Origin: an uncultured Planctomycetia bacterium
GTDB lineage: Bacteria > Omnitrophota > Gorgyraeia > B26-G9
Length of the DNA stretch: 64,000 nucleotides
NCBI GenBank assembly: GCA_964437495.1
Contig: CAYTGV010000011.1
Span: forward strand, 3,964 to 67,963
Direction: 5' to 3'
A program made the translations under genes and the position numbers. Positions 1 through 64,000 of the stretch are shown here, piece after piece. Positions within the stretch are counted from its first letter, which is position 1. Every line of letters starts with the position of its first letter. Under the pieces are notes generated by a model, which was not told where the DNA came from, made no database searches, and was given only the letters and a program-made list of their open reading frames with translations.

Positions 1-571
1 ATATATCATCTACAACAATTATTCCATTATCTGCAAGTATTTCCTTTGTGATATTTAAATCCTGCAGGCAGCCTTTATAAGAATGATCCCCATCAACATG
101 AATCAGATCAAACCTCATATCTCCCACCAAGGTCTTAATATCTGTAATCTTCTGGCTGTCAGCATTAATTAGTTTAAACTTATCTGTTACTGATTTAATA
201 TTTCCAAATGCAATGCGCTCAGAGCCATTTTCATAGCTTTGATTATCAATGCCTATGGCAGCAATAAAAGTCTTTGCATCCTGAGCTCCTTTGACAAGAC
301 TTATCAAAGAATAACCGTACCTTACCCCTATCTCCAATATGTTTTTAGCTGCAAAATACCTGCCGTAAGAATAATAATAGTTATAATAGTCATCCATCCC
401 TGAGTTATTATAAGCCGTTAATCCGGTATCTCCTTCAATCAGATAATCCTTTATTTGAGGGAAGCTGTTTTCAATGAATTTACCATCTATTATATTTTTA
501 ATACAGTTATATCTCAGATTCATCAATTGAAGCTGTCCAAGACTACATAACTTTTTAAGCTTTTTTTTCAT
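1..571 (-). CDS. Class I SAM-dependent (O-)methyltransferase, partial; the C-terminus runs off the window start
   Basis: Manual translation of the minus strand from ATG at 569-571 is open to position 1 (MKKKLKKL...LEIGVRYGYS...DLIHVDGDHSYKG...IIVVDD). It has a LEIGxxxGYS motif I and a DxDxxxY motif typical of family-3 class I O-methyltransferases. It is absent from the ORF track only because it is partial. Confidence 0.6.
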   Translation of the reverse strand, partial: MKKKLKKLCSLGQLQLMNLRYNCIKNIIDGKFIENSFPQIKDYLIEGDTGLTAYNNSGMDDYYNYYYSYGRYFAAKNILEIGVRYGYSLISLVKGAQDAKTFIAAIGIDNQSYENGSERIAFGNIKSVTDKFKLINADSQKITDIKTLVGDMRFDLIHVDGDHSYKGCLQDLNITKEILADNGIIVVDDI

Positions 572-611
572 TAAAATTCCCTTTTTGGGTTCGAATCTTT
601 TTTTGTTAAAA

Positions 612-694
612 TGGGCGAGAAGGGATTCGAACCCTTACGACCGTTAAGCCAATGGATTTTAAGTCCATCGTGTATGCCATTCCACCACTCGCCC
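612..694 (-). tRNA. tRNA-Leu (anticodon UAA), with long variable arm
   Basis: The reverse complement reads GGGCGAGTGGTGGAATGGC...GGACTTAAAATCC...GGTTCGAATCCCTTCTCGCCCA. It has a 7-bp acceptor stem, a T-arm GGTTCGAATCC, an anticodon loop CTTAAAA and a long variable arm. CCA is not encoded. Confidence 0.85.
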
Positions 695-747
695 AAATTA
701 TCAAAATTTTATTATACCACAAAGCACCAGATCATTACTTAACTTTT

Positions 748-822
748 TTGGAGGCGGCGAGCGGATTCGAACCGCTGAATAGAGGTTTTGCAGACCTCTG
801 CCTTCCCACTTGGCTACGCCGC
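748..822 (-). tRNA. tRNA-Cys (anticodon GCA)
   Basis: The reverse complement reads GGCGGCGTAGCCAAGTGGGAAGGCAGAGGTCTGCAAAACCTC...GCGGTTCGAATCCGCTCGCCGCCTCCA. The anticodon loop is CTGCAAA, the discriminator is U, and CCA is encoded. Confidence 0.85.
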
Positions 823-914
823 CAAAACTTTATTAAAAATCAAGCACTTAAGAAGAAACAATTCCTAAGTGCTCAATTTAATGTAAAATTCAATTTAAAA
901 ATTCAAAGCTACTA

Positions 915-1373
915 TCAACCTCCCGGAATATATTCGACATGTCCATCTACAGAAAGCTTGTTTCGGCCCCCAGAATGAACAACTGTTGTATCCTCAACCA
1001 TAAAAGTACTTGAGACAGCTGTTATTGCCGGCTGAGTATATGTAAAATCTCCGCCAGAGGGGAGTCCGCCTAAATCACCTACTTGAGTACCTGTACTTGG
1101 ACAGATAAAAACTTTCAGATTGTCAATATAACTATCTTCCAGATTATCCTCATCATAAAGAATATCCAAATCAACAGGATAAGCATCATTATAATCAAGC
1201 CTGTATAATGCGATCGCTAGACCTATTTGCTTTAAGTTGTTCATACAGCTAGTTCTACGGCCCTGTTCCCTGGCCTTTCCCAATGCAGGCAGAAGAAATC
1301 CCGCTAAGATAACAATTATTGCAATTACTACAAGTAATTCAACAAGGGTAAAACCCTTTCTTTTTCTCAACAC
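915..1373 (-). CDS. Prepilin-type N-terminal cleavage/methylation domain protein with a C-terminal H-X9-DG motif (DUF1559-like pseudopilin)
   Basis: The N-terminus [26 protein letters not shown] is a class III signal/pilin-like helix. The C-terminus [16 protein letters not shown] fits H-X9-DG. Confidence 0.8.
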
Positions 1374-1376
1374 AAC

Positions 1377-2054
1377 TTACCTCCTTTTTTTGGGTTGCTT
1401 TAAAATATAACATAACTTATCCGCCCTGTCAAGAATAATTCTAGCCAGCCTTTCCTTACTGGTTTTAGCATGCTTTTGAACACCTTCCCTGTCAATCAAA
1501 AATGCCGTAACTTGTCTTTTACCAAAAGGAAGACTCTTTTTCGAATGCATATTTGCCACAATCAGGTCAAGATTCTTGCTTTTGAGCTTTTTAAGGCCGT
1601 TTTCAATCAGATTTTCTGTTTCCAGTGCAAAGCCAATAAGCACCTTATTTTTCTTTTTCCTACCCAACCCCTTCAAGATATCCGGATTTCTCACAAGCTT
1701 TATTTCCGGCACTCCTTTTTCCTTTTTAATCTTTCGATTAATTACCTTGGCAGGACGAAAATCAGCTACAGCCGCAGTACATATAATTATGTCAGCCCAG
1801 TCAAAGAATCTATCCGAGCAGTTCTTAAGCTCTCGAGCGCTGTTAAAACTAACTGTCTTTACCCCTGGGGGAGGTTTCAAATGAGTTGGCCCAGAAAGCA
1901 GTACCACATCATTACCGCGTCTTTTTGCACTCTGGGCAAGAAGATAGCCAATAGTACCTGTTGAAGAATTGGAAATAAAACGGATCGGATCAATAAATTC
2001 TCGGGTAGGTCCAGCTGTAATAAGAATATTGTGTTTTATCTGCCTTTTTTTCAT
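1377..2054 (-). CDS. coaB: Phosphopantothenate-cysteine ligase (CoaB domain), encoded separately from CoaC
   Basis: NILITAGPTREFIDPIRFISNSSTGTIGYLLA is a CoaB signature. Its ATG overlaps the TGA of the upstream coaC (ATGA). Confidence 0.8.
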   Translation of the reverse strand: MKKRQIKHNILITAGPTREFIDPIRFISNSSTGTIGYLLAQSAKRRGNDVVLLSGPTHLKPPPGVKTVSFNSARELKNCSDRFFDWADIIICTAAVADFRPAKVINRKIKKEKGVPEIKLVRNPDILKGLGRKKKNKVLIGFALETENLIENGLKKLKSKNLDLIVANMHSKKSLPFGKRQVTAFLIDREGVQKHAKTSKERLARIILDRADKLCYILKQPKKRR

Positions 2055-2593
2055 TTAAGCAATTCTTCGATTTTCTTGGCAATAGTCTCTACTTCAGCTA
2101 AATGTCCAACACCTTCTCTTCCGCAGGCAAGATCCCCTTTAATCGGCTCAACAATCTTATAGCCAAAACTCTTAAGCCTTAACAGATTGTCCTTTACTGT
2201 CGGATGAGCGTACATATTATCATTCATCGCTGGAGCAATGACCACCTTAGCTTTTGTGGCGGTAATCACACAACTTATTATATCATCGCAAAGACCATGA
2301 GCAAGTTTAGCTATAAAATTAGCTGTTGCCGGAACAACTGCGATCAGATCCAGACTATCAGCTAGGGCAATATGCTCAGGCTCCCACGACATTTCATCTG
2401 AGAACATCTCCATGGAAACCGGCCTTGCGGTCAATGTCCGGAAAGTAAGCGGCGTTACGAATTTTCCCGCATTGCTCGTCAACGCAGCTCTAAGGCCATA
2501 ACCTTTTTTTCTTAAAACCCTGATAAGCTCACAAGCCTTATAGGCGCTAATACCTCCTGTAACTCCTATAAGTATCTCTTTGTTTTTTTTCAT
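2051..2593 (-). CDS. coaC: Phosphopantothenoylcysteine decarboxylase (CoaC flavoprotein)
   Basis: ILIGVTGGISAYKACELIRVLRKKGY is an FMN-binding HFCD-family motif, and PAMNDNMY is also present. Confidence 0.8.
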   Translation of the reverse strand: MKKNKEILIGVTGGISAYKACELIRVLRKKGYGLRAALTSNAGKFVTPLTFRTLTARPVSMEMFSDEMSWEPEHIALADSLDLIAVVPATANFIAKLAHGLCDDIISCVITATKAKVVIAPAMNDNMYAHPTVKDNLLRLKSFGYKIVEPIKGDLACGREGVGHLAEVETIAKKIEELLK

Positions 2594-2598
2594 GCCTT

Positions 2599-2793
2599 TT
2601 ATTCTTCTATGCTAAATTCTATCTTGCCTTCTGAAATTTCTTCCAGAGCTATTGTAGAAAGTTTTTTGTTTACTGGATCAACCTTAGCTTTATAGCCTTC
2701 AGTCAGTTCCGCAGTTCTCTGTGAAGCCAGTATTACCAGTTTAAAGATACTTCCGGTCTGTTTTACAAGATCCTCTATCGGTATTTCAGTCAT
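2599..2793 (-). CDS. rpoZ: DNA-directed RNA polymerase subunit omega
   Basis: A 64-aa protein with the conserved KLVILASQRTAEL core, sitting in the gmk-rpoZ synteny. Confidence 0.8.
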   Translation of the reverse strand: MTEIPIEDLVKQTGSIFKLVILASQRTAELTEGYKAKVDPVNKKLSTIALEEISEGKIEFSIEE

Positions 2794-2805
2794 CAGATTC
2801 TCCTT

Positions 2806-3387
2806 CTAGGTTTTGCCTCGTTTGCATCTTGAAGCAATAAATATTGCCTTCAATTCTTCAAATGCTGTTTTCATATCATCATTAATCACTTCATAATCAT
2901 AATATTTCAGAAACGTCAGTTCTTTTTTTGCGATTTTTAACCTATTATTTATCGCCTTGACACTATCCGTTTTTCTTTTCTGAAGCCGCTTACGCAGATC
3001 TTTAATTGACGGAGGCACGATGAAAATAAAAATACATGCCCTCTTTATGTTCTTTCTAATCTGCATTGCCCCCTGGACATCAATAGTGAGCACTACATCC
3101 TTATTTTTATTTAAATTAATCTCTACAAATTTTCTGGGAGTTCCATAATACTCATCAAAAACTTTTGCATATTCAATAAACTCATTAGCTTTTATTCTCT
3201 CTTTGAATTCTTCTACTGTTACAAAAAAATAATCAACACCTTCCTTTTCACCTGGCCTCTTTTGGCGTGTTGTCATAGACACAGACCTCACTACTCCCCG
3301 AACACGCTTTATAATCTTTTCACAAAGAGTAGTTTTGCCTGCACCAGACGGAGCTGAAACAACAAATAATCTGCCTTTCTTATTCAT
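2806..3387 (-). CDS. gmk: Guanylate kinase
   Basis: GRLFVVSAPSGAGKTTL is a P-loop, and the length is typical of Gmk (193 aa). Confidence 0.9.
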   Translation of the reverse strand: MNKKGRLFVVSAPSGAGKTTLCEKIIKRVRGVVRSVSMTTRQKRPGEKEGVDYFFVTVEEFKERIKANEFIEYAKVFDEYYGTPRKFVEINLNKNKDVVLTIDVQGAMQIRKNIKRACIFIFIVPPSIKDLRKRLQKRKTDSVKAINNRLKIAKKELTFLKYYDYEVINDDMKTAFEELKAIFIASRCKRGKT

Positions 3388-3634
3388 TCCTGTCTTCTAT
3401 CCTTTGTGTTACAGTTTCAGGCTGAATACTTGAAAGAATAACATGATTGCTATCAGTAATAATTACCGCACGCGTGCTACGGCCGTTAGTAACATCAATA
3501 AGCTTGTTTTGACGTCTAGCCTCTTCTTTAAGCCTCTTAACCGGAGCAACATCAGCATTAACTACGGCGATGATACGTTTAAGTACAACAACATTATTAA
3601 AACCTACATTTACAAGATATCTATTACTCAGCAT
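3380..3634 (-). CDS. DUF370 / RemA-like small regulator
   Basis: An 84-aa protein between the yicC-family gene and gmk, as in the Bacillus yloC-remA-gmk-rpoZ cluster, with an NRYLVNVGFNN-type motif. Confidence 0.6.
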   Translation of the reverse strand: MLSNRYLVNVGFNNVVVLKRIIAVVNADVAPVKRLKEEARRQNKLIDVTNGRSTRAVIITDSNHVILSSIQPETVTQRIEDRNE

Positions 3635-4512
3635 TATTCTATGTTTTGCACCTGTTCTCTTATCTTTTCAACTTCACCTTTAACAAAAATCACTTCTTTA
3701 GAAATCTGAAAATCCGATGATTTTGCTCCCACGGTATTTATTTCTCTATGCAGCTCCTGCGCAATAAAATCAAGCATCTTCCCAACTTCATTTGAACTTT
3801 TTAATGTGCCTTTAAAGTTAACAAGATGCGCCGATATTCGAGTCAGCTCTTCGGAAATATCACAGTTTCTGGCAAAAAGAGCAACCTCTGAATCTATCCG
3901 TTCACGTCGCATTCCGTTCTTATCTTTATTCAGTCTGACTTTTCTTTTAAGCTTTTGCTTATATCGGTTTATTTCCCTAGGAAGAAAACCCTTAATTTTA
4001 ACTACAGATTTGCCGATATTCTTAAGGCGAAGCAATAGATCCCGACAAAGAGCATTCCCCTCATTTTGTCTCATTTTAACAAGGTTACTAAGTGCTTTAT
4101 TAAGAGCACTTAGCGTTGAACGTAATAAGACCTTTTTGTTTTCCTTTTTTGGTTCACTGATAATTACATCAGGAAAAGACATAAGCTGATTCAGGGTTAT
4201 ATCATCTTTGAGATTGAATTTCTTCTTTGCACTTTTTAAAAGAGCATAGTAGCGTTTTAATTTCTTTTCGTCGAGTTTAATATCCAGCGACTTGTCATAA
4301 GTCGTCTCAAAATTAACCCAAAGGTATAATTTCCCTCGCTTAATTTTCTTCCTTATTTCCTTCTTTATCTGCTCCTCTATAGGCTGCAGATTCTGAGGCA
4401 GTTTCAAGCTAAGCTCAGAAAACTTATGATTAAATGTTTTCAGCTCAACACTTATACGCGCGTCTTTAAAGTTGACCACGCCTTTACCAAAACCAGTCAT
4501 GCTTTTGATCAT
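3634..4512 (-). CDS. yicC: YicC/YloC family stress-induced protein (endoribonuclease-like)
   Basis: The N-terminus MIKSMTGFGKG and the ~290-aa length match the YicC family, and the synteny fits. Confidence 0.8.
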   Translation of the reverse strand: MIKSMTGFGKGVVNFKDARISVELKTFNHKFSELSLKLPQNLQPIEEQIKKEIRKKIKRGKLYLWVNFETTYDKSLDIKLDEKKLKRYYALLKSAKKKFNLKDDITLNQLMSFPDVIISEPKKENKKVLLRSTLSALNKALSNLVKMRQNEGNALCRDLLLRLKNIGKSVVKIKGFLPREINRYKQKLKRKVRLNKDKNGMRRERIDSEVALFARNCDISEELTRISAHLVNFKGTLKSSNEVGKMLDFIAQELHREINTVGAKSSDFQISKEVIFVKGEVEKIREQVQNIE

Positions 4513-4755
4513 TCATTCTCCTCTTAAGTTAAACATTAAGTTTACTGTAATTAACTGAAAATGTCAATATCTGGGCAAAAGCTTTATTTATATCAGCTTT
4601 ATCAAAAACAGTAAAAGTCCTCTGAATAAATATTTAAAATATATTCAAAACTCTTTTAAGAACCACTAAATTTAAATAGAGCACTTTCTAACTCCCCGCA
4701 CCCATAGCAATAATTGCCCTTGAAATAAATAAATTTTTTTATTTTTCCAAGTGAT

Positions 4756-5928
4756 TTACTTTTTTTCCGCTGGAATCAAAAAAACCAGAGGCAATCCCAG
4801 AAAAGAACACATCCCGGAAATAAAGAAGGCCTTTTCCAAACCAAATACATCGGAAATATACCCAAAAAACAACACAATAACAGAGCCAAAAAGAAAATTT
4901 ATGGTCATATATATCCCATTAGCAACCGAGGGATATTTAAAATTATTTTCCTGAATCAATGCCAATACAACAGGAGTACTGGAAAAAGAAACCAAACCTA
5001 ATAATATCACTACAGGAATAAGTGCGGATTTAATTCCCAGCAAAAAAAGTATCATGACCAAGGGAGAGCAGAAACTGATAATAAGCAGCAGCCGCCTTCT
5101 TCCGATTATGTCTGATATTACTCCGGTGATCAACACACCTATTATTGCCGCGGCCTGTAATATAGAAAGCGCCCCACCCGCCATCCACAAACTATATCCC
5201 TTAGAAGTCAAATATGTAGGTAAAAAGGCAGCTATTACTGATGCGGTAAATGATTTAATCAAAATAATTCCCACAAGAGCACTAATCAGAAATTTACCTT
5301 GACTAAGCGTTTTTGCGATTGTTTTTTTGAAATTATATTTTTTCGAACTATGACTGGGGATATTTTCATCTTTTAGCTTTAGTAATAAAATTATCGATAC
5401 TATTATACCCAAAGGCATCAATCTGTATATCCCCTCAAAACCCCAAAAACTTATTGCACCAACAACAATAATCGGCCCTATCGTTCTTGAGATCTCCCCG
5501 CCAATCTGAAAACAACTCATGCTCAAGCCAAGTTTTTGATCAGAAATTCTCTTAAGGATAACCGGTGCCGGTACATGAAAAAAAGAAGAACTCAATCCGG
5601 CAACAAGCAGCAAGATTGCAAGGCTTAAATAATTAGGGGCTTTTCCAATAAGTGACATCGCAATCGCGGTAATTGCCGGAGCTAGAGCAACAAAATACTT
5701 TAGCCCCCACACATCGGCAACATGGCCGATAAACGGATTAAATATGCTGGGTATCCGCAAAAGCACTCGAAGAAAAGCCGCAAAAGTATAAGTCAATGCG
5801 AACTTTTCAATTAAAAGAGGCAGAACCGGGGAAAGAAAACTAGTATAAATATCATGGATCAAATGCCCAAATGAAAGCAAATAGACCTTTATTTTTTTTG
5901 GTGTAAATAATTCAGTCAAATTCCTCAT
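4756..5928 (-). CDS. MFS transporter
   Basis: A 390-aa protein with roughly 12 predicted TM segments and an MFS-like GRRRLLL loop motif. Confidence 0.7.
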   Translation of the reverse strand: MRNLTELFTPKKIKVYLLSFGHLIHDIYTSFLSPVLPLLIEKFALTYTFAAFLRVLLRIPSIFNPFIGHVADVWGLKYFVALAPAITAIAMSLIGKAPNYLSLAILLLVAGLSSSFFHVPAPVILKRISDQKLGLSMSCFQIGGEISRTIGPIIVVGAISFWGFEGIYRLMPLGIIVSIILLLKLKDENIPSHSSKKYNFKKTIAKTLSQGKFLISALVGIILIKSFTASVIAAFLPTYLTSKGYSLWMAGGALSILQAAAIIGVLITGVISDIIGRRRLLLIISFCSPLVMILFLLGIKSALIPVVILLGLVSFSSTPVVLALIQENNFKYPSVANGIYMTINFLFGSVIVLFFGYISDVFGLEKAFFISGMCSFLGLPLVFLIPAEKK

Positions 5929-6062
5929 CTAAATTCATAACCTTTTTGAAATTGTTTTAAGCCTCAAGGGTTGAAATATAAAAATACCGTACTTTCAATA
6001 AATCCTTGGATTAAAGTATTGTGTTTTAAAAATTACTCTGTGACACAGGAAACGCTCTTTGA

Positions 6063-7055
6063 TTAATTGAAATTTTCCAATCTTTTCATAATCCCTTTTT
6101 CTTTTTCAATTATCATTCCCCTTCTAAAACTACTACTTGCCGCTGATTCCTTAATTTTTAATATCCGCCCAGAGTCTTTTACACTCATTCCTATTTTTTT
6201 CACTGCTAAATAAATAAAAACACTGCGAGCCTCTCTAACCTCCTTGGTCTTCATTTCTATCAAAGCTTCTTGCTCAACTTTATATATCTTGCTGATTTTG
6301 CGAAGCAATTCATTCGAATCCTTAAATTCTTTCGGCTCTAGTTCTTCTTGCTTACATCGTTCTAATATATCCGCTGCAAAATCCCCACTGCCTAAAATCC
6401 TTTCATCGCTAACTTGCAGATCTTCCTTGCGTATTTTCAATGCTTCTCCCCATCCTCCCACGCTTCGAATTAATCCACCGCCAAGTAAATGTTTATCTTC
6501 ATTACCTAAGCCTTCTTGTAAATATTCCTCATATGCTTTTAGCGCTGTTGATTTTTTTCTGCCGAAATATTCTAATACCTCTTTGCTATTGATCGCACTC
6601 TCTTCCTGCCTAGCCATAATTTCTCTATGCCCTGTCCACGCATATTCTTTTAGTTTTGATAAAGTAATAATATTAGCTTTCACAGGATTTAAATGTATAT
6701 ACCTGACCAGGGGTAAATAATATTCATCAGCTTCTATGACTATTGATTTATATCTATTTTGAAACAGGTATCCACTGCGCTTATTTCGTTTATTATAATT
6801 TATCGCATATCCGGTGAGTAATTTCCGCATAAAAACAGAAAGACTGGTCTGGCCAGTTTGGTAAAGCAAATGAAAATGATTATCCATAATACACCAAGCA
6901 TGGATTTGCAACCTTGATTCTTTTTGGATATCTTTCAGGCGAGATAAAAAATCCTGTTTATCTGTTTCTTTATGAAATATTTTCAGGCCTTCTATCCCCC
7001 GGCCCATTACATGATGATAACATCCCGGATAATCTAATCGTGCTTGTCTTGGCAT
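6063..7055 (-). CDS. IS200/IS605-like HUH transposase (RAYT/TnpA-like N-terminal domain) with a long C-terminal extension
   Basis: YHHVMGRGI and NHFHLLYQT (an HUH motif) with a downstream catalytic Tyr region (YIHLNPVKA). The 330-aa length suggests a fused C-terminal helix-turn-helix-type domain. Confidence 0.65.
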   Translation of the reverse strand: MPRQARLDYPGCYHHVMGRGIEGLKIFHKETDKQDFLSRLKDIQKESRLQIHAWCIMDNHFHLLYQTGQTSLSVFMRKLLTGYAINYNKRNKRSGYLFQNRYKSIVIEADEYYLPLVRYIHLNPVKANIITLSKLKEYAWTGHREIMARQEESAINSKEVLEYFGRKKSTALKAYEEYLQEGLGNEDKHLLGGGLIRSVGGWGEALKIRKEDLQVSDERILGSGDFAADILERCKQEELEPKEFKDSNELLRKISKIYKVEQEALIEMKTKEVREARSVFIYLAVKKIGMSVKDSGRILKIKESAASSSFRRGMIIEKEKGIMKRLENFN

Positions 7056-7094
7056 GTTTTATTTTTATCACACATTGCTTCCTTTGTCAACTTT

Positions 7095-7230
7095 TCAATT
7101 AATCAAACAACGTCCCCTTCAGCTCCTTTTTAATCAAACAACGTCCCCTTCAGCTCCTTTTGGTATTGTGTCCCCTTATTTCACACCACTACTTCCTCAA
7201 TTAATCAAACAACCTCCCTTTTAGTCTTAC
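7095..7230. repeat. Tandem direct repeats (AATCAAACAACGTCCCCTTCAGCTCCTTTT, two full copies and one divergent) immediately upstream of the transposase start
   Basis: Direct reading: ...aattaatcaaacaacgtccccttcagctccttttt aatcaaacaacgtccccttcagctccttttgg ... aattaatcaaacaacctcccttttag. Confidence 0.7.
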
Positions 7231-7376
7231 TTTTTAAAAGTCCTTTTGCCCTCTGGCCTTCAACAAACAAATGAAAACATAGCTAAAAACCACAACAAAA
7301 AAAATACTGTTAAGACACGCAAAAACAGGAATGCCTTTTTCTCCAAAAATACTTGCCAAGTTAATGAAATAAAAAA

Positions 7377-7640
7377 TTATAATAAAAAAACAGTTCCCAA
7401 AGCATTTTTTAGCTTTGCATTTACTTTATTGGTTTTCAATAAAACTAATAAAAATACATACAAACTAAATTCGACACCTCTTTTAAAAATCAGAATTTCA
7501 AAGTTAACATCTGTGGGTAAAAATATTTCACCGACAATATATTTCATGGAAATAAGCATTATACATAATGGGATTATAACCTGCACCAACCTTATTACAA
7601 ACAAAAACTTAACAATAGTCACTACACGTTTAACAATCAT
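7377..7640 (-). CDS. Small membrane protein; candidate immunity protein for the orphan RHS toxin tip
   Basis: An 87-aa hydrophobic protein with the RBS AAGGAGAG upstream, lying directly downstream of the orphan RHS C-terminal module. Confidence 0.4.
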   Translation of the reverse strand: MIVKRVVTIVKFLFVIRLVQVIIPLCIMLISMKYIVGEIFLPTDVNFEILIFKRGVEFSLYVFLLVLLKTNKVNAKLKNALGTVFLL

Positions 7641-7715
7641 GTTCTCTCCTTGGCTCTATTTCATTTAAAATCAATTACAAATCGATTACTACTCAATTTC
7701 CTGTTCTACTAATGG

Positions 7716-8459
7716 TTAAAATGCCACTGCTGCACCTAGGCAATGTTTGGCTACTTTTGCTTTTGGTTGACAATAATTCATACATCTGTCTCTCCACATT
7801 TGAAATTGAGTAAAATAATTCTCATTATACTGTCCATTCTTATTACATTTACGTGGCTCAGGTATTTCATGACAACATGAATTCCAAGCAGAAACAGCTT
7901 TAAAACATTTGTAAATAGCAAAACCAGATATTGCTAATCCCGCATAAACAATTAGGCCAACCCCTGAAATTTCTCCTTTAGGGTCACTTTTATTAACCGG
8001 ATTCCCCTCGACATACCCATAAAGATTAATCCCCCCAGCTACACCAATCGGATCCCGACTAATAAACCTCCCAACATCCGCATCATACCACCTAGCCCTA
8101 TAGTAATACAGGTTTGTATCACTATCTAACCAGCGCCCGGTGAACAGTATCTCATTTTCCAAAGAGCCTGTGCTGCTTTTTATTTTACCATAGACATCAT
8201 ATCCATACGTAGCTATTTTATTCCTAAAGCCGTCCGTTACCGCAACCACGCTTTGCAGGGCGTCCTGATGATAGTAATACGCTGATGAATAATCATCAAT
8301 AGCACATAATACCTCATCAATCTGCGGACCGTATATGATTTCCTTTATAAAGCCGTTTGACCCGTCATATTCAGCTATGCAATGGATACCATCGTAGATG
8401 TAGTATCGAGTATTGGGTATTGCGGATTGCGAGGCTAGATTCTTTTTAAAGCCCAGCAT
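7716..8459 (-). CDS. Orphan RHS C-terminal module (RHS core end DPxGL plus an alternative toxin tip)
   Basis: Residues 1-165 are nearly identical to the core region of the 9289..10584 ORF (YDGIHCIAEY...RARWY...DPIG...NLYGYV..NPVNKSDPKG), then the sequence diverges into a Cys-containing tip. Nucleotides 8163-8440 are near-identical to 9780-10057. Confidence 0.8.
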   Translation of the reverse strand: MLGFKKNLASQSAIPNTRYYIYDGIHCIAEYDGSNGFIKEIIYGPQIDEVLCAIDDYSSAYYYHQDALQSVVAVTDGFRNKIATYGYDVYGKIKSSTGSLENEILFTGRWLDSDTNLYYYRARWYDADVGRFISRDPIGVAGGINLYGYVEGNPVNKSDPKGEISGVGLIVYAGLAISGFAIYKCFKAVSAWNSCCHEIPEPRKCNKNGQYNENYFTQFQMWRDRCMNYCQPKAKVAKHCLGAAVAF

Positions 8460-8563
8460 GCCGTCTTCATAATAAGTGTATTCTATATTCTTGCCCAGGC
8501 TTGAGCCTGCTTTTATTAATCTGTTTTCAGAGTCCCAGGAATAATTCCAGGTGGTACCTTTTA

Positions 8564-8610
8564 AATTAAATAACCCAATTCTGACCCACGCGGTCAGAAT
8601 TGGGTTTTAT
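8564..8610 (-). terminator. Rho-independent terminator downstream of the 8698..9279 gene
   Basis: A perfect 13-bp stem cccaattctgacc/ggtcagaattggg, followed on the minus strand by a T-rich tract (tatttaattt). Confidence 0.6.
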
Positions 8611-8697
8611 GTAATCACTATGTGCTAGCCTTATTTTCTCTCTGTCAACTGTTTTCTGATTTTCTAGGCCTGACCACTTATTTCTCCCTAGTTTTCC

Positions 8698-9279
8698 CTA
8701 CTTTTCTTTATTTAAAGTCATTCCAGTGTTTTTTGACTGCTGTAAAGCAAAAATTATTTCTTTTTTTATTTTCGTACTAATATCCGTTTTAAGAAAAAAT
8801 TCTAGCAAATCAATCTCCTCTTTGTTTAGCAATCTTTTCTTAGCTGTTTTTAACGTCCTTATAATCAAGAACTCTCTGTTCTTATAGTCAGTTCTGGTAT
8901 TAACTGTGTTTTCATGCAATACCTTGTTTGCTTTATACGAAGCATAAATTTGAAAAACAGGCACAAGTAAACTAACAACTAAAACAAAAACAAACAATCT
9001 CATTCTTTCTTTTGCATCTGTTTCTCGCAAAAGTTTTTCAGACGGAAGCTTAATTATATTAAAATATGCTACTTCTACTCCACATAAAAATACCCCCCAA
9101 GAAAGAGCAATCCCATCAATTTTTTTAACATAAAAAAGCAATATGAACATACCCCAAACACACATTAAATGTATTAGTAACCGAAATTTTGTAATATTTT
9201 TGCTTTTCACAGTTTTATTAGAGATATAAAACGAATATATTAATAACAAAAATATCATTAAGAACATTACCTCCTCCAT
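8698..9279 (-). CDS. Membrane protein (about 4 TM plus a soluble tail); candidate immunity protein for the primary RHS toxin
   Basis: It starts 10 nt downstream of the RHS stop and has no recognisable domain. Its position is the classic one for an immunity gene. Confidence 0.45.
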   Translation of the reverse strand: MEEVMFLMIFLLLIYSFYISNKTVKSKNITKFRLLIHLMCVWGMFILLFYVKKIDGIALSWGVFLCGVEVAYFNIIKLPSEKLLRETDAKERMRLFVFVLVVSLLVPVFQIYASYKANKVLHENTVNTRTDYKNREFLIIRTLKTAKKRLLNKEEIDLLEFFLKTDISTKIKKEIIFALQQSKNTGMTLNKEK

Positions 9280-9288
9280 TTCTTAAAA

Positions 9289-10584
9289 TTAATCGCAACA
9301 ATTATCCAAAATAGGTTGACAACCTTCTAAAAGGCTTTGATACCACTCCAAATAAGATTTAATGCAAATCAACTCAGCTATAGCAAAAGAACTCGTGCAA
9401 GCTTTCCAGCAAATTTGACAGGAAATCTTATTAACACCACAAATTAAACCACAGGAAACACTGCAAACAAAATATTGTTTTGCCCCCCAAACTCCACAGT
9501 CATTAACTAAGCCCTTAGATAACTGTATCCCTGCTTGCGCTACGCAAATTTTATAACGCTTTAAGCATCCCGCTGTATACATCCCCTTTAGTCCTTTAGG
9601 GTCACTCTTATTAACCGGCCCGTTTCCCACATACCCATACAAATTAATCCCCCCATCGATACCTATCGGATCCCTTGAGATGAATCTGCCCGTACTGGGT
9701 TCGTACCACCTAGCCCTATAGTAATACAGCCCTGTATCTGAGTCTAACCATCTTCCCGTATACAGTATCTCATTTTCCAAAGAGCCTGTGTTGCTTTTTA
9801 TTTTACCATAGACATCATATCCATACGTAGCTATTTTATTCCTAAAGCCGTCCGTTACCGCAACCACGCTTTGCAGGGCGTCCTGATGATAGTAATACGC
9901 TGATGAATAATCATCAATAGCACATAATACCTCATCAATCTGCGGACCGTATATGATTTCCTTTATAAAGCCGTTTGACCCGTCATATTCAGCTATGCAA
10001 TGGATACCATCGTAGATGTAGTATCTAGTATCAGACGAAGATAGATTCTTTTTAAAGCCCAGCATGCCGTCTTCATAATAAGCATATGATATGTTTTTCC
10101 CCAAACTAGACGCCGCTTTTATTAATCTGTTTTCAGAGTCCCAGGAATAAGTCCAGGTGGTACCCCTTACAGAATTGCTAATCAGGTTTCCGTCTAAATC
10201 ATAATCATATACCGCGCTTGCCGTCGAATCCAATGTGATGTTCAGGCTTGTCTGCGTGATATTGCCGGCATAGTCAGCTGCCTCTAAAGTTATTTCATTT
10301 ACCCCAAAATCAAGCGCCAGGTCGTCTATAGTAAATGTATTGCCGCTGATGGTCGCTATATGATTATTCACAAAAACTGTATCAATATTAGCGTCATCCA
10401 ATATCCCTGAAAGAGATATAATATTGCCGCCTCCATAAATCGAGCTCTCTGAGCGATCCAGCTGATTTAACGTGTTAAACTGGGATGTGATAAATTCTGT
10501 ATTCAGGCTGAAATTAGTTCTATTTCCCAATCGATCAAAGGTATAAGCCTGAGTTGTCCCTTCAGGATAGCTGACATTTATCAG
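9289..10584 (-). CDS. RHS protein, C-terminal part (YD repeats, RHS core, Cys-rich toxin tip); in frame with 10585..13692 across a single TAG
   Basis: Reading the minus strand through TAG at 10585-10587 continues with LINVSYPEGTTQAYTFDRLGNRTNFSL (YD-repeat sequence). The track ORF starts at a TTG with no RBS. It contains the DPIGIDGGINLYGYVGNGPVNKSDPKGL core end and a roughly 95-aa Cys-rich tip. Confidence 0.75.
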   Translation of the reverse strand: MINVSYPEGTTQAYTFDRLGNRTNFSLNTEFITSQFNTLNQLDRSESSIYGGGNIISLSGILDDANIDTVFVNNHIATISGNTFTIDDLALDFGVNEITLEAADYAGNITQTSLNITLDSTASAVYDYDLDGNLISNSVRGTTWTYSWDSENRLIKAASSLGKNISYAYYEDGMLGFKKNLSSSDTRYYIYDGIHCIAEYDGSNGFIKEIIYGPQIDEVLCAIDDYSSAYYYHQDALQSVVAVTDGFRNKIATYGYDVYGKIKSNTGSLENEILYTGRWLDSDTGLYYYRARWYEPSTGRFISRDPIGIDGGINLYGYVGNGPVNKSDPKGLKGMYTAGCLKRYKICVAQAGIQLSKGLVNDCGVWGAKQYFVCSVSCGLICGVNKISCQICWKACTSSFAIAELICIKSYLEWYQSLLEGCQPILDNCCD

Positions 10585-13500
10585 CTAATTAATATTGTCA
10601 TAGCTATAGCTATGTATTCCCTGGCTATCAATTCTCTGCGTCCTGTTGCTATTTTTGTCATAGGCATAGTTAATCGTTGATACGCTGCCCGGTAAGCCCG
10701 GCTCTCCGGCAGCAATGCTTAGCAGCCTGTCAGCTTCATCATAAGTATAGGCAGTCTCTATATCATTCGGGTATTTCAAGCCAATCCGTCTGCCTTTATT
10801 ATCGTATGTGAAAGTAAATGCCTTAAGAGTTCCAGCTGTTTCAAAGGATATGTTGGATACCTGATTAAGATTGTTATAAGTATAATTAACCATTGTACCG
10901 GATGGATAGGTCATCTTTTTGCGATTGCCTAGAGCATCATATTCATACAAGACATGCAAATTACCAGGATAGCCAATATTAATAACCCTGCCTAAATCAT
11001 CATATACATATGTCCTTAGGCCCATAAGATCGGTTATTTGAGCAAGATTCCCTTGTTCATCATATTCGTATAAAATCTTTTGTTCGCCTGGCAAGGTTTT
11101 TTGAGTAAGCCTATTTAAGCCGTCATAACTGAAATTTGTATCCAGAGCACGAGAATTCGTCTTTTTAATTATATTACCGTTATTATCATATTCATAGAGC
11201 TCATACAAACCCATTGAATCAGTAGTTTTTATCAATCTGCTTTTGGAGTCATATTCAAACTGGGTTACATTAGCGTTGCCGTCAGTTATTGAAATACGGT
11301 TTCCAAGCACATCATATCTAAATATTGTCTGCGCCCCTAACACGTCGGCAATATTAATAAGCCTATTGTTTTTATCATATTGATAAGAAGTTGAATTAGC
11401 TTTAGGGTCTTTTACCTGTATTTTATTACCGCCTGCGTCATAACTTATCTCTATTTTTTCCGCTAGATGGTTAGATACCGCGGTTAATCTATTGGCCGCG
11501 TCATAGCTGTAATTTGTTTCATGGTTCAGCTTATCGATTTCTGTAATTATATTCCCGTTTGCATCGTAAACATATTCTATTGATTTACTATTCGCATCAG
11601 TCTCTAATATCTTTCTGCCTAGAGGATCATAGTCATATCTTGTAATATTGCCCAGCGCGTCGGTAATGCTTGATATATTATCACCGGAGCCGCATAGGAC
11701 ACAACCGGAAGTTGCGTCATAGGCATAAATAGTTTCATTCCCTAAGGGGTCTATAGTTTTTACCCTGCGGTTTCTCATGTCATATTCGTAATTCCATGTT
11801 CCATTAAGTTTATGTTCTGCAATAAGCCTGCCCATGGCATTATAATCATAGGTGATATCTATACCCTCAGGTAAATGTACTGCAATCCTACGGTTCATAG
11901 CGTCATAATCATAAGCGGTAATATTATTATTCGCGTCTTTATAGGAAATCATATTGCCATTTGCGTCATAGGTAAACTCTTCAGTATCTCCTGAGGAAAA
12001 TGTTTTAGAAAGCATCATCCCCAGTTTATTAAATTGATATGAAATAGTATTGCCAAGAGAATCAGTCTCACCTATAAGATTGCCAATACTGTCATAAGTA
12101 TACTGCCAGGTATTTCCCTGCGCGTCAGTTTTGGAAGCCATGGTTCCATTTTCATCATAACTAAAAGAACTGCTGTTTCCATTCGCGTCTGTTCTTGAGA
12201 CCATATTGCCAAACTGATCATAACTATAGCTAACCTTATTGCCAACAGGACAGGTTTCACTTTTTATCGAACCGCCCTCTATTTTCCTTGTCCAGGTATT
12301 GCCATTTTTGTCGATCTTAACTGACCATTTTGTATAATTCTCACCTTCAGCAGAAAGAATCCATTCTGTAGAATTACCCAATGGGTCAATTTCCTTCTGC
12401 AAACGGTTAAATTCATCATATACATAATTCCATTCATTACTATTTTCATCGATTACTTTAATCCGATTGCGATTGTCATCGTAAAAAAACTGCTTACTTT
12501 TCCCGTCAACGTATATCGCTTTATTTAACAACATTCTTGAATACTCATACACCGTGGTATTGCCGACTTTGTCAATATAAGTAGTCATTCCCAGGGTTTC
12601 ATCTGTGCTAAATCGCATAGTACCGCCTTCAGGATCAACCACTGACTCTACTCTAAGATTCCAATTCCATTCAGGGAAATGAATAGCAGATTCAAATGGC
12701 TTATTAAAATTATAAACAGTGGTATTGCCGCGTTTATCTGTAACATTAAAACTCTTCAGCAGCAAGTTCTCAGGTGTTTCTTCAAAAATAAAATCATAAT
12801 ACTGGCTATTGCCCACTGGATCTGTGACTTTATTTAAACTCGCCTGATAACCTTTATAAAGATTAAACTCAAGGTCATAATCATAACTTACAAATCTATT
12901 CGCGCTATCCTGTATTGATCCAATTAAGTAAATATTATCATGTCCGTTGTAGTATTCCTGCCAGTTGATTTGAATATATCTACCAGTTTCCGGCTCTATG
13001 ACTTTTACCGGTTTTTTTACTAATCCGCCTAATAAGTTGTCTTGAAATTCCCCGTATTCAAAATCTATCCTATTGCCATAACGGTCCACAATATATTGAA
13101 TATGATATATCCCCGTCTCAGCAGGCAAATCCGATGCTTCAAAAACATACTTTGAGCCAAATCTTAGCTGCCAAATAAAAGTACTGTCTACTTTGGTCAA
13201 ACCAGTAGTGCCACATTCAGGCCGGATATAAATATCACCAATCTTGATAAAATTGATCAGCTCCCCGTTTTCAGAAGTTAGCGTTGCTCCAACTTCTGTT
13301 TCTTCAAGACGCATTTCAACATTTGTCACCCAGCCTCTACCCAGGCTGCCTGATCGGCTTGATTGAGAAGAAAAAGATCTTTTGAAATTCAAGTATGTAA
13401 TGCCGGTCTTCTTGCCATTACCGCTTAATTCAAGATCGACTTCAGGAATAAATATTTTACCTCCTGTTATAGATACAGGATCTTGTATGTCAGAATTATC

Positions 13501-13692
13501 CTCCTCTTTATCATTATCCTCATCAGGAGGAGGCTTAAGCATTTCATCTCCATTTGGGCAAATCCCATTATCATCAGGACCATCAGCAGGTGTCTGACTG
13601 GCACAAATAGGTTCAATCAATAACAGATCGCCGGCAAAAAAAATAAAAGAAAATAACAAAATTAAAACAATAAAAAGTCTTCTTTTTCTCAT
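10585..13692 (-). CDS. RHS/YD-repeat protein, N-terminal part with signal peptide
   Basis: A 1035-aa protein with a signal peptide (MRKRRLFIVLILLFSFIFFAG) and dozens of YD repeats (xYxYDxxGNxxS). It ends at an in-frame TAG followed by more YD repeats. Confidence 0.85.
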   Translation of the reverse strand: MRKRRLFIVLILLFSFIFFAGDLLLIEPICASQTPADGPDDNGICPNGDEMLKPPPDEDNDKEEDNSDIQDPVSITGGKIFIPEVDLELSGNGKKTGITYLNFKRSFSSQSSRSGSLGRGWVTNVEMRLEETEVGATLTSENGELINFIKIGDIYIRPECGTTGLTKVDSTFIWQLRFGSKYVFEASDLPAETGIYHIQYIVDRYGNRIDFEYGEFQDNLLGGLVKKPVKVIEPETGRYIQINWQEYYNGHDNIYLIGSIQDSANRFVSYDYDLEFNLYKGYQASLNKVTDPVGNSQYYDFIFEETPENLLLKSFNVTDKRGNTTVYNFNKPFESAIHFPEWNWNLRVESVVDPEGGTMRFSTDETLGMTTYIDKVGNTTVYEYSRMLLNKAIYVDGKSKQFFYDDNRNRIKVIDENSNEWNYVYDEFNRLQKEIDPLGNSTEWILSAEGENYTKWSVKIDKNGNTWTRKIEGGSIKSETCPVGNKVSYSYDQFGNMVSRTDANGNSSSFSYDENGTMASKTDAQGNTWQYTYDSIGNLIGETDSLGNTISYQFNKLGMMLSKTFSSGDTEEFTYDANGNMISYKDANNNITAYDYDAMNRRIAVHLPEGIDITYDYNAMGRLIAEHKLNGTWNYEYDMRNRRVKTIDPLGNETIYAYDATSGCVLCGSGDNISSITDALGNITRYDYDPLGRKILETDANSKSIEYVYDANGNIITEIDKLNHETNYSYDAANRLTAVSNHLAEKIEISYDAGGNKIQVKDPKANSTSYQYDKNNRLINIADVLGAQTIFRYDVLGNRISITDGNANVTQFEYDSKSRLIKTTDSMGLYELYEYDNNGNIIKKTNSRALDTNFSYDGLNRLTQKTLPGEQKILYEYDEQGNLAQITDLMGLRTYVYDDLGRVINIGYPGNLHVLYEYDALGNRKKMTYPSGTMVNYTYNNLNQVSNISFETAGTLKAFTFTYDNKGRRIGLKYPNDIETAYTYDEADRLLSIAAGEPGLPGSVSTINYAYDKNSNRTQRIDSQGIHSYSYDNIN

Positions 13693-13693
13693 T

Positions 13694-14941
13694 TTATATT
13701 TTCCTTCCTTTTGAATCTAAAAGACTCGTCAATGTTTCTATGCTTTTTAACGCTATTTCCGCATCCACTTTAAATTTCGTCTCCGGATATCTGGATAACA
13801 AAGACTTATAAGTACTTATTGCTGATTGATAATCCGCTTGATCAACCTGCAGCCTGCCCAGATAAAACAATCCCTCTTCCCGCATTTCCTCCATACGCAT
13901 CACTTCTCTAAACTGCTTTTCCGCTTCTTTAAACATATCATAGTTTCGATAGATCTCACCAAGCTGAAGCTTTAACTCAGGCACCATTTCACCCTCAGCG
14001 ATCGCTTTTTTCGCGTAATTAATAGCCTGCATTTTATCTTTCTTTTTTCTTAGACACTGCAACGCTTTAACTTTATTTCCAACTTTAAGAAAATAATTAT
14101 GCGCTTTATCAAAGGCCCTTAGAGAAAAACACATATCACCCAGCGAATCATGATCATTTGCTTCTTTGAAATATTTAGCAGCCAATGCATAGTTTCCTTT
14201 TTTAAAATAAACCTTTCCTATCCCGCTTTTATTATTAGCTTGCTTGAAATATTTCAAAGCCAAATTATATTGTCCGCGGTTTAATGCCAATAAAGCCAGA
14301 CCGTCCACATCATTTTCTTCTTGAAAATATTTACGTGCTTTCTTAAATTGCCCCTCATTCAAAGCCACAAGTCCTAAACCGGAGTAATCCTTATTTCTAT
14401 TAAAATAATACTTGGCTTTCTGCCTATCTCCTTTATTGAAATAAGCCAGCCCTAATCCGGAGTAATCATTAGCCCTATCAAATATCTGAATTGCCTTGCG
14501 ATGCTGGCCCATTCCCATATAAGCATGTCCTGAAGCTGTGAATTCATTGCCATTTTTAAATTCTTCCAAAGCCTCCTTAAATCGATGCTGTGAGCATAAA
14601 ACTAATCCCACTCCAGCGTGATCATTTTCCTCTTTGAAATTTTTCAAAGCTTTCGCAAAGTCTCTTTTCTGAAGATAGACAAGCCCTAGGCCTTTTTTGT
14701 CTCCTATCTGCCTAAATCTTTCTTCAGCTTCACCATACATACGGCGCTTTAGAAAAAGCAGGCCTAAACCGCTTTTATTATTTGCTAAAGAAAATGCGTT
14801 TATTGCTTTATCATAATTACGCATTTTTAAATATCTATACCCCATGGCTGAATGCCCATGATCAAATGCCAGTAAAAATACTGTTGTGCCCAGTACTAAC
14901 ATCAAGGTTGACTTCCATAAAAATTCTTTGCGTACCTTCAT
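13694..14941 (-). CDS. Secreted protein with about ten 25-28 aa repeats (GLGLxxxxxxxxxAxxxFxxxND); TPR/Sel1-like
   Basis: An N-terminal hydrophobic segment and a repeated DYSGLGL...KA.KYF motif. It lies between the GT2 gene and the RHS gene on the same strand, with 1-nt spacing to the RHS gene. Confidence 0.5.
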   Translation of the reverse strand: MKVRKEFLWKSTLMLVLGTTVFLLAFDHGHSAMGYRYLKMRNYDKAINAFSLANNKSGLGLLFLKRRMYGEAEERFRQIGDKKGLGLVYLQKRDFAKALKNFKEENDHAGVGLVLCSQHRFKEALEEFKNGNEFTASGHAYMGMGQHRKAIQIFDRANDYSGLGLAYFNKGDRQKAKYYFNRNKDYSGLGLVALNEGQFKKARKYFQEENDVDGLALLALNRGQYNLALKYFKQANNKSGIGKVYFKKGNYALAAKYFKEANDHDSLGDMCFSLRAFDKAHNYFLKVGNKVKALQCLRKKKDKMQAINYAKKAIAEGEMVPELKLQLGEIYRNYDMFKEAEKQFREVMRMEEMREEGLFYLGRLQVDQADYQSAISTYKSLLSRYPETKFKVDAEIALKSIETLTSLLDSKGRKI

Positions 14942-14984
14942 AACTTTCTCCTTTTCAACTTTTCGAATATTAGCAGAATAATCA

Positions 14985-16673
14985 TCATAGATTTCGTAAA
15001 ATCGTAATACCTATAAAAAACATGATTGCAACAGTTAAGGCAAAAGGCACTGGTACTAAAGCTTTAACTATCTTCTTATCCCCCCAGGATATAACTAAAA
15101 GTGTAAGTACAAAAGCAGTACCTAATGAAACAAGCCAAAGATTATATGTAGCCAAAGCGAAAATAATCAAAAATATACCAACAAACATTTCACTTAGAAG
15201 CCAATACAGATTATTCTCTTTCTCATTTATATTATTGGTAACAGGAAAGTAGGTCTTTCCGGTGATCACATAAAGCATGATTTCCTTAGCAGAATCAAGC
15301 AAAATAGATAAATGCAAAAAAGATGACATAGCTACATAACGCAGCATTCGGGCGCGTTTATTCCACATATCAATTATCGCGGGAATTAAAGGAAAAAATA
15401 TAACCAAAAACATTACTAAATAAAAATCAAACACCCAAAACACATTATATCTGGTTTTCAAAATGACCTGTGCCAAATTATCATAAAATAACGGCGGTAC
15501 AAGAAATAAAGGCCCTCGCACCTGAGAAGCCGTATAATAAAAAGGCATAATAAAACTTGCCACACAAACTAGCATCAAAAACGGAATTGCCTGCAGCAAG
15601 GCAAACGCGGAAATAAAGATATCCGCTTTTTCAAACCAGGGCACACATTTTGCCCTAAGAATTTGCGGATAGAACTCAGTTAAATACTGGTAAGTACCTC
15701 TAACCCATTTTCTATTACGTTTGCGGAATTTTTCAATGTTTTGAGGAAATTCCTCACCACAAACCGTATCTTCATCTATAATACCGTAATATCCTATTCT
15801 GCGAGCTTCAGATGAAAAAGCAAGGTCCTCTGTAACAACCTCGGGGATACCACCTAACGCCTCAATTACAGACCGCTTTAATACAGCTCCATGCCCGTAC
15901 CACATCACAAAACCAAATTTATTTTTTAATGACATATAATGGCGCCAATGGATATCAACCATTGACTTCATCGTCCGCCCAAAAGATCCTTTTTGATCTT
16001 CAATCGCAGCCTGAACAGCCTGAACAAAAGCTATTTTCGGGCTTAATTGAAACTTAGGAATAAGCTTAATGAGAAAATCAACCGGAAGTTCTGTATCGGA
16101 GTCATTAACCGCGATATACTCAAAACGTTTTTCAACTTTATTTAATGCGTCGTTTATATTCCCTGCTTTAAAACCACGCTGCTTATTTCTCCTTAATACA
16201 CTAATAATTGATCGATTATGCGCTTGGAATAAATCGATTTTTTCTTTAATTTCTTTATTATCACTGTCATCGCAAATAAACACATGAAAATCCTCGTATT
16301 TCTGTCCAATACAGGTCAAACACGCTTTTTCATTAAAATCATTCCTGGTCATATAAAGAATCGCAACCGCTGGTAAAGACGCACGAAAAGTTTTTTTGCT
16401 TTCTATTGGCGTATGCAAAAAATATGAAAAAAATATATGAACAGAATGATAAAGCCCGTACAGCCACATCATATTAATCCCTAAAACAAAGATCACAACT
16501 GAAGCTTTAGCAATGAGCGGCTCATCGCCTATAAGTAATGCCAAGAGAATAGGATTAAAGTATAAGGCAATTAAAAACCAGCAAAATAAGATAGACAGAA
16601 TTAATAAGTCATTCTTATCTATATCTCCGTTCTCCGTAAACCTAATTGTCTTTAATACACGTTTAATATTCAT
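14985..16673 (-). CDS. Membrane-bound family 2 glycosyltransferase (processive beta-glycan synthase-like)
   Basis: N- and C-terminal TM segments flank a cytoplasmic GT-A domain with DxD (NDSDTE), a TED motif and RKWVRG (QxxRW-like). Confidence 0.7.
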   Translation of the reverse strand: MNIKRVLKTIRFTENGDIDKNDLLILSILFCWFLIALYFNPILLALLIGDEPLIAKASVVIFVLGINMMWLYGLYHSVHIFFSYFLHTPIESKKTFRASLPAVAILYMTRNDFNEKACLTCIGQKYEDFHVFICDDSDNKEIKEKIDLFQAHNRSIISVLRRNKQRGFKAGNINDALNKVEKRFEYIAVNDSDTELPVDFLIKLIPKFQLSPKIAFVQAVQAAIEDQKGSFGRTMKSMVDIHWRHYMSLKNKFGFVMWYGHGAVLKRSVIEALGGIPEVVTEDLAFSSEARRIGYYGIIDEDTVCGEEFPQNIEKFRKRNRKWVRGTYQYLTEFYPQILRAKCVPWFEKADIFISAFALLQAIPFLMLVCVASFIMPFYYTASQVRGPLFLVPPLFYDNLAQVILKTRYNVFWVFDFYLVMFLVIFFPLIPAIIDMWNKRARMLRYVAMSSFLHLSILLDSAKEIMLYVITGKTYFPVTNNINEKENNLYWLLSEMFVGIFLIIFALATYNLWLVSLGTAFVLTLLVISWGDKKIVKALVPVPFALTVAIMFFIGITILRNL

Positions 16674-16674
16674 A

Positions 16675-17373
16675 TCAGTTTGTTTTTCCTGTTACCACCG
16701 AGCCATCAAATGGAGAAAGAGTGAAAATTCCCGGCGCTTCTGTATCAAGAATAATCTGCGCGCTTTCAACCTGCTCTTCCTGTGTAACCTTATGCCTGAA
16801 TTTTACATATATTGTTTTTCCTCCGTCTTCATTTGATATATAAAAAATTATTGTTGGAGCATATCCCTGCCACTGGCAATTCGTAAACATGGGATCTTCG
16901 CTAACAGCTATCTCGTAAGACGTATTAGAATCAATTTCCAGAGTAATTTTATTATTGCTTGTATACTTTCCTTCTTTTATGGTGAAAGCGTTTTCGTAAC
17001 TCGATATAACGGTTATCCTTTTATACCCAGTTGCTAAAATCTTTTTCTTCCCTTTTTTACTTTTTCTGAACACCTTTACCTTAAGCCTTTGCTTTTCTGA
17101 TAATCCATCCACAAACACATTAAAAGCATATCTTCCTTTTGCTATTTTCATCAAAGATACTGCCCTGCCAGACTTCGGAAAAGAAGCCTTAATAATAAGT
17201 GACTTATTTTTAACCCATTTTCCATTCTTTGTAAGCTCTACATTAAATACAGCCTCTTCTCCGACCACATAGGTTTCCTTATTTGATGTTACTTTTACCA
17301 TCCAATCCGCGGCCTGTACTGCCTGCACTTGAATCAAAAATAACAATAGGAATAAACTCATTATTTTCTTCAC
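16675..17373 (-). CDS. Secreted hypothetical protein (signal peptide)
   Basis: MKKIMSLFLLLFLIQVQAVQA is a signal peptide. No recognisable catalytic motif. Confidence 0.5.
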   Translation of the reverse strand: MKKIMSLFLLLFLIQVQAVQAADWMVKVTSNKETYVVGEEAVFNVELTKNGKWVKNKSLIIKASFPKSGRAVSLMKIAKGRYAFNVFVDGLSEKQRLKVKVFRKSKKGKKKILATGYKRITVISSYENAFTIKEGKYTSNNKITLEIDSNTSYEIAVSEDPMFTNCQWQGYAPTIIFYISNEDGGKTIYVKFRHKVTQEEQVESAQIILDTEAPGIFTLSPFDGSVVTGKTN

Positions 17374-17404
17374 AGTCCCTCCTTAATTTTACCTGAAAAA
17401 TAAA

Positions 17405-17432
17405 AAAAACAGCCTTTGGGCTGCTTAAACTG
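17405..17432 (-). terminator. Rho-independent terminator after pyrF
   Basis: The minus strand reads aagcagcccaaaggctg followed by tttttttt. Confidence 0.5.
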
Positions 17433-17638
17433 TTTTTATAATATTTTTTTAATAGAGTATTGTATTTTATAACTCATAGAATACTCTCACTTTACTCAAA
17501 GCACTAAAATCAGTTAAATATTCAAATACCATGTGTATAAAAATATACCCTATTTTTTTGATTCTGTAAAGAGCCAGCATAGCCATGAAAAGTTTCTTGC
17601 CTATATCACCTTATCTCACAAGCACTTGCAAAATCGGC

Positions 17639-18355
17639 TTAGGTGGGATTATCTAGCTCAGCAAGAATATCCTTTGCTGATTGCAGCGGGTCACTGTGGG
17701 ATATTATGGGTCTGCCGACAACAATATAATCTGCTCCCCATAGGGCCGCATCTGTTGGCGTAACTATACGTTTTTGATCATCAACTGAGGCGCTTTTGGG
17801 TCTAACTCCAGGAACAACTAAAATAAAATCCCTGCCGATAACCCGGCGCAATAATTTAATTTCCTTGCCGGAGCAAACCACACCGTCAAGCTTAGCGGAT
17901 TTACAAAGTTTTGCCAGATGAATAACCTCATTCTTAACGCTTCTGATAACACCAACCCTGTTGAGCTGCTGACGGTCCATACTAGTCAGCACAGTCACGC
18001 CCAAAACAATTGGCTTTTTCTTTAAATCCTGAGCTTCTTTATTTACTTCCTGCATTAAAGTAGAAAGCATCACATTTCCACCAATAGCATGCACATTGAA
18101 CATAAACACACCAAGCCGCATAGAACTTACTGCCGCTTTAGCCACTGTATTGGGAATATCATGAAATTTAAGATCAAGAAAAACATCTCTTTTATAGCTA
18201 TGTACCATTTCAACAACGCTTGGACCGCAGGCCGTAAATAGCTGCATGCCGATTTTAAAATATTTTACAGCTGGCGATAATTTTTTTACTAAAACTTCAG
18301 CATCATTGATCCCCGGCACATCCAAAGCTACTATCAATTCTGTTTTCTTTTTCAT
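17639..18355 (-). CDS. pyrF: Orotidine 5'-phosphate decarboxylase
   Basis: ELIVALDVP...KFHDIPNTV are conserved OMPdecase motifs. Confidence 0.9.
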   Translation of the reverse strand: MKKKTELIVALDVPGINDAEVLVKKLSPAVKYFKIGMQLFTACGPSVVEMVHSYKRDVFLDLKFHDIPNTVAKAAVSSMRLGVFMFNVHAIGGNVMLSTLMQEVNKEAQDLKKKPIVLGVTVLTSMDRQQLNRVGVIRSVKNEVIHLAKLCKSAKLDGVVCSGKEIKLLRRVIGRDFILVVPGVRPKSASVDDQKRIVTPTDAALWGADYIVVGRPIISHSDPLQSAKDILAELDNPT

Positions 18356-18365
18356 TATTTATCCT

Positions 18366-19310
18366 TTAGACTTTAAACAATCCAATAAGCGTATTAATTT
18401 TTTTTATTTTCTTTTTTTTGCAGTAATTTCTAATCCCCTCTATTACCTGCATGGAAACTCCCGGATTCACAAAGTTAGCAGTACCCACACTAATCGCTGT
18501 TGCTCCGGCAATCATAAATTCAATCGCATCATCAGCATTCATTATTCCCCCCATGCCGATAATCGGGATATTTACAGCAGTAGCCACATCATATGTCATC
18601 TTGACAGCTATCGGTTTTATTGCCGGGCCACTCAACCCCCCGCTCACATTTGCTAAGCAAGGCCTGCATGTATTAATATCAATCGCCATAGCCGAAAAAG
18701 TGTTTACCAGACTTAAGACATCCGCCCCTGCCGATTCAGCTGCAATTGCAATTTCGGTGATATCCGTGACATTCGGGCTTAACTTTGCAATAAGCACTGT
18801 ATTGGTTTTTTTCGCAACCGTATTTACAAGCGTATACGTATCACCTGCAACTTGTGCAAAAATCCTTGCCTTGGTTTTGTCCGTTTTATTTAATTTCGCG
18901 TATTTTATATTAGGACATGAAAGATTCAGCTCGATTGCCTCAACGCCTGCATCTTCTAATTTATTTACGCAGTAAATAAACTCATCACTTGAGTTGGCGC
19001 TGACACTTACAATTATCTTTGTACCGATTTTTTTCAATTTCGGAAGTTTAACTTTTAAAAAATTATCCAGGCCTTCGTTTTGCAATCCTATAGCATTTAA
19101 CATTCCTGATGATGTTTCTGCCAGGCGCGGCATTGCATTGCCAAGCCTGGGCTCCTTTGTGATCGTTTTAGTGATGATCGCCCCCAAATCACTTAATTTC
19201 ACCAGGTCCTTGAACTCCTCAGCATAACCAAATGTTCCTGAGGCTACAGTCACCGGATTTTTCAGTTTTAATTTTCCTAATTTTACACTTAAATCCATAT
19301 TGTCATCCAT
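18366..19310 (-). CDS. pyrD: Dihydroorotate dehydrogenase catalytic subunit (class 1B)
   Basis: NPVTVASGTFGY and IIGMGGI are motifs of the TIM-barrel DHODH, and it is adjacent to pyrK. Confidence 0.9.
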   Translation of the reverse strand: MDDNMDLSVKLGKLKLKNPVTVASGTFGYAEEFKDLVKLSDLGAIITKTITKEPRLGNAMPRLAETSSGMLNAIGLQNEGLDNFLKVKLPKLKKIGTKIIVSVSANSSDEFIYCVNKLEDAGVEAIELNLSCPNIKYAKLNKTDKTKARIFAQVAGDTYTLVNTVAKKTNTVLIAKLSPNVTDITEIAIAAESAGADVLSLVNTFSAMAIDINTCRPCLANVSGGLSGPAIKPIAVKMTYDVATAVNIPIIGMGGIMNADDAIEFMIAGATAISVGTANFVNPGVSMQVIEGIRNYCKKKKIKKINTLIGLFKV

Positions 19311-19666
19311 TATTTAAAAAATATTAACTTTAGGCTTATTAAAAGCAAAAAAATCCCAAACATCCTCTTAAGCATAAGCGGCGAGATACGCCCAACAAGT
19401 AGTGAGCCGAGATATCCCCCAAAGAAAAAACCTACAGCTATAAGAGCAGCCGGCAGGATTTTTACATGCCCCTGATTATAATAATTCCAGGCAGCCAGCA
19501 ATCCAATAGGCGGAATCATCGCTGCCAAAGTAGTTCCCTGTGCCTGATGCTGTGTGAACCCAGCGAGAAAAACCAGGCAGGGTATCATTATTACCGCCCC
19601 GCCTATTCCGAAAAAACCGCCGCATATTCCAGACGCAAGACCGATCAGCACAAAACCTGCGTTCAT
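19310..19666 (-). CDS. Half-size TSUP (TauE/SafE, DUF81) family 4-TM membrane protein
   Basis: A 118-aa protein with a GGFFGIGGAVIMIP motif. Canonical TSUPs are 8-TM proteins of about 250 aa. Confidence 0.6.
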   Translation of the reverse strand: MNAGFVLIGLASGICGGFFGIGGAVIMIPCLVFLAGFTQHQAQGTTLAAMIPPIGLLAAWNYYNQGHVKILPAALIAVGFFFGGYLGSLLVGRISPLMLKRMFGIFLLLISLKLIFFK

Positions 19667-19669
19667 AGC

Positions 19670-20494
19670 TTATTCCTCCCAAACTACTTCATTAATATCA
19701 AAAACCGGACCGTCTTTACAGATACGTTTATAAACTATTTCTTTAGCATCTCCAATAGAAGAACTTCTTGTTTTCACAACACATCCAAGACACGCGCCTA
19801 ATCCGCAGCCCATCATCCCATCCAAGGAAACTTGGCCTTTTAGATCATACTTTGAAGCCACATCACGCAAGGCCTTTAACATCGGCTTTGGCCCGCAGGC
19901 AAAAATATAGGGTTTAGGTTTTAGTGATTGGGACTTGGATAGATATTGTTTAAGCATATCAGATACATAACCTTTAAACCCCAGGGATCCATCATCAGTA
20001 GATATCTTTATACCACAACCGAGGTTTTTCAGTTCATCGATACAAACAAGTTCTGTTTTTTTATCAGTACCGACAAAAACAGTAATCCTTCTTTTTTTAT
20101 TTAAAAGATACTTAGCTAAGAACACAAAAGGCGCAATGCCCATGCCACCTGCAACAAAAATAAGCGGATCTATCGAATTTTTAAAATATTTGAGCTCAAA
20201 GCCATTGCCTAAAGGCCCCAAGACATCCACTGTTTCTCCCACTGCCATCTCTTTAAGTAAAGAAGTTCCCTTGCCGACAACCTTATATACAATACCCACA
20301 TTAGTTTTATTTACTATCCGGTTTACGCTCAGAGGCCTGCGTAGCAGCGGATCTGTAATACCAAGAAGACTCAAATGAAGAAACTGTCCAGGTACAATCA
20401 ATCTTGTCAATTTTGGGATTTTTAGCTCCAGATAATACACAGACGGAGTAAGTTTTTGATTTTTAACTATCTTTGCTTTTAGATCATATATCAT
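19670..20494 (-). CDS. pyrK: Dihydroorotate dehydrogenase electron-transfer subunit
   Basis: An FAD/NAD-binding ferredoxin-reductase fold (RPLSV, GGMGIAP) with a C-terminal Cys cluster (CGLGACLGC). Confidence 0.85.
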   Translation of the reverse strand: MIYDLKAKIVKNQKLTPSVYYLELKIPKLTRLIVPGQFLHLSLLGITDPLLRRPLSVNRIVNKTNVGIVYKVVGKGTSLLKEMAVGETVDVLGPLGNGFELKYFKNSIDPLIFVAGGMGIAPFVFLAKYLLNKKRRITVFVGTDKKTELVCIDELKNLGCGIKISTDDGSLGFKGYVSDMLKQYLSKSQSLKPKPYIFACGPKPMLKALRDVASKYDLKGQVSLDGMMGCGLGACLGCVVKTRSSSIGDAKEIVYKRICKDGPVFDINEVVWEE

Positions 20495-20585
20495 TAAATG
20501 CTCCGCATTGAGTATCGGGTATTGGGCAATAATTAAGCGTTATTTGATATATTTGCATTTATTAACAGTTCTTTTTACTTTTTAC

Positions 20586-21416
20586 TTATTGTTGGCATTT
20601 AGGGCAGAAATAAGTGCCCCTGCCTCCTAGTTTAATTCTCTGAATACTTTTTTTGCAAACTAGACATGGCTCGCCTTTTCGTCCGTAAACATAAAAATTA
20701 TCAGAGAATGTTCCCTTATTACCATGTCCGTCTCGGTAATTATTAAAAGAAGAACCACGGCATTTTATTGCTTTTCTAAGCAGCGCTTTAATATTTTTAA
20801 ATAATAATTTTACTTGCCCGGCACTCAAATCGCAGGCGCTTCTTGCCGGATCTATTTTGGAAATAAATAATACCTCTGCCGCATAAATATTGCCGATACC
20901 CGCAATAAACCTCTGATCAAGTAAAAGAGGCTTAATCTTTGCCGAGCGCCCGCAAATATCCTTGATAAAATTATTCAGCTTAAAATCTTTACTTAAAGGC
21001 TCAGGACCCATATTTTTAACCACATTCAAGTCCTGGATATTCCGAACCACCCTAAGTTCCCCCAAGGTTCTTTGATCATTGTAACATAAATAAAATCCGT
21101 TTGATAATTTAAAACTTACCCGGCTTTTCGAATCATTCCCTCCATATACCAGCTGTCCAGTCATACGCAAGTGTACACTTAAATAATAAACATCTCTTTG
21201 AGCTGTAAGGATCTCAATAGCAAGCAGCTTGCCTCTTCTGATTATCTTCCTGATTTTGGAGCCTTTTAAAAGTGATCTGAACTTTTTCAAACAAGGCTCT
21301 TTTACAACACTCGTTCTATGAATAGTGACATCAATTATCTTTTTATTTAAAATCACTTTTTCTAAATCACTTTTTATCGTCTCTACTTCCGGTAATTCAG
21401 GCAAATCATTCTCCAA
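20586..21416 (-). CDS. mutM: Formamidopyrimidine-DNA glycosylase (Fpg/Nei family)
   Basis: An N-terminal PELPEVE (catalytic Pro2/Glu3) and a C-terminal zinc finger (CxxC...CxxC). Confidence 0.85.
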   Translation of the reverse strand: MENDLPELPEVETIKSDLEKVILNKKIIDVTIHRTSVVKEPCLKKFRSLLKGSKIRKIIRRGKLLAIEILTAQRDVYYLSVHLRMTGQLVYGGNDSKSRVSFKLSNGFYLCYNDQRTLGELRVVRNIQDLNVVKNMGPEPLSKDFKLNNFIKDICGRSAKIKPLLLDQRFIAGIGNIYAAEVLFISKIDPARSACDLSAGQVKLLFKNIKALLRKAIKCRGSSFNNYRDGHGNKGTFSDNFYVYGRKGEPCLVCKKSIQRIKLGGRGTYFCPKCQQ

Positions 21417-21466
21417 GTTAAAAATAAAAATAGTTTTCGCAATCCTAAGACAAAACTAAGTTATGT

Positions 21467-21868
21467 TCAACCTTTAATTATTTTAACATATACTTTTCTT
21501 GCACGCGGACCGTCGAATTCGCAAAAATAAATTCCCTGCCAGGTGCCGAACACCAAATTGCCAGCCTCAATAATTATACTTTGGGAAAACCCCATAATAG
21601 ACGCCTTGATATGGGCAGCGGAATTTCCCTCAGCATGCGCATATGCATCGACATGGGGAACGATCTTATCCAGCTCTTTTAAAATATCCCCTCTAACGTT
21701 TGGGTCGGCATTTTCATTAATAATTATGCCTGCTGTAGTATGCGGCACAAATACCGTGCAGATACCGCTAATAATTCCACTTTTAGAAATTATAGCCCTT
21801 ATGACCTTTGTTATATCTATAAACTCTGCCAACTTAGATGTCTTTACTGAAAATGTTTCCATACTCAA
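21467..21868 (-). CDS. YjbQ/UPF0047 family (secondary thiamine-phosphate synthase-like)
   Basis: GICTVFVPHTTAGIIINENADPNVRGD is characteristic of YjbQ. Confidence 0.8.
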   Translation of the reverse strand: MSMETFSVKTSKLAEFIDITKVIRAIISKSGIISGICTVFVPHTTAGIIINENADPNVRGDILKELDKIVPHVDAYAHAEGNSAAHIKASIMGFSQSIIIEAGNLVFGTWQGIYFCEFDGPRARKVYVKIIKG

Positions 21869-22335
21869 ACCTTTAATCCTAAAATTTTAACTATCTTCTT
21901 CTGCACATCTTTAACAGATTTTGCTTTTACTATCCCAGGGATATCCCATGTATTTAAGCCGACAATTGGTTTTTTTTCGCTTAAGGCAAAACCGATCTCG
22001 GACAGCGTTCCTTCTTTTCCGGCAAAGGCGATCACCAGATCAGATGCCCCGGCAACAAGAGTGTTGCGCGTATACCCCAGGCCGGTTGCAATAGGAATAT
22101 CAATATACGGATTCGCATCCTGCTTACTCTTCCCCGGAAGTATACCTACAGTTAAGCCTCCCGCGTCTTTTGCCCCGCTTGCGGCAGCCTCCATGACCCC
22201 ACCCAATCCTCCGCAAACCAGCACAGCATTAAGCTCGGCTATCATTTTACCTGCATCATATGCGAGCTTTGCGGTCTTTTTATCAGCCTTGTGGCCTCCG
22301 ATAACTGATATTAATATCTTTTTTCTACTTCCCAT
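21865..22335 (-). CDS. TIGR00725/LOG-family Rossmann-fold protein
   Basis: KILISVIGG...VLVCGGLGGVMEAAASGA...GILPG. Confidence 0.7.
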   Translation of the reverse strand: MGSRKKILISVIGGHKADKKTAKLAYDAGKMIAELNAVLVCGGLGGVMEAAASGAKDAGGLTVGILPGKSKQDANPYIDIPIATGLGYTRNTLVAGASDLVIAFAGKEGTLSEIGFALSEKKPIVGLNTWDIPGIVKAKSVKDVQKKIVKILGLKV

Positions 22336-22341
22336 TCAGCT

Positions 22342-22836
22342 TTACCTTGCCTTTGATATTATATCTTTTATACACGATTTGACTTTGCCCTCATCTGCAG
22401 CATCATTTTGCTGAATAAGAAATTGTTTGACCTCTTGGGCGCCTTTGAGCACAGAACTCTGCGCCATTTCTTTCATACAATGCTCCTTGCCAACTCCGCT
22501 GCCGTAAGTTGCAAAAACAATAATCTCTTTGGACTTAAAATCACCGCATTTATTAATAAATGTTCTTAACGCAGGCGCCATTCCTAATGCCCAGACAGGA
22601 GTTCCTAAAGCAATCAAGTCATAACCTTTGATATCCAAGGTTATATCTTCCTTGATCTGCGCCTGTTTTTTCTTCAAAGATCTCAGACATTGTCTAACAA
22701 AAGAAGCAGACTCATCCAAAGCAACAAGTTCAATCAAATCGACCTGATAATTGGCTGCAAGTTCCTGCTGTAAAACTGCAGCTACTTTTCTTGTATTGCC
22801 GGAATATGAATAGAAAAATACTGCTGCCCTTTTCAT
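22342..22836 (-). CDS. Flavodoxin-like protein
   Basis: The N-terminus AAVFFYSYSGNTRKVA is a flavodoxin FMN-binding loop. Confidence 0.7.
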   Translation of the reverse strand: MKRAAVFFYSYSGNTRKVAAVLQQELAANYQVDLIELVALDESASFVRQCLRSLKKKQAQIKEDITLDIKGYDLIALGTPVWALGMAPALRTFINKCGDFKSKEIIVFATYGSGVGKEHCMKEMAQSSVLKGAQEVKQFLIQQNDAADEGKVKSCIKDIISKAR

Positions 22837-22876
22837 AGCTTATATCCCCTAATTATTTTTTTCTTCTTTGTGTTTT

Positions 22877-24169
22877 TTAAAAAAAACTTAATTGCTTTTC
22901 ATTATCCGCTAATTCTGCTGGTTTTTTATTTTTAGCCTTTTTGGACTTCTCAGGATCAACTCTTGCCTTTTTTGGTTTACCAAAAATACTTACTGTCCCA
23001 TACTGTCCATCAAAGCCTGGATTAATCACACATTCATTGCGACGAACTTTTAAAATACCTTCTGCTATTTTCTCAGGCAGGGCACTAAAAAGCTCTTTTC
23101 CTTTTTTATGCATTAAAATATCAAATTCTGTTCCTAACTTTGATAAGGCATCATCATAGGCTTTAGCAACTCTTTTTGAGGTTTTCCCAACATCTAAAGC
23201 ATCTGATATGATTTCATCAAGCGGTATAAGATTCTTAAACGGAATAGCCCCCTTAGGGATAAAACCCTCTTTTCTATCTGCAAGAGCATCGACCCGGTTC
23301 ATAACACCTACAGTCACCGGTCGCATACATTCCGGACACAGGCCATTGTTTTTCTTCGTCTCGGCAGGTGAAAATCTTACTTTACACTTGCGATGTCCGT
23401 CAAAATGGTATTTGCCTTCTTCCGGAAAAAATTCAATTGTGTACAAAAACTTTTTATTATCTTTTTTCTTTAATACATCCATTATCTCGAAATATGACAA
23501 TTCACAATCAAAGACATTAGCTTCCCTGCCTATTTTTTGCGGAGAATGACAATCTGAATTAGAGATTAAGGTATATTTATCCAATGCGCTAAGCCGCCAA
23601 TTCATTGCCGGATCAGAGGATAATCCTGTTTCTAAGGCATAGATATTCTTTGCCTGTTCTTCAAAGCAATCTTCTAATAGATCAAACCCTGATTTTGAGC
23701 CAAATAAGCTAAACCAGGGAGTCCAGATATGTGCCGGAACTAACATACAGTTGGGATCAATATCAAAAACAATTCTTGCAAGCTTTGCCGCATCAAGACC
23801 AAGGATTGGTCTGCCATCCGAGTGAAGATTGCCGATCTTAGACAGAGCCTTATTTATTTTATCAACTGTTTTAAAGCTTGGTGCAAAAATGAGGTTGTGG
23901 ATTCTATAACATCTGTTGTTTTTAGAATAAATACTGCTAACCTCAGCAGTAAGCATAAAATGCACATCATTGTATTTAAATAATCCGTTACCTGCAGATT
24001 CAAGCATGGATTTCAGATGCTCAAGCCAGAGAGGATGCGTAAAATCTCCTGTACCGAGCAGATCAATTCCTTTTATCTTTGCCCATTTACTTAAATTAGG
24101 CAAATCCATATGCGGAGAAGTCCCCCTGCTGTACTTGGAATGAATATGGAGATCTGCAATAAATTTCAT
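22877..24169 (-). CDS. PHP-domain nuclease with a zinc ribbon, EndoQ-like
   Basis: The N-terminus MKFIADLHIHSKYSRG is a PHP metal-binding HxH. An internal HRKCKVRF...CPEC forms a Zn finger. The 430-aa length and architecture match endonuclease Q. Confidence 0.55.
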   Translation of the reverse strand: MKFIADLHIHSKYSRGTSPHMDLPNLSKWAKIKGIDLLGTGDFTHPLWLEHLKSMLESAGNGLFKYNDVHFMLTAEVSSIYSKNNRCYRIHNLIFAPSFKTVDKINKALSKIGNLHSDGRPILGLDAAKLARIVFDIDPNCMLVPAHIWTPWFSLFGSKSGFDLLEDCFEEQAKNIYALETGLSSDPAMNWRLSALDKYTLISNSDCHSPQKIGREANVFDCELSYFEIMDVLKKKDNKKFLYTIEFFPEEGKYHFDGHRKCKVRFSPAETKKNNGLCPECMRPVTVGVMNRVDALADRKEGFIPKGAIPFKNLIPLDEIISDALDVGKTSKRVAKAYDDALSKLGTEFDILMHKKGKELFSALPEKIAEGILKVRRNECVINPGFDGQYGTVSIFGKPKKARVDPEKSKKAKNKKPAELADNEKQLSFF

Positions 24170-24211
24170 AAAAACCTATTCTAAGTCTTCTCTTTTAAGA
24201 CCTGCGTTCAA

Positions 24212-25487
24212 TTAAGCAGCAAAGACTTTTTTACCACCCACTATTGTAAGAACTACGCGGCCTTTTAAGGTCTTCCCGATAAAGGGGGAATTTTTTGATT
24301 TTGAAAGAATATTGTGCAAGGATACTTTCCACTCTTGGTTTGGATCAAATATAGTAATATCCGCCTCGCCACCGACTGAGATATACCCTTTATCAATATT
24401 TATTATTTTACAAGGATTATAAGACATCTTTTCCATCAATTGGTTCAAAGAAAGTATTCCCTTTTCAACAAGATTGGTTATGCCAAGAGCCAGTGCGGTC
24501 TCAAATCCAATAATACCAAAAGGAGCGCAATCAAACTCTACATCCTTTTCTGCTTGGGCATGAGGAGCATGGTCTGTAGCGATACAATCTATAGTCCCGT
24601 CTTTTAAACCATCATGGATAGCTTTAAGATCATCAATATCACGCAAAGGCGGATTTACTTTTGCATTTGTATCATAATCAACAAGTGACTCAACCGTAAG
24701 GCTGAAATGATGCGGCGTACATTCACAGGTTACATTTACTTTACTTTTCTTTGCATCTCTGATCAAATTCACTGATTCCCGGCAACTGACATGCGCAATA
24801 TGCAAATGCGCTCCTGTATAACGCGCAAGCTCAATATCCCGGCCGATCATACTTATCTCTGCAACACGCGTAATCCCCTTAAGGCCTAACTTTGTTGACA
24901 TATAGCATTCATGCATTACACCGCCGGCTGAAAGCTCTGTATCCTCACTATGCGCTATTACCGGAAGATCAAGCATACCTGCATACTCTAAAGCCCGGCG
25001 CATTATTTCTGAATTGCTTACCGGGTTTCCATCATCTGAAATAGCCACAACTCCCACATCCTTGAGGTCACTTATTTCAGATAATTCCACGCCTTTAGAG
25101 CCTTTGGTTATCGCTCCAATAACAAGCACATTTATCAATCCTGCTTTTTTGCTCTGAGCGAGTATAAACTCTACAACTCCCTGATTATCTATAACCGGCT
25201 TTGTATTTGGCATACAGCATACAGTTGTGAAACCTCCGGCTGCAGCTGCACGACTGCCGCTTAAAACAGTTTCCTTATATTCAAATCCCGGCTCACGTAA
25301 ATGAGCATGCACATCAACAAATCCAGGCGTTGCTACTAATCCCTTAGCATCAAAGACATCCGCGTCATTATCTTTTATATTATTATCTATTTTCGCGATT
25401 TTGTTACCTTCGATAAGAATATCGAGTATATCATCTGTCTTTGATTTCGGATCGATAACCCTTGCATTTTTTATAAGCAATTTCATA

Positions 25488-25507
<20 letters not shown>
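24212..25507 (-). CDS. pyrC: Dihydroorotase
   Basis: [10 protein letters not shown] and DHAPH are metal-binding motifs. The protein is 431 aa. Confidence 0.9.
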
Positions 25508-26992
<1,485 letters not shown>

Positions 26993-27090
26993 TTATAAAC
27001 TCCTTATCAATTAATAAAAAAAACCTACCCTTTTGATGGATTTCTCACACAAAATAAGCAGGTTTTGAATTTCATTTTATTCTCCTTACT

Positions 27091-27104
27091 AGCCTCTCAG
27101 GACT
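27091..27104 (-). promoter_or_regulatory. PyrR-binding RNA motif in the pyrR leader
   Basis: The minus strand reads AGUCCUGAGAGGCU, matching the PyrR-binding loop consensus ARUCCNGNGAGGYU. It lies about 100 nt upstream of the pyrR start. Confidence 0.65.
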
Positions 27105-27237
27105 AATTTAAAGGTTTATTTCATAAAAATATATCACATAAGATATCCTTTGTCAAGTAGAATCAATGAATATCTATAGTTTCAATCTATTTCTCACGCA
27201 ATCATTAATAACAACTTTTCCTCATATTGATGGAGAT

Positions 27238-29298
27238 TTATCTGTTTTTTTCATTGCCTGATAAAACCAGCACCCTCATTACCTCTCTCAGCATCTCTTT
27301 TTCTTTATCCTTCATTCCTTTACGTTTATAAAATCCAGCCAGATTATAGTAGGCTTCCAGGTACTCGCCATTAAGTTCTATGGCTTTTAAATAACACTTA
27401 TTGGCATCATCAAATCTCTCGAGTTTTTCATAAACTACGCCAAGATGATTAAAGGCCGGAGAAAAGGAATCATCAATAGTCACTGCCTTTTGCAATATTT
27501 CAAGAGCCTCGACAAATTGTTTTTTTGCTATATAAGCTGCTCCCATATTTGTCATTGTCGCCACGTCTTCAGGGTCAATCTCCAGGGCTTTGCTATAATA
27601 TTGCATTGCTGCGTCAATTTTATTCCCTCTAGCAAGAGCAATCCCAATATTTGAATATGCCGCCGAATCATCCGGATCTATCTCGATCGTTTCCTGGAAT
27701 TTAGCAATTGCTTTATCATATTGCCTGCCCTCTAAATATAAAACCCCCTGATTATATACTGCATCCAGGTTGGCAGGATCCAGCTTCTGAGCGCTAATGA
27801 ATGATTTCAATGCCTTTTGCGTCTGCCCCTTATAGCTGAAGGCATTGCCCAGATTAAACAGCCAGCGTGATTTATTATCCTCATCGACATCAAATAATCT
27901 TGAGTTAACAAAAACAAACATCATAAATAAAAATATCAAAGACAAAGAAAATATCTTATAATTTTTGCGTTTTATTTTCCCAAACAACCAGACTATAGCA
28001 TATGAGGCAAATATGATAAAAATCGGGACAACCGCTATGCGATAGCGGCTGACTACAAAAAAAATGATCATGAGTAAAAACTGCGATAAAATAAACAGAT
28101 TAAGCAATATTACCGATTTATCTTTTTTAAAAGACACGGCTATCCCAAGCAGCGCCAAAGGACAGATGATCCCAAAGGGGAACGAAATAAATCCTCTGGA
28201 AAAAACAAGCATCTGAAGTAAAGGCGACCATATCTTAAAGAAATAAATACTCTGATTCTCTGGGATCTCATAAGCATTAAAAAAGTAATAGCATTTCCGC
28301 ACAAGCAGCTTAACCCATGTGAGGGGATTACTTACCACAAACTGAACAGCTCTAGAGGTCCAAAAATCAGAGACCTCAGACGGCTTCATTTTTCTGCCCT
28401 GAATCCTCTCAGCCACCTTGATCGAAGATACCCATACATTATCTTTCCATCCGCGATAGGAATAATCCCTTGATGGAGGTATCGCTGTCTTACCGTCAGC
28501 ATGTGCATTATTTCCTATATAAAGATTTATTCCCCCGGTTGAAGAAAGCAGCACAAAGTCCCCGCCTTGCATAACATTGCGCAAGGCAAAAGGGGTAAGA
28601 ATCAGCACTACGCCGATTGTAGTAATAACCAGGGTTAAGAATCTTCCATATTTAAAGATCTTAGATCCAATAGAGTGTTTTTTGTTGTAAATATATATCC
28701 AGATAAGCATTAAAGGAAAGAATAAAATAGCATTGGCACTTATCTGCAGAGCTAAACTAAAAATCACACCGCAGCCAAGCCATTTAGACATCTTAGGCTT
28801 ATCTATGGTATAAAGCAGTGCTAAAAGCAGTCCGATATTAAAAAATAAACTCAGACCTACATTCAGCAACTGTGCGTCAAAATAAATAAATACACCGTAT
28901 ACACTGCATATACACGCAGAAATTATCCCGACATTTCGGCTAAAAACCTTTTTCCCCAGACAATAGACTAAAATACAGTTAAAGGCACCAAGAAACATTT
29001 GAACAACTCTGGCAGCTGTAAATCCGCTGCCCAAAAATTTAAAAATAATTGCCAAAAAATATACATATAAAGGCACACGCGGGGTTACAACCCCCTTGAT
29101 CATCCAGTCTCCAGCTGCTATACGCTTAGCAAACAAATAGTGCGAAAGCGCGTCTATTACCGGGCTATCATAAAAAGGATTCTGCTTAAACTGATACAAA
29201 TATATAAGTCTAAGGAAAAAAGCCAGTAAAAAAATAGCCCCAATCCAGAGAATATCCTTAAATCTTTCATTGTTCTTAGTCTTATCTATTAAGTTCAT
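27238..29298 (-). CDS. GT39/ArnT-like membrane glycosyltransferase fused to C-terminal TPR repeats
   Basis: About 11 TM helices in the N-terminal 450 aa are followed by 5-6 TPR repeats (AxxYxxxGxAY pattern). Confidence 0.7.
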   Translation of the reverse strand: MNLIDKTKNNERFKDILWIGAIFLLAFFLRLIYLYQFKQNPFYDSPVIDALSHYLFAKRIAAGDWMIKGVVTPRVPLYVYFLAIIFKFLGSGFTAARVVQMFLGAFNCILVYCLGKKVFSRNVGIISACICSVYGVFIYFDAQLLNVGLSLFFNIGLLLALLYTIDKPKMSKWLGCGVIFSLALQISANAILFFPLMLIWIYIYNKKHSIGSKIFKYGRFLTLVITTIGVVLILTPFALRNVMQGGDFVLLSSTGGINLYIGNNAHADGKTAIPPSRDYSYRGWKDNVWVSSIKVAERIQGRKMKPSEVSDFWTSRAVQFVVSNPLTWVKLLVRKCYYFFNAYEIPENQSIYFFKIWSPLLQMLVFSRGFISFPFGIICPLALLGIAVSFKKDKSVILLNLFILSQFLLMIIFFVVSRYRIAVVPIFIIFASYAIVWLFGKIKRKNYKIFSLSLIFLFMMFVFVNSRLFDVDEDNKSRWLFNLGNAFSYKGQTQKALKSFISAQKLDPANLDAVYNQGVLYLEGRQYDKAIAKFQETIEIDPDDSAAYSNIGIALARGNKIDAAMQYYSKALEIDPEDVATMTNMGAAYIAKKQFVEALEILQKAVTIDDSFSPAFNHLGVVYEKLERFDDANKCYLKAIELNGEYLEAYYNLAGFYKRKGMKDKEKEMLREVMRVLVLSGNEKNR

Positions 29299-30791
29299 AT
29301 TTTCAATTCCGGCTTAATAAATTTATTTAAAATTACCCTGATAATAAATAGCGGCTTCTTAAATATAAATCTATTATAAATCTTGAAGAATTTAAATGGA
29401 TTTCTTAAAATTAATTTCAAATTGTATTTCCAATACCATTTCCTGCGTAAATCCTCAAGAAATCTCTGGTCGAAGTTTTCTGTCTTAAAACTGGACTTAA
29501 AATAATCGAGAAAAGTGGGATTGCCACTCAAATACCCCTTTTCAACACACTGTCTATAGAGCTCTGTTCCGGGAAGAGGATTAGCCAGAAAAAGTGATAC
29601 GCGGTCCAGACGGATCTTTTCCATAAACCTGAGTGTATTATAAATACTTTGTTTTGTTTCCTGGGGAAAGCCTATAATAAAAAAACCGTAAGTATTAATG
29701 CCCAGGCTTGAAATCATCCTTGCCGTCTGCATGGTTTTATTAAGATCTATCGGCTTTTTAATAATATCCCTAAGCGTATTTTGATCTCCGCTTTCAATGG
29801 CCAGAGTGATTTCATAACAACCGCTTTCTTTCATTAATTCCACCAACTCCTGGTCTAATGTCTGAGCGGCAATGCCGTTTGGCGTATTCCAGGTGAAGTC
29901 AAATTTTCTATTAATCATGCCTTGAAATATTTTTTTTGTCCTTTCCCTGTCCAAGGTAAGATTATCATCAAAAAACTTAAGTTCTCTAATACCCAATGCT
30001 TTAAGCTTCTCCATTTCATCAAGTACATTTTCCACAGTTCTCATTCGATACTTTCTGCCCCAGTAAACTGATGAACTGCAAAAAGTACATTCATAGGGAC
30101 AGCCTCGAGAGGTTATTAGGCTCATTGAAGGGCTTTGTCTACTGATCAATCCCATCGGCAGATCTATTTTGAAATACTTTTCAAGCTTAAACATTTCACG
30201 CGCTGGAATAGGGATATCATCTATATCGGCAATAAAGCTCTTTTTAGGATTAACCTTTATCTGGCCATTACTTTTAAAAGCAAGCCCTTCAATATTTTCA
30301 AAGGAACTCCCTTGTTTTAAACTATCCAACAAGATCTTTAATGTCCTCTCCCCTTCGCTTAAAACAATAAAATCAAGCCCTTTACAGCTATCCATACACT
30401 CCTGCGCCAGAAAGCTTGGATGAGTACCGCCAATAACAGTTATAATATCTTCAGAAACTACTTTTATGCTTTTGCAAATTTCAGCCACGATCTCAAACTG
30501 ACTGGAATACAGGCACGAAATACCAACAACATCTGGAGAAAATTCTCTTATTCTGTTTATTATCTGGGGAACACTGAGTCCGTAACACCTAAAGCCGTCA
30601 TGTATAGTACGCTCAAACTCATAACCTTCAAGCGCTGCATCCAGCAATTTAATATCATAATCATTGCGCAAATATGCCCCCAGATAACCTATCCCCAGCG
30701 GAGGCATTATCTGTTTCGGGCTCTCCAGAGAAAAGGCAACTGGAGGGAATATAAGCATTACTTTTTTAATTTTTCTATGTGCCTGTATCAT
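29295..30791 (-). CDS. B12-binding domain radical SAM protein (class B)
   Basis: A CxxxCxxC motif (SRGCPYECTFCSS) preceded by a cobalamin-binding Rossmann region. It overlaps its paralog by 4 nt. Confidence 0.8.
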   Translation of the reverse strand: MIQAHRKIKKVMLIFPPVAFSLESPKQIMPPLGIGYLGAYLRNDYDIKLLDAALEGYEFERTIHDGFRCYGLSVPQIINRIREFSPDVVGISCLYSSQFEIVAEICKSIKVVSEDIITVIGGTHPSFLAQECMDSCKGLDFIVLSEGERTLKILLDSLKQGSSFENIEGLAFKSNGQIKVNPKKSFIADIDDIPIPAREMFKLEKYFKIDLPMGLISRQSPSMSLITSRGCPYECTFCSSSVYWGRKYRMRTVENVLDEMEKLKALGIRELKFFDDNLTLDRERTKKIFQGMINRKFDFTWNTPNGIAAQTLDQELVELMKESGCYEITLAIESGDQNTLRDIIKKPIDLNKTMQTARMISSLGINTYGFFIIGFPQETKQSIYNTLRFMEKIRLDRVSLFLANPLPGTELYRQCVEKGYLSGNPTFLDYFKSSFKTENFDQRFLEDLRRKWYWKYNLKLILRNPFKFFKIYNRFIFKKPLFIIRVILNKFIKPELKI

Positions 30792-32284
30792 CTGTTTATT
30801 ATTCTCATTATATCTACCCAGATCATCTGAAAACTCCTTACGGGATGCCTGAGAATAATGCCTAAGTATTTCTTAAAAAAACGCACAGGATGACGAAACA
30901 TCTGTCCGATATTATAAAAAACAAATTGATAGATCACCATTTTTTCTATCTCTTTTGAGCTAAAATCTTCAGTATCAATATGAGCCAGGCCATATTCAAT
31001 ATTTTCAAAATCGAAATCATCTTTTATGTACCCTTTTTTAATACAGGTTTCATATAATTCAGATCCAGGCGTAGGATTAGCCATAAAGAACCAGGCGCTA
31101 TCCAAGTCCATTTCCCAGGCAAAATCAAAAGTTCTTTTGATCTGTTCCTTTGTTTCTCCGGGGAAACCTGAAATAAAAAAGGAATTCACCTGTAGGCGAA
31201 TTTGCTTCATTTTCATTACCAGCTTTTTTGCCTTTTCCAGGTTCAGGGGCTTTTTTATAATTTTATTAAGGACCTCCTGATCCCCGCTCTCAAAAGCAAC
31301 TGTTAATTCATAGCAACCGCTTCTTTTCATTAATACAAGCATCCGTTCATCAAGTGTCCATATGGCAATGCCATTCGGGGTACTCCATTGTATATCTAGA
31401 TTTCTTTCGATAAGCCCTTTAAATATTCTTTCAGCTCTTGCTTTATCCTGTGTCAGATTATCATCAATAAACTGTATCTCTTTAAAATTATATTTACGAA
31501 CTAAAAACTCTATCTCATCAAGCACATTGCCGCTTGAACGCATACGGTATTGCCTGCCCCAGTAATTTTTAGAAGAGCAAAAAACACAGTTTGCCACACA
31601 GCCTCGACTTGTAAGCACGGGAGCGATCTTTCTGCTTTTCGAGGTTATAGAAAAAGGTATATTTTTTTTAGCATAAAAATCAAGCGGAAACAGCTCTAGA
31701 GCAGGAAAAGGCAGCTCATCCAGATTTTCAATATATTCAGTTTTAGGATTTATTTTAAAAAAACCGTTTTCGCGATAAGCCAGACCGTTTATAGATTTGG
31801 GATCTTCCCCAAGATTTATTTTAACAAGCAGGTCTTTGAATGACCTTTCCCCTTCGCTCAAAACTATAAAGTCGATTTCTTTATGATCTCTCATTATACG
31901 ATCAGCTAGAAATGTGGGATGTGTGCCTCCGGTTACCGTAATGATACTTTTATTCAGCTTTTTGATCATCGCACACAGCTGCAAAACTTCCGGAAAGTGA
32001 AACGAGGAAATACAGGTAATGCCTACAACATCTGGAGAAAATTCTTTGATCTTATCTAAAATTTCATCCGGCTTCAGGCCAAAATATTCCCATTTACTGT
32101 TTTTTGGAGCATAATTTTTAAATGCAGCCCGGCCGTCAACTACCTTAACCTGAAAATCATCTTTGAGGACAGCAGCAAGATAAGCCAATCCCATCGGGAG
32201 CTCACATCTTTGAAAATGACCTTTCAATACCTTGCCAGGTGGAAAAACAAGCATTACTTTTTTTATCTTCCTTGATAATGACAC
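30788..32284 (-). CDS. B12-binding domain radical SAM protein (class B), tandem paralog
   Basis: SRGCVANCVFCSS. Its N-terminus KIKKVMLVFPP is nearly identical to the downstream paralog. Confidence 0.8.
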   Translation of the reverse strand: MSLSRKIKKVMLVFPPGKVLKGHFQRCELPMGLAYLAAVLKDDFQVKVVDGRAAFKNYAPKNSKWEYFGLKPDEILDKIKEFSPDVVGITCISSFHFPEVLQLCAMIKKLNKSIITVTGGTHPTFLADRIMRDHKEIDFIVLSEGERSFKDLLVKINLGEDPKSINGLAYRENGFFKINPKTEYIENLDELPFPALELFPLDFYAKKNIPFSITSKSRKIAPVLTSRGCVANCVFCSSKNYWGRQYRMRSSGNVLDEIEFLVRKYNFKEIQFIDDNLTQDKARAERIFKGLIERNLDIQWSTPNGIAIWTLDERMLVLMKRSGCYELTVAFESGDQEVLNKIIKKPLNLEKAKKLVMKMKQIRLQVNSFFISGFPGETKEQIKRTFDFAWEMDLDSAWFFMANPTPGSELYETCIKKGYIKDDFDFENIEYGLAHIDTEDFSSKEIEKMVIYQFVFYNIGQMFRHPVRFFKKYLGIILRHPVRSFQMIWVDIMRIINR

Positions 32285-32410
32285 TAAATACCCCTTTTAT
32301 TTTTATTGAATTATTATATAATTTTAACACATAAATTCACTTCTTACAAACACAAACATACATGATTTGACATGCCTGCGCATAAATGTTAGACTAAGTA
32401 TTAATTAATT

Positions 32411-33829
32411 ATGAATATTGCACTAATTCGTCCCCCAAAAATAAGCGGCGCTTTTGAGGAATTTTTTATCCAAGAGCCAATTAATCTAGTTTATCTTGCC
32501 ACATATCTTAGAGCTCGAGGATATAATGGCATAATCATTGATTTTGAAGTCGAGCCATTCAACGAATACTATCTCTCCTCTATTTTAGCTAAGCATTCCA
32601 TTGGACTTGTCGGGATCACAGCCATGACTCCGACTATTAATAATGCCCACGAAGTCGCTCTCTTGGTCAAAAAATACCGCAAAGATATCCCCGTAGTTGT
32701 TGGCGGGCCTCATGTATCGGCAATACCTGAGATTTCAATGCGTGAATTTCCGGCATTTAATTATTGTGTTATTGGCGAAGGTGAAAATCCTTTACTTGAT
32801 TTATGCGATAAAATATCAAATCAGGCTCCGGTTATTAATATTAAAGGACTTGCCGGAAGAAATAACAAGGAAATTTTCGTAAACACCCCATTGGATTATA
32901 TTCAAGACCTGGACACTCTGCCAATGCCTGATCGAAGTCTTTTAAAGCGTGATCTATACTCCCACGCATACGCAGCTGGAATAAACAAAGGAAAAAAAAG
33001 AGCCACAGTTGTCTTTACCTCACGCGGCTGCTCACAGAAATGCTCTTTTTGCGCCGTAGAGAAAACCACCGGAGATATTGTTAGATTTAGGAGTACAGCT
33101 AATGTAATCGCTGAGCTGAAGGACTGCCGTGATAGATTTGGATATAATCATATTACTTTTGAAGACACAAACCTGACATTAAATCGCAAAAGATTCATTG
33201 ATATCTGCCAGGGGCTTAAGGCCTTGAATCTAACCTGGGATTGCCAAACCAAAGTCAGCATGGTTGATGAAGATTTGATCAGAATAATGAAACATTGCGG
33301 CTGTCTGAAAATAGCCTACGGGGTAGAATCAGGAAGCCCTAAGATCCTTAAGCTTATAAAAAAGAATATCACTATTGAGCAGATCAAAAAAGCATTTAAG
33401 CTCACGCATAAGGCTAAAATAATTGCCTGTGCTTTCTTTATTCTCGGATCTCACCCAGAGGAAAATGCCGATGATATTGCCCTAACAGAAAAAATCATAC
33501 ATATTATCATGCCTGATGTTTTCCAGCTTGGGATAATATGTCCATATCCGGGCACAGAGACTTTTCGGATTATGAAAAAAGAGGGTTTGATAACTGATAT
33601 TGATTGGAAAAAATTCAACTTCATGCACGCAAGCCAGCCATGGGGAACCAAATATTTAAGCTCAAGAGATTTGATTAGATTTCAAAAGAGAATTTACCTG
33701 CGATATATTTTTAGTCCGGCTTTTCTATGGTCCTTATTACTAAAAATGCTTAATCCGACCCAGGCAAAAGATATAATCAAACTTGGTTTTTATATGCTTA
33801 AATATCTAATCATCGAAAAACGCCGCTGA
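32411..33829 (+). CDS. B12-binding domain radical SAM protein (class B)
   Basis: SRGCSQKCSFCAV, with the N-terminal B12-binding region. Confidence 0.8.
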   Translation: MNIALIRPPKISGAFEEFFIQEPINLVYLATYLRARGYNGIIIDFEVEPFNEYYLSSILAKHSIGLVGITAMTPTINNAHEVALLVKKYRKDIPVVVGGPHVSAIPEISMREFPAFNYCVIGEGENPLLDLCDKISNQAPVINIKGLAGRNNKEIFVNTPLDYIQDLDTLPMPDRSLLKRDLYSHAYAAGINKGKKRATVVFTSRGCSQKCSFCAVEKTTGDIVRFRSTANVIAELKDCRDRFGYNHITFEDTNLTLNRKRFIDICQGLKALNLTWDCQTKVSMVDEDLIRIMKHCGCLKIAYGVESGSPKILKLIKKNITIEQIKKAFKLTHKAKIIACAFFILGSHPEENADDIALTEKIIHIIMPDVFQLGIICPYPGTETFRIMKKEGLITDIDWKKFNFMHASQPWGTKYLSSRDLIRFQKRIYLRYIFSPAFLWSLLLKMLNPTQAKDIIKLGFYMLKYLIIEKRR

Positions 33830-34574
33830 GCTTGGCATGTAATTCCTTGCCGATAAGCTGCAAATAACCTTGAATTGTCTCTTTGATATTCATTTTACTC
33901 TTACCCGTACGCAGATCAAAACGCAGATCAATAGGAACCTCTTCTAATTTTATCCCCAACGGCTTTAACTTTATAAGTATTTCCGCCATACAGGAAAAAC
34001 CCTTCTGCATAAGAAATCTGTCCTTGTAAAAATCAAGTGCTCTTTTTAAAACAAATATTTTATAAGCCCGAAAAAATGTTGTATAATCTCTTGCCCCTTT
34101 TATGGGAAAAATCAAGCGCAACATTGCATTAATGCCATCACTTAAAAAAGCGCGCATAAAAGGCAGGTTAACACATTTGCTGTTCTTATGATAACGAGAA
34201 GCTATCGCTACATCATTGCCTTCATCCAGAGCATCAATAAGCAGGTTAAATGTCTGGGCTTTATGTGTTTGGTCACAGTCCATGGATATCATGATATCAT
34301 CATTTTCAGAATGCCGGCAGATCCATTCTATTCCCTGGCGGAAAACCGCGTCCACTCCCCTATTTTCATCAAAAGATAAAATTTGAAGAGGAAATAAATC
34401 CCGAACAGATTCAAGCACCTTTAGGGTATTATCAATGCTGCCGTCATTGACAACCAAGACGCGGTATAACACCTTACGGCTATCAAGAACCTGTCTAATC
34501 TCATCCAATATCGCTTTAACATTTTTCTCTTCATTATAAGCCGGAAGTAGAACAAAAATCATGTGCAGCACCAT
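33810..34574 (-). CDS. Family 2 glycosyltransferase (dolichyl/polyprenyl-phosphate sugar synthase-like)
   Basis: An N-terminal LLPAYNEE...VVNDGSID...MDCD pattern of DPM/GtrB-type GT2 enzymes. Confidence 0.75.
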   Translation of the reverse strand: MVLHMIFVLLPAYNEEKNVKAILDEIRQVLDSRKVLYRVLVVNDGSIDNTLKVLESVRDLFPLQILSFDENRGVDAVFRQGIEWICRHSENDDIMISMDCDQTHKAQTFNLLIDALDEGNDVAIASRYHKNSKCVNLPFMRAFLSDGINAMLRLIFPIKGARDYTTFFRAYKIFVLKRALDFYKDRFLMQKGFSCMAEILIKLKPLGIKLEEVPIDLRFDLRTGKSKMNIKETIQGYLQLIGKELHAKLSGVFR

Positions 34575-34644
34575 CCCTTTTTTGCTTTTTTCTTGTTTAT
34601 GTAAAATGAAAGAACCTGATTATACCGATTGAAAACCATTTAAC

Positions 34645-35550
34645 TTAATTAAGCATGTCCCCATTTTTTTTAATTAGCTCAATTGTATTCAAAAGCTTAA
34701 ATTCAGATTTCAGTTTTTTTATCATATATTCACAGATATTTTTTCTTTTTTCTAAACTTTTGAATAAGGGCAGCTTTAAATCATATTTATTTATATCCAC
34801 AAGATCCATCCCATGGAATACATAGTTTAAAGTCATTTGTCTTTTCTTAAACGCTCTTATCCCCCAATCGAAAAGCCATTTCCCGCAGATAAAAACATAA
34901 GTACTGTGCATAGGCAGTCGCAGACCAGGCAGAACACTTATTGGTATTTCATACAATTTACCATCACCTTCTTTTGCCATATTTTTTACATTCGGCTTAT
35001 ATGGGCAAAGCGGCGCGTTCGCAAATCTAATATTGCTGCCGGCGATATCTACCGGTTTGCCTCCTAAAACAGAATGCGCACAGTTCAGAGCTAAAGAATT
35101 GATAAAAGAAGGCAATACAGAGCTGTCATAGGTATATCCCAAATCCTCAAGTATTTTCAGGACCCGCTCATTTATACTAAAAGTCGGAGCTCTAAACCCC
35201 TCTACTTTTTTGCCGCTAATACGCTCTAATATATCATGGCTGTTTTTGATCTCATCAATAAGGCTTGCCTCTTCCAAATCTTTAAAATTAAGCGGATGAC
35301 TCATGCTGTGGTTGGCGATTTCATGCCCCTGGTCCGCAATCTGCTTGATGATCTTTGCATGTTCAGGCACAAGCGCGTCAGAGCCGATCACAAAAAACGT
35401 GGCCTTAATGTCATTCCTTGCAAAAATATCCAGGAAACGCTGAACTCCCTGACTGTAAACAGGATCAGGGGTATTTTCCACAGGGGTCTGATTCAAATAT
35501 CTCCGATAGGTCCACAAGCTGTCCAAATCAACCTGTATAGTCGATATCAT
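34645..35550 (-). CDS. Polysaccharide deacetylase (CE4) family protein
   Basis: TFFVIG...HSMSHP are NodB-type motifs. Confidence 0.7.
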   Translation of the reverse strand: MISTIQVDLDSLWTYRRYLNQTPVENTPDPVYSQGVQRFLDIFARNDIKATFFVIGSDALVPEHAKIIKQIADQGHEIANHSMSHPLNFKDLEEASLIDEIKNSHDILERISGKKVEGFRAPTFSINERVLKILEDLGYTYDSSVLPSFINSLALNCAHSVLGGKPVDIAGSNIRFANAPLCPYKPNVKNMAKEGDGKLYEIPISVLPGLRLPMHSTYVFICGKWLFDWGIRAFKKRQMTLNYVFHGMDLVDINKYDLKLPLFKSLEKRKNICEYMIKKLKSEFKLLNTIELIKKNGDMLN

Positions 35551-36803
35551 CGGTTGCCCCTTTCTATAATCTTTTTAAAAACAAGCTCTGCCTTCAAAGC
35601 CTGGGTATTGATTGTTTTAAGTAAATGCCGCTCATACATTGCCTCCGGCATATAAAATCCTTCGGCATTTTCTTTAAAAGAAACAACCTTATCAATAAAA
35701 AAATTACTCAGCACCGGCTCAATAAATTTGTCCTGAAAAAACTTTTTTTCAACAATCTGAGTCGGATCAAAATCCGCGTCAATATTATTTAATACCCTAA
35801 GGCAATCATCAAAGATTATCTCCTGGTCCTGTTCGTTTATACTATTAGCGCGCCGGTAGACAGGATAATATACAACATTCTCACCACTAAGCGCCGATGT
35901 ATCAATAATTACTCTGCTCATGGCGTCCCCTTGCTGATTAATAAATAACCAGTATCCAGGCCGAAGAGGTCTTCTAAGTTTTAAAACATAGCAGCCCACG
36001 TTTAAATAATCTGTTTGAGGTATATTCAGCTCATTCTTTAGCTCATCATCGCATAATTGCCCGATCTCTTTTAATGAGCTACAGCCAATAACACAATCAA
36101 ATTCCGCAAAAGATGTATTATCATACAACAACCATTTATTATCGGACTTATGTACGATTCTATTAATCGTCCTGCCTAACATTATCTTTGCACCTGTGCT
36201 GCGGATTCTATTAATCAAGGCCTTTACAATCGCCTCTATCCCGCCGTTTAAAACACCTATTTCATTGTGTTTTCCTTCATTTATCCTTGCCCAAAGATAA
36301 CTGGCGCTAACATCATCATAGTTTTGAAATTTAAATTTCAACATCCCCTTAAAATAACGCTCAAACACATTCTTTGTACAATTATCCTCGACCCAGGAAG
36401 ATGCGCTATGTTTATTAAACTGAACCCCTTGTTTTGCAATACTTGCCTTGGACAAAAAAACAGCCAATTTAATCTTCTCAATAATATTTACTCCCGGCAG
36501 AGAGAACAGGCTTAGAGGCCGGCTCATATCGAAAAACTGACCATTGATAATACTTGCCTGTTTTGCCTTTTTCCACTTAAGGCTATTTCCCAATCCTAGC
36601 TCATTAATAACCCTGATTATTTCTAAATCCCTTTTTGAAAAAAAGTGATTATATCTTTCGATCTGCACTTTATCTAAACTGGCAGAAGAACACAGTCCTC
36701 CCGCATAATCCTGCTTTTCAAAAACACTGACTTCAAACCTGGGTGAAAGCCTGTAAGCACACATCAATCCGCTTATGCCAGCGCCTATTATAGCGATCCT
36801 CAT
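35547..36803 (-). CDS. FAD-dependent oxidoreductase (amine oxidase/phytoene desaturase-like)
   Basis: The N-terminus MRIAIIGAGISGLMCAY is a GxGxxG dinucleotide-binding fold. Confidence 0.7.
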   Translation of the reverse strand: MRIAIIGAGISGLMCAYRLSPRFEVSVFEKQDYAGGLCSSASLDKVQIERYNHFFSKRDLEIIRVINELGLGNSLKWKKAKQASIINGQFFDMSRPLSLFSLPGVNIIEKIKLAVFLSKASIAKQGVQFNKHSASSWVEDNCTKNVFERYFKGMLKFKFQNYDDVSASYLWARINEGKHNEIGVLNGGIEAIVKALINRIRSTGAKIMLGRTINRIVHKSDNKWLLYDNTSFAEFDCVIGCSSLKEIGQLCDDELKNELNIPQTDYLNVGCYVLKLRRPLRPGYWLFINQQGDAMSRVIIDTSALSGENVVYYPVYRRANSINEQDQEIIFDDCLRVLNNIDADFDPTQIVEKKFFQDKFIEPVLSNFFIDKVVSFKENAEGFYMPEAMYERHLLKTINTQALKAELVFKKIIERGNR

Positions 36804-38200
36804 GATTTAACTCTTCCTTTTAATTGATCCCTGCAAATAGACCAGAATATCCGCACAGCAACCCGCAGTCTGCTTAGAGAGTTTATCCTAAGCAGCCTCT
36901 TCCAGATATATCCAGGACGAAAATAAAAAACACGCATTGCAATATTGCGCAGCTGCCATATTCTGGCTTTACTTATAAACTCACTTTCAATAACAGGAAA
37001 CTCCGTACGATCAAATTTATAAATATTTTTAAGTTCCGGATCTTTTTTTTCAAGATCCGTCCTTATCTGGCTGCCGAAATCAGGAACAAAAACAGAAAAT
37101 GCGGCATAATCGCAATTCAGATCACAGGCAAAATCAATGGTCATTTTAATGCTCGCCTCATCTTCCTGGGGCAACCCGATAATAAAAAAACCTATTGTTT
37201 CTAAGCCCTCTCTTTGACATAATCCGAATGCATTGCGTATGGTTTTAGCATCAATACACTTAGAAAGTGCGGCAAGCACCTTTTCATTCTGCGACTCCAC
37301 TCCAAATTGAATAGTATGGCATCCTGCATTTTTCATAACCCGGGCCAGTTCCGCGTCAAAGCAATCAACCCTGCTCAGGCAATCCCAGCTAAGATCCAGT
37401 CCCTCTTTGATCATCGCCCTGCAGATATTCAGGCAATGGCCTTTATCAGCAGTAAAAGTAAAATCAGGAAAGTGAACCTCCTTTATCCCCAATTTCTTTA
37501 TTGCCTTTAGCTCAATCATTAAATTATCTATATCTCTTTTCTGATAAGGGATTGAGGCACTTGAGCAGAATTTACAGTTAAAAGGACATCCGCTTGAGAT
37601 CAGCACACAAGTGAGGGGTGATTTTCTTGCCTGAGGCAGACGGTATTTATCAAGCGGAAATAATTCATGCCTAGCAATCGGATAGGAAAAAAAATCTCTT
37701 TGACTCTCCGAAGATAACGGAGTTTGAATAAGCTCCCCGGCCTTATGCCATATACCTTCTAAAGGGCCGCCCTTTCCTTTAATATACTCGACTACCCCGC
37801 TTTTAGTATAATCTACAATAATCGCGTCTATAAACCAAAATTCTCTTAGATATTTCGGGGTATCATGACGGAGAAACCCTCCGTTAAGAATGATTTTTAC
37901 ATTACATTCTTTTTTTAATTTTTCAAATAAAAGAAAATCCTCATCTTTACTTGCTGATGAGGTTAATGCGCAAACAGCCCTAAATGCTGATTTTTTTACA
38001 ATTTGCAAAACTTGATCTGCTGAAATATTATCAGCAATAGCATCGATTACCTCAATTTTGAAATGGCTGCTTAGGATGCCGCTTAAAACAAGCAGATCAA
38101 TCGCCGGCCAATAATAATCAGCCTTGGCAGATGAACTGCAATATTGGTCCCTAAGATACTTATTTTCCCCTGGCGGATTTAAAAGCAATATTTTATTCAT
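36800..38200 (-). CDS. B12-binding domain radical SAM protein (class B)
   Basis: SSGCPFNCKFCSS. This is the fourth paralog in the cluster. Confidence 0.8.
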   Translation of the reverse strand: MNKILLLNPPGENKYLRDQYCSSSAKADYYWPAIDLLVLSGILSSHFKIEVIDAIADNISADQVLQIVKKSAFRAVCALTSSASKDEDFLLFEKLKKECNVKIILNGGFLRHDTPKYLREFWFIDAIIVDYTKSGVVEYIKGKGGPLEGIWHKAGELIQTPLSSESQRDFFSYPIARHELFPLDKYRLPQARKSPLTCVLISSGCPFNCKFCSSASIPYQKRDIDNLMIELKAIKKLGIKEVHFPDFTFTADKGHCLNICRAMIKEGLDLSWDCLSRVDCFDAELARVMKNAGCHTIQFGVESQNEKVLAALSKCIDAKTIRNAFGLCQREGLETIGFFIIGLPQEDEASIKMTIDFACDLNCDYAAFSVFVPDFGSQIRTDLEKKDPELKNIYKFDRTEFPVIESEFISKARIWQLRNIAMRVFYFRPGYIWKRLLRINSLSRLRVAVRIFWSICRDQLKGRVKS

Positions 38201-38716
38201 TATCGTATGAGTATAACATAAGCAGACTTAGGGAGCAAATCACCTTCTAAAAATCCGACAGGCAATTCCCCTTCGCTAAAGCTATGGAGAACAGATAGAC
38301 GGTCACTTGCTTCGCTCCTTGAGACGAAGGACGAAAAAGCTTAAACAAGTAATAATCATTACTTTCAAAAACTAGTGTCCAGAAAACAATCTACAGCGGA
38401 TGGGAAAACTATTATTGCGGATTTAATCAGTTCTTGTTACATGGATGTTATAATCAACTGATTACCTCGGAGTTTTACAGAGATGTAAAATAAGAATGCC
38501 CCCGGATCATCTTCGAAGCTCAATGTGGCGAGCCTCGCCATGCTTTTTGGCGGGAGTAAAAAAAATTTTATATACGCACTCGTATAGGCATCATTGATTG
38601 TTTTCAAAAGCATTTTTTCACTCCGAACTTCCCTTAAAAACATAATTGATTACACATAAATCTACTTGAAGAGTTTAGCTTCTTGCTTTAATAGTTAAGT
38701 TAAGCTATAATCATTT

Positions 38717-40189
38717 TTGGAGGAAATAATGGCTTTTAAACAGAGATTATTACAAAAACAAGTTCAGAAAATGATCATGTCGATGAAAATGCAGCAGTCG
38801 ATGCAGATTCTACAGCTGCCTATTGTCGAGATCAACCAGTTGATCGCCAATGAATTGGCAATAAATCCGGTGCTTGAGGATTCTTTAGTAGCCTCAAACA
38901 AAGAAGTTAATGATTCGCAGAAAATAAGTCCTGAAGAACAGCAAGCCAAGGAAAACAAGGCCATTGATAATTCATTAAATGATACCCCGCGCATCCGAGA
39001 AGAAAAAAATATTAAATTCGAAGCAGACTGGCTGGAGCATGATAATATCTGGTTTTCAGATTTTTTTGATAAAAGCAAGGTAAATGCTTCTATTGATAGG
39101 CATAATTTTCAGGAAACTCTAATTACAAAATCATCGACTTTACCTGAGGAGCTGATGCGGCAATACCGAATGATGAATCTCAATGAAGAGCATATTGAGA
39201 TCGCTGAACAAATAATCGGCAATATTGCTGAAAACGGATATCTTACTGCCAGCATTGAAGAGATCTCTGCTTCCTCCGGGTTTCCCGAGGAATTGATAAA
39301 AAACGTGCTGAAAAAGGTGCAATCTCTGGAACCAGCAGGAATTGCTGCGCGTGATCTCAAAGAATGCCTTATCTTACAGCTAAAGCGTCAGAACAAAGAA
39401 GATTCAAATGAGGCAATAATAATTAAGAACTTCCTAAACGAGCTTGCCGCAAAAAAATACATACTAATCAGCAAAGCACTTAAGATTTCCTTACCTCAAG
39501 TTAAAAAATATGCCAAAAATATAAGCAATCTGGATCCTAAGCCATGCCGTAATTATGCCGCAGGCGCACTATGCATTGTACCTGATGTCATCTTAGAGAA
39601 GGCACCAGGCGGGTATGAAATTATCATCAACGCTAAAAACCTGCCTCAGCTGTCAATATCTCAGGTGTATAGGAAAATTCTTAAAGACAAAAACTGCCCG
39701 GAAGAAGCAATGAAATTCATTAAAGAGAAGCTGAAAAACGCGGAAAGTCTTATCAGCGGATTAAGTCAGCGCAATCAGACTTTAGAGCGAGTAACAAAAT
39801 GCATTATTTCATATCAGGGAGAATTTATTGAAAACGGAATATTTAACTTAAAACCACTGAAGCTAAAAGAGATAGCGGAAAAATTAGAAGTCCACCCTTC
39901 TACTATCAGCCGCACTGTGGCTAATAAATATATCCAGACCCCCTACGGCACATTTGCCCTGAAAAATTTCTTTTCTCAGGCAATTGTATCTGAGAGCGGA
40001 ACGCTTTCAAATCAAAAAGTCAAAGCAACTCTTGAAGAATTAATCAAAACAGAACCCGAGAATAAGCCGTACAGTGATCAGGAAATCGAAAATATCCTAA
40101 AATCCAAAGGAATGAACATCTCAAGAAGAACGGTAACAAAATACCGTAACGCGTTAAAAATCCCCCCCGCCCACTTACGGAGAAAATAA
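38717..40189 (+). CDS. rpoN: RNA polymerase sigma-54 factor
   Basis: A Gln-rich region I, an HTH, and a C-terminal RpoN box (RRTVTKYR). Confidence 0.9.
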   Translation: MEEIMAFKQRLLQKQVQKMIMSMKMQQSMQILQLPIVEINQLIANELAINPVLEDSLVASNKEVNDSQKISPEEQQAKENKAIDNSLNDTPRIREEKNIKFEADWLEHDNIWFSDFFDKSKVNASIDRHNFQETLITKSSTLPEELMRQYRMMNLNEEHIEIAEQIIGNIAENGYLTASIEEISASSGFPEELIKNVLKKVQSLEPAGIAARDLKECLILQLKRQNKEDSNEAIIIKNFLNELAAKKYILISKALKISLPQVKKYAKNISNLDPKPCRNYAAGALCIVPDVILEKAPGGYEIIINAKNLPQLSISQVYRKILKDKNCPEEAMKFIKEKLKNAESLISGLSQRNQTLERVTKCIISYQGEFIENGIFNLKPLKLKEIAEKLEVHPSTISRTVANKYIQTPYGTFALKNFFSQAIVSESGTLSNQKVKATLEELIKTEPENKPYSDQEIENILKSKGMNISRRTVTKYRNALKIPPAHLRRK

Positions 40190-41434
40190 ATTCCAATAAC
40201 CAATATTACTTGACCACGAAACCTTTATTTTATCTGAGTTGATGTCAGCGATCTTTTTTTTGTTCTGACCGCTGCAATCCATAACCCACAGCTGCGACTT
40301 ATTATCTTTCTCCTCAAGCGGAAGGACAAAGCTAAGCAATTCTCCATTATTTATCCATACCGGATGCTGCGCCGCACTAAGCACCTTTATTTCTTCACTG
40401 CCATCAGCATTCATAATTGTAATACCATCTAAAATAAACGCGATCCTATTATCCTGCGACCAGTCAAGCAATCCTGTTTTAGCATCATCAAAAGACATCT
40501 TGCGTAATTCTGATGAGTAAATATCTCCGATCCAGACATTTTCAGTACCGGTAAAAGCAATTTTCGTCCCGCCCGGAGACCAGGCAAAGTTCTCTTTACA
40601 TTTGAGTTCATCTGTAGTCAATTTTTTCATATCTTTACCGTCATTATTCATAATCCAGATTTGACCTGCTCTTAAAAAAGCCAAATACAATCCATCCGGA
40701 GACCAGCTTAAATGCTTAATTTTAGTAAGCTCATAAAAAGCCGTCAATTGAGTAATTACCTCGGTTTCTAAGTCTAGGATATAAACATTATCACTGCCTG
40801 CTGAATTTGAACCGATAAAAGCAATTTTTTTTGAAAGAGTATTGCAAGCAGGCTTCGTAGCTTTATAGGTTTCCTCATCATAAGAAAGCTTTTCCTTATT
40901 CTTGCCGCTTGTATCAATTTTCCAGATACTTCCCTCAAAATCATATATTATAGTTTTATTATCCGCAGACCAGACCGGATTATCTCCTTTAACGCCTAGC
41001 TCCTGAACATTAGCATTAATACTGACAATATTGATATCGCCTCCAGGTGAGACAAATACACCTTCGGCCGGGGTATTAAAATAAGTCAGAGAAATAGGAA
41101 TACCTTTAATTGTTTTAAGCTCAGGATTAAAGCTTATGAAATAAGAAGTAGAAGGCAGCAAAGATTTATGCGGTGAAAAAACAAGTGTATTATCCTGCCA
41201 CTTAAAACCTCCCGAGACAACCGGGAAAATATGAAAATTCTTTTCCACAGACTTTTTATCCATAGCGCAGTTAAAGGTGATCGATATTTTAGTCTGAGTA
41301 TCGACATCAACCGCACCGTAAGCAGGTTCGATTTTTTCAATCTCTGGTATTGCCCGCTGGGCAAAACATGCGCTTAGGGGCAGACAAATAGATATAGTTA
41401 AAAATAATATAAGTGTTTTATGACTAAACTTCAT
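40175..41434 (-). CDS. TolB-like periplasmic beta-propeller protein with an N-terminal Ig-like domain
   Basis: A signal peptide and multiple PD40/WD40-like segments (SWSPDG..LAF). It converges on rpoN with a 15-nt overlap. Confidence 0.6.
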   Translation of the reverse strand: MKFSHKTLILFLTISICLPLSACFAQRAIPEIEKIEPAYGAVDVDTQTKISITFNCAMDKKSVEKNFHIFPVVSGGFKWQDNTLVFSPHKSLLPSTSYFISFNPELKTIKGIPISLTYFNTPAEGVFVSPGGDINIVSINANVQELGVKGDNPVWSADNKTIIYDFEGSIWKIDTSGKNKEKLSYDEETYKATKPACNTLSKKIAFIGSNSAGSDNVYILDLETEVITQLTAFYELTKIKHLSWSPDGLYLAFLRAGQIWIMNNDGKDMKKLTTDELKCKENFAWSPGGTKIAFTGTENVWIGDIYSSELRKMSFDDAKTGLLDWSQDNRIAFILDGITIMNADGSEEIKVLSAAQHPVWINNGELLSFVLPLEEKDNKSQLWVMDCSGQNKKKIADINSDKIKVSWSSNIGYWNLFSP

Positions 41435-41490
41435 TAAGTCTCCTAATAAAAAATACGTTTCGAGGATTCAGGCACATAATATTCATATTG

Positions 41491-42915
41491 TCATTTTATT
41501 TTACGTACCTGCATTATATTTGAAGAACAAAGAAGGTTATCTTTACTAAGCACAAAAACTACGTTGTCATCTTTTTTAACCATTCCGTTCTTTTTGGCAA
41601 TCTTAATAGTTTCAGTCAAAGTCTGCTCAATATTAGAAAAACTTTTAACAAGCATCGGATATATGCCCCAGATCATTATCAGCTTTCTAAATACGCCTTT
41701 ATCCCGGGTGATCGCCAACACCATACACTGGGGGCGTCGCCGGCTGAGCATTGTGATTGCCCGCACATTGTCTGCATTCACTATTATTGCTTTGGCATAT
41801 ATGCTGTCTGCTAAAGTAACTGCCGCCGTAGCAAAAGAATCAATAAGATCCTCATTTTTGTCTGTAATAAACTTTATATCCCTAGGCAAGCGCTTTAAAT
41901 GCTCTTCGCTTTTTTTCGCGATTTCTACCATGATCTTAATTGTTTTTAAAGGAAATTTCCCGATTGCTGTTTCCTCTGAAAGCATCAAGGCATCGCTTCC
42001 GTCTATAACCGCATTAGCGATATCACTTACTTCAGCTCTTGTCGGCTGAGGATTAGTGACCATTGATTCAAGGATCTGAGTCGCAGTAATAACCGGCCGG
42101 CCCAAAGCATTGCATTTTTTGATGATTTCTTTCTGCAAAAAAGGCACTTCCTTAAGATCCGCCTCAATGCCTAGATCTCCCCTGGCGACCATTACCGCAT
42201 CGCTTGAGGCAATAATAGAATCCATATTCTTGATCGCAACTTTGCGTTCAAATTTAGCAATAACCGAAACTGCCTTGCCTTTTTTCTTAATATATTTTTT
42301 AACTTTCAGGATATCCGCTACGCTCTGCACAAAAGAAACCGCGACAAAATCAACCTCCGCCGCTAATCCGTAATCAAGGAATTTCAGATCACGCGGTGTA
42401 ACAGGGCTTAGGGAAAGCATGCGATCAGGACAGCTTACGCCTTTTTTAGGATATATCCTGCCCCCTGAGATAACCGAACATATTACTTCTTCTTTTGTCT
42501 TAGACTCAACCTTGAGCGTCAACAACCCATCATTGAGATAAACCGTATCTTTTTTCTTCAACCCTCTGACAAAGGCAGGATGATTTACTGATACGCCTTC
42601 ACTTGTTCCAATTATTTTCCTGGTAGTTAAAAAGAAAAAGCTTCCCTCAGTCAACTCGACATAATCTTCTTTTAATTCACCAATACGAATTTTAGGACCC
42701 GGTAAATCCTGCATTATCGCCACAGGCATATTCAATCGCTCCGCTATGCCTCTAAGCATCTTTATCTGCTTTACATGAACCTCAGGACTGCCATGAGAAA
42801 AATTAAACCTGGCTACATCCATGCCTGAGAGTATCATATTTTTTAATATCTTCGGGTCACTACAGGCAGGGCCTATTGTGCAAATAACCTTTGTATTATT
42901 CCAGTACTGCTTCAT
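41491..42915 (-). CDS. pyk: Pyruvate kinase
   Basis: TKVICTIGPA, MVARGDLG and other conserved motifs. The protein is 474 aa. Confidence 0.9.
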   Translation of the reverse strand: MKQYWNNTKVICTIGPACSDPKILKNMILSGMDVARFNFSHGSPEVHVKQIKMLRGIAERLNMPVAIMQDLPGPKIRIGELKEDYVELTEGSFFFLTTRKIIGTSEGVSVNHPAFVRGLKKKDTVYLNDGLLTLKVESKTKEEVICSVISGGRIYPKKGVSCPDRMLSLSPVTPRDLKFLDYGLAAEVDFVAVSFVQSVADILKVKKYIKKKGKAVSVIAKFERKVAIKNMDSIIASSDAVMVARGDLGIEADLKEVPFLQKEIIKKCNALGRPVITATQILESMVTNPQPTRAEVSDIANAVIDGSDALMLSEETAIGKFPLKTIKIMVEIAKKSEEHLKRLPRDIKFITDKNEDLIDSFATAAVTLADSIYAKAIIVNADNVRAITMLSRRRPQCMVLAITRDKGVFRKLIMIWGIYPMLVKSFSNIEQTLTETIKIAKKNGMVKKDDNVVFVLSKDNLLCSSNIMQVRKIK

Positions 42916-43274
42916 ACTTTTCCTTTTGTGTTACGCCAATGCGCATATGCAAAGTCAAGAATTCTCTGTTTGTCTTCTTGATCAATATCAAGGATTCTGA
43001 TGCCAGCATCATAGTTATAAGTCCACCCCTGTTCCCCATCTTTAATCCATACAGCTTCGCCCTTGGCAAAGACGGGTATGATACTTCCCGGAATCCAGAT
43101 TTCAATTTTCATTATTGCGCCGAGGTCTACCTTGCGATTAATACAGGCCTTAAGCCCTTCGCGGCTGAAATTAGTGAGCATAATCAGCCCTTTTTTACCC
43201 TCTTCGGTCTGAAAGGTTCCTTCAAGGAAAGCTCCAAGACGCATAAATCTTCTTTTATCTTCTGCAGAACTCAT
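42912..43274 (-). CDS. PilZ domain protein
   Basis: The c-di-GMP-binding motifs RRFMR and NFSREGL (RxxxR ... N/DxSxxG) are present. Confidence 0.7.
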   Translation of the reverse strand: MSSAEDKRRFMRLGAFLEGTFQTEEGKKGLIMLTNFSREGLKACINRKVDLGAIMKIEIWIPGSIIPVFAKGEAVWIKDGEQGWTYNYDAGIRILDIDQEDKQRILDFAYAHWRNTKGKV

Positions 43275-43499
43275 CTTTTGTCTCCTGGTTATCAGTCCAT
43301 GAATATAAGTAAATGATTAACCCCTATTGTATCATAAGACTGGATAATTTCAAGGAATAGAGAAAGTGGAGAGTTTGGGCAGGAAAAAGACACAAGACAC
43401 AGGTCACAAGTCACAAGTTTCAATTTGACCAACAATCTATTCTCTCCCCTTTTGGAATTTTTAGCTAAATTTCTTTGGTTTAGGTTTGAGTGTAGTTAT

Positions 43500-43830
43500 G
43501 GGGCGATGCCTGCCCCCGATGAAACGTCCCCCAGCCTTCATTTCCTTTTGTCGTCTAAAGGAAACGAAGCAAAGGCCCCGACTAAAAGCATGCGGGATAA
43601 ATTCAACCATGCAACTTACCTCAAAAAAAATCTGTAAGTTACGGTTTCATTTTAAAACTCGCCCCCAAAGAAACCGCGATGATTTTCTAATGGTTTACTC
43701 ACTGCGACTTCATCCCGCAAAAGGCGGGATTCGCCGCCAATTCGGCAGTCCTGCCTCATGGCGTTCCGCCGTCCTGGCTGCATCTTCGTTCCTAAACCAA
43801 AGAAAAGTCTATCGCTCATTTCAAAGGGGG
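43500..43830 (-). ncRNA. Copy A of a repeated ~230-330 nt structured-RNA-like element (unknown class). It is inverted relative to copies B and C and flanked by GTCACAAG-type direct repeats
   Basis: The reverse complement aligns with copies B and C. The shared 3' block is gcuggggga-cg-N-aucgggggcaggcaucgcccc, and the hairpin cuucguuucc/ggaaaugaag matches B. ORFs 43425..43637 and 43486..43836 overlap it and are judged spurious. Confidence 0.5.
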
Positions 43831-43956
43831 ATTTGAAAAACCGAAAAAAGTCACCAAGTCACAAGGTCACATGTCACAACTTAAAAATAGAACCATCCCT
43901 TTTTTTTCTTTTTTTAAAAATAAAAAATAATAAAGAAGCTCATTGATATAATATTA

Positions 43957-44052
43957 ACTAAAAACTAGTCGCTGTCCCTAGTTTCAAGTTCGAGATCACC
44001 TACTGGGGTGAACTTCTTCGCGCGCTCCCACCAGTTAGGTGGAATGAGTTGT
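43957..44052 (-). repeat. attC-like site (distal-most; R' end degenerate)
   Basis: acctactggggtgaacttcttcgcgcgctcccaccagttaggt is an imperfect palindrome homologous to the site at 48644..48718. It has ...gagttGTTATAAg at the ORF-proximal end. Confidence 0.55.
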
Positions 44053-44990
44053 TATAAGTTTAAATTTTCTATTTGCTCAATAGGCACGCCGTTTATTTTC
44101 CAAACAGGCTCTAATGCGTCAATTAAACCACAGTTAAAGTTTATAGAGCCGTTTTTTTCAAAATGCAAATTTATGCAGTCAGTTCCTTTATCCGTTCTTG
44201 AATAGGTTGCTTTTGAACCGTTTGAAAAATGAACACTGAAACCGTATAATCCTTTTTCCTCATTATTTAATAATTCTAGTATCTCATATTGAGGCCATTT
44301 ATGAAATTTTTTAGCTTTGCCACAAAAATTAAGGTATTCTTTATGCCACGATATTAATGCTCCATAAAAATTAAAGCAATTAGATATTAGTACGCTTATT
44401 TCTTCAAGTGGTATTTGTTGTGCAGGGCCTCCTTCAGTCCATCTATAATACTCAGAGGAAAATATATAATCTGAATGGAAAAAAGAATTTCTGACCTTGT
44501 TATTAAAAAAAGAATCAAAATATTCTATCAACAAAGTTTCTTTTGTTTTTGTTGCAAGTTCTTTTATATAATCTATTTTTCGCTTAGCACTTGGAGGAAT
44601 ATAGCCAAGTATTTGTTTTTTATTAGATCGTGATAAATGACCAAAGGGTCTAATATGATAATGTTCGCCAGCAATAATTCTTAATATATTAGTGAGTAAT
44701 TCGTGAGGAGCTGTCATTTCAATTGCTTGACAATATATTAATAAACCGATCCTCCAATGACCGTTTTTCGAAGGAGCATCTTTCGCTTTTTTCAAAAGCC
44801 AATTGTAATCTTCAAATGATTTTTGCGATTCTTCGAAAGAATCCCAGTCAGCGTCTTGGCACCCACCAACTCTCAAAAGAGAACATATTGTGTCAAAAGC
44901 ATTTTTTTCAAAAGCTTTGCGTGCTAACGAACAAAAATATTCGAAAAATTTTTCTTTTTCTATGAATTTCAATTCTTTTAAATCATTCAT
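44052..44990 (-). CDS. Cassette ORF, hypothetical protein (312 aa)
   Basis: Long ORF with attC-like sites on both sides. No recognisable motif. Confidence 0.6.
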   Translation of the reverse strand: MNDLKELKFIEKEKFFEYFCSLARKAFEKNAFDTICSLLRVGGCQDADWDSFEESQKSFEDYNWLLKKAKDAPSKNGHWRIGLLIYCQAIEMTAPHELLTNILRIIAGEHYHIRPFGHLSRSNKKQILGYIPPSAKRKIDYIKELATKTKETLLIEYFDSFFNNKVRNSFFHSDYIFSSEYYRWTEGGPAQQIPLEEISVLISNCFNFYGALISWHKEYLNFCGKAKKFHKWPQYEILELLNNEEKGLYGFSVHFSNGSKATYSRTDKGTDCINLHFEKNGSINFNCGLIDALEPVWKINGVPIEQIENLNL

Positions 44991-44998
44991 TTTTTTAC

Positions 44999-45124
44999 TT
45001 ATAACGTTTGAGCTCAGGCAACTTAGCTAATAGCCAATAGTCGATGGCTAATAGTTATCTTGCTTCATGTTTTTTACTATTGACCATCAGCTATGAGCCA
45101 TAGGCCATTCTGTTTGCTTGAAGC
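44999..45124 (-). repeat. attC-like site, family 1 (...GTTTGAGCTCAGGCAACTTAGCTRATAGCCAATAGTCGATGGCTAATAG...GACCATYAGCTAT...)
   Basis: TTATAAC at one end and GTTATAC at the other. The internal inverted repeat is ctaatagccaatagt / actattgaccatcag. Further copies lie at 51892..52003, 52290..52390, 53085..53265, 54868..55002, 55705..55870 and 56440..56590, with a partial copy at 50085..50250. Confidence 0.6.
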
Positions 45125-45130
45125 GAATTG

Positions 45131-45586
45131 TTATACTTTCTTATTATAATATAATCTAAATTTCTCAATAACTAAAATATATATTTGAGAGGGTTTCATC
45201 CCCTTGGTAATTGCAGAATCATAATCTTTGGGTGTTTTTATGTCCATAATTTTACCATCATTAAATTTTTCATGCCATTTTGATTTTTCACTTACTATTA
45301 TAGATTTATTTGAGTCTTCATACTGATCTGATGTGATATCAATAATAACACTATCCAGAACAATCCATTCATGCGAAGAACCATTATACATAGCGCCACA
45401 AAATCTTTTTGGCTTTAATCCGAACTCATTTTTTAGGCAATTTCCTAAAAATAATGTAGCCCAGCTACAACAACCACTAGGAAAATGCGGAAGAAAGCCA
45501 GGAGCATTATCTAGATTTATATTTTCAATAGACTTTCTGAATAATTGTGCTATTTTTAATAATTCTTTTTTATTAATTTTTTTCAT
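45131..45586 (-). CDS. Cassette ORF, hypothetical protein (151 aa)
   Basis: ORF with GTTATAC, then ctgaataa, then ATG upstream. Confidence 0.55.
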   Translation of the reverse strand: MKKINKKELLKIAQLFRKSIENINLDNAPGFLPHFPSGCCSWATLFLGNCLKNEFGLKPKRFCGAMYNGSSHEWIVLDSVIIDITSDQYEDSNKSIIVSEKSKWHEKFNDGKIMDIKTPKDYDSAITKGMKPSQIYILVIEKFRLYYNKKV

Positions 45587-45589
45587 TTA

Positions 45590-45678
45590 TTCAGAGTATA
45601 ACATCGACATCACCCGCCGGTAGACGCGACGCAAAGCGGCACGGGTAACGGTCCGGGGAATGAAGTCATTATATGTTT
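45590..45678 (-). repeat. attC-like site, short GC-rich family
   Basis: gtataacatcgacatcacccgccggtagacgcgacgcaaagcggcacgggtaacggtccgggg is an imperfect palindrome with a TATAAC end. Confidence 0.45.
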
Positions 45679-46689
45679 TTATCCCAACTTTAGTATTTTT
45701 ATATTTGAAAGTTTAGCTGGTCCACATTCATTAAAAAATCCAAATCTTAAATCTCTTTCAAATTCTGCAAAAAGATCTTTTCCATTACCACTATCATCTT
45801 GAATTATTAACTTTGCACCATCAACATAAAAATCAAATATTTTACTTGCAACATCAATCTTAACTTCAATAGCAAAAGAGTTTTTAACTTTTACTAATTT
45901 TTCGGGGACACAATTCAAAATTTTTGGCCAATAAAATTTTTGAGTGCAATGCAAAACACTATTTGGGGTTCCCGGAGCACCACGATTATCAAGTCGTAAC
46001 ATTTTAAAGTTGCCATCATCGACATAGTTAAAAACAAAATTAACTAAAGAATCTTTAGGTAACGATAAATCAAAAGCTAAATGCAAAAAAGTGCTAATCT
46101 TGTTTTTGAATATTAAAAAAGAATGAACTCTCGTTCTATCAATATTAAGATTCAGAACAAGATTAGAATCATAGTCTGGATTTCCAGCTAATTTATTTAA
46201 TATAAATTTCTCAATAATTATATTCTTCGATAGTGCGCTAAGTGTAGCATTAAGCAATCCCAGAGCCATCTGAGCATGCCCAAGATCAATGGGCCACCCC
46301 TTTTTTGCCTGTTTTTGAGGATGAATAAAATTTCTATAATCTTTAAATAGATTATAAATCAGCTTAAATTCATCTATTTCGGGAAGCAAGTCAACATCCT
46401 TTAAAAGAATATATAATTCGCTAATTGTAAGACTGTTAAATTTCTTTAATTTTTGATTAACTCCTTCTTTTGGGTATTTAGGAGAATTTTTTAATTCAGT
46501 TTTATAAATATCAGCTAAATATATAAAAATCCCTTCAATTGTGCTAATTGATAAAAAAATAGTACTATAATTAGCATTAACTATAAAAACTCTTTCTAAT
46601 TCTTGAAGTCTTCCACGCAATACAGCTCTTAACTCAACATCATTTATAAAATTAAGTTCTTGCTTTGTGATTTCAGTTTTGTATTCCAT
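45679..46689 (-). CDS. Cassette ORF, hypothetical protein (336 aa) with a DYRNFIHPQK motif (possible HEPN-like Rx4-6H)
   Basis: It shares the motif DYRNF[IV]HP.K with the unrelated cassette protein 46860..47684. Confidence 0.55.
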   Translation of the reverse strand: MEYKTEITKQELNFINDVELRAVLRGRLQELERVFIVNANYSTIFLSISTIEGIFIYLADIYKTELKNSPKYPKEGVNQKLKKFNSLTISELYILLKDVDLLPEIDEFKLIYNLFKDYRNFIHPQKQAKKGWPIDLGHAQMALGLLNATLSALSKNIIIEKFILNKLAGNPDYDSNLVLNLNIDRTRVHSFLIFKNKISTFLHLAFDLSLPKDSLVNFVFNYVDDGNFKMLRLDNRGAPGTPNSVLHCTQKFYWPKILNCVPEKLVKVKNSFAIEVKIDVASKIFDFYVDGAKLIIQDDSGNGKDLFAEFERDLRFGFFNECGPAKLSNIKILKLG

Positions 46690-46705
46690 TTAATTCCTTG
46701 TTTTC

Positions 46706-46882
46706 ATATAACGTTTGAACTCAGCTACTAAGTTGAGCTCCACCTGTCCCGCCGTTTTGTGGCGAGATTTGCGCTTGCCTCGCCAGGCTTTTTGGCGGGC
46801 GCACCCTCCAGCCTGAGAGATTTTTTAAATTCCTCAGGTTCTCGCACTCTTTAAGAGGGTTACCTGTAGTGATTTGTTAGTC
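46706..46882 (-). repeat. attC-like site, family 2 (GC-rich palindromic core ...cccgccgttttgtggcgag...ctcgccaggctttttggcgggcg...)
   Basis: CATATAAC-GTTTGAACTCAGC at one end and gatttGTTAGtc at the other. A related site lies at 48079..48191. Confidence 0.55.
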
Positions 46883-47684
46883 TACTTTTTTTTGTTAAAT
46901 TTTTTTCAAAATAATTACAAATACTATCCAGAGCCCCTTTAGCCATGAATGCTTCTGGTTCATCACATGAATGTTCTTCCTTTATTTCTTTTTTGGGATG
47001 AACGAAATTGCGATAGTCACGAAGAACCTGATCAATTGTATTCGCTTTTTTATCTGGCAGGATTGAAATATCAGTTGCAACTTCAATCAAATCTTTTAAC
47101 ACCCATTCATCTTTCAAAATATCTTTTACTTTTTTATGCTTATCTCTAGGTGCTTTTAAGCTAGCCATAGCTTTTTTTCTAATTTTACTTTTTGAACACA
47201 ATAAATCATATAATATTGCTTCTAAAATACTTCCTGCAATAATAACACAGCTTTTCCATGCTCTGCTAGGCAGTAAAATCACAGATAATTCCTTATAGTC
47301 TCTTTCAACTATATTGCGCAATTTTTTGTCCGAAATATAAGGAAAACAACGCTGTTCAGCAAAACTACCTTCACCCCCATAATTTTCAAGGATGTCGATT
47401 AATTTCTGTATTGTTGAATAAAGGTCTAAGCCAGGGTAAAGGAGAGGAAGAGTAAGAATAGAGTCTGATGTTTTTTTAGTATATCTTCTTATAACCACTC
47501 TTATACTTACAAACTCATATTGCCATTTGGGAAGAAAATCTCTAGGATCAAGGCGATTGATTTCTTCAGTAAGAGCTGTAAGTAATTCATGTACGTTTGC
47601 AGTTGTTTCATCATTCCTTTTTTTTTGCAAAGTTAAAGATTTCCTCTGTATCTCTGTACATAGTTTTTTTAAATAGCCAACCAT
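46860..47684 (-). CDS. Cassette ORF, hypothetical protein (274 aa) with a RDYRNFVHPKK motif (possible HEPN-like)
   Basis: The motif is shared with 45679..46689. The start is preceded by GTTAGAC. Confidence 0.55.
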   Translation of the reverse strand: MVGYLKKLCTEIQRKSLTLQKKRNDETTANVHELLTALTEEINRLDPRDFLPKWQYEFVSIRVVIRRYTKKTSDSILTLPLLYPGLDLYSTIQKLIDILENYGGEGSFAEQRCFPYISDKKLRNIVERDYKELSVILLPSRAWKSCVIIAGSILEAILYDLLCSKSKIRKKAMASLKAPRDKHKKVKDILKDEWVLKDLIEVATDISILPDKKANTIDQVLRDYRNFVHPKKEIKEEHSCDEPEAFMAKGALDSICNYFEKNLTKKSRLTNHYR

Positions 47685-47701
47685 ATTAATATTATTCCTT
47701 T

Positions 47702-47893
47702 GTCTAACAGGTTAATATACGAACTTCGCATTTTAAATACAGCGTAGAGCGTCTAATTTATCCCGCCGTTCTTTAGCGGGAGCGCTTAGCGAATTCAAAC
47801 TACCCCCTCATCCCTAAACCCTATTCCCTGCGTTTCTATCCCCTTTTCGCGCACATGCACCTACCGCGCACGCACCTACGAGGTGAATTTTAA
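47702..47893 (-). repeat. attC-like site, family X (long; contains atacagcgtatagcgtctaatttatcccgccgttctttggcgggagcgcttagcgaat)
   Basis: Three copies (47702..47893, 49374..49560, 58740..58985) share more than 85% identity over about 120 nt, including the hairpin cccgcc-gttcttt-ggcggg. The R'-like ends GTTAGAC/GTTAGAT abut the downstream ORF starts. Confidence 0.55.
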
Positions 47894-48058
47894 TTATTTA
47901 TCTTTATCTACTGTATTTATATCGCAAGGAACTACAGCTCCACATTTAGGACATTTAGTAGGGATGCCCTTAATCTGAATATGCAAACCTTCTTCATGTT
48001 GAATAGGGGATTCAAATCTATTATTGCATTCGGGACAAGACAAGTATCTCTTAGACAT
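47894..48058 (-). CDS. Cassette ORF, 54-aa zinc-ribbon protein (absent from the ORF track; below the length cutoff)
   Basis: The minus strand reads ggaggaacta ATG and encodes MSKRYLSCPECNNRFESPIQHEEGLHIQIKGIPTKCPKCGAVVPCDINTVDKDK*. It has two CPxC pairs and a strong RBS, and sits exactly between two attC-like sites. Confidence 0.6.
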   Translation of the reverse strand: MSKRYLSCPECNNRFESPIQHEEGLHIQIKGIPTKCPKCGAVVPCDINTVDKDK

Positions 48059-48195
48059 TAGTTCCTCCTTTATTGCTGTATAACATTTGAGCTCAGCTAC
48101 TGGCTTGAACTACTTTTGCGCACACCCTCCAGCCTAAGAAATCTCAGGTTCTCGCCCTCTTTCGAGGGTTAGCTGAAGTAATTTGTTATCTGTTT

Positions 48196-48630
48196 TTATT
48201 CTTTTTCTTCTAGAACTTTTTGCACAACACCTTCAGATATTACTATTTCTTCTCCTGTAACACTGATAAATTGAAAGGTTTTAGTATTAATCAATATAGT
48301 TTCTATTGCCAATGGGAGTGTCCTGGTAAGACATATAACCTTATCTTTTGTCCCAGTTGGAAGGCCAGAGTAAATATATGAGATTGTATATTTATCATTA
48401 ATTTTGTCTAATTTGGTTTGGTCGGAAGGATTTGTTTGTTCGATTATGCGTGCTAGTTGAAATGTTTCATTTATTTTTATTCTATGCACGAATAAGTTTG
48501 GATTTTTCTCTGGAATTATTTCCCCATTTTTATATATACCAACATTTTGCTCAGTTAAAACTAATGTTTCTGTAGCTAAGGCGTTAGAGCATATAAAAAG
48601 AAAACCAAGTAATAAAATTAGTTTTTTCAT
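48196..48630 (-). CDS. Cassette ORF, secreted or lipoprotein (144 aa)
   Basis: The signal peptide is MKKLILLLGFLFICSNALA. GTTATATG, then aaaggaaa, then ATG lie upstream. Confidence 0.6.
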   Translation of the reverse strand: MKKLILLLGFLFICSNALATETLVLTEQNVGIYKNGEIIPEKNPNLFVHRIKINETFQLARIIEQTNPSDQTKLDKINDKYTISYIYSGLPTGTKDKVICLTRTLPLAIETILINTKTFQFISVTGEEIVISEGVVQKVLEEKE

Positions 48631-48643
48631 TTATTTTCCTTTC

Positions 48644-48718
48644 ATATAACATTCAAACTCACCTACTGGGGTGAACTTCTTTGCACGCTCCCACCAGTTA
48701 GGTGAAAGAGTTGTTAGA
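48644..48718 (-). repeat. attC-like site (short palindrome acctactggggtgaac...cccaccagttaggt)
   Basis: CATATAAC and GTTAGAG ends. It is homologous to the site at 43957..44052. Confidence 0.55.
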
Positions 48719-48720
48719 GA

Positions 48721-49374
48721 TTATTTGTCGAAATTTATTTTAATATTTTTATAACCCAGCTTTTCGAATATATTACACAAACTTGAAAATGCTTGTCTAT
48801 CATTATGTATTAAATGAGGTCCTACATCAAGAAAAGCTCTACTAATCATATAATAAAAATCGCTGCCAAACAATAAGAGCTCTTTCATAACTGCATGACT
48901 AGGCAAGGAATTTCGTTTAGCTTGGTATTCTGCATGAGCAATTACTTTGTTTCGGACATAATCGTATTGTGAAAAACAAATCTTATGTTTTGAATAAAAG
49001 TTTTTGCAGATAACTTCTAGTGTTTCAATGTAATTATCTTTCTCACTATTGTTCTCATATTTTTCTATAAATTCATTAACGTATTCATAATATTTTGGTT
49101 GAACATCATTGCTTTTTATAAAGTTTAAAATTGCGGGAATGGAGTTCAGTTGATAATCTTTTTCTGGTTCAAAAATTTTACAAATATTAATTACGCAAGA
49201 CTCTAAAAGAACCATCTGAATGTGAACAAAAAATCTTTTTCCTATTCCAATAGTGTTTATATTGTCTGCGTTTAAGCCGAGTAGCTTTTCTGAATCAATG
49301 CTTTGCTTAAGTGAAAAAAGTATTTTTGCTAATTCTTTATTTCTCTCATCTAATTTTTTCATCATTTTTTTCAT
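48721..49374 (-). CDS. Cassette ORF, hypothetical protein (217 aa) with a possible HEPN-type Rx4-6H motif (RNKVIAH)
   Basis: ORF with GTTAGATGaaaaaa then ATG upstream. The motif assignment is tentative. Confidence 0.5.
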   Translation of the reverse strand: MKKMMKKLDERNKELAKILFSLKQSIDSEKLLGLNADNINTIGIGKRFFVHIQMVLLESCVINICKIFEPEKDYQLNSIPAILNFIKSNDVQPKYYEYVNEFIEKYENNSEKDNYIETLEVICKNFYSKHKICFSQYDYVRNKVIAHAEYQAKRNSLPSHAVMKELLLFGSDFYYMISRAFLDVGPHLIHNDRQAFSSLCNIFEKLGYKNIKINFDK

Positions 49375-49582
49375 CTAACATTTAATATACGCAATTCGCA
49401 TTTTAAATACAGCGTATAGCGTTTAATTTATCCCGCCGTTCTTTGGCGGGAGCGTTTAGCGAATAACAAATCCAAAACTACCCCCTCATCCCTAACCGCT
49501 GCTTTTAACTAGTAATTCATAATTCACGTGTGCCCTTTAGGGTTTAACTCATAACTATGTTTCCCTATTCTCTGCTTTTCTG

Positions 49583-49814
49583 TCTCCCCTTTGAAACCAA
49601 GCATTATGTTTTTCTTTAAGTTAGGCGTTTGGGCGAAGACAGGATGTCGAAGCGCCGTAAGGCAGGATTGCCTTTTCGGCGGTTTACCCATGAGACTAAC
49701 TTATTAGAAAAACAATGCTGTTTCTCAGGGGCGGTTTTCCTTTGCTTCGTTTCCTTTAGACGCCAAAAGGAAATGAAGGCTGGGGGACGCTTTATCTGGG
49801 GCAGGCATCGCCCC
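49583..49814 (+). ncRNA. Copy B of the repeated structured-RNA-like element, embedded inside a composite attC region
   Basis: It aligns with copy C. The helix gcgccg...cggcg (B) versus gugccg...cggca (C) shows a compensatory change. The hairpin cuucguuucc/ggaaaugaag (with a G.U pair on this strand) versus cauacuuucu/agaaaguaug in C also shows compensatory changes. The conserved 3' end is gcugggggacgc..aucgggggcaggcaucgcccc. The overlapping 72-aa ORF 49629..49847 is judged spurious. Confidence 0.5.
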
Positions 49815-50256
49815 TTAATCCCACATAAATCCCCTGCCGCTTTCTAAAAATAAAAAAAGACAATCCCCTCAATCTCTTGAGAAAATCGCCTTAAAATTAA
49901 ACTTTTTGTATGCACTCATTAATTCTACTCCTTTGTAGCCTTATGAGTTTGTCAAAACCATATTAATTTAGGTTACATCTTTCTCTTACACAAGTCAATG
50001 AAAAATCAAACAGGGAAAACTGCCCCATTTTAATGAACTTTTATGTTTTTTCTCTCCACTTTTAATATATTCTATATAGTCGATAACCAATAGTCTATGG
50101 CTAATAGTTATTTTATCTTTAATCTGCTTCTTCACTCATCACTAATAATTCATAATTTGTAACTATTTGGACCATTAGCTATGAGCTATAAGCCATTTCA
50201 TTTGCCTGCCTGTCCCGCCGCTTTTTGGCGGGGAAGCGATTTGTTAGGGGTTTTAT

Positions 50257-50622
50257 CTATAGATCATTACGTAAATTTGTTAGTTTTCTTTCTAAAACTG
50301 CAAGTTCTCGTAATGTATTCTCTTTAAGTTCAGTGTTTTTATTATCAACCTCACTAAAATCTATGTTTTTATAAGTATTTCTCAGGAAAATGAATTTTTC
50401 CAGCCAAACATTTAAATCCTGCCGTTCGGTTTCTTCACCCTCATTTATAAATATTTCCATACCATCAGTCAATTCTTTCCAGTAAACCTTTACTATTGAA
50501 AACACAGCATCTGGACTTTCGTCTTCATTAATATCAAGGCGAGTTGTCCATAACATAACTTCATTTAATTCAATTATGTCTAACAAAGAATCAACTACTT
50601 CCTTAATAATATCTCTACTCAT
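50257..50622 (-). CDS. Cassette ORF, hypothetical protein (121 aa)
   Basis: RBS AAGGAG. A TTGACA-N16-TAAAAT promoter-like sequence lies about 60 nt upstream on the minus strand. Confidence 0.55.
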   Translation of the reverse strand: MSRDIIKEVVDSLLDIIELNEVMLWTTRLDINEDESPDAVFSIVKVYWKELTDGMEIFINEGEETERQDLNVWLEKFIFLRNTYKNIDFSEVDNKNTELKENTLRELAVLERKLTNLRNDL

Positions 50623-50944
50623 AATTACTCCTTACCAATTTTATTCACACCTGATTTACTGTAATAAATTGTGCACCTTTAGGTAGACTAGGCATTCAAA
50701 TTTCACAACCTGAATGTCAGACCTTGATTTTAGACATTTTTTGTCAATTGTCAAGGTTTGCCCCCAGGTAATTTAGCCGATGGCTAATAGTTATTTTATT
50801 TTTAATCTGCTTGTTCACTTATAACTAATAATTCACTTGTGCCCTTTAGGGTCTTTGGGCTATTAGCTATGCCTGTCCGCTGTGCTTTGTAGCGAAAGCC
50901 ATTAGCCATTCTGATTGCCTGAAGCGATTTGTTATAATCTTAAT

Positions 50945-51310
50945 TTATTCAATAGTTTTTTTAAGTTTTTTATCTAATTCTTCTATTTTTTTGTTCATTT
51001 TAATAAGCAAAAAGAACACTGCAGCCATGATGCCAAAGAAAAGCCCCATCAAAAACCAAAGAGCACTTCGCTTGCGCAATCCTTCCTTTTTAGCTAATGA
51101 TGACAACCAAATTCCTATTGCAAGATGGGCTAATATTGAGGATACAAAAAGAATAATCGAAAGGCTTTGAGTTTGCATGGTTATTGTTTGTACAATTTGT
51201 GGCCCATATAATATTTTAACAATAAGATTTCCTCCAGCAGAAGCTAATCCAAGAACAAAGCTCAAAACCAAGATTATAAATAAAGATTTTTCTAATTTTA
51301 TTTCATTCAT
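50945..51310 (-). CDS. Cassette ORF, small 3-TM membrane protein (121 aa)
   Basis: Hydrophobic segments are present, with an attC-like palindrome immediately downstream of the start side. Confidence 0.5.
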   Translation of the reverse strand: MNEIKLEKSLFIILVLSFVLGLASAGGNLIVKILYGPQIVQTITMQTQSLSIILFVSSILAHLAIGIWLSSLAKKEGLRKRSALWFLMGLFFGIMAAVFFLLIKMNKKIEELDKKLKKTIE

Positions 51311-51328
51311 TTTATTCTCCTTTTTTAG

Positions 51329-51397
51329 TTATAACTTTCAAGCTCACCTGCCGAAAACGCGCAACGTTTTTCGGTCAGGTGGAGCGTTTTGTTAGAT
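51329..51397 (-). repeat. attC-like site (near-perfect palindrome cacctgccgaaaacg-cgcaa-cgtttttcggtcaggtg)
   Basis: GTTATAAC and GTTAGAT ends flank a 15-bp stem. Confidence 0.6.
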
Positions 51398-51410
51398 GTT
51401 TTTATTTTAA

Positions 51411-51869
51411 CTATTCTTTGCTGTTTTTTAAATCTTTCTCAATGATATTTAGAATTCTTTTTTCGCTCCGGCCAAAATTTGGCATTTTAATAAAAAATCG
51501 TATTGTTCGATCTATACTTATTTCTGTTTGATTTTCACCTAGAGATTTTATTGTGAAAATACTTTCTTCCCCACCAATTTGATAATACCGTGCTTCAAAC
51601 TTCAATTTTTTGTTTGGAATATATTCTTCAGTTTCAATCCAATAAAGAGTTCCTTTGTCTAAAAAATCTGGACCCCATACTTCCGGATGTTCTTTAATAC
51701 AGGAGGTGACATCAATCTTAAATTTTTCGGCGAGGTAACCTGTAACCTCCGAAAAGGAATAATCGATAATTTTAATACTTGGTACTTTTGTAGGTTTCGC
51801 CAATGTAAAAATAAGGATAAAGGTAAAGATAGTTAAATATCCGAATAGTATTTTTTTAGATTTGCTCAT
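51411..51869 (-). CDS. Cassette ORF, secreted protein (152 aa)
   Basis: An N-terminal signal-anchor is present and CTCAAACGTTAGATG lies upstream. Confidence 0.55.
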   Translation of the reverse strand: MSKSKKILFGYLTIFTFILIFTLAKPTKVPSIKIIDYSFSEVTGYLAEKFKIDVTSCIKEHPEVWGPDFLDKGTLYWIETEEYIPNKKLKFEARYYQIGGEESIFTIKSLGENQTEISIDRTIRFFIKMPNFGRSEKRILNIIEKDLKNSKE

Positions 51870-52006
51870 ATTAGTTCTTTCTTATTTTATCATCTAACGT
51901 TTGAGCTCAGGCAACTTAGCTGATAGCCAATAGTATATGGCTAATAGTATTTTGCTCTATGTTTTTTACTAATGACCATTAGCTATAAGCTATAAGCCAT
52001 AAGCCA

Positions 52007-52285
52007 TTATGATTTTATTATCGTCCATATTCCTATAATAATAACCCCCAGGCCTGCTATCCAGGATAGCAGTTTAGGATTAACATATTTTAAAATAACA
52101 TTTCCTAGCAATACGGCTATTCCTGAAGCTACAACAAGAGCTAATGCTGCTGCCAAAAATACAATTATTTTATTATTTTCTTTATTGGTTGCAAAAAGAA
52201 GCGTAGCTAATTGAGTTTTATCACCCATTTCAGCAAATAAAACTGTTATAAATATTGTTAAGAATATTTTTAGGGTCATTTTCAT
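52007..52285 (-). CDS. Cassette ORF, half-size UPF0016 (GDT1/TMEM165/MneA-like) membrane protein
   Basis: A single E-x-G-D-K-[TS] motif (AEMGDKTQLAT) in a 92-aa, 3-TM protein. Confidence 0.6.
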   Translation of the reverse strand: MKMTLKIFLTIFITVLFAEMGDKTQLATLLFATNKENNKIIVFLAAALALVVASGIAVLLGNVILKYVNPKLLSWIAGLGVIIIGIWTIIKS

Positions 52286-52392
52286 CTTTCCTTATAACGT
52301 TGTTTAGCTAATAGCCAACAGTCGATGGCTAATAGTATTTTGCTCTATGTTTTTTTACTATTGACCATTTTAAAATGTCACCGTCCCCTTTT

Positions 52393-52869
52393 TTATATCT
52401 CTCCTTTAAGCTGTTTTTGTTCTACCAAAAATCGATTTAACAGATTAGCAAATCCATGCGCATCTTTTTGACTAAAAGGAGATGGGCCTTTAGTCGGCAT
52501 ACCGTTATCGCGCATCTCTTGCATTAGATTGCGCATTGATAAATAAGATTTAATATTATCCTCGCTGAATAAATTTCCCCGATGATCCATAGCATAAGCT
52601 TTTTTAGTAATAACACTATCCGCCAAAGGAATATCTGCAGTTATAACCACATCACCTTCTTTGACCATTTCCACAATTCGCTCATCAGCCTCATCAGGTC
52701 CTGCCTCAACTATAAGATAAGTTATAAACTCTGATTTACCAATATTGATCCGTTTGTTTGATACAACAACACTCGGGAGAGAAAATCGTTTAATCGCTCT
52801 AAATAAAATTTCCTTTATCCGATTAGGAAAAGCATCGCCATCAAGGTATAGAGTCATCTTCATTAACAT
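52393..52869 (-). CDS. Cassette ORF, YaiI/UPF0178 (DUF188) family protein
   Basis: LYLDGDAFPNRIKEIL...GDVVITADIPLA...MRNLMQEMRDNG parallels E. coli YaiI (IWVDADACPNVIKEIL...GDLVITADIPLA). Confidence 0.7.
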   Translation of the reverse strand: MLMKMTLYLDGDAFPNRIKEILFRAIKRFSLPSVVVSNKRINIGKSEFITYLIVEAGPDEADERIVEMVKEGDVVITADIPLADSVITKKAYAMDHRGNLFSEDNIKSYLSMRNLMQEMRDNGMPTKGPSPFSQKDAHGFANLLNRFLVEQKQLKGEI

Positions 52870-53054
52870 ATCTGTTTAACCCTTCCGACAGCGCCGTCAA
52901 TCAATCTAACTTTTATCCCATGCGAATGCACAGAAGAATTTGTCAATATATCCTGAACAATCCCCTCGGTTAACTTACCGCTTTTTTGATCTTGTTTTAA
53001 TACTATTTTAACCTTCAAGCCTTGCTTTATATTTACTCTTTCATTTCCACTCAA
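52863..53054 (-). CDS. Cassette ORF, YwbE (DUF2196) family small protein
   Basis: A 63-aa protein with VKIVLKQDQKSGKLTEGIVQDILTNS...HGIKVRL, matching the YwbE signature. It shares a cassette with the YaiI gene and overlaps it by 7 nt. Confidence 0.6.
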   Translation of the reverse strand: MSGNERVNIKQGLKVKIVLKQDQKSGKLTEGIVQDILTNSSVHSHGIKVRLIDGAVGRVKQIC

Positions 53055-53270
53055 AATAATAATAGTTTCCTTTCTAAAACATTAAAATAAACCATGACAT
53101 CTCAGGCAATTTAGCTGATGGCTAATGGTCGATAGTCAATTGCTAACAGATATTGCAATTTTGTTTTTTGTTTATTGTTTTTCACTATTAGCCATTAGCT
53201 ATGCCTGTCCGCTGTGCTTTGTGGCGGAAGCTATTGACCATTGTAAAATGTCACTCTCCCCTTTTATCTC

Positions 53271-54749
53271 TTAGAATTTTCTGTAGAAAAATATGCATAT
53301 CTTCTTTAGCAGGGCATTATTCATCTTATTCATTATCCAAGTTTCCGCGATACGCTTAGATAAAAACCCCATAGTCGGAAATGAATGTGCCAGAAAAAGA
53401 ATATTAAGCAAGTTGATCTTTTTTTGAATTATAAGTGCCCATTCATTTATCATTTCACCTGAGCCCTCACCGATAATACTCACCCCATATACTTTTCCCA
53501 AAGGGCTGGCAAAAACCTTTATAAAACCAACCGCGATATTCTCCGCGATCGCAGCACCGTAATCCTCGTATTTAACAATAAGCGTTTCATACTTTATTCC
53601 TTTAGCTTTAAGTTCTTTTTCCATCATACCCACATAAGAAACCTGCGGTTCAGTAAAAGCTGTCCAGGGTATCACATAATTTCTGTATTGAAACAGCGAA
53701 AAAGGGCTAACAGCATTCATTATCGAAAACATTCCCTGATGCATTGCCACATGTGAAAGCATTATACCGCCATTACAATCTCCCACTGCATAAATATTCT
53801 TATTGCTTGTCCTGTATTTTGCATCAACCTTGATACCGTTCTTATCATATCCAACCCCGGCATTTTCAAGTTTTAAAGCATGAAGATCAATATTTCTCCC
53901 CGAACAGAGCAATAATTTTTCAGATTTTATACAAAGCCCGTCATCAGTGCGCAAAACAATCTGCCCCTCCTGATTGTTTACGCTGATAATCTTTTTTAAG
54001 TTGTAAACATCAATTCCTTCCTTTTTAAAGACTTCTTCAAGTACATTCCCAGCTTGTTTATCGCCAAAAGGTATAAGATGTTCATCCATTTGCACAATAC
54101 TACACTTAGTCCCAAGCCGAGTAAACGCCTGAGCCATCTCACAGCCCATAACACTGCCGCCGATTATAGTCATACTTTTAGGAGCTTCCTTTAAATCAAA
54201 AATATTTAGATTGGTTAGAAAATCTATATCAGAAATACCTTTTATTGGCGGAATTTGAGGCTCTGTGCCAACAGCAATAAAGATTCTCTGAGCAGTTAAA
54301 GTATCATCTCCCACTTTAACAGTATGCGCGTCTATAAAACTGGCATCTCCTTTTTCTAATATAAGCTTAACCTTATCAAACATTTTTATTGTCTTTTTAT
54401 TACATATGAAATCAAGATATTCAGCTATTTCTTTAGAAGGAAATTTTACTCGCAAATCCGGCTCTTTAATCACTCCTATTTGGCTGAGTTTTGAAAGCGA
54501 ATGCCTTAGCTTAGCGATTCTGAGCAGTGCTTTGCTAGGTATGCATCCTACATTCATACACTCTCCGCCAATTTTATTTTTTTCAATAGCGCATACTTTT
54601 AATCCCATTTCCGCGCCCATAATAGAAACAGCCATCCCGGCAGGTCCTAACCCAATACAGATTAGATCAAAATCATATTTCATGTATTCTCCTTGATCTT
54701 CCTTTTTCCAAACAACACTCTTGCATTCATTAAACCCGCAATTACTCAA
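53271..54749 (-). CDS. Cassette ORF, pyridine nucleotide-disulfide oxidoreductase (dihydrolipoamide dehydrogenase/mercuric reductase family)
   Basis: A redox-active disulfide GGECMNVGCIPSK, FAD- and NAD-binding GxGxxG motifs, and an extended hydrophobic C-terminal tail. Confidence 0.75.
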   Translation of the reverse strand: MSNCGFNECKSVVWKKEDQGEYMKYDFDLICIGLGPAGMAVSIMGAEMGLKVCAIEKNKIGGECMNVGCIPSKALLRIAKLRHSLSKLSQIGVIKEPDLRVKFPSKEIAEYLDFICNKKTIKMFDKVKLILEKGDASFIDAHTVKVGDDTLTAQRIFIAVGTEPQIPPIKGISDIDFLTNLNIFDLKEAPKSMTIIGGSVMGCEMAQAFTRLGTKCSIVQMDEHLIPFGDKQAGNVLEEVFKKEGIDVYNLKKIISVNNQEGQIVLRTDDGLCIKSEKLLLCSGRNIDLHALKLENAGVGYDKNGIKVDAKYRTSNKNIYAVGDCNGGIMLSHVAMHQGMFSIMNAVSPFSLFQYRNYVIPWTAFTEPQVSYVGMMEKELKAKGIKYETLIVKYEDYGAAIAENIAVGFIKVFASPLGKVYGVSIIGEGSGEMINEWALIIQKKINLLNILFLAHSFPTMGFLSKRIAETWIMNKMNNALLKKICIFFYRKF

Positions 54750-55019
54750 ACCAATATATACATGTCTCTTGCAGATCTTTTGTCAATGCAATACTATTTT
54801 TGTCTCAGTCAGGTGTAAATTCTGCTTTTTCAGTAATGTTTGACTTTTTTTATCCCCTTTTTCACTATATGACGTTTGAGCTGCCAGTTTAGCTAACTGC
54901 CAATAGTCGATGGCTAATAGTGGTTTGCTCTATATTTTTTTACTATTTACCATTAGCTATAAACCATGAGCCATTATATTTACCTAAAGTAATTTGTTAG
55001 ATGTTTATATATTTTAAAA

Positions 55020-55364
55020 TTAATCTTCTACAAAAATTGTTTTCTTTATCGGATTAGGTGCTTTTACTACCAAAAACTTCAATGGATTTTGACTTTCATT
55101 GTACCAACAATGCACAATATCTTTCGGACTATCTATTAAAGTATTTTTTGAAACTTTTTGTTTTTCTTCTCCGATCTCAACAATTCCTTCTCCTTCCAGT
55201 ACATAAAAGACAACATCAACAGGTGTTATGTGACGCTTTAATGATTGACCTGGAATTAGCGTGATTACTGTAATCATGACTGCTTCTTTATTGTATAGAT
55301 TTCTAACGTCCACGTTGTGCGCATTATTCATTATTTGAGTTTCATCTAATTTTTTTATTATCAT
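55020..55364 (-). CDS. Cassette ORF, cupin-domain protein
   Basis: A 114-aa protein with a cupin-like G(x)5HxH-type segment (LIPGQSLKRHITPVDV...). Confidence 0.45.
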   Translation of the reverse strand: MIIKKLDETQIMNNAHNVDVRNLYNKEAVMITVITLIPGQSLKRHITPVDVVFYVLEGEGIVEIGEEKQKVSKNTLIDSPKDIVHCWYNESQNPLKFLVVKAPNPIKKTIFVED

Positions 55365-55422
55365 TTTATCTCCATTGTTATTATTAATAATTTTAATTCT
55401 TTTATTACCGATTAAAAAGCAC

Positions 55423-55680
55423 TCAACCCACCATCTTCATAATCCCCACATAAGCACCAAAACCAATACCCCAGGAAATTGCTACCCAAAAGATTAGTTT
55501 TGTTTCGGCTAGAATATCTTTCCAATATTCCCCTCTACACATTGAAAAAATATTTGGGATGAGCCAAAATTTTATACAACGCAAAAATTCTTCTTTGTCT
55601 CCGAAAAAGGGTTTCCATAGAAGATAGGCTAGGCCGACTCCTACTATAGTTCCCACACTCTTACTAATAATAGCTATCAT
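55423..55680 (-). CDS. Cassette ORF, small membrane protein (85 aa)
   Basis: Two hydrophobic helices, in the same cassette as the cupin gene. Confidence 0.4.
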   Translation of the reverse strand: MIAIISKSVGTIVGVGLAYLLWKPFFGDKEEFLRCIKFWLIPNIFSMCRGEYWKDILAETKLIFWVAISWGIGFGAYVGIMKMVG

Positions 55681-56000
55681 ATACTCTCCGTTTCATGGAT
55701 TCCTATAACATTTGAGCTCAGGCAACTTAGCTGATAGCCAATAGTCGATGGCTGATAGTTATGTTGCTCTATGTTTTTTACTATTCACCATTAGCTATGC
55801 CTATCCGCTGTGATTTGTAGCGGAAGCCATTAGCTATACGCTATTGACCATTTTAAAATGTCGCTGTCCCCTTTAATACACGTTTGATTTTATATATAAC
55901 GTTTAAGCTCAGGCAAAAATCAGCGCATAGAAAATTCAGACATAGTAATCGCTGTCTCTTTTCCCCTCACTAAATCAAGAACAGTTCAGTCTAATCTCTT

Positions 56001-56414
56001 TTATTGTTTTTTCTCTCTTAAATATAAAACTAACACACAAACTCCATGGATTACAAAAGCCGGTGCAAATAAAAGGCCTATAAAGTATCCATTAGTGCTT
56101 ATTCCGGAAGCAAATGCCCAGATGTATATTGCTGATACACCTAAACTAGCAATCGCATCTACCAATTTATAATTATCTTTCTTATAGTATAAAGGCAAAG
56201 CGCCTAATGCTGCATAAATAGCTCCGTTAAAAATCAGAGTTATCGTTTCCTTCTGGGATATGCCAAGTTTAAAAATATTTTGTATCCCAAATAATAAGCC
56301 CAAAAAACCTAAAAGAAGTAAAGGAAAATGGTAGTACATAGCAATATTGGGATTGAATTTCTCAAGAACATGTCCGAGAGTTCTATTTTCATTTGTAGTT
56401 TTGTTTTCTTCCAT
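56001..56414 (-). CDS. Cassette ORF, 4-TM membrane protein (137 aa)
   Basis: Hydrophobic profile only. Confidence 0.5.
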   Translation of the reverse strand: MEENKTTNENRTLGHVLEKFNPNIAMYYHFPLLLLGFLGLLFGIQNIFKLGISQKETITLIFNGAIYAALGALPLYYKKDNYKLVDAIASLGVSAIYIWAFASGISTNGYFIGLLFAPAFVIHGVCVLVLYLREKKQ

Positions 56415-56607
56415 GTCTTACTCTCCATTTTCTTTATATAACGTTTGAGCTCAGGCAAATTAGCTGATAGCCAATAGTCGATGGCTAATAGTTATTTTAT
56501 TTTTAAACTGCTTCTTCACTCATAACTAATAATTCATGTGTGCCCTTTAGGGTATAACTCATAACTATGTTTACCTATCCCCTGCTTTTCTCTCACCCTT
56601 TTAAAAC

Positions 56608-56637
56608 ATAATATGCCATTTCCATGAATTTTGTCAA
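56608..56637 (-). promoter_or_regulatory. Near-consensus sigma-70 promoter (TTGACA-N18-TATTAT) reading into the downstream cassettes
   Basis: The minus strand reads TTGACAaaattcatggaaatggcaTATTAT. An almost identical copy lies at 60182..60211. Confidence 0.55.
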
Positions 56638-56728
56638 TTTTATATTATTTTTGTCTTTTTATCCCCTTTTGGAATTTTTAGCTATATTTCATTGTTTTAG
56701 GGGAATGGATGGAGTAGAGGCGAAGGAA

Positions 56729-58561
56729 TTAAATGCTTTGGTCAATTTTTGTTTTGTTTTGAACCTGAAAAATTTTTATCCCAGCGGCAAGAAATGAAAT
56801 TGAGGCGAGATTTGCTAGGTTTTTGCTGTTTAGCTCTTCTTGCACCCATTCTGTTTGATTAACAGAGGATCCTAAAAAAGTATGTAAAAGTCTAGCGGAA
56901 ATAGAACGTTCTTTGGCTTGGGTTGTAAAATTAGGAGATTTAGCAAGAGAAATGACTTTTATTTTTTCTTGGATAGATAAGTCATTATAGAAATTATTTA
57001 TAACCTGTAGTAATTGTTCAAATCTCTGATTGCTGGTTGTGTATGCAGGCAATTCGGCTTTTCTTGATAGAAACGGCTCTTTAGTTCCTAAGAAATCTTG
57101 ATCTACATCTAAAATTATATCTTGATCTTCATCTGCAAGTTTTTTAAGTTTTATTGCATCCTTGGGAGATACTAAATGAACCTCTACTTTTCTTACATTA
57201 GTGAATTTTGCATTTTCGCCTTCCCATTCTTCTTTGATATACCCTTTTTCATAACTTCCAAAAACGTTGTTTCCATCTAAAGATACAGAAACAAAAGTAT
57301 CTTTGCCTCTAAACATTGCTTTTCCAATAAGAATTTCATATTTTTTGTTATATTCTGGAACGTAGTCTACGTTGCTGGATTCATTTGCTTCTTCAGGGAC
57401 AACCCAAATTATTTTATCGATTATCCCAGCATAAACAGCTGGAATAATGAAACCATCGATGTCAGATTTTTGGGTAATGCGTCCTAACATTTCATTATTA
57501 AAATTTCCGTTCAAAAAAGCATCTAAAAAATCATTATTTAATCTGTAAGAAGCTAAATCTCGATGGGCATCAAAGTGAAATAAGGTTCTTTTTTTTGTTT
57601 TAGGACCTAACTCCTTCATCCAAGCATATAATGCCCAATAATGAGCATAGCCTATATAAACCGGAATATCGGTAGAAGTAATTGCTCTGGGTTTAGAGAT
57701 ATTGTTAAAAAGATCTAGCTCATAAAAAAAATCAGCATTCTCAAACTGATCTTGGATTACTGAATATGTGTTTTGATCAAAAATCAATGGGTATGTGCCT
57801 GCATCAAACCAAGTTACATATTTTTCTTTATTATCTTTATTGGCATATAATTCAAAAATTTTGTTTGCACGGCTTAATCTAGAAAACATGATGTCTAAAT
57901 ATGATATTAAATCTGTTTCACCTTTAATTGTTAAAGATTCTTTTAATTTCATAAAATGCATTTGCTGTTCATTATAAATTTTTGATGCCATTAACCAATC
58001 ACTACTATTCAAAGAATTGAGGAATAATTTCCAAATGGGATCATTTGTATCAAGGGTGATATCCGCATTTTTTAATAAAGAGTTTAAATGATTACCTACT
58101 GTCATTTTAGAATATCGAAGCTTATCTATAAATTTTTTTTCTTCTTGTTTTTTGAGAATTAATTCAGGATTAGCTTTTTTTACATATAATCCTGCATTGG
58201 CAATGCCTGGAGGAACTAAGGCATAAGTTATGGCGGCTCCAGTTAATATTCCCAAACCTTTGATAAATTTTCTTCTTCCAATAGAGATGTCTGAGTTTGC
58301 ATTTTTTGAATCATCAGAAATAATAAATCTTTTGATAAATGATTTTATATATTCAGCAAATTTTTTATTTTGGGGAGTTTTAGCTATCTCTATTGTATCT
58401 TTAAAGTATTCTTTTAAGTTTATATTGTTTAATTGTAAATGCGGGGCAAGGTGATTATTAAGTTCTATACAATAAGCCAAATCACCCAGAAGAAACATAT
58501 TAATTAAGAATAAAATGCAAAGTTGTTTCATTAGTTTATTTATTCTAATCTTAAGTTTCAT
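56729..58561 (-). CDS. Cassette ORF, large hypothetical protein (610 aa) with an internal twin-arginine-like segment (RRKFIKGLGILTGAA)
   Basis: Long ORF. The true start may be internal. No catalytic motif recognised. Confidence 0.55.
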   Translation of the reverse strand: MKLKIRINKLMKQLCILFLINMFLLGDLAYCIELNNHLAPHLQLNNINLKEYFKDTIEIAKTPQNKKFAEYIKSFIKRFIISDDSKNANSDISIGRRKFIKGLGILTGAAITYALVPPGIANAGLYVKKANPELILKKQEEKKFIDKLRYSKMTVGNHLNSLLKNADITLDTNDPIWKLFLNSLNSSDWLMASKIYNEQQMHFMKLKESLTIKGETDLISYLDIMFSRLSRANKIFELYANKDNKEKYVTWFDAGTYPLIFDQNTYSVIQDQFENADFFYELDLFNNISKPRAITSTDIPVYIGYAHYWALYAWMKELGPKTKKRTLFHFDAHRDLASYRLNNDFLDAFLNGNFNNEMLGRITQKSDIDGFIIPAVYAGIIDKIIWVVPEEANESSNVDYVPEYNKKYEILIGKAMFRGKDTFVSVSLDGNNVFGSYEKGYIKEEWEGENAKFTNVRKVEVHLVSPKDAIKLKKLADEDQDIILDVDQDFLGTKEPFLSRKAELPAYTTSNQRFEQLLQVINNFYNDLSIQEKIKVISLAKSPNFTTQAKERSISARLLHTFLGSSVNQTEWVQEELNSKNLANLASISFLAAGIKIFQVQNKTKIDQSI

Positions 58562-58992
58562 AAGTAATCAGTTTTCCTATTAACTAAATTATAAGTATCA
58601 ATTAAATTATACCTTATAACGTAGATATTATACAAATTAGTTAGCGTAATTTATTGATTTAATTGTTAGCTAAAACTATAGCTGGAAAGGCAATAAAAAT
58701 TAAGATTAGTAAATATTTATTTATGATTTATTTTCTTAAAATAACAATTAATATACATAGTATGTGTTAAATACAGCGTATAGCGTCTAATTTATCCCGC
58801 CGTTCTTTGGCGGGAGCGCTTAGCAAATCCAAAACTATCCCCTCATCCCTAACCGCTGCTTTTAACTCGTAATTCATAATTCACGTGTGCCCTTTAGGGT
58901 ATTTGGGCCATTAGCTATGCCTGTCCGCTGTGCTTTGTAGCGAAAGCCATTATGTTTGCCTGTAGCGAATTGTTAAAAATGTTTTAAAATAG

Positions 58993-60039
58993 TTAATTTT
59001 TATTTTCTATCAAATTTTTTAATTCTTTAGCAAGTAAAGACTGTCCCAATTTATTTAAATGACAATAATCAAGAAAAAATTTCTGTGTGTTCGCAGGGTT
59101 GTTATTAACTTGTTTTAGGAAATAATCATCCAGATTTAAAATATTTAAGTTATCTAACCCTATTAAGTTTTGTTTAATCATCGATTGAAGTTGCGGAGTA
59201 ATGAGAAATCTTCTTTTTATCCAATTTTTTTCGATTATATCTCTAGTGATATTAATATCTTTCGGCATTTCTATATTCAATTGGTCGTATTTTTTCATAT
59301 GGTTCCAATTGTGTGTATAGTTTATTGGGGGAATAACATAAATAAAATTTGTTTGAGGGTTATCATTTATTATACTTCTTAGTTCTCTTAGTCTCATTTT
59401 ATAAAATGAATTTTGCAATGAAATATAGAATTTGTTTAAATAAGGCCAAGAATCTTTCCCTCCACCTTTTATTATCGCAAAGGGAAATCGATGAGGATGC
59501 TTTGATTGGCATATTTTGTCGTATAAAGTATTTATTGTATTATGAGTTGTGTGTGAAAAAAAACTGATTTGAGAAAAGATTTTGGGTAAAAAGTATCGAA
59601 TGAGAAAAACTGCACAATTAGAATGTTCACTACGGTTTAGTAGTTCTAAATATTCATTATTACCAGAAAAAATAACGCAATTTTCAATATCATTTGTTCT
59701 TAAGGAGTTATATAAATAGTAATTTATTTCTGAGAGAGGAATCCCAATGTTTGAATCATTAATGATGGTACTTTTGGGGAAATAACTTGCTAGCAATTCA
59801 GAATATCTATCGTTAATATTTTCTAACCCCGCTCCTTTTGAAGCTGAGCCTCCAAGACAAAGAATATCAATCTTCTTACCAAAATCATGCACCTCAGGCA
59901 ATTTAAAAGATACTTCTCTTAGTACATAAAATCTTTTCCCCCGCCCTATAGTAATCCGAGTTATTAACTCAACAGCGCTTAGAATAATAATGAGGGTAAA
60001 AAATACAACATATAGTTTGTGGAGAATATTTTTTTTCAA
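58993..60039 (-). CDS. Cassette ORF, membrane-anchored hypothetical protein (348 aa), possibly SGNH/GDSL-like
   Basis: An N-terminal TM helix. ILCLGGSASKG weakly resembles GDS(L) block I. Confidence 0.45.
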   Translation of the reverse strand: MKKNILHKLYVVFFTLIIILSAVELITRITIGRGKRFYVLREVSFKLPEVHDFGKKIDILCLGGSASKGAGLENINDRYSELLASYFPKSTIINDSNIGIPLSEINYYLYNSLRTNDIENCVIFSGNNEYLELLNRSEHSNCAVFLIRYFLPKIFSQISFFSHTTHNTINTLYDKICQSKHPHRFPFAIIKGGGKDSWPYLNKFYISLQNSFYKMRLRELRSIINDNPQTNFIYVIPPINYTHNWNHMKKYDQLNIEMPKDINITRDIIEKNWIKRRFLITPQLQSMIKQNLIGLDNLNILNLDDYFLKQVNNNPANTQKFFLDYCHLNKLGQSLLAKELKNLIENKN

Positions 60040-60181
60040 GATTTTAATTTCTTATTTTTAACAATTAATATACATAGTATGTGTTTGCTTGAAGGTATTC
60101 TTAATCTTGCCCTGAATATGGTTAAAATTGCCTACTTTAACTTTAATATTTATCTATTTTATCAATAATATCATATTATCC

Positions 60182-60211
60182 ATAATATGTCATTTCTATG
60201 AATTTTGTCAA
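60182..60211 (-). promoter_or_regulatory. Near-consensus sigma-70 promoter (TTGACA-N18-TATTAT) at the proximal end of the cassette array, Pc-like
   Basis: The minus strand reads TTGACAaaattcatagaaatgacaTATTAT, reading towards the first cassette (58993..60039). Confidence 0.55.
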
Positions 60212-60233
60212 TTTTATATTATTTTTGTCTTTT

Positions 60234-60497
60234 TCTCCCCTTTTGGAATTTTAGCTATATTTCTTTTTTTTAGGGGGATGGACGAAAACAGGATGTTGGA
60301 GTGCCGTAAGGCAAGACTGCCTTTTCGGCAATGGATTTTCGAGACTTCAGACTCGGAAATTCATCCAGACACCTAAACCATTAGAAATATGCAAAAATTC
60401 CTTAGGGGTGGGTTTTCTTTGCATACTTTCTTTTAGCCACCGAAAGAAAGTATGGCTGGGGGACGCAACATCGGGGGCAGGCATCGCCCCCCCCCCC
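60234..60497 (+). ncRNA. Copy C of the repeated structured-RNA-like element, at the proximal boundary of the array; it ends in an 11-nt C tract
   Basis: See copy B. It has compensatory hairpins relative to A and B and a conserved 3' block. ORFs 60128..60376 and 60347..60556 overlap it and are judged spurious. Confidence 0.5.
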
Positions 60498-60721
60498 TTA
60501 CTATAAAATGAGTTAACGGAAATGGTGGGCAGCCTAAGACGCTTAGGCGCGAGCATCGCCCTTTTCCTTTTTACTTGCGTTTCTAAACGCTGATCGCTAA
60601 CCCTAATTGCTCTTTGCTATCAACCGCCAAGCTGAGAAAGCATCTGTTGTGCTTTCCGCCCCATTGGCGAATCCGGCGCAACACTTATCATCTTCCTCAA
60701 CTGTTCAATTGCTTTTGACTG

Positions 60722-61066
60722 CTATCCTGAATTGAAATATATTCCTCCAAGATTCCAAAGGGCATCGAGATTTTTTGGAGACAATCCAAGAGACTTTTCA
60801 AGTGCTGGCTTTGCTTTGGAGGACTGGTTTCGCTCTGCATAGTAACTCCCAAGATTAGACCAGGCCATAGCATCTTTATCATCCAATTCAACGGCCCGTT
60901 TAAAGTTTTGCTCAGCTTCAACACTTTTCCCTTGTTTTAGAAAAGCAACTCCCTTGTTTGTGTAAGCAGCTGATGTCGGCTTTATTTCTAGAGCCTGATT
61001 TAATGTCTCAATCGCAAGATCATAATTTCCCTGCACCCCATAAGCAAAGCCTAAAGATTCAAGCAC
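60722..61066 (-). CDS. TPR repeat protein
   Basis: LGFAYGVQGNYDLAIETLNQALEIKP is a canonical TPR motif. The gene is in frame with 61091..61528 across a TGA and continues in frame for about 33 codons after a TAG. Confidence 0.6.
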   Translation of the reverse strand: MLESLGFAYGVQGNYDLAIETLNQALEIKPTSAAYTNKGVAFLKQGKSVEAEQNFKRAVELDDKDAMAWSNLGSYYAERNQSSKAKPALEKSLGLSPKNLDALWNLGGIYFNSG

Positions 61067-61090
61067 AACATTATTGTTTCCATCAACAGA

Positions 61091-61528
61091 TCAAGCTTGT
61101 TCAAAATATTCTCTAAACTTCGAAATATTGCTATCCCCTTTTGGTGAATGCAGCATGCCATTAAGCATAAGAATATTTATATTGTCCGGCTGATTTTCTA
61201 AAAGATTTTCAGCCCATAATTCAACATCCCTCATTGCCTGTTTATCAGAGTAGGGAAAATCATATTCACTTAGCATCTGGTTCGTATGATCACCCAAAAC
61301 AATAGCAGCCATGTCAGCAACATATTGCACAGATGCATTCCCCGCATCCTGAGCCACAAGCTCTCTCGCTCTATTTAGCGCGGATTGCCAATCCCCGTTT
61401 TTAATCAGCTCGACAACTCCCGTTAACGGCTCGACAACGCCTTTCTCTTCTTGCGCATAAAGAGACTGCATTGTTCCAAAACAAAACAATCCCAAGATAA
61501 AAATTACCACATAAATTCTATTCATCAT
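61091..61528 (-). CDS. Secreted hypothetical protein (signal peptide)
   Basis: MMNRIYVVIFILGLFCFGTMQSLYA is a signal peptide. Confidence 0.5.
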   Translation of the reverse strand: MMNRIYVVIFILGLFCFGTMQSLYAQEEKGVVEPLTGVVELIKNGDWQSALNRARELVAQDAGNASVQYVADMAAIVLGDHTNQMLSEYDFPYSDKQAMRDVELWAENLLENQPDNINILMLNGMLHSPKGDSNISKFREYFEQA

Positions 61529-61562
61529 ATAATTTCCTCTTCCTTGTCATATAACCCCACAA

Positions 61563-62234
61563 CTACTTATCAATTTTTAAACCTTGTAAATAAAAGGCAT
61601 CCATTGAAACACAATGCGCTATGGGCTGTTTTTTGCCATTATGAGTAATACCCTCCAGCTTAAAACGCACACCAGATACGATGATCGTATCTCCTTCCTT
61701 TATCTGTTTTGAAATTTCCTTGATCGTATTCCTAGCCGGCAGTATTCCTATGGGAAATTTAGCTGAATTTAAGTGCTTTACATCAGCGATTATCTGCCGT
61801 GCCGCTGACTTGTCCCCTTTCACCTCTATTCTTCCGCCTCCGACATTCAGACTTTTTATTGCCCTGATAGCGCTCTGATCTTTTGCCGAAACAATTTCTA
61901 ATGTCCTTGAGTAGGCATCATCAGGTGAGGGTTTATGCTCAGAGTTATAACTTAGCATATTTGTAAGAAAAACAGTATATTTTTCATTTCTGAGCATTGT
62001 TTTCTTTTCATATGTGTAAACATATGCGCCACGGGATAATTTTATGCTGTTTTTCGAAGTAGGTATAGCGATATCAGTTGAGAGATTATTCAAATCAATC
62101 CCCTCATCTGGAGCAAAACTATCCGCTGCCTCTTCAGAGTACCTATCCTTATCCTGTGTAGGCGCATTATAACATGAGGCCAAAACGCCAACAAACATAA
62201 ATATAGACATAATATAAACTATCTTATTGCCCAC
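61563..62234 (-). CDS. Lipoprotein, hypothetical
   Basis: MSIFMFVGVLASC is lipobox-like. No domain assigned. Confidence 0.45.
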   Translation of the reverse strand: MGNKIVYIMSIFMFVGVLASCYNAPTQDKDRYSEEAADSFAPDEGIDLNNLSTDIAIPTSKNSIKLSRGAYVYTYEKKTMLRNEKYTVFLTNMLSYNSEHKPSPDDAYSRTLEIVSAKDQSAIRAIKSLNVGGGRIEVKGDKSAARQIIADVKHLNSAKFPIGILPARNTIKEISKQIKEGDTIIVSGVRFKLEGITHNGKKQPIAHCVSMDAFYLQGLKIDK

Positions 62235-62350
62235 ACTGCTGTCTCCCTTTCTTTTTTAAACATTCTCGCATCACTGTTTTTTCCAGCTTCCACAACCATA
62301 AACCAGTATCCTTCTATATAACTTTTTCCTAATCTACACTCCCTGTTTCT

Positions 62351-62788
62351 CTACATCTCAAGCCTGTTCAATGCCCGATATCCAAAACCCATGGAAATAA
62401 AAATAGTAGCCGTGCTGAAAACACAGACAAAAACAGAGGCCCCAATTATCAGCATATTGAAAAATTCCTGGCTGATCTGCTCTGTAACTAATAGGTGAAA
62501 CGGCAGGCCCAGAGCCATAACATCTACCGCAATATAAAAAAGGCATAAGACAAGCGCCAGCGTACCACCGAAACCGGAAACTATCTGAGCTGGATTATCC
62601 TCTTTAAAATTAGGGAAAAGCACTCCCAATCCAATGCACAGACTCGTAAGCGTTAAACACATTAAGATCACCACCAGCGAAGACAAAAACATCAAAGTCG
62701 CGGAAACATTGAGCATGAAATTTGAGGGAGTTATTAAGAGCAGGCTGATGCACAAAGCCCATGGGTGAGTTATTAAAATATATTCCAA
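62351..62788 (-). CDS. Membrane protein (4 TM), possibly the C-terminal part of a frameshifted gene that also includes 62610..62963
   Basis: Two overlapping minus-strand ORFs in different frames, both hydrophobic. Confidence 0.35.
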   Translation of the reverse strand: MEYILITHPWALCISLLLITPSNFMLNVSATLMFLSSLVVILMCLTLTSLCIGLGVLFPNFKEDNPAQIVSGFGGTLALVLCLFYIAVDVMALGLPFHLLVTEQISQEFFNMLIIGASVFVCVFSTATIFISMGFGYRALNRLEM

Positions 62789-63053
62789 GCCATTGATCAG
62801 ATATGAGCGTATTTTTAGACAAGAATGGTCTATAAGCCGTGAGTCTGTTCTTTGTTATTACCTGGCTAAAGATAAGCCAGCCCATCATCACTATCCAAAA
62901 GACACTGATAAGTATTATTGACGCTTTTTTAAGCTTTCTATTATCATCCATGAATTCACTCAAATATAAAACAAAGTTTATTTACACACAAAGCAAAGAC
63001 TTTATCTGCCCTTGAATACATAGTCTCAAGTTGAGATATAACTAAAGCAAACT

Positions 63054-63368
63054 TTAGAATTCTTCAAGATCATTTTTTGATATAATGCGCAGAAATTTCA
63101 CACCCATATCAAATTTACTATTTTTGCTATCTTTGGCTTTTTTAAGCCAAACCACCTCACCCTGAGCATAATAGGGATTCGGGGACCTTGGAACATTGAC
63201 TTCAATATTTAATTTTGATCCAATATCCAGGCGCATACCAGTAGTAATCCGCAATCCTCCGGCGGAAATATTTTCAGCCTGTGTCACCTCAATATTTTTA
63301 GCATCCTGCGCTCTCTGCCGTAAAGCAATCGACTCTTGCAAACGACTTGATTTTCTTTTCTCCTGCAA
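63054..63368 (-). CDS. PilZ domain protein
   Basis: RLQESIALRQR ... NISAGGL matches the PilZ RxxxR / DxSxxG motifs. Confidence 0.6.
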   Translation of the reverse strand: MQEKRKSSRLQESIALRQRAQDAKNIEVTQAENISAGGLRITTGMRLDIGSKLNIEVNVPRSPNPYYAQGEVVWLKKAKDSKNSKFDMGVKFLRIISKNDLEEF

Positions 63369-63402
63369 AATACATTCCTCCTTTCAAGAATAACTTTATA
63401 TA

Positions 63403-63969
63403 TTAAATTTTACTTTGATATACAATTTTTGTCAAAGGCATATAGGTCATTGTTACCGCCTCCAACACTGGCATTTCCTGATAGTCACTTGCTGCATTGC
63501 TATATCCTGAATAAATATAGGCTCGATACTCAATATTCGGATTTGTTCCGCCGCTTATCGGACCGCCGGAAACTTCAAAAGCACTGCCTGGATGTAGAGC
63601 CCCAGGACCAGGGATAGCAGAAAAATTCTCTCCAGCTGAAAAATTTGTAGTTAAGAATATCTTTTCGTCAGTGGCCAGGGCATTTTCAGAAAGAAATGCC
63701 TCAGCTGATATTGTCCCCCACTCAATATTATTCACAGTAAAAGTGTTCGAAGAATAAACGCCCTGCTCTGGGATAATACGCATATTATCTAAATCAAACA
63801 GGTTTCCCATACCAACAACTTTAATTGTTCTGTTCTGCCAGTCTTTTAAAGGCTCTATACCTGTATCAATATCAAGTGGCGTCAGTCCCGGCGCATAGAT
63901 AGTTGCATCAAGATCTCTCTGGTTCTTAGACTTTAGCCGAATCGTTTTATCGGAATAATAATTAGTCAT
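63403..63969 (-). CDS. Hypothetical protein
   Basis: ORF only. Confidence 0.4.
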   Translation of the reverse strand: MTNYYSDKTIRLKSKNQRDLDATIYAPGLTPLDIDTGIEPLKDWQNRTIKVVGMGNLFDLDNMRIIPEQGVYSSNTFTVNNIEWGTISAEAFLSENALATDEKIFLTTNFSAGENFSAIPGPGALHPGSAFEVSGGPISGGTNPNIEYRAYIYSGYSNAASDYQEMPVLEAVTMTYMPLTKIVYQSKI

Positions 63970-64000
63970 GAGAAAATGTTTTGTTCCGGCAACCGGCGGA

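Follow-up and report, generated by a model that had tools for sequence, protein, structure and literature searches.

An uncatalogued family of structured non-coding repeats in and around an integron-type cassette array of Candidatus Omnitrophota

Background

BOX repeats of Streptococcus pneumoniae and the ERIC, Correia, RUP and SPRITE repeats are non-coding, intergenic elements that occur in tens of copies and carry optional internal modules. These and similar repeats have stable predicted single-strand structures with compensatory changes, and their mobilising enzyme is either unknown or acts in trans. Omnitrophota are uncultured bacteria with small genomes, and no structured RNA or repeat family of this phylum was found to be described in Rfam and the literature searched. 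Among elements associated with integrons, IS1111-type elements are described in one account as targeting attC sites (PMC11187229), and the DUF1874 motif has been discussed as a possible complex attC site (Weinberg et al. 2017, PMC5737381).

Results

Copies of the element in the window

A preliminary description of the window, the whole 64,000-nucleotide stretch of DNA analysed here, had reported three copies (A, B and C) of a structured element around a cassette array. Alignment over the whole length and matches of a covariance model to each copy, at 207-260 bits, established that the three are homologous, and the 3' block proposed as their common core (GCTGGGGGACG..ATCNGGGGCAGGCATCGCCCC) and the compensatory helices are present in the sequences. 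Copy C was correctly located, but its end had been placed at 60497, since a poly-C run beyond the terminal hairpin was counted in. The idea that only three copies exist did not hold, as nhmmer detected about 19 full-length copies and about five fragments on 14 contigs of the 2.1-Mb Candidatus Omnitrophota genome. The copies and related features in the window are as follows.

43444..43485, plus strand: 5' fragment of another copy, about 42 nt, 90% identical by BLAST to positions 1-41 of C (repeat family D7)
43499..43835, minus strand: copy A, full element of the 'A-type' subfamily (covariance model 206.8 bits)
49581..49815, plus strand: copy B, the shortest complete form (covariance model 259.9 bits)
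49584-49733, plus strand: 5' domain of B, in which a long interrupted rod (P1-P2) closes the junction that bears hairpins P3 and P4
49734-49788, plus strand: long 3' hairpin of B
49798-49814, plus strand: terminal hairpin of B, GGGGC-AGGCATC-GCCCC
56657..56709, plus strand: 5' fragment of a C-type copy, about 53 nt, 92% identity by BLAST (D7 and D15)
60182..60211, minus strand: sigma-70-like promoter by motif match, TTGACA-18-TATTAT, 11/12
60232..60491, plus strand: copy C, full element with an additional hairpin P5 (covariance model 214.7 bits)

In copy A the 5' domain is separated from the 3' hairpin by an optional insert of about 85 nt (~43576-43662), which in the alignment is limited to five or six family members. 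The fragment at 43444-43485 lies on the opposite strand from A and directly adjoins its 3' end. The 50 nt upstream of C are 96% identical to 56607-56656 (repeat family D15), so that the fragment at 56657-56709, which is truncated beside a cassette ORF, has the same upstream leader as C. The predicted promoter lies in this repeated leader of the C-type subfamily, which is present three times in the window (D19), and is directed away from the 5' end of C and into the first cassette ORF.

The unit is ~235-385 nt long, has defined ends and encodes no protein. On its 5' side a short T-rich leader is followed by CCCC, and its 3' end coincides exactly with the foot of a GGGGC-N7-GCCCC hairpin. In five A-type copies the similarity is lost about 10 nt ahead of CCCC and, at the other end, exactly after ...GCATCGCCCC, and no target duplication was found at these five recent copies. 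Decay products also occur, in the form of solo terminal hairpins and of fragments from the 5' or the 3' side.

Non-coding status and conserved fold

The earlier judgement that the element is not protein-coding was borne out. The lengths of the copies are spread almost evenly over the three remainders modulo 3 (21/20/18), stop codons fall within the sole peptide common to the copies, and in the C-type subfamily a helix is retained while the overlapping peptide is changed completely.

On one strand the element forms a long, interrupted rod that closes a three- or four-way junction and is followed by a 3' hairpin and the terminal hairpin. The 3' hairpin is 13-17 bp long, and optional hairpin modules are inserted in loops of the fold. 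Copy B has a minimum free energy of -98.6 kcal/mol (z = -6.4), and its opposite strand is 12 kcal/mol worse. Covariation was evaluated on 59 distinct family members, with shuffles and slid alignments as controls. Pairing was possible in 95.1% of the cells vs 83.7% in shuffles, and double changes were seen at 36/54 pairs compared with 19.2 +/- 2 in shuffles, while the slid controls collapsed. On the strand picked in the preliminary description, G-U/U-G pairs outnumbered A-C/C-A combinations by 171 to 25 (~7:1). The conserved single-strand structure proposed there is strongly supported by covariation above shuffles and by the G-U excess on the proposed strand, which shows that the fold is under strand-specific selection.

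Comparison with described RNA classes

As had been recommended, copies A, B and C were compared with Rfam, and they match no family. At gathering thresholds, Rfam 15 identified two tRNAs and nothing else in the whole window, and E-value scans of the three copies gave a best E of 0.25 and at most 22 bits. Hammerhead, twister, pistol, hatchet, HDV-like, group I/II intron, HEARO, tmRNA, RNase P and SRP models all remained below the Rfam threshold.

The preliminary description had raised the idea that a self-cleaving RNA, or one with some other catalytic activity, might form a new class that travels on mobile DNA. A complex junction whose unpaired nucleotides include the invariant GACGAAG and GGAGCG, sharp ends and the absence of an Rfam class would suit such an RNA, but no ribozyme model matches, the length of ~250 nt is well above the size of known self-cleaving classes, and sharp ends are equally explicable at the DNA level. 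We consider that the element is very improbably a ribozyme.

Two DNA-level classes were also rejected. The element is not itself an attC site, having no R''/R' boxes in attC order, and true attC sites are separate from it in the same region. MITEs, strictly defined, have terminal inverted repeats at both ends and a target-site duplication; the termini of the element are not mutual inverted repeats, its long inverted arms being confined to the 5' domain, and the five recent copies have no duplication. Copies were also examined as possible ORF-less cassettes. G|TTTT precedes about half of them, and no attC of their own was found by arm searches in the flanks, which were not discriminating.

Distribution, subfamilies and orientation

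BLAST located the element in 10/17 genomes of the same family and in 0/24 other genomes of the class, and the covariance model gave one strong match (92 bits) in a sample of about 150 further genomes of the phylum. The repeat family, previously uncatalogued, belongs to a family-level clade of Candidatus Omnitrophota. A clade of five tightly related copies is exclusive to the present genome (G000) and occupies five different loci in it, showing that one subfamily was recently amplified within this genome. Other copies of G000 pair with copies of the relatives G001, G003 or G004. Copies occupy different loci in sister species, and the best interspecies matches, 84-90% identical, are at non-syntenic places. 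As no clean empty site was recovered, transposition is indicated rather than demonstrated, and some copy pairs have shared flanks of unequal length, which recombination or segmental duplication would fit as well as transposition. Small word shares with the element were seen in two metatranscriptomes, and nothing more.

It is possible, if on the whole rather unlikely, that the copies are a family of genes for trans-acting structured non-coding RNAs, transcribed singly and with distinct partners or specificities for the subfamilies. Strong strand-specific covariation agrees with this, as do the nearly invariant helix sequence of the 3' hairpin, the ANGAU-type loops recurring in P3 and P4, the retention of syntenic copies in G003 and G004, and an identity of 84-90% between species within subfamilies where flanking genes have 71-81%. 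Orientation, too, is independent of neighbouring genes and of the replication strand (12 vs 7 copies, at a genome |GC skew| of 0.19). Against it, promoter-like sites were not found at any constant upstream distance, and a forward intrinsic terminator follows within 170 nt in only 9/54 copies; no protein was found to recur beside copies, many copies are truncated, and five near-identical ones stand at five loci.

Relation to attC sites and the cassette array

The cassette-array context is genuine, with textbook attC sites lying between small minus-strand ORFs.

43985..58975, minus strand: integron-type, CALIN-like cassette array with RYYYAAC ... GTTRRRY boxes and complementary L boxes (D1-D14)
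~43985-44062, 48640-48715 and 51325-51400: textbook attC examples
~45000-45140, 51893-52036 and 55704-55860: long attC sites with heptamer-repeat centres

Cassette-like ORFs include AbiU2, cupin, DUF188, GDT1 and UPF0489. No integrase is assembled in this genome, and congeners encode bona fide IntI. Across the family, bona fide IntI is encoded by 9/10 relatives with the element vs 2/7 without it, these relatives being kin and therefore not independent.

The earlier placement of B in a composite attC is correct, the copy being surrounded by an 880-nt intergenic mosaic of attC modules. Copies A and C do stand at opposite ends of the array in opposite orientation, and a congener has the same layout. 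Copy A lies immediately outside the last attC of the array, copy C is probably inside an attC site, and the 3' ends of both are directed away from the array. G004 has a copy of another subfamily in the same orientation at the place syntenic to A, and keeps the region upstream of C together with the start of a C-like copy. The relative G009 has an intI-linked array in whose last attC the element stands between the arms L'' and L'. The proposed tie to cassette arrays held in part: copies are enriched ~16-fold near attC sites, with 7/24 within 1.5 kb of an attC-type motif vs 0.44 expected at random, and some occupy the central loop of an attC site, but the element is a genome-wide repeat and is not specific to arrays.

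These positions bear on the possibility that the element is linked to integrons and acts in cis as folded DNA. One role could be that of a 'variable terminal structure', whose compact fold keeps very long attC sites foldable; another could be that of a landing pad or boundary where cassettes build up and whose head-to-head dimers nucleate integrase-less arrays. Copy B, the G009 copy and probably C between two attC arms, A and C bounding the array in two species, head-to-head pairs, the enrichment near attC motifs and the co-occurrence with IntI would all be accommodated, and structure in single-stranded DNA is inseparable from RNA structure by comparative analysis (PMC5737381). On the other hand, 17/24 copies are away from attC-type motifs, complementary arms are absent from the flanks of most copies (in searches that do not discriminate well), and attC-type box order is lacking. 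Orientation relative to the cassettes varies, B and C being opposite to them and A and the G009 copy the same, and three intI-linked arrays of relatives, 13-18 kb each, contain no copy. A cis-acting role of this kind is judged quite unlikely.

Gene islands between inverted copies

Inverted pairs whose 5' ends face each other flank variable gene islands. The interval from A(-) to C(+) is 16.7 kb here vs ~1.1 kb in G004, and another island, 12.6 kb long and located on contig C2, has borders of the same kind in G003 and G004. In L076 and L131 the head-to-head pairs are only ~20 nt apart, and spacers overall range from 20 nt to 16 kb.

An unlikely but more novel proposal is that the element supplies the nucleic acid of a recombination or mobilisation system, tied to integrons, that has so far gone unrecognised. 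In one form it would be a folded landing pad, with head-to-head dimers seeding and bounding integrase-less arrays and islands as a new equivalent of attI; in another, the copies would be guide-like RNAs with subfamilies conserved across species and a partner protein encoded elsewhere.

Candidate mobilising enzymes

Nothing was found that points to group II, IS1111/IS110 or IS605-type machinery; group IIC introns and IS1111-attC had been brought up in connection with the position of B. A group II (IIC-attC) intron was rejected, there being no Rfam intron match, no domain V and no RVT_1 in G000; reverse transcriptase occurs mainly in family genomes without the element. IS110-type transposase is absent from the element carriers G000, G003, G005, G009, G011 and G013 and present in G002, G006, G010, G012 and G014, all of which are without the element; over the 18 family genomes the distribution of Transposase_20 is uncorrelated with it, and a bridge or seek RNA of IS110/IS1111 was rejected. 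A TnpB/IscB omega RNA was likewise rejected, as none of these 18 genomes contains TnpB and the covariance model found no match beside IS200 TnpA genes. RAYT-like HUH (Y1) genes are found in all 18 genomes, with or without the element; none adjoins a copy, and gene numbers do not track the element.

It is hardly credible, in view of these data, that the copies are protein-less leftovers of RNA-guided transposons, representing the end that specifies the guide or scaffold RNA (omega RNA of TnpB/IscB, or bridge/seek RNA of IS110/IS1111), and this reading is already largely refuted. Their size, their protein-less multi-copy state and a sharp 3' end followed by variable sequence do resemble HEARO/omega RNA derivatives, and IS1111-type elements target attC, as noted above. 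Against this stand the missing TnpB and the mismatched distribution of IS110, the lack of any covariance-model match at six IS110 loci or by IS200 genes, the ends of the IS200 copy in G004, which are unrelated to the element, and the lack of HEARO or other Rfam matches.

Discussion

We tentatively favour, with somewhat less than even confidence, the interpretation that the element is a new non-autonomous, structure-dependent interspersed repeat resembling BOX, REPIN and MITE elements. The unit would spread non-autonomously and be mobilised in trans, its fold being recognised by the mobilising or processing machinery while single-stranded, either as an ssDNA intermediate or as a transcript, and hairpin-rich intergenic DNA may be its preferred landing place. 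Among the proteins encoded in these genomes, the candidates for mobilisation are RAYT-like HUH (Y1) proteins and tyrosine recombinases of the integron or Xer type. A BOX, REPIN/BIME or MITE-type mode of working, rather than that of a cassette-specific ribozyme, is our provisional choice, held just as cautiously. Against the repeat interpretation, no mobilising enzyme has been linked to the element. Subfamilies that are better conserved than neighbouring genes, and covariation at two thirds of the pairs, would be expected of functional RNA genes too. An IS200/IS605-like ssDNA mechanism would predict a strand bias, and the absence of bias counts against it.

For biochemical probing, the element offers some 60 distinct natural variants of a well-supported 250-nt fold. 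It marks the borders of variable islands and is found in chromosomal integrons within attC sites. A fold acting as DNA would be a rare complex ssDNA structure in integron recombination sites, and one acting as RNA would represent a new multi-copy RNA class. In either case the element is a practical marker of assembly breaks and island boundaries in these genomes.

Comparison with known systems

The element shares the modular, intergenic, multi-copy, structured and non-coding character of BOX-type repeats. It differs from them in its similar or greater length, in a branched multi-helix 5' domain in place of a simple hairpin, in sequence, in its restriction to one Omnitrophota family and in its link to attC sites and island borders. 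Features reminiscent of REP/BIME/REPIN sequences are the GC-rich terminal hairpin, after which (C)TAC stands in about a quarter of copies, the inverted doublets, and the lack of terminal inverted repeats and target duplications. REPs are 20-40 nt long, whereas the hairpin of the element is just the last 17 nt of a 250-nt fold, and the RAYT-like genes of every family genome are not flanked by copies.

Like HEARO/omega RNAs and the PATEs of IS200/IS605, the element is a structured unit of ~250 nt that is multi-copy, often without an adjacent ORF, and sharp at one end; unlike them, it comes with no TnpB, IscB, matching TnpA or HEARO match and shows no replication-strand bias. Some copies interrupt attC sites, as do attC-targeting elements (group IIC-attC introns, IS1111-attC), and group IIC-attC introns have been reported opposite to cassette ORFs, as B and C are. 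The element differs from them in having no reverse transcriptase, DEDD transposase or domain V, and in lying mostly outside arrays, in both orientations. Lineage-specific multi-copy RNA motifs whose function is unknown, including the DUF1874 motif, are similar to the element in having been found by comparative structure alone and in occupying consecutive or cassette-like intergenic regions; none of the lineage-specific models in Rfam 15 matches it, and, unlike attC sites, it shows no regular alternation with ORFs. The element and the DUF1874 motif share the same ambiguity between ssDNA and RNA (PMC5737381).

A genome-wide family found in Omnitrophota

A preliminary description had reported three copies (A, B and C) of a structured non-coding element in the window. 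These were placed by a covariance model (CM) as follows.

Element copies in the window, as placed by the covariance model
43499-43835, minus strand, copy A
49581-49815, plus strand, copy B
60232-60491, plus strand, copy C

The three copies are homologous on the strands originally given, aligning from a T-rich leader and CCCC to the terminal GGGGC-N7-GCCCC hairpin with large indels confined to hairpin starts or ends, and both the conserved 3' block and the two compensatory helices claimed for them were found. The predicted fold of copy B (-98.6 kcal/mol, z = -6.4) was 12 kcal/mol better than that of its own reverse complement. The copies are real, but rather than a set of three they are part of a genome-wide family with ~19 full-length members and ~5 partial ones on 14 contigs, as identified by BLAST and iterated nhmmer in the source genome G000 (2.1 Mb, 83 contigs, 37.7% G+C, 92% completeness; the window is on contig 11).

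BLAST analysis detected the element in 10 genomes out of the family's other 17; 24 more genomes from the class gave no match. A phylum sample of 150 genomes searched with covariance model R1 gave one convincing match (G168, 92 bits), which keeps helices P2-P4 of the 5' domain and the long hairpin; weak matches in genomes G055 and G087 were rejected as G-rich low-complexity sequence. In a pattern scan of public genomes, the element pattern occurred solely in MAGs titled Candidatus Omnitrophota, and no match was found in plasmids and phages by blastn or in viral contigs by pattern scan. The element had been called unclassified, and Rfam scans agreed, giving no match to it at gathering or permissive E-value thresholds. 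The only Rfam matches in the window were two tRNA genes, at 612-694 and 752-823 (-).

Conserved fold and non-coding status

The 5' ~150 nt of the element form a long interrupted rod, in which P1 (CCCC..GAAA paired with UUUC..GGGG) is followed by a variable helix and then by P2 (UUUUCUUU-GGUUUAGG paired with CCUAAACC-AUU-AGAAAA). The rod closes a junction bearing P3 (loop C-ANGAN-G), P4, which has an inner hairpin and a loop resembling that of P3, and an optional P5. On the 3' side of the junction is a hairpin of 13-17 bp, almost invariant in sequence, which a short linker of two length variants joins to the terminal hairpin. Optional modules of ~45 and ~85 nt are present in a few copies, the 85-nt one in A. 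The idea of a CsrA sponge, based on the ACAGGAUGU loop in P3, was rejected, as its GGA has a variable first G (CACGAUG, CAUGAUG).

Pairing and covariation counts for 59 distinct sequences aligned to the CM; fitting of the alignment to the model somewhat favours structure in these counts
Cells that pair: 95.1% observed, 83.7% shuffled
Pairs with double changes, of 54: 36 observed, 19.2 +/- 2 shuffled
Covariation score: 0.310 observed, 0.115 shuffled, 0.04-0.08 with partners slid

An independent MAFFT/RNAalifold alignment contained double changes in 21 of 42 pairs. On the element strand, 171 G-U and U-G pairs were counted versus 25 A-C and C-A pairs, an excess showing that selection acts on this strand while it is single-stranded. 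That state may be RNA or ssDNA, between which sequence alone cannot decide, a caveat also made in PMC5737381. Read as RNA, the element might be a candidate ribozyme, which we regard as highly improbable.

The ruling out of a protein-coding explanation was upheld, since element lengths are spread evenly over the three modulo 3 classes and the sole common peptide (GAMPAPD..., reverse strand) only reflects nucleotide conservation and is interrupted by stops in some copies. In the C-type subfamily, the helix is kept and the overlapping GAMPAPD peptide is wholly changed. A small forward-strand ORF (MKAGGR...) was rejected as not conserved, one variant having a stop at 5 codons and others lacking an ATG.

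Relation to integron cassette arrays

The cassette array that the copies had been said to bracket and interrupt is real, extending over ~43985-58975 with small minus-strand ORFs (including AbiU2-HEPN, cupin, DUF188, GDT1, UPF0489 and a 492-aa flavoprotein) between attC recombination sites (R''-L''...L'-R'). These sites have RYYYAAC...GTTRRRY boxes and complementary inner arms; some are textbook 75-nt attC and others are long, with heptamer-repeat centres. Copy B does lie inside a composite attC, within an 880-nt mosaic of attC modules, and C is tentatively placed, probably between an R''L'' half-site at ~60054-60080 and GTTAAC at ~60525. In the relative G009, the element is flanked by the L'' and L' arms of one attC, the last in an intI-linked array.

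Integron integrases (IntI) scoring >400 bits were found in 11 of 18 family genomes, including three congeners, with classical arrays beside them. IntI was present in 9 of 10 relatives with the element versus 2 of 7 without it, these genomes being related. The only tyrosine recombinases found in G000 were XerC and XerD, and they were rejected as IntI. Seven of 24 copies are ≤1.5 kb from an attC-type motif, compared with 0.44 expected at random (~16-fold enrichment); the other 17 are away from such motifs, and specificity for cassette arrays was therefore not borne out. An integron-linked folded-DNA element, as the enrichment and IntI distribution might suggest and the 17 distant copies would not, appears quite improbable. 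Scoring of flanking inverted arms and attC boxes around every copy missed even the known G009 case and thus carries no information, and no convincing site was found for the canonical dif consensus.

Tandem heptamer repeats (GTGACTT/GTGACCT, TAGCTAA/TAGCCAA, TTAGGGT, TTTTTAC and others) occur in many G000 intergenic regions and in long attC centres, often as inverted blocks (e.g., window 43390-43425, 43845-43880 and attC centre 45030-45120). A ~30-nt motif, TTGACCATTTTAAAATGTCACCGTCCCCTTTT, whose end resembles the element's 5' start (TCCCCTTTT), recurs directly downstream of cassette stop codons in several of the array's intergenic regions (52357-52394, 53230-53267, 55840-55877) and also upstream of A-type copies (e.g., 43895-43925).

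Classical chromosomal integrons of Omnitrophota were observed in DNA stretches L091 (G009), L094 (G001), L095 (G015) and L096 (G006), with IntI frames of ~430-448 aa, which exceed the 315-position integron-integrase model by ~100 aa. Inside the G006 array, an IS110-family (Transposase_20) gene (L096 12703-13794 (-), contig 8 ~42.7-43.8 kb) runs opposite to the cassettes, an arrangement resembling known IS1111-attC insertions in other phyla.

Island borders and inverted pairs

Copies A and C lie at the array ends in opposite orientation, as described, and a similar bracket is present in G004, a genome compared for synteny. In a three-congener comparison, homology breaks off at window 43354 and picks up again a short way upstream of C. 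G004 has in A's place a copy of the same orientation and a different subfamily, and the distance from it to the start of a C-like copy is ~1.1 kb, with one cassette between, versus 16.7 kb in G000. A second island (12.6 kb, contig 2) has a minus copy on its left and a plus copy on its right, 5' ends inward; it is bounded alike in G003 and G004, and neither bounding element was found at this locus in G001. Further head-to-head pairs were found at two more G004 loci and on metagenome contigs, two of them with ~20 nt spacers. The tally of roughly 9 head-to-head, 2 tail-to-tail and 7 tandem pairs includes several that are orthologous, and the head-to-head excess is suggestive only.

Apparent spread and decay of copies

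A tight clade exclusive to G000 comprises five A-type copies, each at a different locus, and other copies group with those of sister species. Similarity among the five stops exactly at ...GCATCGCCCC and ~10 nt before CCCC, and no target duplication was found at them. Beyond the element, three share ~80 nt upstream and two share ~50 nt downstream, and therefore recombination or segmental copying also contributes. The best interspecies matches, at non-syntenic loci, are 84-90% identical, compared with 71-81% for neighbouring genes and just 70-78% for syntenic copies. The element also exists as 5' fragments, 3' fragments and solo terminal hairpins, one of which, in G004, occupies the syntenic position of a full copy in G000. 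No clean empty site was found in congeners, the loci being rearranged or containing a solo hairpin. Apparent excision in Logan contigs from two DNA runs was rejected because the joints were short-sided and came from paralogous repeats.

Some subfamilies share 60-80 nt upstream, with imperfect palindromes (e.g., CGTATAA-N9-TTATACG) and ATAAT-rich boxes (window 60165-60230; G000 contig 1, 130190-130265; contig 15, 27070-27150; contig 6, 5950-6015; contig 23, 8100-8170), which may act as divergent promoters or as binding sites for a recombinase.

Partner enzymes and expression signals

Clustering of neighbouring proteins revealed no partner protein recurring next to the copies; TPR proteins, the sole recurrent neighbours, were rejected as reflecting repeat similarity. 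TnpB was rejected because none of the 18 family genomes has it, and a canonical IS200 partner was rejected as well, the one inspected having ends unrelated to the element. The suggested link to group II introns or IS1111-type elements failed, with reverse transcriptase and IS110 transposase distributed independently of the element and no copy at their loci, and a role as guide RNA of known RNA-guided transposons was largely refuted. RAYT-like HUH Y1 proteins, some with a DnaA-C-like domain, are encoded in all 18 family genomes, 1-17 in each and none adjoining copies; in G000 they are at window 6063-7055 (-) and five other loci, are 220-330 aa long, and one has a DnaA C-terminal-like domain. 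The copies had no significant orientation bias to gene direction or GC skew (12 versus 7), which argues against an IS200/IS605-like lagging-strand mechanism. A seeming preference of copies for the strand opposite to their neighbours (12 of 19) was rejected, as it is not significant and is the same 12:7 split as for GC skew. Compositional asymmetry between strands in G000 is very strong (mean |GC skew| of 0.19 over 30-kb windows), and the great majority of genes lie on the G-rich strand.

No own promoter was found at a fixed distance upstream of the copies, and strong promoter matches near copies were rejected as divergent promoters of neighbouring genes. Forward terminators followed 9 of 54 copies, a rate not above that of the reverse strand. 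For the region of C no RNA runs were listed, and two metatranscriptomic runs shared only 7-10% of sampled B words. The element might instead be a trans-acting RNA gene family, with which the conserved fold would agree and the promoter and terminator results would not; this seems somewhat unlikely.

A conserved tail (..CCTCAAACATGCAC.TCAA.CAC..), ending in a strong hairpin like that of an intrinsic terminator, on the same strand as the element, was observed after a minority of copies and after the G004 solo terminal hairpin (G000 contig 2, 79950-80010, L028 12950-13010; G004 contig 33, L136 3500-3575). A second repeat family of ~10 G000 copies consists of GC-rich hairpins, TATATTGTTAC-GGGCCGGGACAAGCGCGGCCC-CTAC-GTATTTATATT (contig 1, 127769; contig 2, 76949; contig 3, 101826 and 118582; contig 8, 14721/14805; contig 26, 17081/21156; contig 30, 13863). 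Similar GTAGGGGC...GCCCC hairpins occur within RAYT-like (Y1) reading frames (e.g., a degraded copy in G001, L097 ~3400-3650; G000 contig 10, 49189, and contig 26, 3113).

Nature of the element

We tentatively favour the reading of the element as a new interspersed repeat of Omnitrophota, non-autonomous and dependent on structure, a view held at slightly under even confidence. Such a repeat would land in hairpin-rich intergenic DNA, attC centres included, and its inverted pairs would end up flanking variable islands. The element merits experiment on account of its apparent link with integron arrays. It is absent from catalogues, yet of a known general kind, comparable to BOX, REPIN/BIME and MITE-like elements.

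Follow-up and report, generated by a model that had tools for sequence, protein, structure and literature searches.

A multicopy structured element, probably an RNA, at the edges of integron-type cassette islands in one family of uncultured Omnitrophota

The window analysed here is a 64,000-nucleotide stretch from a 2.1 Mb Candidatus Omnitrophota MAG, and contains an integron-type, CALIN-like cassette array together with three copies (A, B and C) and several fragments of a repeated element (Table 1). The ORFs of the array are separated by imperfect-palindrome attC repeats with ATAAC...GTTAT cores. The original prediction that this is a genuine attC cassette array holds, and the same attC modules are found beside IntI genes in relatives. 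No IntI gene is present in this assembly, and no integrase gene lies near the array. IntI sequences scoring >400 bits were detected in 11 relatives, and IntI is present in 9 of the 12 genomes that carry the element versus 3 of the 6 that do not, a weak co-occurrence. As had been predicted, copies A and C lie at the two ends of the array in opposite orientation. The 3' end of copy A faces conserved PilZ and pyruvate kinase genes and its 5' end faces the cassettes, while copy C forms the upstream end of the array, with its 3' end toward TPR genes outside it.

Table 1. Positions in the window of the cassette array, the element copies and fragments, and adjacent sites
Feature	Position	Strand	Description
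Solo 5' arm of Stem I	43440..43492	+	~first 50 nt of element; truncated at GGTTTAGG
Copy A	43496..43837	-	full-length; optional ~80-nt module in loop after GGGGCGAGUUUU
Copy A 3' hairpin	43500-43516
GTGAC heptamer repeats (four)	43850..43877	-	directly upstream of copy A
Integron-type cassette array (CALIN-like)	43985..60040	-	~17 ORFs, all on -
Copy B	49578..49818	+	shortest canonical form
Copy B Domain I	49584-49733		Stem I and junction with P3 and P4/P4a
Copy B Domain II	49734-49788		P5 (GUUUUCC/GGGGGAC) and P6 hairpin
Copy B linker	49789-49797
Copy B P7 hairpin	49798-49814
Element start, 15 nt	56590-56607
Duplicate of copy C 5' flank and ~50-nt element start	56607..56709	+
5'-arm fragment	56657-56709		~first 50 nt of element
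Weaker promoter-like site, TTATCA-16-CATAAT	60159-60186	+	diverges from - strand site; reads toward copy C
Promoter-like site, TTGACA-18-TATTAT (11/12 matches)	60182..60211	-	copy C 5' flank; reads into array
Copy C	60228..60497	+	full-length; longer variable hairpin after P4

The three copies originally described are real and alignable, their coordinates hold, and the conserved 3' block (GGCUGGGGGACG-N4-AUC-N-GGGGCAGGCAUCGCCCC) is found in all of them. Two further 5'-arm fragments had been overlooked, and the 17 kb of array contain only A, B and C plus these two. One, a solo 5' arm, abuts the 3' end of copy A; the other belongs to a duplicate of the copy C 5' flank (56607-56678 is 96% identical to 60181-60252), and this duplicate and copy C form a direct repeat around two genes. 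The GTGAC heptamer array also occurs upstream of two other A-type copies.

The element is not the three-copy local feature that was first envisaged, but a genome-wide family of ~24 copies in the host genome (19 full-length and ~5 partial), with 19 full-length and 3 partial copies over 12 contigs recovered by nhmmer. Pairwise identity among the copies is 59-92%; they are strictly intergenic and have sharp ends, and internally deleted and truncated derivatives exist. Of 17 further genomes in the taxonomic family, 11 carry the element, and none of 43 genomes that represent other families within the class does; it is also present in Omnitrophota MAGs and metagenome contigs. Many element positions are conserved between species, and orthologous sites can be occupied by different subfamilies. 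The overall picture is one of ~20 diverged copies per genome in a single family of uncultured Omnitrophota, mostly at cassette-island edges.

The element core is ~240 nt long and reaches ~380 nt with optional inserts. Its three-domain fold is supported by an alignment of 51 distinct sequences, drawn from at least 8 genomes and metagenomes. The first domain is built on Stem I, a helix of ~35 bp closed by a 5' CCCC pairing with the first G-run (AGGGG), whose arms are the first ~45 nt of the element and a segment ~130 nt downstream, so that the 5' arm is terminal and its partner internal; this stem closes a junction carrying P3, P4/P4a and a variable hairpin. The second domain combines the U-G-rich P5 helix with the highly conserved P6 hairpin, and the third is the terminal GC hairpin P7, with a 5-bp GC stem. 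A conserved secondary structure with compensatory changes had been claimed from the window alone, and the alignments support it: P4 (CGCCG/CGGCG, with GUGCCG/CGGCA in copy C) and P6 (CUUCGUUUCC/GGAAAUGAAG versus CAUACUUUCU/AGAAAGUAUG) were rightly recognised as real, covarying helices, whereas the ~35 bp Stem I was missed.

RNAalifold analysis of 17 copies gives 54 pairs, with double-sided changes in 17 of them. Across the 51 sequences, compensatory changes occur at 39 of 68 pairs versus 26 +/- 2 in shuffles (maximum 33), and 91.4% of cells are paired, compared with 81.4 +/- 0.3% in 300 shuffles and only 42-57% in slid-partner controls. Compensatory changes extend to the small internal hairpins, and unpaired motifs and stretches are conserved across copies. 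For copy B, the folding energy is -98.6 kcal/mol (z = -6.1).

No conserved ORF runs across the copies. Indels and modules are not multiples of three, and the longest stretch free of stop codons in each copy has a median length of 70 aa (minimum 39 aa). Overlapping ORFs are alike over 25 residues only, across the conserved 3' block, and the GAMPAPD peptide is a reverse-strand reading of the conserved 3' hairpin. A protein-coding gene was therefore rejected, and the lack of a conserved frame, together with the compensatory fold, upholds the earlier view that the element is non-coding. The failure to match it by eye to a known RNA was likewise borne out: an Rfam 15 scan of the whole window at gathering threshold returned two tRNAs only, and a scan of 43000-61000 at E up to 10 returned four chance matches, none on the element. 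The families covered include hammerhead, twister, pistol, hatchet, HDV-like, group II, HEARO, IS605-orfB, 6S, tmRNA and RNase P.

Taken from sequence comparison, the element is probably a lineage-specific structured non-coding module, and probably an RNA. Folding of the sense strand is 12 kcal/mol more favourable than that of the antisense strand, P5 contains three near-invariant U-G pairs, and in 32 of 51 sequences the P6 pair 205/230 is a G-U. If P1, P5 and one P6 pair are set aside, there are 109 G-U cells and 80 A-C cells, a modest excess that leaves the choice of strand short of compelling; as RNA, copies B and C would most probably be read from the + strand and copy A from the - strand.

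The placement of the copies follows a consistent geometry. Copy A has an orthologous copy in another genome (G004:C118), where the 5' flank of copy C is also conserved, and the A/C bracket is kept in a congeneric genome with a single cassette between the pair. Synteny with three congeners breaks off at 43354, near copy A. At copy A and at six other copies (C21, C15, C2_79k, C6_50k, C3 and C6_75k), conserved DNA lies on the 3' side and variable DNA on the 5' side. Head-to-head pairs number seven and tail-to-tail pairs one or two, and the islands bracketed by head-to-head pairs range from 25 nt to 16 kb. Orientation relative to the genes of the island itself is inconsistent, with copy A co-directional and copies B and C not. 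This geometry is the basis for a possible boundary role.

The reading favoured here, tentatively and with slightly less than even confidence, is that of an undescribed, lineage-specific interspersed non-coding module, most probably an RNA, that moves along with cassettes and would mark where islands end. The element has no transposase of its own and is carried in ORF-less attC-associated DNA and at cassette-island ends. Copying and exchange may be performed by the machinery that moves cassettes, with IntI acting in trans, and by homologous exchange between copies, and each copy would then be maintained by selection on its fold. The 5' end is always directed toward the variable island, so that a transcript leaving the island would read the element in sense and end in a compact structure. 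In cis, the element may thus be an outward-facing boundary module that forms, stabilises or insulates an RNA 3' end, and some copies may also be transcribed from an upstream promoter of their own. Promoter-like boxes are conserved upstream in one subfamily, copy C has a promoter-like pair (Table 1), and a promoter scan returned 7 sites versus 1.7 expected in shuffles. Points against this reading are that P7 is not followed by an intrinsic terminator, that co-occurrence with IntI is weak, and that the copies are not consistently oriented relative to the genes of their island.

Carriage with cassette DNA is suggested by one presence/absence polymorphism, which comes close to the non-coding cassette that was one of the initial suggestions: the element lies inside a ~775-nt ORF-less insert with attC-type repeats on either side, at a site that is empty in two congeners. 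A gene-plus-element module is also found at different loci in two species, and the attC-nested homologue described below is a further link to integrons. However, for 14 of the 19 full-length copies the flanks contain, within 500 nt, no attC-type k-mers beyond the 95th percentile of the background, so spread with cassettes can account for only a part of the family. Integron cassettes that are gene-less (ORF-less) but show promoter activity have been described (Blanco et al. 2024, PMC11014356; also PMC6557892), and the element resembles these in being non-coding DNA within arrays, in the ORF-less insert that holds one copy, and in its adjoining promoter-like sites, of which a strong one reads into the array. 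A shared multi-helix fold, genome-wide interspersion and array bracketing, in contrast, are not reported for such cassettes.

Of the other readings, the one that survives best, although itself doubtful, is that the element acts as folded single-stranded DNA, with the integron integrase or XerCD using it as a very large, branched recombination structure, either as an oversized central part of an attC or as an attI-like docking site for cassette insertion. Covariation is the same for single-stranded DNA and RNA, so the fold alone cannot separate the two, and motifs of both kinds are indistinguishable by comparative analysis (Weinberg et al. 2017, PMC5737381). Like the element, attC sites (and the DUF1874 motif, a possible unusual attC; PMC5737381) conserve structure over sequence, reside in cassette arrays and have one strand that folds better. 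In another genus, a complete integron has an element homologue in its last attC, placed exactly between the two complementary arms, L'' and L'. Arrays begin at the 5' side of the element, and breakpoints and a 7-bp-flanked insertion recur at the 5'-arm GG(T/C)TTA(G/A), which resembles the GTTRRRY core and in copies B and C18 provides a perfect GTTAGGC/GTTAGAC. The orientation of the copies is also biased relative to the replication strand, in favour of this reading. However, an attC is a single imperfect hairpin of about 57-141 nt whose two ends carry R''(RYYYAAC)-L''...L'-R'(GTTRRRY) arms, whereas the element, at 240-380 nt, exceeds known attC sites fourfold in length, has three separate domains and conserved unpaired stretches, and lacks such arms of its own; the GTTAGGC...CTAAC boxes of copy B are in reversed order relative to an attC hairpin. 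The flanks of the 19 copies in the host genome are not complementary, and copy B, initially placed inside a composite attC, does not lie between complementary attC arms in the window (z = -0.9). The element was rejected as an attC site on grounds of size, domains, box order and flanks, and as a one-per-cassette attC because attC repeats distinct from it already lie between the ORFs and the array contains only A, B, C and two fragments of it. The 14 copies without attC-type repeats in their immediate flanks also speak against the single-stranded DNA reading, and no similarity to the attI region beside IntI was found.

It is fairly improbable that the element is a non-autonomous transposable element (a MITE, PATE or REPIN-like sequence) mobilised in trans by a Y1 HUH (IS200/RAYT) or IS110/IS1111 DEDD enzyme, with the fold serving as a recognition structure or guide RNA. 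Multiple copies, sharp ends, deleted and truncated derivatives, different subfamilies at orthologous sites and the replication-strand bias would all be consistent with transposition. All 18 genomes of the family have Y1_Tnp genes and 11 of them have IS110 genes; the element lies <=1.5 kb from a Y1 gene in five relatives, and in one genome (G013) a Y1 gene is flanked by two element pieces. However, the six Y1 genes of the host genome have no element sequence within 2 kb. Neither terminal inverted repeats nor a target-site duplication is found at the element ends; a MITE or non-autonomous IS was rejected because the Stem I partner is internal, no duplication occurs, and none of the six IS110 loci of relatives or the six Y1 genes of the host genome that were searched has the element. 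An insertion of the element alone, matched by a precise empty site, was not found, the sole clean polymorphism being the ~775-nt composite, and the many positions conserved between species also weigh against mobility of this kind.

Searches for partner proteins were similarly negative: none linked the element to TnpB, IS110, a reverse transcriptase or a Y1 transposase. The IS110 domain PF01548 is absent from the host genome, and six IS110 loci of relatives, searched using a 3'-half model with filters off, lack the element (best 11 bits), leading to the rejection of an IS110/IS1111 bridge RNA or seekRNA. A TnpB/IscB omega-RNA was rejected because TnpB (PF07282) gave nothing over cut-off in 18 genomes (with one sub-threshold match) and neighbouring ORFs lack such domains. 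A group II intron or retroelement RNA was rejected because reverse transcriptase (PF00078) is absent from the host genome and no intron model matches. Omega-RNAs and HEARO are comparable to the element in size and complexity, in a sharp 3' scaffold end and in their many copies in some genomes, but neither Rfam HEARO nor IS605-orfB matches it, and it has no adjacent nuclease ORF. Known interspersed structured repeats in bacteria include REP/BIME, REPIN-RAYT, Neisseria Correia elements, ERIC and RUP; like the element, these are multicopy and strictly intergenic; they form hairpins when transcribed, persist at orthologous sites, and can stabilise or end upstream mRNAs. The abundance of Y1 (RAYT-like) genes in the genome family of the element is a further likeness to these repeats. 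The element differs in being much larger and multi-domain, in lacking terminal inverted repeats and a target duplication, and in having compensatory changes in small internal hairpins and not only in two terminal arms; in the host genome, no Y1 gene is flanked by element copies. Group IIC-attC introns and IS1111-attC elements with their seekRNA share the attC location and a structured RNA (PMC3001079, PMC11187229). However, the host genome has no reverse transcriptase or group II domains, and the seekRNA of IS1111-attC is ~82 nt long and lies beside a DEDD transposase (PMC3001079, PMC11187229), whereas the IS110-family loci searched in relatives are elementless.

More improbable again is the possibility that the copies are genes for trans-acting small RNAs, which would be regulators or RNA antitoxins that keep cassette arrays stable, each with its own promoter, and that the edge position is incidental. 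A promoter-like region is conserved upstream in one subfamily. In addition, 12 of 16 copies located between co-directional genes are antisense to those genes, as expected for independent transcription units, and the conserved unpaired motifs would suit this reading, as would the gene-less Vibrio cassettes with promoters for which small RNAs have been proposed (PMC11014356). However, no intrinsic terminator follows P7, a run of >=4 U being present in only two or three of 19 copies, and a terminator scan at copy C gave no call; a Rho-independent terminator was rejected because the P7 GC hairpin generally lacks a directly following U tract. Moreover, a regulator would not usually have ~20 diverged paralogues in a 2.1 Mb genome, no variable seed region could be recognised, and the orientation rule and head-to-head pairs are left unexplained. 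A self-cleaving ribozyme of a new class riding in cassette arrays, the leading idea of the original prediction, is very improbable, as the complex conserved fold, conserved unpaired nucleotides, sharp boundaries and mobile-DNA residence are only generic points in its favour. No ribozyme family in Rfam matches, even with the E limit raised to 10, and neither a conserved position that might be cleaved nor a pseudoknotted core was found. Repeat boundaries would account for the sharp ends just as well, and there is no sign of cleavage.

Across Rfam and the mobile-element classes tested, the element matches no described RNA or mobile-element family. The usual picture of an integron comprises an integrase, attI, a promoter and cassettes each with an attC. 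A conserved, complex, multicopy fold at array edges lies outside this picture, particularly one that is oriented outward at both ends and whose bracket persists from species to species as the intervening cassettes change. As an RNA, the element would represent a large class of orphan structured RNA from a phylum about which little is known, with ~50 diverged variants available for structure work; as single-stranded DNA, it would surpass in complexity every known DNA fold associated with recombination. Either way, it can be used to locate and delimit hypervariable islands in the genomes of Omnitrophota, and it helps to explain the assembly breaks at such islands. It is rather unlikely, but conceivable, that integron-like systems have in this element a new functional component, a structured RNA or folded DNA strand that defines cassette-island ends. 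Such a component might recruit or block the integrase, or let arrays between head-to-head copies be exchanged or inverted, and if this is true, the CALINs of this Omnitrophota family would be organised units and not debris.

The three copies of the element named in the original prediction (A, B and C) are all present in the window and alignable end to end. A profile built from them detects 19 full-length and three partial copies on 12 contigs of G000, the Candidatus Omnitrophota MAG to which the window belongs as C11:3964-67963 (2.1 Mb in 83 contigs, 92% complete, 37.7% G+C), and BLAST adds two 5' fragments within the window beyond these profile matches. All copies are intergenic. Their ends are sharp, with a CCCC run at the 5' start and the hairpin GGGGC-N7-GCCCC at the 3' end, past which some subfamilies carry ~20 nt more of weakly conserved tail. 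Core sequences are 59-92% identical in pairwise comparison (median 69%); there are two optional loop modules of ~80 nt and ~45 nt, and both internally deleted and 5'-truncated derivatives exist. A minimal derivative (G000:C26:57-140 and 262-392), which adjoins a tRNA-like sequence as judged by eye, is without helices P2-P4, the sequence between two ATTTCTT repeats having been lost. At G000:C1:8640-8700 (minus strand) only a remnant of the 3' hairpin is found, and the same site in a related genome (G004, contig C5) holds a head-to-head pair around 1.6 kb, a pattern suggestive of decay that begins at the 5' side. On another contig of that genome (G004:C33; locus L105:2815-3005), one copy is interrupted in its 5' arm by a ~190-nt insert with 25-nt terminal inverted repeats, bordered by the 7-bp repeat GG(C/T)TTA(A/G); the insert may be either a small MITE or an attC-only cassette.

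Searches with a covariance model built on the 3' half (R1) detected the element in 11 of 17 further genomes of this family, spread over several genera at 1-17 copies each; 43 genomes representing other families of the class gave no hits. The consensus of this model was partly wrong, with the 5' partner of P1 cut off, and it served for detection only. In pattern scans, the named carriers were Candidatus Omnitrophota MAGs, accompanied by metagenome contigs; viral contigs gave no match, and phage carriage is thus not supported.

Features of the element and its surroundings in the window
Feature	Position	Strand	Remarks
Y1 ORF	6063-7055	minus	330 aa; N-terminal Y1 (IS200/RAYT-like) transposase domain
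5' element fragments	43440-43492 and 56657-56709		BLAST
Copy A	43496-43837	minus	aligns with B and C over whole length
GTGAC heptamer array	43850-43877	minus	inverted version near 43385-43420
Cassette array	43985-60040		~17 minus-strand ORFs; between them, imperfect-palindrome repeats with ATAAC...GTTAT cores
Long attC sites	45000-45144, 51893-52036, 54866-55022, 55704-55851, 56437-56532		stop-rich repeats of 7-nt period
D3 repeats	47712-47794, 49382-49464, 58746-58828		83 nt, two hairpins; directly upstream of three cassette ORFs
HEPN AbiU2-type cassette	48721-49374	minus	abortive-infection or defence gene; 200 nt from copy B, divergent from B
Copy B	49578-49818	plus	aligns with A and C over whole length
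Domain I (copy B)	49584-49733		~35-bp Stem I: first ~45 nt pairs with segment ~130 nt downstream
Domain II (copy B)	49734-49788		P5 (GUUUUCC with GGGGGAC, three U-G pairs) and 16-bp P6
P7 (copy B)	49798-49814		last part of element
Duplicate of C's 72-nt 5' flank	56607-56678		96% identical; 3.5 kb downstream, before further cassettes
Promoter-like site TTGACA-18-TATTAT	60182-60211	minus	near-consensus, strong; upstream of C, reads into array
Copy C	60228-60497	plus	aligns with A and B over whole length

A, B and C all contain the two covarying helices proposed earlier, together with the conserved 3' block. An RNAalifold model of 17 copies had 54 pairs, 17 of them with double-sided changes. Folding of the ungapped core in a larger alignment, with 52 copies drawn from eight or more genomes and metagenomes, gave a model of 68 pairs, for which pair counts and shuffle and slide controls were computed in Python. 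Paired cells reach 91.4%, versus 81.4 ± 0.3% (maximum 82.2%) when columns are shuffled 300 times, and drop to 42-57% when partners are slid by one to three columns; compensatory double changes occur at 39 pairs, versus 26 ± 2 in shuffles (maximum 33), and are seen repeatedly in all helices but P1, P5 and P7. The fold consists of Domain I, Domain II and the terminal hairpin P7. Stem I spans the 5' CCCC/AGGGG pairing through the UUUAGG/CCUAAA pairing, and closes a junction bearing P3, P4 (which encloses the hairpin P4a) and, optionally, a variable hairpin.

The element conserves no reading frame, and the peptide GAMPAPD is only what the conserved 3' hairpin encodes when read on the reverse strand, in agreement with the earlier exclusion of a protein-coding origin. 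No Rfam family matches the element, either at gathering scores or at E values up to 10. The nearest published analogues are gene-less cassettes with promoters (PMC11014356) and a DUF1874 possible-attC motif (PMC5737381), but both lack the architecture of the element and the bracket arrangement described below; literature searches combining Omnitrophota with integrons or non-coding RNA yielded no relevant work. The element is genuine, a structured and non-coding module under selection that falls outside every existing family.

The cassette array is genuine, as had been proposed: its repeat modules also adjoin genuine integron integrases in 11 relatives (>400 bits versus a cut-off of 265). There is no intI anywhere in the G000 assembly; IntI genes are present in congeners and in 11 of 17 other family genomes, with unusually long open frames of 430-456 aa. 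The long attC sites contain repeats such as TAGCTAA TAGCCAA TAGTCGA TGGCTAA, which are unusual for attC central regions. The D3 repeat has the motif AATTTATCCCGC in common with the optional 80-nt module of the element, and is found again near element copies on contigs C2, C6 and C18. Synteny with three congeners covers pyruvate kinase and PilZ and ends at 43354, just before A. At the orthologous locus in G004, an A-like copy is followed by one attC, one cassette ORF and the 5' flank of C, and then, where the contig ends, by the beginning of a C-like copy, with ~1 kb between the copies versus 16 kb in the window. The A/C bracket is therefore conserved, and the enclosed content is different.

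This geometry is recurrent, with the 3' end of the element against conserved DNA and the 5' end toward variable DNA or a contig break, as seen at copy A and at six copies named by contig or by contig and position (C21, C15, C2_79k, C6_50k, C3 and C6_75k); at the last of these, the 5' side is precisely where G004 contains 4.3 kb of additional DNA. Head-to-head pairs occur in seven places and enclose 25 nt to 16 kb, and tail-to-tail pairs occur once or twice. Three arrays of three or four GTGAC repeats are present in the genome (including G000:C2:71056 and C18:2158), two of them within 20 nt of A-type copies, and may be protein-binding arrays.

In G009, a relative with a better assembly, a complete small integron (intI and two cassettes) ends with an element between the complementary inner arms (L''/L') of the last attC, and a second array terminates in the same way. 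The suggestion that the element lies within an attC is not supported for G000, where 5' and 3' flanks show no signal of complementarity across all 19 copies. At C1:180685, a site that is empty in two congeners carries a ~775-nt ORF-less insert in G000, with the element in the middle and attC-type repeats on either side; attC-type k-mers are enriched near only ~5 of the 19 copies, and this, together with the non-complementary flanks, counts against a pure cassette model. A gene-plus-element module occupies different loci in G000 and G004, and different subfamilies can occupy orthologous sites. The folding energy of copy B is -98.6 kcal/mol (z = -6.1), and that of its complement is -86.4 kcal/mol. 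The stated strand is favored by G-U pairs in P1, P5 and one P6 position; elsewhere the excess is only modest (109 G-U versus 80 A-C cells). The main rival to an RNA-based reading, in which the element is a recombination structure made of folded DNA, is unlikely.

Mobilization in trans, as a transposable element, appears quite improbable. Among 26 neighboring ORFs, Pfam and NCBIfam searches detected no integrase, transposase or nuclease beside copies, and when the neighbors of each copy, from G000 as well as from relatives, were compared all against all by BLAST, only TPR proteins recurred. Genome-wide searches found no TnpB in G000 or the family, and neither IS110 transposase nor reverse transcriptase in G000, whose only two tyrosine recombinases are Xer-type, the element-adjacent one being XerD. 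IS110 genes are present in 11 of 18 family genomes, and no element was found at six IS110 loci searched in relatives. All 18 family genomes contain Y1 (IS200/RAYT-like) genes, as many as 17 in a single genome and with product lengths of ~150, 220-240, 310-335 and 390-400 aa; none of the six in G000 has an element within 2 kb, and those near some copies in relatives look like ordinary island cargo. In 30-kb windows around copies, G000 shows a very pronounced GC skew (0.12-0.20) and has 85-100% of its coding bases on the G-rich strand, so that replication direction can be read from single contigs. Of the 19 copies in G000, 12 lie on the C-rich strand, as do 32 of the 44 that could be scored in relatives; A-type copies are on the G-rich strand in five of five. 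A strict replication-strand orientation as in IS200/IS605 was rejected, the ratio being only ~70:30 and subfamily-dependent.

Members of one subfamily have promoter-like boxes in common, 26-40 nt before the CCCC run, and a weaker promoter-like site upstream of C reads toward it; the strong site there reads into the array, and there is no terminator after P7. A family of trans-acting small RNAs is very unlikely. A ribozyme, for which the Rfam scan returned no match on the element, is highly improbable.

The data establish the fold, the distribution and the geometry of the element. As the most likely reading, at somewhat short of an even chance, we tentatively infer that it is an RNA that travels with cassette DNA and is retained where an island meets its surroundings, and that transcripts leaving the island end in its structure.

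Follow-up and report, generated by a model that had tools for sequence, protein, structure and literature searches.

A dispersed structured repeat of one Omnitrophota family, with likeness to REP/BIME and MITE elements

Little is known about the genome biology of the Omnitrophota, a candidate phylum whose members are uncultured bacteria. Among the dispersed repeats described in other prokaryotes, the Correia/NEMIS elements of Neisseria, RUP of Streptococcus and Nezha of cyanobacteria are MITEs that are transcribed and structured. Such elements are non-autonomous, ~100-300 nt long and scattered through the genome, form long stable rods or hairpins, and are plausibly read through. Related in a different way are the ends of IS200/IS605 elements, which carry subterminal hairpins. 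Here the transposase TnpA moves the top strand as single-stranded DNA (ssDNA), and the right end gives rise to the ωRNA of TnpB. A further group of comparable systems is formed by the REP superfamilies, which carry GTAG/CGTC tags and are to be compared with the BIMEs of Escherichia coli and the REPINs of Pseudomonas (PMC3733652). A literature search returned no report of repeats in Omnitrophota.

The element described here occurs three times (copies A, B and C) in the window, the 64,000-nt stretch of DNA analyzed, which belongs to an Omnitrophota MAG of 2.1 Mb and 92% completeness. The features found are collected in Table 1. The copies lie close to where the initial annotation had placed them, the inverted copy A shifting from 43500-43830 to 43499-43850 on the minus strand, and copies B and C being located as well. 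The conserved 3' block that had been noted is indeed common to all three, reading GCTGGGGGACG...ATC(G/T)GGGGCAGGCATCGCCCC, and the 17-mer with which it ends has 12 exact occurrences in the 2.1-Mb genome, where the chance expectation is far below one. The three structured copies thus exist as first described, while their standing as a special set is lost, as they are only three of ~21 genome-wide.

Table 1. Features of the element and its surroundings in the window
Feature	Position	Strand	Basis
Genome-specific island	43350..61550		breaks of synteny after the pyruvate kinase gene and before 61547
Inverted 5' module directly 3' of copy A	43440..43492	plus	repeat D12 against the minus-strand 5' end of copy A
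Copy A, full length with ~80-nt optional internal insertion	43499..43850	minus	blast, alignments, R1 model match
Copy B, basic form	49563..49815	plus	alignments
Copy B, 5' domain (rod)	49563..49740	plus	RNAalifold consensus, 18 copies
Copy B, middle hairpin GCCGU...GGCA(GGAU)UGCC...CGGC	49653..49682	plus	compensatory changes
Copy B, 3' long hairpin CCTTTGCTTCGTTTCC...GGAAATGAAGG, stem ~15 bp	49739..49779	plus	changes on both sides of pairs
Copy B, terminal GC hairpin GGGGCAGGCATCGCCCC, then T	49798..49814	plus	near-invariant among copies
Stand-alone 5' module, without element body	56626..56709	plus	repeat families D12/D18; blast
Copy C, with ~35-nt optional insertion	60217..60491	plus	alignments

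The element is a mosaic, consisting of a body and optional insertions of 35, 40 and 80 nt, with a length of ~250-370 nt. Its 5' module is also found alone, and small repeat modules often adjoin the copies. Copy A is a composite that carries its own 5' module on both flanks and in both orientations.

The surrounding island is specific to the source genome. It contains ~16 genes that run in one direction, on the minus strand, and are separated by spaces with repeated modules; the flanking genes are missing in congeners. Some of its genes are defence-like, among them one for a HEPN-AbiU2 protein (48721-49374). Copy A lies at the left edge of the island, copy C lies within it ~1 kb short of the right edge, and copy B is found between two minus-strand genes, antisense to both.

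Genome-wide, the ~21 copies make up ~0.3% of the sequence. All of them are intergenic and they occur in either orientation; in the spaces between tandem genes, the element is sense to the genes seven times and antisense nine times. Around 18 sites are outside the island, mostly adjoining housekeeping genes, which are also the neighbors of the copies found in relatives. The element is present in 12 of the 17 genomes of the family (f1) and, apart from one weak match, in none of the 104 genomes from outside it. Distant blastn searches gave no match in plasmid and phage collections, and none was found among IMG/VR viral contigs. The sole matches of a metagenome scan were contigs of the source organism, and an exact scan of genome contigs with the GC-rich 17-mer gave chance matches only, in GC-rich genomes.

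In the conserved fold of its top strand, the element has a long rod on the 5' side, a GCCGU hairpin in the middle, a 3' hairpin with a stem of ~15 bp and, at its end, a GGGGC/GCCCC hairpin. In the rod of copy B, a pyrimidine-rich 5' arm (TCTCCCCTTTGAAA...) engages in long-range pairing with a conserved purine-rich arm (...AAACCATTAGAAAAA...), and the single-sequence fold gives z=-4.95. Among 38 copies from 13 genomes, 97% of the cells of the multi-domain fold are paired, as against 71-79% with slid partners. The rod, drawn from the RNAalifold consensus of 18 copies, is 91% paired, as against 42-54% with slid partners, and 15 of its pairs show compensatory changes. The compensatory changes first read from the three copies are real, both in the 3' long hairpin and in the GCCGU...CGGC helix. 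The former reads CATACTTTCT/AGAAAGTATG in copy C and CTTCGTTTCC/GGAAATGAAG in copies A and B, with four pairs changed on both sides, and in the set of 38 copies such both-side changes affect 7 of its 11 pairs. The latter shows C-G<->U-A and G-C<->A-U exchanges in several copies. The terminal GC hairpin is almost invariant, and terminator scoring does not call it an intrinsic terminator.

The paired positions of the 38 copies hold 102 G·U cells against 5 A·C cells, an asymmetry that comes chiefly from four pairs and may reflect the shared descent of the copies. That G·U so far exceeds A·C suggests selection of the structure on a single strand. Both strands of the element fold stably. Invariance is highest in stretches of consecutive U-A pairs in the rod, and not at junction nucleotides. 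No reading frame is preserved among the copies, and the non-coding character proposed for them holds: an intact ORF in homologs had been named as the observation that would speak against it, and the homologs have none. A match to known IS or MITE ends, the other such observation, did not emerge from the indirect comparisons made.

Old and recent copies coexist. Some hold positions shared between genomes (locus L130 with genome G004, L140 with G009), covering congeners and another genus. Others are confined to the source genome, such as copies A and C, which belong to its island, and the copy at L126, which sits in a genome-specific insertion of ~790 nt. Presence/absence polymorphism of the element is observed among related genomes. 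Some copies of the same genome are 93-96% identical, whereas orthologous copies of different species reach 75-84%; this greater likeness within a genome than between species points to recent amplification.

The explanation preferred here, which is tentative and given somewhat less than an even chance, is that the element is a family-specific, dispersed and non-autonomous mosaic repeat of the REP/BIME or MITE kind, moved in trans as ssDNA. According to this proposal, a Y1/HUH transposase (either an IS200/IS605 TnpA or a RAYT) would recognize the hairpins of the top strand, and the element would spread, or would once have spread, by its action. Mobility as ssDNA would account for the selection of hairpins on one strand, where G·U is tolerated and A·C avoided, for the random orientation of the intergenic copies, for the presence of recent lineage-specific copies alongside old shared ones, and for a higher identity among copies of one genome than among interspecies orthologues. 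As a secondary effect, copies that are read through would yield stable structured RNA segments, which may alter the processing or stability of mRNAs.

Candidate enzymes for such a process are encoded in the source genome, which has six Y1 proteins, one of them RAYT-like (6063-7055 in the window). No element copy lies near the RAYT-like gene, no sequence resembling the element ends was found at any of the six Y1 loci, and no transposase gene adjoins any copy. Neither TnpB nor IS110 was found in this genome, and the searches for them, together with the inspection of the Y1 loci and of the copy neighborhoods, revealed no autonomous parent element with the same ends. The copies have no terminal inverted repeat, the pairing partner of the 5' end being the middle of the element and not its 3' end. 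Their 3' flanks share no common motif, and no conserved target tetranucleotide was found at the ends. Comparisons with empty sites are confounded by larger insertions or variants, and do not define the element ends, a target-site duplication or a target motif.

Compared with REPs, BIMEs and REPINs, the element has in common its many intergenic copies, its lineage specificity, its stable imperfect-palindrome hairpins, its mosaic or composite arrangement and a possible RAYT (a Y1 transposase) in the same genome. It differs in being 250-370 nt long and multi-domain, with a long-range rod, whereas REP palindromes measure 20-40 bp and are often arranged as dimers. The hallmarks of REPs, a tag beside a short palindrome and a RAYT gene with repeats on its flanks, are present in part at most. 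With regard to the tags, most copies have a GACG (CGTC on the other strand) ~6 nt beyond the 3' side of the long hairpin, which is deleted in some, and there is no clear GTAG. In contrast to RAYT-associated REPs, the element does not flank the RAYT-like gene. The likeness to Correia/NEMIS, RUP and Nezha lies in the non-autonomous and dispersed nature of the element, its rod and hairpin folds and its plausible read-through; unlike these MITEs, it has no identified terminal inverted repeats, target-site duplications or parent transposase, and its fold is strand-biased. Finally, it resembles IS200/IS605 ends in being hairpin-rich, non-coding and ~250-300 nt long, with its structure on one strand and Y1 proteins in the genome, but the genome has no TnpB and no TnpA flanked by the element, and there is no conserved target tetranucleotide.

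The covariation and the strand asymmetry suit a non-coding RNA (ncRNA) as well as they suit the repeat proposed above. The main rival explanation is that the copies are genes of a multi-copy structured ncRNA transcribed from the forward strand, which would act for instance as a regulatory sRNA or by binding proteins, with the conserved rod and hairpins as its functional fold. This is unlikely but carries some weight. In favor of it are the covariation in all domains, the tolerance of G·U on the forward strand only, the high stability of the fold (z about -5) and the lack of a conserved reading frame. A weak hint comes from two metatranscriptome runs (groundwater and sediment; Logan), in which short contigs with the 3' half of the element were found, derived from related organisms; these contigs show neither strand nor ends. 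Against it, the random orientation towards neighboring genes means that about half of the copies would need a promoter of their own to serve as ncRNA genes, and no promoter was found within the element. Besides, the variable mosaic architecture of the element and the recent origin of some copies in single lineages are what is typically seen in mobile repeats. In a more specific version, given less credence still, the element would be an undescribed multi-copy ncRNA of Omnitrophota, transcribed from its own strand, and its G·U-tolerant helices would mark an RNA fold rather than an ssDNA substrate for a transposase.

Rather improbable too is the possibility that this is a domesticated REP/BIME-like repeat, no longer mobile, which acts in DNA or in read-through RNA. 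It could provide mRNAs with hairpins for processing or stability, for example through RNase III or exonuclease protection, or else bind chromosomal proteins as DNA. This would fit the many old copies in positions common to congeners and genera, as well as an element that is intergenic, palindromic and stably folded on both strands, and similar to REP/BIME and Correia-type elements (PMC3733652). However, recent lineage-specific gains and near-identical paralogs show that the element has spread recently, and its fold is strand-biased, yet a role in read-through RNA with random orientation should need both strands.

The initial annotation had placed the copies around and within a cassette array, with copy B inside a composite attC; the region 44000-60500 is not recognizable as an integron cassette array. 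That the element is a recombination site of the attC kind, or else a non-coding cassette of an integron, is now very unlikely. In favor of such a reading is the position of copies at the ends of and within an island of co-directional small genes, some of them defence-like. As in integron attC sites, an imperfect palindromic structured DNA does lie beside arrays of co-directional small genes. Nevertheless, no integron integrase scored above the cut-off in the source genome (TIGR02249; genome 92% complete), the only matches being XerC/D-like and reaching 85 bits against a cut-off of 265. Only 5 scattered GTTRRRY motifs, the signature of attC R' boxes, were present in the 17 intergenic spaces of the island, and no attC is recognizable at copy B. 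The element has no R''/R' boxes, and its orientation is random, with ~18 sites outside the island. An integron cassette array and a composite attC are accordingly rejected, and the region is read instead as an island specific to the source genome.

An Rfam search with cmscan gave nothing relevant (window 40000-64000 at E<1; 16 loci at E<0.1). Two matches, a weak one to TwoAYGGAY in one copy (E 0.022) and one to NrrF that lies outside the element, were attributed to chance. No Rfam intron model, and hence no group II domain V or VI, matched in the same stretch or at the 16 loci, which is consistent with the earlier exclusion of domain V. A new class of self-cleaving ribozyme, as suggested by a structured, conserved and non-coding element, is the least credible of all the readings, with no Rfam ribozyme or other RNA family matching the three copies or the 16 loci, a predicted fold of extended rods and long hairpins instead of a compact catalytic core, and invariance in the U-A runs of the rod rather than at junction nucleotides.

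The earlier picture, in which a ribozyme was carried along by an integron cassette array, is corrected to that of a large structured repeat, undescribed before and specific to one Omnitrophota family, which takes its place among REP- and MITE-like elements and offers a test case. If it is mobilized as ssDNA by a Y1 transposase, this mechanism would extend to far larger, multi-domain substrates. Should it instead prove to be a family of ncRNAs, a new multi-copy RNA would have come from an unexplored phylum.

The element is a large, multi-domain, dispersed structured repeat. Sequence comparison places its three copies in the window, termed A, B and C, where the initial annotation had put them, with the shared 3' block GCTGGGGGACG...ATCGGGGGCAGGCATCGCCCC present in all three. 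The element is far commoner than the initial annotation recognised: complete 3' domains number about 21 in the source genome, besides several partial copies, and every one of them is intergenic. This genome belongs to an uncultured Candidatus Omnitrophota bacterium (83 contigs, GC 37.7%, the window lying on contig C11) whose pyruvate kinase has Omnitrophota proteins as closest relatives. The exact 17-mer GGGGCAGGCATCGCCCC occurs 12 times in its 2.1 Mb, far above chance. No reading frame is preserved across the copies, in agreement with the earlier view that the element is non-coding.

An alignment of 18 whole copies (A3) describes a modular unit of ~250-370 nt, whose parts are listed in the table, with optional insertions of ~40 nt and ~80 nt. 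The latter contains a short palindrome (ATCCCGC...) that resembles D4, a REP-like family also present in this genome. Because smaller repeat modules of the island described below (D1, D3, D4 and D5) also adjoin copies elsewhere in the genome (C2:71121, C2:78719, C15:27059 and C26:15650-15769), the element is part of a more extensive mosaic system of repeats. A further REP-like palindrome, TTTATCCCGCCG...CGGCGGGAG, is found in the window at 47712-47794, 49382-49464 and 58746-58828, and at ~1530-1560 of locus L126, a site where it is common to congeners.

Features of the element, its window and other contigs of the source genome (A3, alignment of 18 copies)
Feature	Position	Strand	Description
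Copy A	window 43499-43850	minus	
Copy B	window 49563-49815	plus	
Copy C	window 60217-60491	plus	
5' module	A3		pyrimidine-rich, TTTTTCTCCCCTTTTGAAA...
Middle hairpin	A3		GCCGU...CGGC
Purine-rich segment	A3		conserved, ...AAACCATTAGAAAAA...
3' hairpin	A3		~15 bp, CCTTTGCTTCGTTTCC...GGAAATGAAGG
Terminal hairpin	A3		GGGGCAGGCATCGCCCC, then T
Stand-alone 5' module	window 56626-56709		
Inverted 5' module	window 43440-43492		adjoins copy A
Genome-specific island	window ~43350-61550		~18 kb, holds copies A and C
HEPN-AbiU2 protein	window 48721-49374	minus	
DUF188	window 52393-52869	minus	
Pyridine-nucleotide oxidoreductase	window 53271-54749	minus	
Cupin	window 55020-55364	minus	
UPF0489	window 56729-58561	minus	
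TPR protein	window 60722-61066	minus	
RAYT-like protein	window 6063-7055	minus	330 aa, Y1 domain; NF047646 (REP-associated tyrosine transposase), 68 bits, below 80-bit cut-off
XerC/D-like tyrosine recombinase	C6:50887-51780 (L139 2388-3281)		Phage_integrase + SAM_1
XerC/D-like tyrosine recombinase	C24 (L143 84-956)		Phage_integrase + SAM_1

The fold predicted by RNAalifold from the 18 copies consists of a long 5' rod, in which the 5' arm pairs with the purine-rich middle, followed by the middle, 3' and terminal hairpins. In this alignment, 93.6% of the cells at predicted pairs are paired, compared with 46-61% when the partners are slid by 1-3 columns. Both partners differ among copies in 21 pairs, where sliding yields 2-11. 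Within the 5' rod, 91% of cells are paired (42-54% slid), and 15 pairs show such double changes. The compensatory changes initially noticed by eye are real, both between A/B and C in the long 3' hairpin and in the GCCGU...CGGC helix. In a 3'-domain alignment of 38 copies from 13 genomes, 97.3% of cells are paired (71-79% slid, 90.7±0.4% shuffled), and eight pairs have changed on both sides, seven of them in the long hairpin, a number equalled by none of 500 shuffles. Copy B is predicted to be a rod-like palindrome stable on either strand (z = -4.95 forward, -4.58 reverse). At paired positions of the forward strand, G·U cells outnumber A·C cells 102 to 5 in the 3' domain; counted over the whole element, the ratio is 80 to 21. 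G·U thus appears to be tolerated on the forward strand only, although four pairs supply most of the G·U cells and the copies share descent. Since a forward A·C is a reverse G·U, and A·C is rare relative to G·U, selection probably acted on the single-stranded structure of the forward strand, with the same dependence on four pairs and shared descent. Together, the covariation and the strand-specific G·U tolerance show that the top strand has a conserved single-stranded fold.

A search with a covariance model made from 20 copies of the 3' domain (80 nt) detected the element in 12 of 17 genomes belonging to the same family (f1) as the source genome, at 1-17 copies per genome. The 104 genomes searched from other families of this order and class gave a single weak match (E 3e-4). 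Plasmid records, phage records and IMG/VR viral contigs gave no matches, and the metagenome contigs carrying the element came only from the source sample of the genome itself. As the matches are restricted to this family, no Rfam family corresponds to the element and no report of repeats in Omnitrophota was found in the literature, it is a previously undescribed repeat family confined to one Omnitrophota family.

Judging from collinear loci, some copies are ancient: the element lies at the same place in L130 and L178 (relative G004), and likewise in L140 and L114, the latter from another genus (G009). Locus L128 matches a copy in G003, with an additional inverted copy in the source genome, and at L141 the element is present in G004, while G001 has the 5' module only, followed by different sequence. 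Other copies are recent, including A and C in the genome-specific island and that at L126, which lies with other sequence in a ~790-nt insertion; G003 and G004 lack this insertion, the site being conserved in other respects. Some paralogs are 93-96% identical over 100-370 nt, compared with 75-84% for orthologous copies between species, suggesting that the element multiplied recently in this lineage. Orientation relative to adjacent tandem genes is random (7 copies sense, 9 antisense).

The island begins directly after the conserved pyruvate kinase gene and contains ~16 small co-directional minus-strand genes, mostly of unknown function and missing from congeners, with repeated modules in the spaces between them (D1 of 96 nt, present six times; D3, D4, D5, D6 and D13). 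It had been taken for a cassette array, with copy B inside a composite attC. This integron reading is contradicted by an IntI search of the genome, which gave nothing above cut-off, and by the essential lack of GTTRRRY R' boxes in the island; no recognisable attC surrounds copy B, and no tRNA was found at the island edges.

No transposase adjoins any copy, including those in relatives, where the neighbours are housekeeping genes. Y1 (HUH) transposases are encoded by six ORFs of the source genome, including the RAYT-like one, which has no flanking element; no element-like sequence was found at the six loci, and no TnpB or IS110 transposase in the genome. Near the RAYT-like gene are two pairs of direct repeats, each ~1.6 kb apart (8011-8310/9629-9928, 300 nt, 88% identical; 8430-8563/10036-10169, 134 nt, 87% identical), and directly upstream of it a short tandem repeat, caatcaaacaacgtccccttcagctccttt, in 2-3 units (~7100-7215). 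Two element copies lie within ~250 nt of tRNA genes; a partial copy on C26 (L134 56-141 and 269-389) is ~130 nt from tRNA-Leu(gag). On C6, a tRNA-Arg(ccg) lies ~215 nt away in the neighbourhood of copy C6_50k and a XerC/D-like recombinase, a site which may be an island junction; its order was recorded both with the copy between tRNA-Arg and recombinase and with the recombinase between copy and tRNA-Arg.

The strongest rival explanation, a multi-copy non-coding RNA gene family, would account for the covariation and the G·U tolerance. It would also fit the presence in two metatranscriptomes (groundwater and sediment) of Logan contigs, 150-290 nt long and from related organisms, that cover the 3' half. 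These contigs weakly hint that the element is transcribed, and give neither strand nor ends. However, orientation is random, no strong promoter was found within the element, and there are signs of recent spread, so that such a family seems unlikely. The element has no internal intrinsic terminator either. Strong sigma-70-like promoter sequences (TTGACA-18-TATTAT) are present in the 5'-flank module of copy C (60211-60182, minus) and in the stand-alone 5' module (56637-56608, minus), facing away from the element and towards downstream minus-strand genes. Another possibility, about as likely as the RNA gene family, is a REP-like element that has been domesticated and works through DNA or read-through RNA. 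Nothing supports the self-cleaving ribozyme suggested in the initial annotation, as Rfam gave no match and the fold is made of rods and hairpins with no compact core. A TwoAYGGAY match in one copy (L141 1887-2041, plus; E 0.022, below gathering) was judged to be due to chance.

The many dispersed copies, one-family range, mosaic build with optional modules, random orientation, new insertions beside old ones and near-identical paralogs are together the behaviour of a non-autonomous element resembling REP/BIMEs or MITEs. Our preferred reading, tentative and somewhat short of even odds, is that a Y1-type transposase (IS200/IS605 TnpA or RAYT), which would recognise its top-strand hairpins, moved the element in trans in the form of single-stranded DNA, and may still do so; copies that are read through would also give rise to stable structured RNA segments.

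Follow-up and report, generated by a model that had tools for sequence, protein, structure and literature searches.

The window, a 64,000-nt stretch of DNA from a 2.1-Mb Candidatus Omnitrophota genome (assembly completeness 92%), harbors an integron-type cassette array at positions 43996-58995, in which all genes are located on the minus strand. Nearly every spacer of the array contains an attC-like imperfect palindrome, 14 in total, with ATAAC ... GTTAT/GTTAG arms around a heptamer-repeat centre. No integrase gene adjoins the array; integron integrases, which 11 of the 18 genomes of the family encode, were not found in this assembly. A first-pass annotation had placed three copies of a structured-RNA-like element at and within the array. 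nhmmer searches and refinement of the core by alignment located all three: copy A, a long form of 335 nt (43500-43834, minus strand), copy B, a short form of 233 nt (49582-49814, plus strand), and copy C of 257 nt (60234-60490, plus strand). Copy A is positioned at the distal end of the array, adjoining pilZ, and copy C at its upstream head, divergent from the first cassette gene. The two copies thus flank the array in opposite orientation, as previously described, and the same arrangement occurs in a sister species. In the sister genome G004, the site matching copy A is occupied by another subfamily, and the start of the copy C orthologue falls at the end of a contig (G004:C118). Copy B is oriented antisense to the cassette genes and was correctly assigned to a composite attC. 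This site belongs to cassette gene 50257..50622 and spans approximately 785 nt (49465-50250, minus strand), with the R'' arm at 50233-50250, the R' end near 49465 in a common 'R2' module, and copy B in its central region.

Truncated copies and associated modules are located close by, including two 5' fragments that the first-pass annotation had overlooked. A 5' fragment of a C-type copy (approximately nt 1-45; 43440-43484, plus strand) displays 89-92% identity to 60231-60274 and 56662-56701, and abuts the 3' end of copy A, with which it is convergent. A second truncated copy (56607-56715, plus strand) comprises an upstream module, designated U, and the first ~55 nt of the element; it is 93% identical to 60181-60282, and its breakpoint and the stop codon of gene 56729..58561 are ~20 nt apart. 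The U module upstream of copy C (60040-60233, minus strand) starts with an attC R'-like TTGTTAT junction and is also present at three further array positions in the genome. It contains a strong sigma-70-like minus-strand promoter (-35 TTGACA at 60211-60206, 18-nt spacer, -10 TATTAT ending at 60182), which is directed into the cassette genes. This is the only strong promoter upstream of copy C, and it points away from the element. Immediately upstream of copy A, four GTGAC repeats with 7-8-nt spacing (43850-43878, minus strand) were identified, which are common to two other A-type copies.

A, B and C are homologous copies of a folded, RNA-like element of approximately 235 nt. In an alignment of 24 sequences from at least six genomes, 29 of 62 consensus pairs displayed compensatory double changes, supporting the earlier proposal of a conserved folded nucleic-acid element. 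The alignment of the 19 copies from this genome yielded 48 pairs (15 compensatory), and an independent helix scan also supported the fold. Both upstream helices that had been suggested to covary do so, the GCGCCG/CGGCG-type helix corresponding to P4 and the CUUCGUUUCC/GGAAAUGAAG-type helix to P6. Cognate 5'/3' duplexes had a mean energy of -16.4 kcal/mol, compared to -12.4 kcal/mol for non-cognate ones. The MFE of copy B was -97.4 kcal/mol (z = -5.7), a value reached by none of 200 shuffled sequences, and its single-sequence MFE fold equals the alignment consensus. The 5' domain (~150 nt) consists of a long irregular basal rod, formed by P1 (CCCC:GGGG), P1b, P1c, P2a and P2b, which opens into a junction carrying two successive hairpins, P3 and P4/P4a. 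The loops of both hairpins follow the consensus CA-N-GA-YG, often as AGGAU or AUGGAU. The 3' domain (~85 nt), which is specific to the lineage, comprises a pyrimidine-tract/G-tract helix around the 13-bp hairpin P6, an invariant GGCUGGGG stretch, and the terminal GGGGC...GCCCC hairpin P7; the 3' block noted at first, GGCUGGGGGACG ... GGGGCAGGCAUCGCCCC, is present in the copies. In copy B, P1 CCCC is located at 49586-49589, the P3 hairpin at 49638-49648, the P4a hairpin at 49661-49672, P6 at 49745-49778, and P7 at 49798-49814. Copies A and C possess an additional stem after P4, and copy A further contains a 78-nt insert in the linker joining the 5' rod to P6 that was found nowhere except inside copies of the element.

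No reading frame is conserved among the copies. Only 8 of 36 are stop-free from end to end, in differing frames, and the shared peptide GAMPAPD is a mere translation of the conserved terminal hairpin, in agreement with the initial view that the element does not encode a protein. With regard to the strand, U-G pairs are invariant at two positions (24/24 and 23/24 sequences), and G-U occurs in 17 of 24 sequences at a position in P6. As G-U and A-C counts are balanced in most helices, the strand assignment depends on P1, P5' and P6. The sense strand folds better than the antisense strand by 10.8 kcal/mol, and both strands fold well; single-stranded DNA and RNA are indistinguishable from sequence alone (PMC5737381). 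The fold and the strand signal suggest that the copies are structured non-coding RNA genes, each of which is probably transcribed as its own unit.

The genome contains 19 full copies, 16 of them in addition to A, B and C, as well as fragments. About half of the copies have housekeeping genes as neighbours, e.g. rpsA, fhs, uvrA, xerD and rex. The element is therefore not specific to this array, and a reading in which the copies specifically bracket and interrupt it is not supported. All copies are intergenic; for 13 of the 19, the downstream gene is convergent and 58-443 nt away, and 12 are antisense to both neighbouring genes. Neither a recurrent neighbouring protein family nor an adjoining large ORF was found at the 19 copies. 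A covariance model detected 1-22 copies in 13 of the 18 genomes of the same family and gave no match in 52 other families of the class, demonstrating that the element family is multi-copy and lineage-restricted. Copies are strongly enriched near arrays, as 9 of 19 are located within 3.5 kb of arrays, which constitute 3% of the genome (P 1.5e-9). Across the genomes of the family, the presence of the element does not follow that of intI.

In its behaviour, the element family resembles a mobile or concerted-evolving repeat. Divergence among five A-type copies of this genome is just 3-5%, syntenic sites across species hold different subfamilies according to the tree, and occupancy is patchy. At the rex-serC site, an insertion of approximately 750 nt is missing from two sister species. 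Gene conversion may have homogenised the copies. At least three copies (copy B, one in G009 and one in G017) are embedded in attC sites, while about half of the copies lie outside such sites. Within the lineage, a favoured home appears to be the variable centre of attC sites, along with ORF-less cassettes; copies housed in this way probably travel with cassettes moved by the integrase. The element itself does not resemble an attC site with RYYYAAC ... GTTRRRY arms in consecutive spacers: a subfamily with GTTAGGC/CTAAC has the reverse polarity relative to attC, and the element occurs in few spacers only. A similar situation is found for the DUF1874 motif, another multistem conserved structure at integron-like arrays that may be ssDNA or RNA, undecidable for both (PMC5737381). 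However, the DUF1874 motif is attC-like and occupies consecutive spacers, whereas the element is an occasional passenger and ordinary attC-like sites fill the spacers; Rfam gave no match.

The 5' domain looks like a distant, sub-threshold relative of the orphan RNA family TwoAYGGAY (RF01731). Genome-wide, RF01731 matched best to the 5' domains of two paralogues of the element, one scoring 37.8 bits (per-genome E 1.7e-4) and the other 32.2 bits at an Rfam gathering threshold of 43 bits, and cmscan aligned all 168 positions of the model to the 5' domain of paralogues. Across the 18 genomes, the best scores were 37.8, 35.9, 33.4 and 32.2 bits, and no genome had a match above 43 bits. Copies A, B and C stayed below the gathering score of every Rfam class and did not match RF01731 even at E <= 10. 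Thus, the original designation as unclassified or new still applies insofar as no copy reaches a gathering score, but has to be revised for the 5' domain, given its likely kinship to TwoAYGGAY. In the consensus fold of the 24 sequences, P3 and P4/P4a are located within the P2 rod and display compensatory changes. An exact AYGGAY occurs in 4 of 36 P3 loops and 9 of 36 P4a loops; it is present in both terminal loops only in some paralogues and in copies from G009, a member of the same bacterial family, which consist of the 5' domain only and have two exact AUGGAU loops. No exact AYGGAY is found in the window, where both loops read AGGAU in copy B and AGGAC in copy A, and the P3 and P4a loops of copy C read AGGAU and AAGAC, respectively.

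The element shares with TwoAYGGAY a common basal stem with two successive hairpins and GGA-containing loops (Weinberg et al. 2010, PMC2864571). Both are free-standing, multi-copy orphan classes that are not cis-regulatory, and both feature an elongated basal stem as well as 3' extensions that are specific to individual lineages. Further common traits are a copy number that differs widely between relatives, truncated copies, mobile-element-like expansion, divergent doublets, and short tandem repeats upstream (bioRxiv 10.64898/2026.09.22.753630). Extended TwoAYGGAY RNAs of Pseudomonadota add three hairpins and a 3' pseudoknot, with arrays of GMTBT(T) repeats on the 5' side and of REPs on the 3' side (bioRxiv 10.64898/2026.09.22.753630). 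The element shows no more than analogies to this architecture, namely the two-hairpin 3' extension, the period-7/8 repeats upstream of A-type copies, and the heptamer arrays in the flanks. In contrast, the CA-N-GA-YG loops and the scores below 43 bits set the element apart, and its 3' domain (P5', P6, GGCUGGGG, P7) is without a described counterpart in TwoAYGGAY. Neither an Omnitrophota host nor a link to integron attC sites has been reported for TwoAYGGAY, and the word integron does not occur in bioRxiv 10.64898/2026.09.22.753630. Taken together, we favour, with moderate confidence, the reading that the element is a lineage-specific, extended Omnitrophota TwoAYGGAY-type RNA with a new 3' domain.

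Binding by CsrA has been proposed for TwoAYGGAY (PMC4333381). The genome studied here encodes csrA, and GGA is present in the P4a loop of 31, the P3 loop of 21, and both loops of 18 of 36 copies; the P3 loop often has CGA, UGA or AGA instead. The GGA motif is essential for CsrA. Judging from the loops, the two GGA-bearing hairpins might be recognised by a dimeric RNA-binding protein, with CsrA as the most plausible candidate, in which case the approximately 20 copies would together form a titrating pool, and CsrA titration is possibly the function of the element. As in CsrB, RsmY and RsmZ, GGA is presented in hairpin loops, which in the element are ~22 nt apart, a distance suiting a CsrA dimer. 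However, RNAs of the CsrB/RsmY/RsmZ type have 7-22 sites per molecule compared to two candidate sites in the element, the two are not homologous, and 15 of 36 copies lack GGA in the P3 loop.

Signals for separate transcription vary among the copies. Some subfamilies have kept a TATAAT-like -10 about 30 nt upstream of the element, and some copies are followed by a terminator 25-30 nt downstream; a promoter search for copies A and B yielded none, and most copies have no U-tract after the terminal hairpin. A comparable RNA is sRNA-Xcc1, a small RNA of Xanthomonas encoded in an integron cassette (Chen et al. 2011; discussed in PMC12444791). Like the element, it is a non-coding RNA in integron cassettes that is common to several species by cassette transfer (PMC12444791). 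It is oriented against the cassette promoter and hence requires its own (PMC12444791); an antisense orientation to the array is also seen for copies B and C. Unlike the element, sRNA-Xcc1 is paired with a symE toxin gene, whereas no recurrent protein neighbours the element, which also occurs outside arrays at ~20 copies per genome. The two RNAs do not match in sequence or model.

A different explanation, which we regard as rather unlikely, is that the element acts at the DNA level only, as a selfish repeat or recombination structure that folds as ssDNA, has no RNA function, and is moved either by an integron integrase (as part of attC) or by the abundant Y1 (HUH, IS200/RAYT-like) transposases. 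The variable centre of attC sites, which is occupied by copies, acts as folded ssDNA, both strands of the element fold strongly, none of A, B and C showed a clear sense promoter, and Weinberg et al. allow such motifs to be ssDNA (PMC5737381). A copy number of 1-22, truncated copies, a near-identical burst, and insertion polymorphism would also be accounted for. Y1_Tnp genes are present in 18 of 18 genomes of the family, with six in this genome; an element in G017 is flanked by two RAYT-like genes, and G009, G013 and G016 contain pairs of an element and a Y1 gene no more than ~1.5 kb apart. The dispersed, intergenic multi-copy pattern in a genome rich in Y1 (RAYT-like) genes is reminiscent of REP/RAYT systems, but the element is ~6-10 times the length of a REP and conserved throughout. 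Conservation extends over all 235 nt, with the unpaired loops and the three-way junction included; it thus goes beyond terminal hairpins and argues against action at the DNA level only. In addition, neither target-site duplications nor an IS200/IS605-like pair of terminal hairpins was seen, and flanking inverted repeats are missing within 220 nt of the 19 copies. In contrast to the four genomes named above, no Y1 gene adjoins any copy here. TnpB is absent from the genome. For an IS200/IS605 derivative (PATE) or a TnpB omega RNA, the picture is mixed: Y1 genes adjoin copies in some relatives, and the flanks of the element are partly conserved and not guide-like. Finally, one strand is favoured by the invariant G-U positions, although copies occur in either orientation relative to the cassettes, and the relationship to RF01731 points to a class that has been judged 'probably RNA'.

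It appears quite unlikely that the element is a cis-acting, REP/BIME-like transcript boundary that blocks read-through or protects mRNA 3' ends and insulates arrays. The intergenic position, mostly convergent with the downstream gene, the occupancy of the rpsA, fhs, xerD and pilZ ends in several species, the outward reading of A and C at the borders of the array, and an MFE of about -97 kcal/mol are all consistent with such a role. However, the 12 copies that are antisense to both neighbours are outside those mRNAs, the lack of a U-tract in most copies does not fit, and a plain roadblock would not need conserved loop sequences. Moreover, the cassette gene beside copy B has a terminator of its own, an intrinsic-terminator-like hairpin on the minus strand (49857-49892) 43 nt from the 3' end of copy B, so that antisense read-through of the array across copy B is unlikely.

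Two ideas of the first-pass annotation, that the element is a self-cleaving ribozyme or that it is what remains of an attC-targeting element (group IIC-attC intron or IS1111-attC with guide RNA), are highly improbable. The complex fold and the presence of copy B and of copies from G009 and G017 in attC sites, the niche of such elements, would fit, but isolated copies gave no match to a ribozyme, group II intron or related model in Rfam even at E <= 10, the 92%-complete genome encodes neither a reverse transcriptase nor an IS110-family transposase, P6 equals domain V in length (34 nt) but lacks a bulge, a catalytic triad and a GNRA loop, and half of the copies are outside attC sites. The ribozymes covered were hammerhead, twister, twister-sister, pistol, hatchet and HDV-like; PF00078 is absent from the genome, as are PF01548 and PF02371 of the IS1111-attC/IS110 systems with bridge or seek RNA, and no large ORF adjoins the copies. 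The element shares the niche inside attC hairpins with attC-targeting mobile elements and differs from them in having no intron domains, RT, DEDD transposase or TnpB.

Returning to the TwoAYGGAY-type RNA favoured above, a broader scenario is conceivable in which RNAs of this type are passengers of integron recombination sites. The self-folding element would settle in the variable centre of attC hairpins or make up ORF-less cassettes, the integron integrase would carry it within and between genomes, including to secondary chromosomal sites, and its transcript would titrate CsrA. We consider this scenario as a whole to be unlikely and put it forward as speculation. If true, a widespread orphan RNA class would for the first time have a mobility route and a genetic context, and the element would represent a new kind of attC hitch-hiker without an enzyme of its own.

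The three stretches that the first-pass annotation had described as copies of one structured element, A, B and C, proved to be homologous, and its observation as a whole was confirmed. The refined cores lie at 43500-43834 on the minus strand (A) and at 49582-49814 (B) and 60234-60490 (C) on the plus strand, accompanied by truncated 5' pieces at 43440-43484 and 56607-56715, both on the plus strand. Directly after its terminal hairpin, copy C has a run of approximately 11 C residues (60490-60500) that the other copies lack. A profile built from A, B and C was used to search the whole Omnitrophota genome that holds the window (G000; 2.1 Mb in 83 contigs, 37.7% G+C, 92% complete; window at C11:3964-67963), and 19 full-length copies and about five fragments were obtained. 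The locus was matched by two sequencing runs, both of marine DNA, and no RNA run with the locus was listed. As the annotation had stated, the element is not protein-coding: reading frames are unconserved across the copies, and neither a small conserved open reading frame, as expected from a type I toxin, nor an antisense one was found in the element. At gathering thresholds, Rfam 15 matched only two tRNA genes in the window (612-694 and 752-823, minus strand), and permissive scans of 18 kb and of the isolated copies A, B and C yielded nothing meaningful.

The copies share an elaborate fold. RNAalifold on the 19 G000 copies gave a consensus of 48 pairs, compensatory double changes being present in 15; with 24 sequences from at least six genomes, the consensus comprised 62 pairs, 29 of them compensatory. 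The 5' domain is a long rod (P1, CCCC:GGGG; P1b; P1c; P2a; P2b) leading to a junction from which hairpin P3 and the nested hairpin P4/P4a emerge. The 3' domain consists of a helix between a pyrimidine tract and a G tract (P5') that closes the 13-bp hairpin P6, an invariant GGCUGGGG stretch, and the terminal hairpin P7. An independent helix scan identified double covariation in P2a, P2b, P3, P4, P4a and P6, and in the variable outer rod cognate 5' and 3' strands paired at -16.4 kcal/mol compared to -12.4 kcal/mol for non-cognate strands. Single-sequence minimum free energy folds of B and C reproduced the consensus, that of B reaching -97.4 kcal/mol (z = -5.7). Optional expansions occur at fixed sites, namely an additional stem following P4, an insert in the loop region of hairpin P4a, and a 78-nt linker insert before P6. 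The latter occurs solely within element copies and was therefore rejected as an independent mini-element.

Similarity to a known RNA class emerged from paralogues of the window copies. When 16 isolated copies were scanned, one paralogue (G000:C1:130276) matched the full model of TwoAYGGAY (RF01731) with 37.8 bits, compared to a gathering score of 43 bits, and an E-value of 0.0017; a second paralogue scored 25.6 bits. In a whole-genome search of G000 the top RF01731 matches were these same two paralogues, at 37.8 bits (per-genome E 1.7e-4) and 32.2 bits, and the genome of a relative from the same family, G009, gave 35.9 and 33.4 bits; no match in these whole-genome searches exceeded the cut-off. 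The G009 matches are forms of the element that lack the 3' domain and have two loops reading exactly AUGGAU; they are located at 1512-1655 and 2854-3050 of locus L176 (G009:C6) and at 1492-1634 of locus L178 (G009:C47). These forms link the family to the TwoAYGGAY architecture and, having the 5' domain alone, show the 3' domain to be an add-on. TwoAYGGAY was described as a probable non-cis-regulatory RNA from gut metagenomes, γ-Proteobacteria and Clostridiales (PMC2864571). In Pseudomonas it is multi-copy (medians of 11-23, up to 202), has extra hairpins, a longer basal stem, short 5' repeats and 3' REP arrays, is often truncated or arranged in divergent doublets, and was termed "mobile-element-like" in a 2026 preprint (bioRxiv 10.64898/2026.09.22.753630). 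Similarly, the Omnitrophota element occurs in about 20 copies plus fragments in G000, forms divergent pairs, for example C2:78887(-)/79708(+) and others in L077, L049, G004:C82 and G013:C91, and has period-7/8 repeats upstream of the copies of the A subfamily (A-type) as well as an excess of short-period repeats in its flanks. The most fitting placement for the element is as an extended TwoAYGGAY variant, new both in itself and in its host phylum, that scores below Rfam's own threshold for membership.

BLAST matches to the element were confined to genomes of the same family. Class-wide and family-wide counts were based on a covariance model of the 3' domain. Of 53 families of the class, represented by 151 genomes, only the element's own gave matches to this model, and 13 of the 18 family genomes carried 1-22 copies. 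The versions consisting of the 5' domain only escaped this model. A viral origin was rejected, as no match occurred in viral contigs.

The cassette array around the window copies is real. Between 43996 and 58995, nearly each spacer contains an attC-like imperfect palindrome of approximately 130 nt with ATAAC ... GTTAT/GTTAG arms and a heptamer-repeat centre, and all array genes are on the minus strand. The centres are tandem heptamers such as AGCTAAT, AGCCAAT, AGTCGAT and GGCTAAT. At least four such arrays are present in G000 (contigs C11, C2, C6 and C26), and contigs such as C15 bear attC-like sites singly. Of the 19 copies, nine lie within 3.5 kb of arrays or attC-like sites, which together cover 3% of the genome (P 1.5e-9), and at least three copies are situated inside attC sites. 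Copy B, which the annotation had already placed within a composite attC, occupies the centre of one of approximately 785 nt; in a complete integron of G009 the last attC contains a copy, with the R''-L'' arm on one side of it and the L'-R' arm on the other; and in the relative G017 a copy lies inside an attC separating two RAYT-like Y1 transposase genes. These tandem genes (L109, G017:C10, 2-388 and 819-1475) are apparently integron cassettes. The loci examined included no empty attC that shared its arms with the G009 and G017 sites, and a search for attC arms around every copy revealed no significant flanking inverted repeats within 220 nt. As had also been noted, A and C mark the two ends of the array in opposite orientation, and both read outward. 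In the sister genome G004 both positions are occupied at a distance of only approximately 1.1 kb, indicating that array content is variable. The module upstream of C carries a strong minus-strand promoter directed into the cassettes, its -35 region abutting the element. To our reading, this association with integron attC sites and arrays is previously unreported.

One minus-strand cassette gene, divergent from copy B, encodes a HEPN_AbiU2-like protein (48721-49374) and another a UPF0489/peptide-arginase-like protein (56729-58561), and further cassette products include a pyridine-nucleotide disulphide oxidoreductase, a cupin, DUF188 and GDT1. The adjacent ORFs 45679-46689 and 46860-47684 (minus strand; 336 and 274 aa) are mutual paralogues without a significant family match, the shorter having a sub-threshold MRG match only. 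A segment with a CCCGCC...GGCGGG hairpin and the apparent R' end of the preceding attC recurs at 47703-47817, 49376-49543 and 58742-58900, directly upstream of three unrelated cassette genes, possibly as a shared leader or promoter that travels with cassette junctions. True integron integrases (>400 bits to TIGR02249) were identified in 11 of the 18 family genomes. In the G000 assembly no integron integrase was found, the tyrosine recombinases being XerC and XerD only; three sister species have the integrase, compared to none detected in G000 with its at least four arrays. Either the G000 gene was missed in assembly, or these are integrase-less (CALIN-type) arrays. The element as a fixed part of the integron platform was rejected: a copy lies near one of eight intI loci in relatives, and its presence does not track intI across genomes.

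The other half of the copies adjoin housekeeping genes (uvrA, rex, rpsA, fhs, xerD and a radical SAM gene), and 12 of the 19 are antisense to both neighbours. A conserved protein partner was rejected: clustering of ORFs within 5 kb of all 19 copies yielded only unrelated TPR proteins. Several species, even genera, share occupied sites in a patchy manner (the 3' ends of rpsA and fhs, upstream of uvrA, beside xerD and pilZ), and same-site copies do not group in the tree. Five A-type copies in G000 are 0.03-0.05 substitutions per site apart, with similarity starting and stopping at the fold edges. The G000 rex-serC spacer contains an insertion of approximately 750 nt, comprising heptamer repeats, the element and an attC-arm-like segment, which is absent in G004 and in the relative G003. 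Between species, single copies are 84-91% identical compared to 77-80% for coding DNA, while their flanks do not align. Taken together, these data point to mobile copies, to gene conversion between them, or to both. The structure of the rex site and the attC-embedded copies suggest that the element travels with cassettes; cassettes are known to integrate at non-classical genomic sites (Loot et al. 2024, as cited in PMC12444791). Outside any array, heptamer arrays resembling attC-site centres border the rex-site insertion. On the minus strand of the window, a 331-aa ORF at 6693-7025 has a Y1_Tnp (IS200/RAYT-like HUH) domain; Y1_Tnp matches number six in G000 (window and contigs C4, C13, C10 and C3) and 1-18 in every family genome, and none of the G000 genes adjoins an element copy.

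With respect to function, csrA is present in G000, and of 36 copies, 31 have GGA in the P4a loop and 21 have it in the P3 loop; TwoAYGGAY loops have been proposed as CsrA sites (PMC4333381). The element RNA would thus be a candidate CsrA-titrating RNA that may spread with cassettes and by gene conversion. A purely DNA-level selfish or recombination element is a serious rival to this reading, and Weinberg et al. (PMC5737381) cautioned that RNA and single-stranded DNA are inseparable from sequence alone. In the 24-sequence alignment, P1 and P5' each have an invariant U-G pair and P6 a conserved G-U pair, and these favour the stated strand. The strand assignment is good but not absolute, since G-U and A-C counts are balanced in the remaining helices and the antisense strand folds well too. 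A guide RNA (of TnpB, IscB, Cas12k or the bridge RNA type) was rejected, as TnpB, RT and IS110 genes were not found in G000 and the element flanks are semi-conserved rather than variable. The first-pass interpretation was right only in part: a structured, non-coding element stood, while the self-cleaving ribozyme, group II intron and IS1111 readings were not supported, given no meaningful permissive Rfam match and no RT or IS110 genes.

TwoAYGGAY, described in 2010, is still an orphan RNA class. Should the sub-threshold relationship hold, the class would be extended to a distant, uncultivated phylum, the Omnitrophota, and would gain a new 3' domain. Element copies recur within the attC sites of integrons and at both ends of cassette arrays, and for integron annotation this calls for caution, as an RNA gene may hide in long "composite attC" sites.
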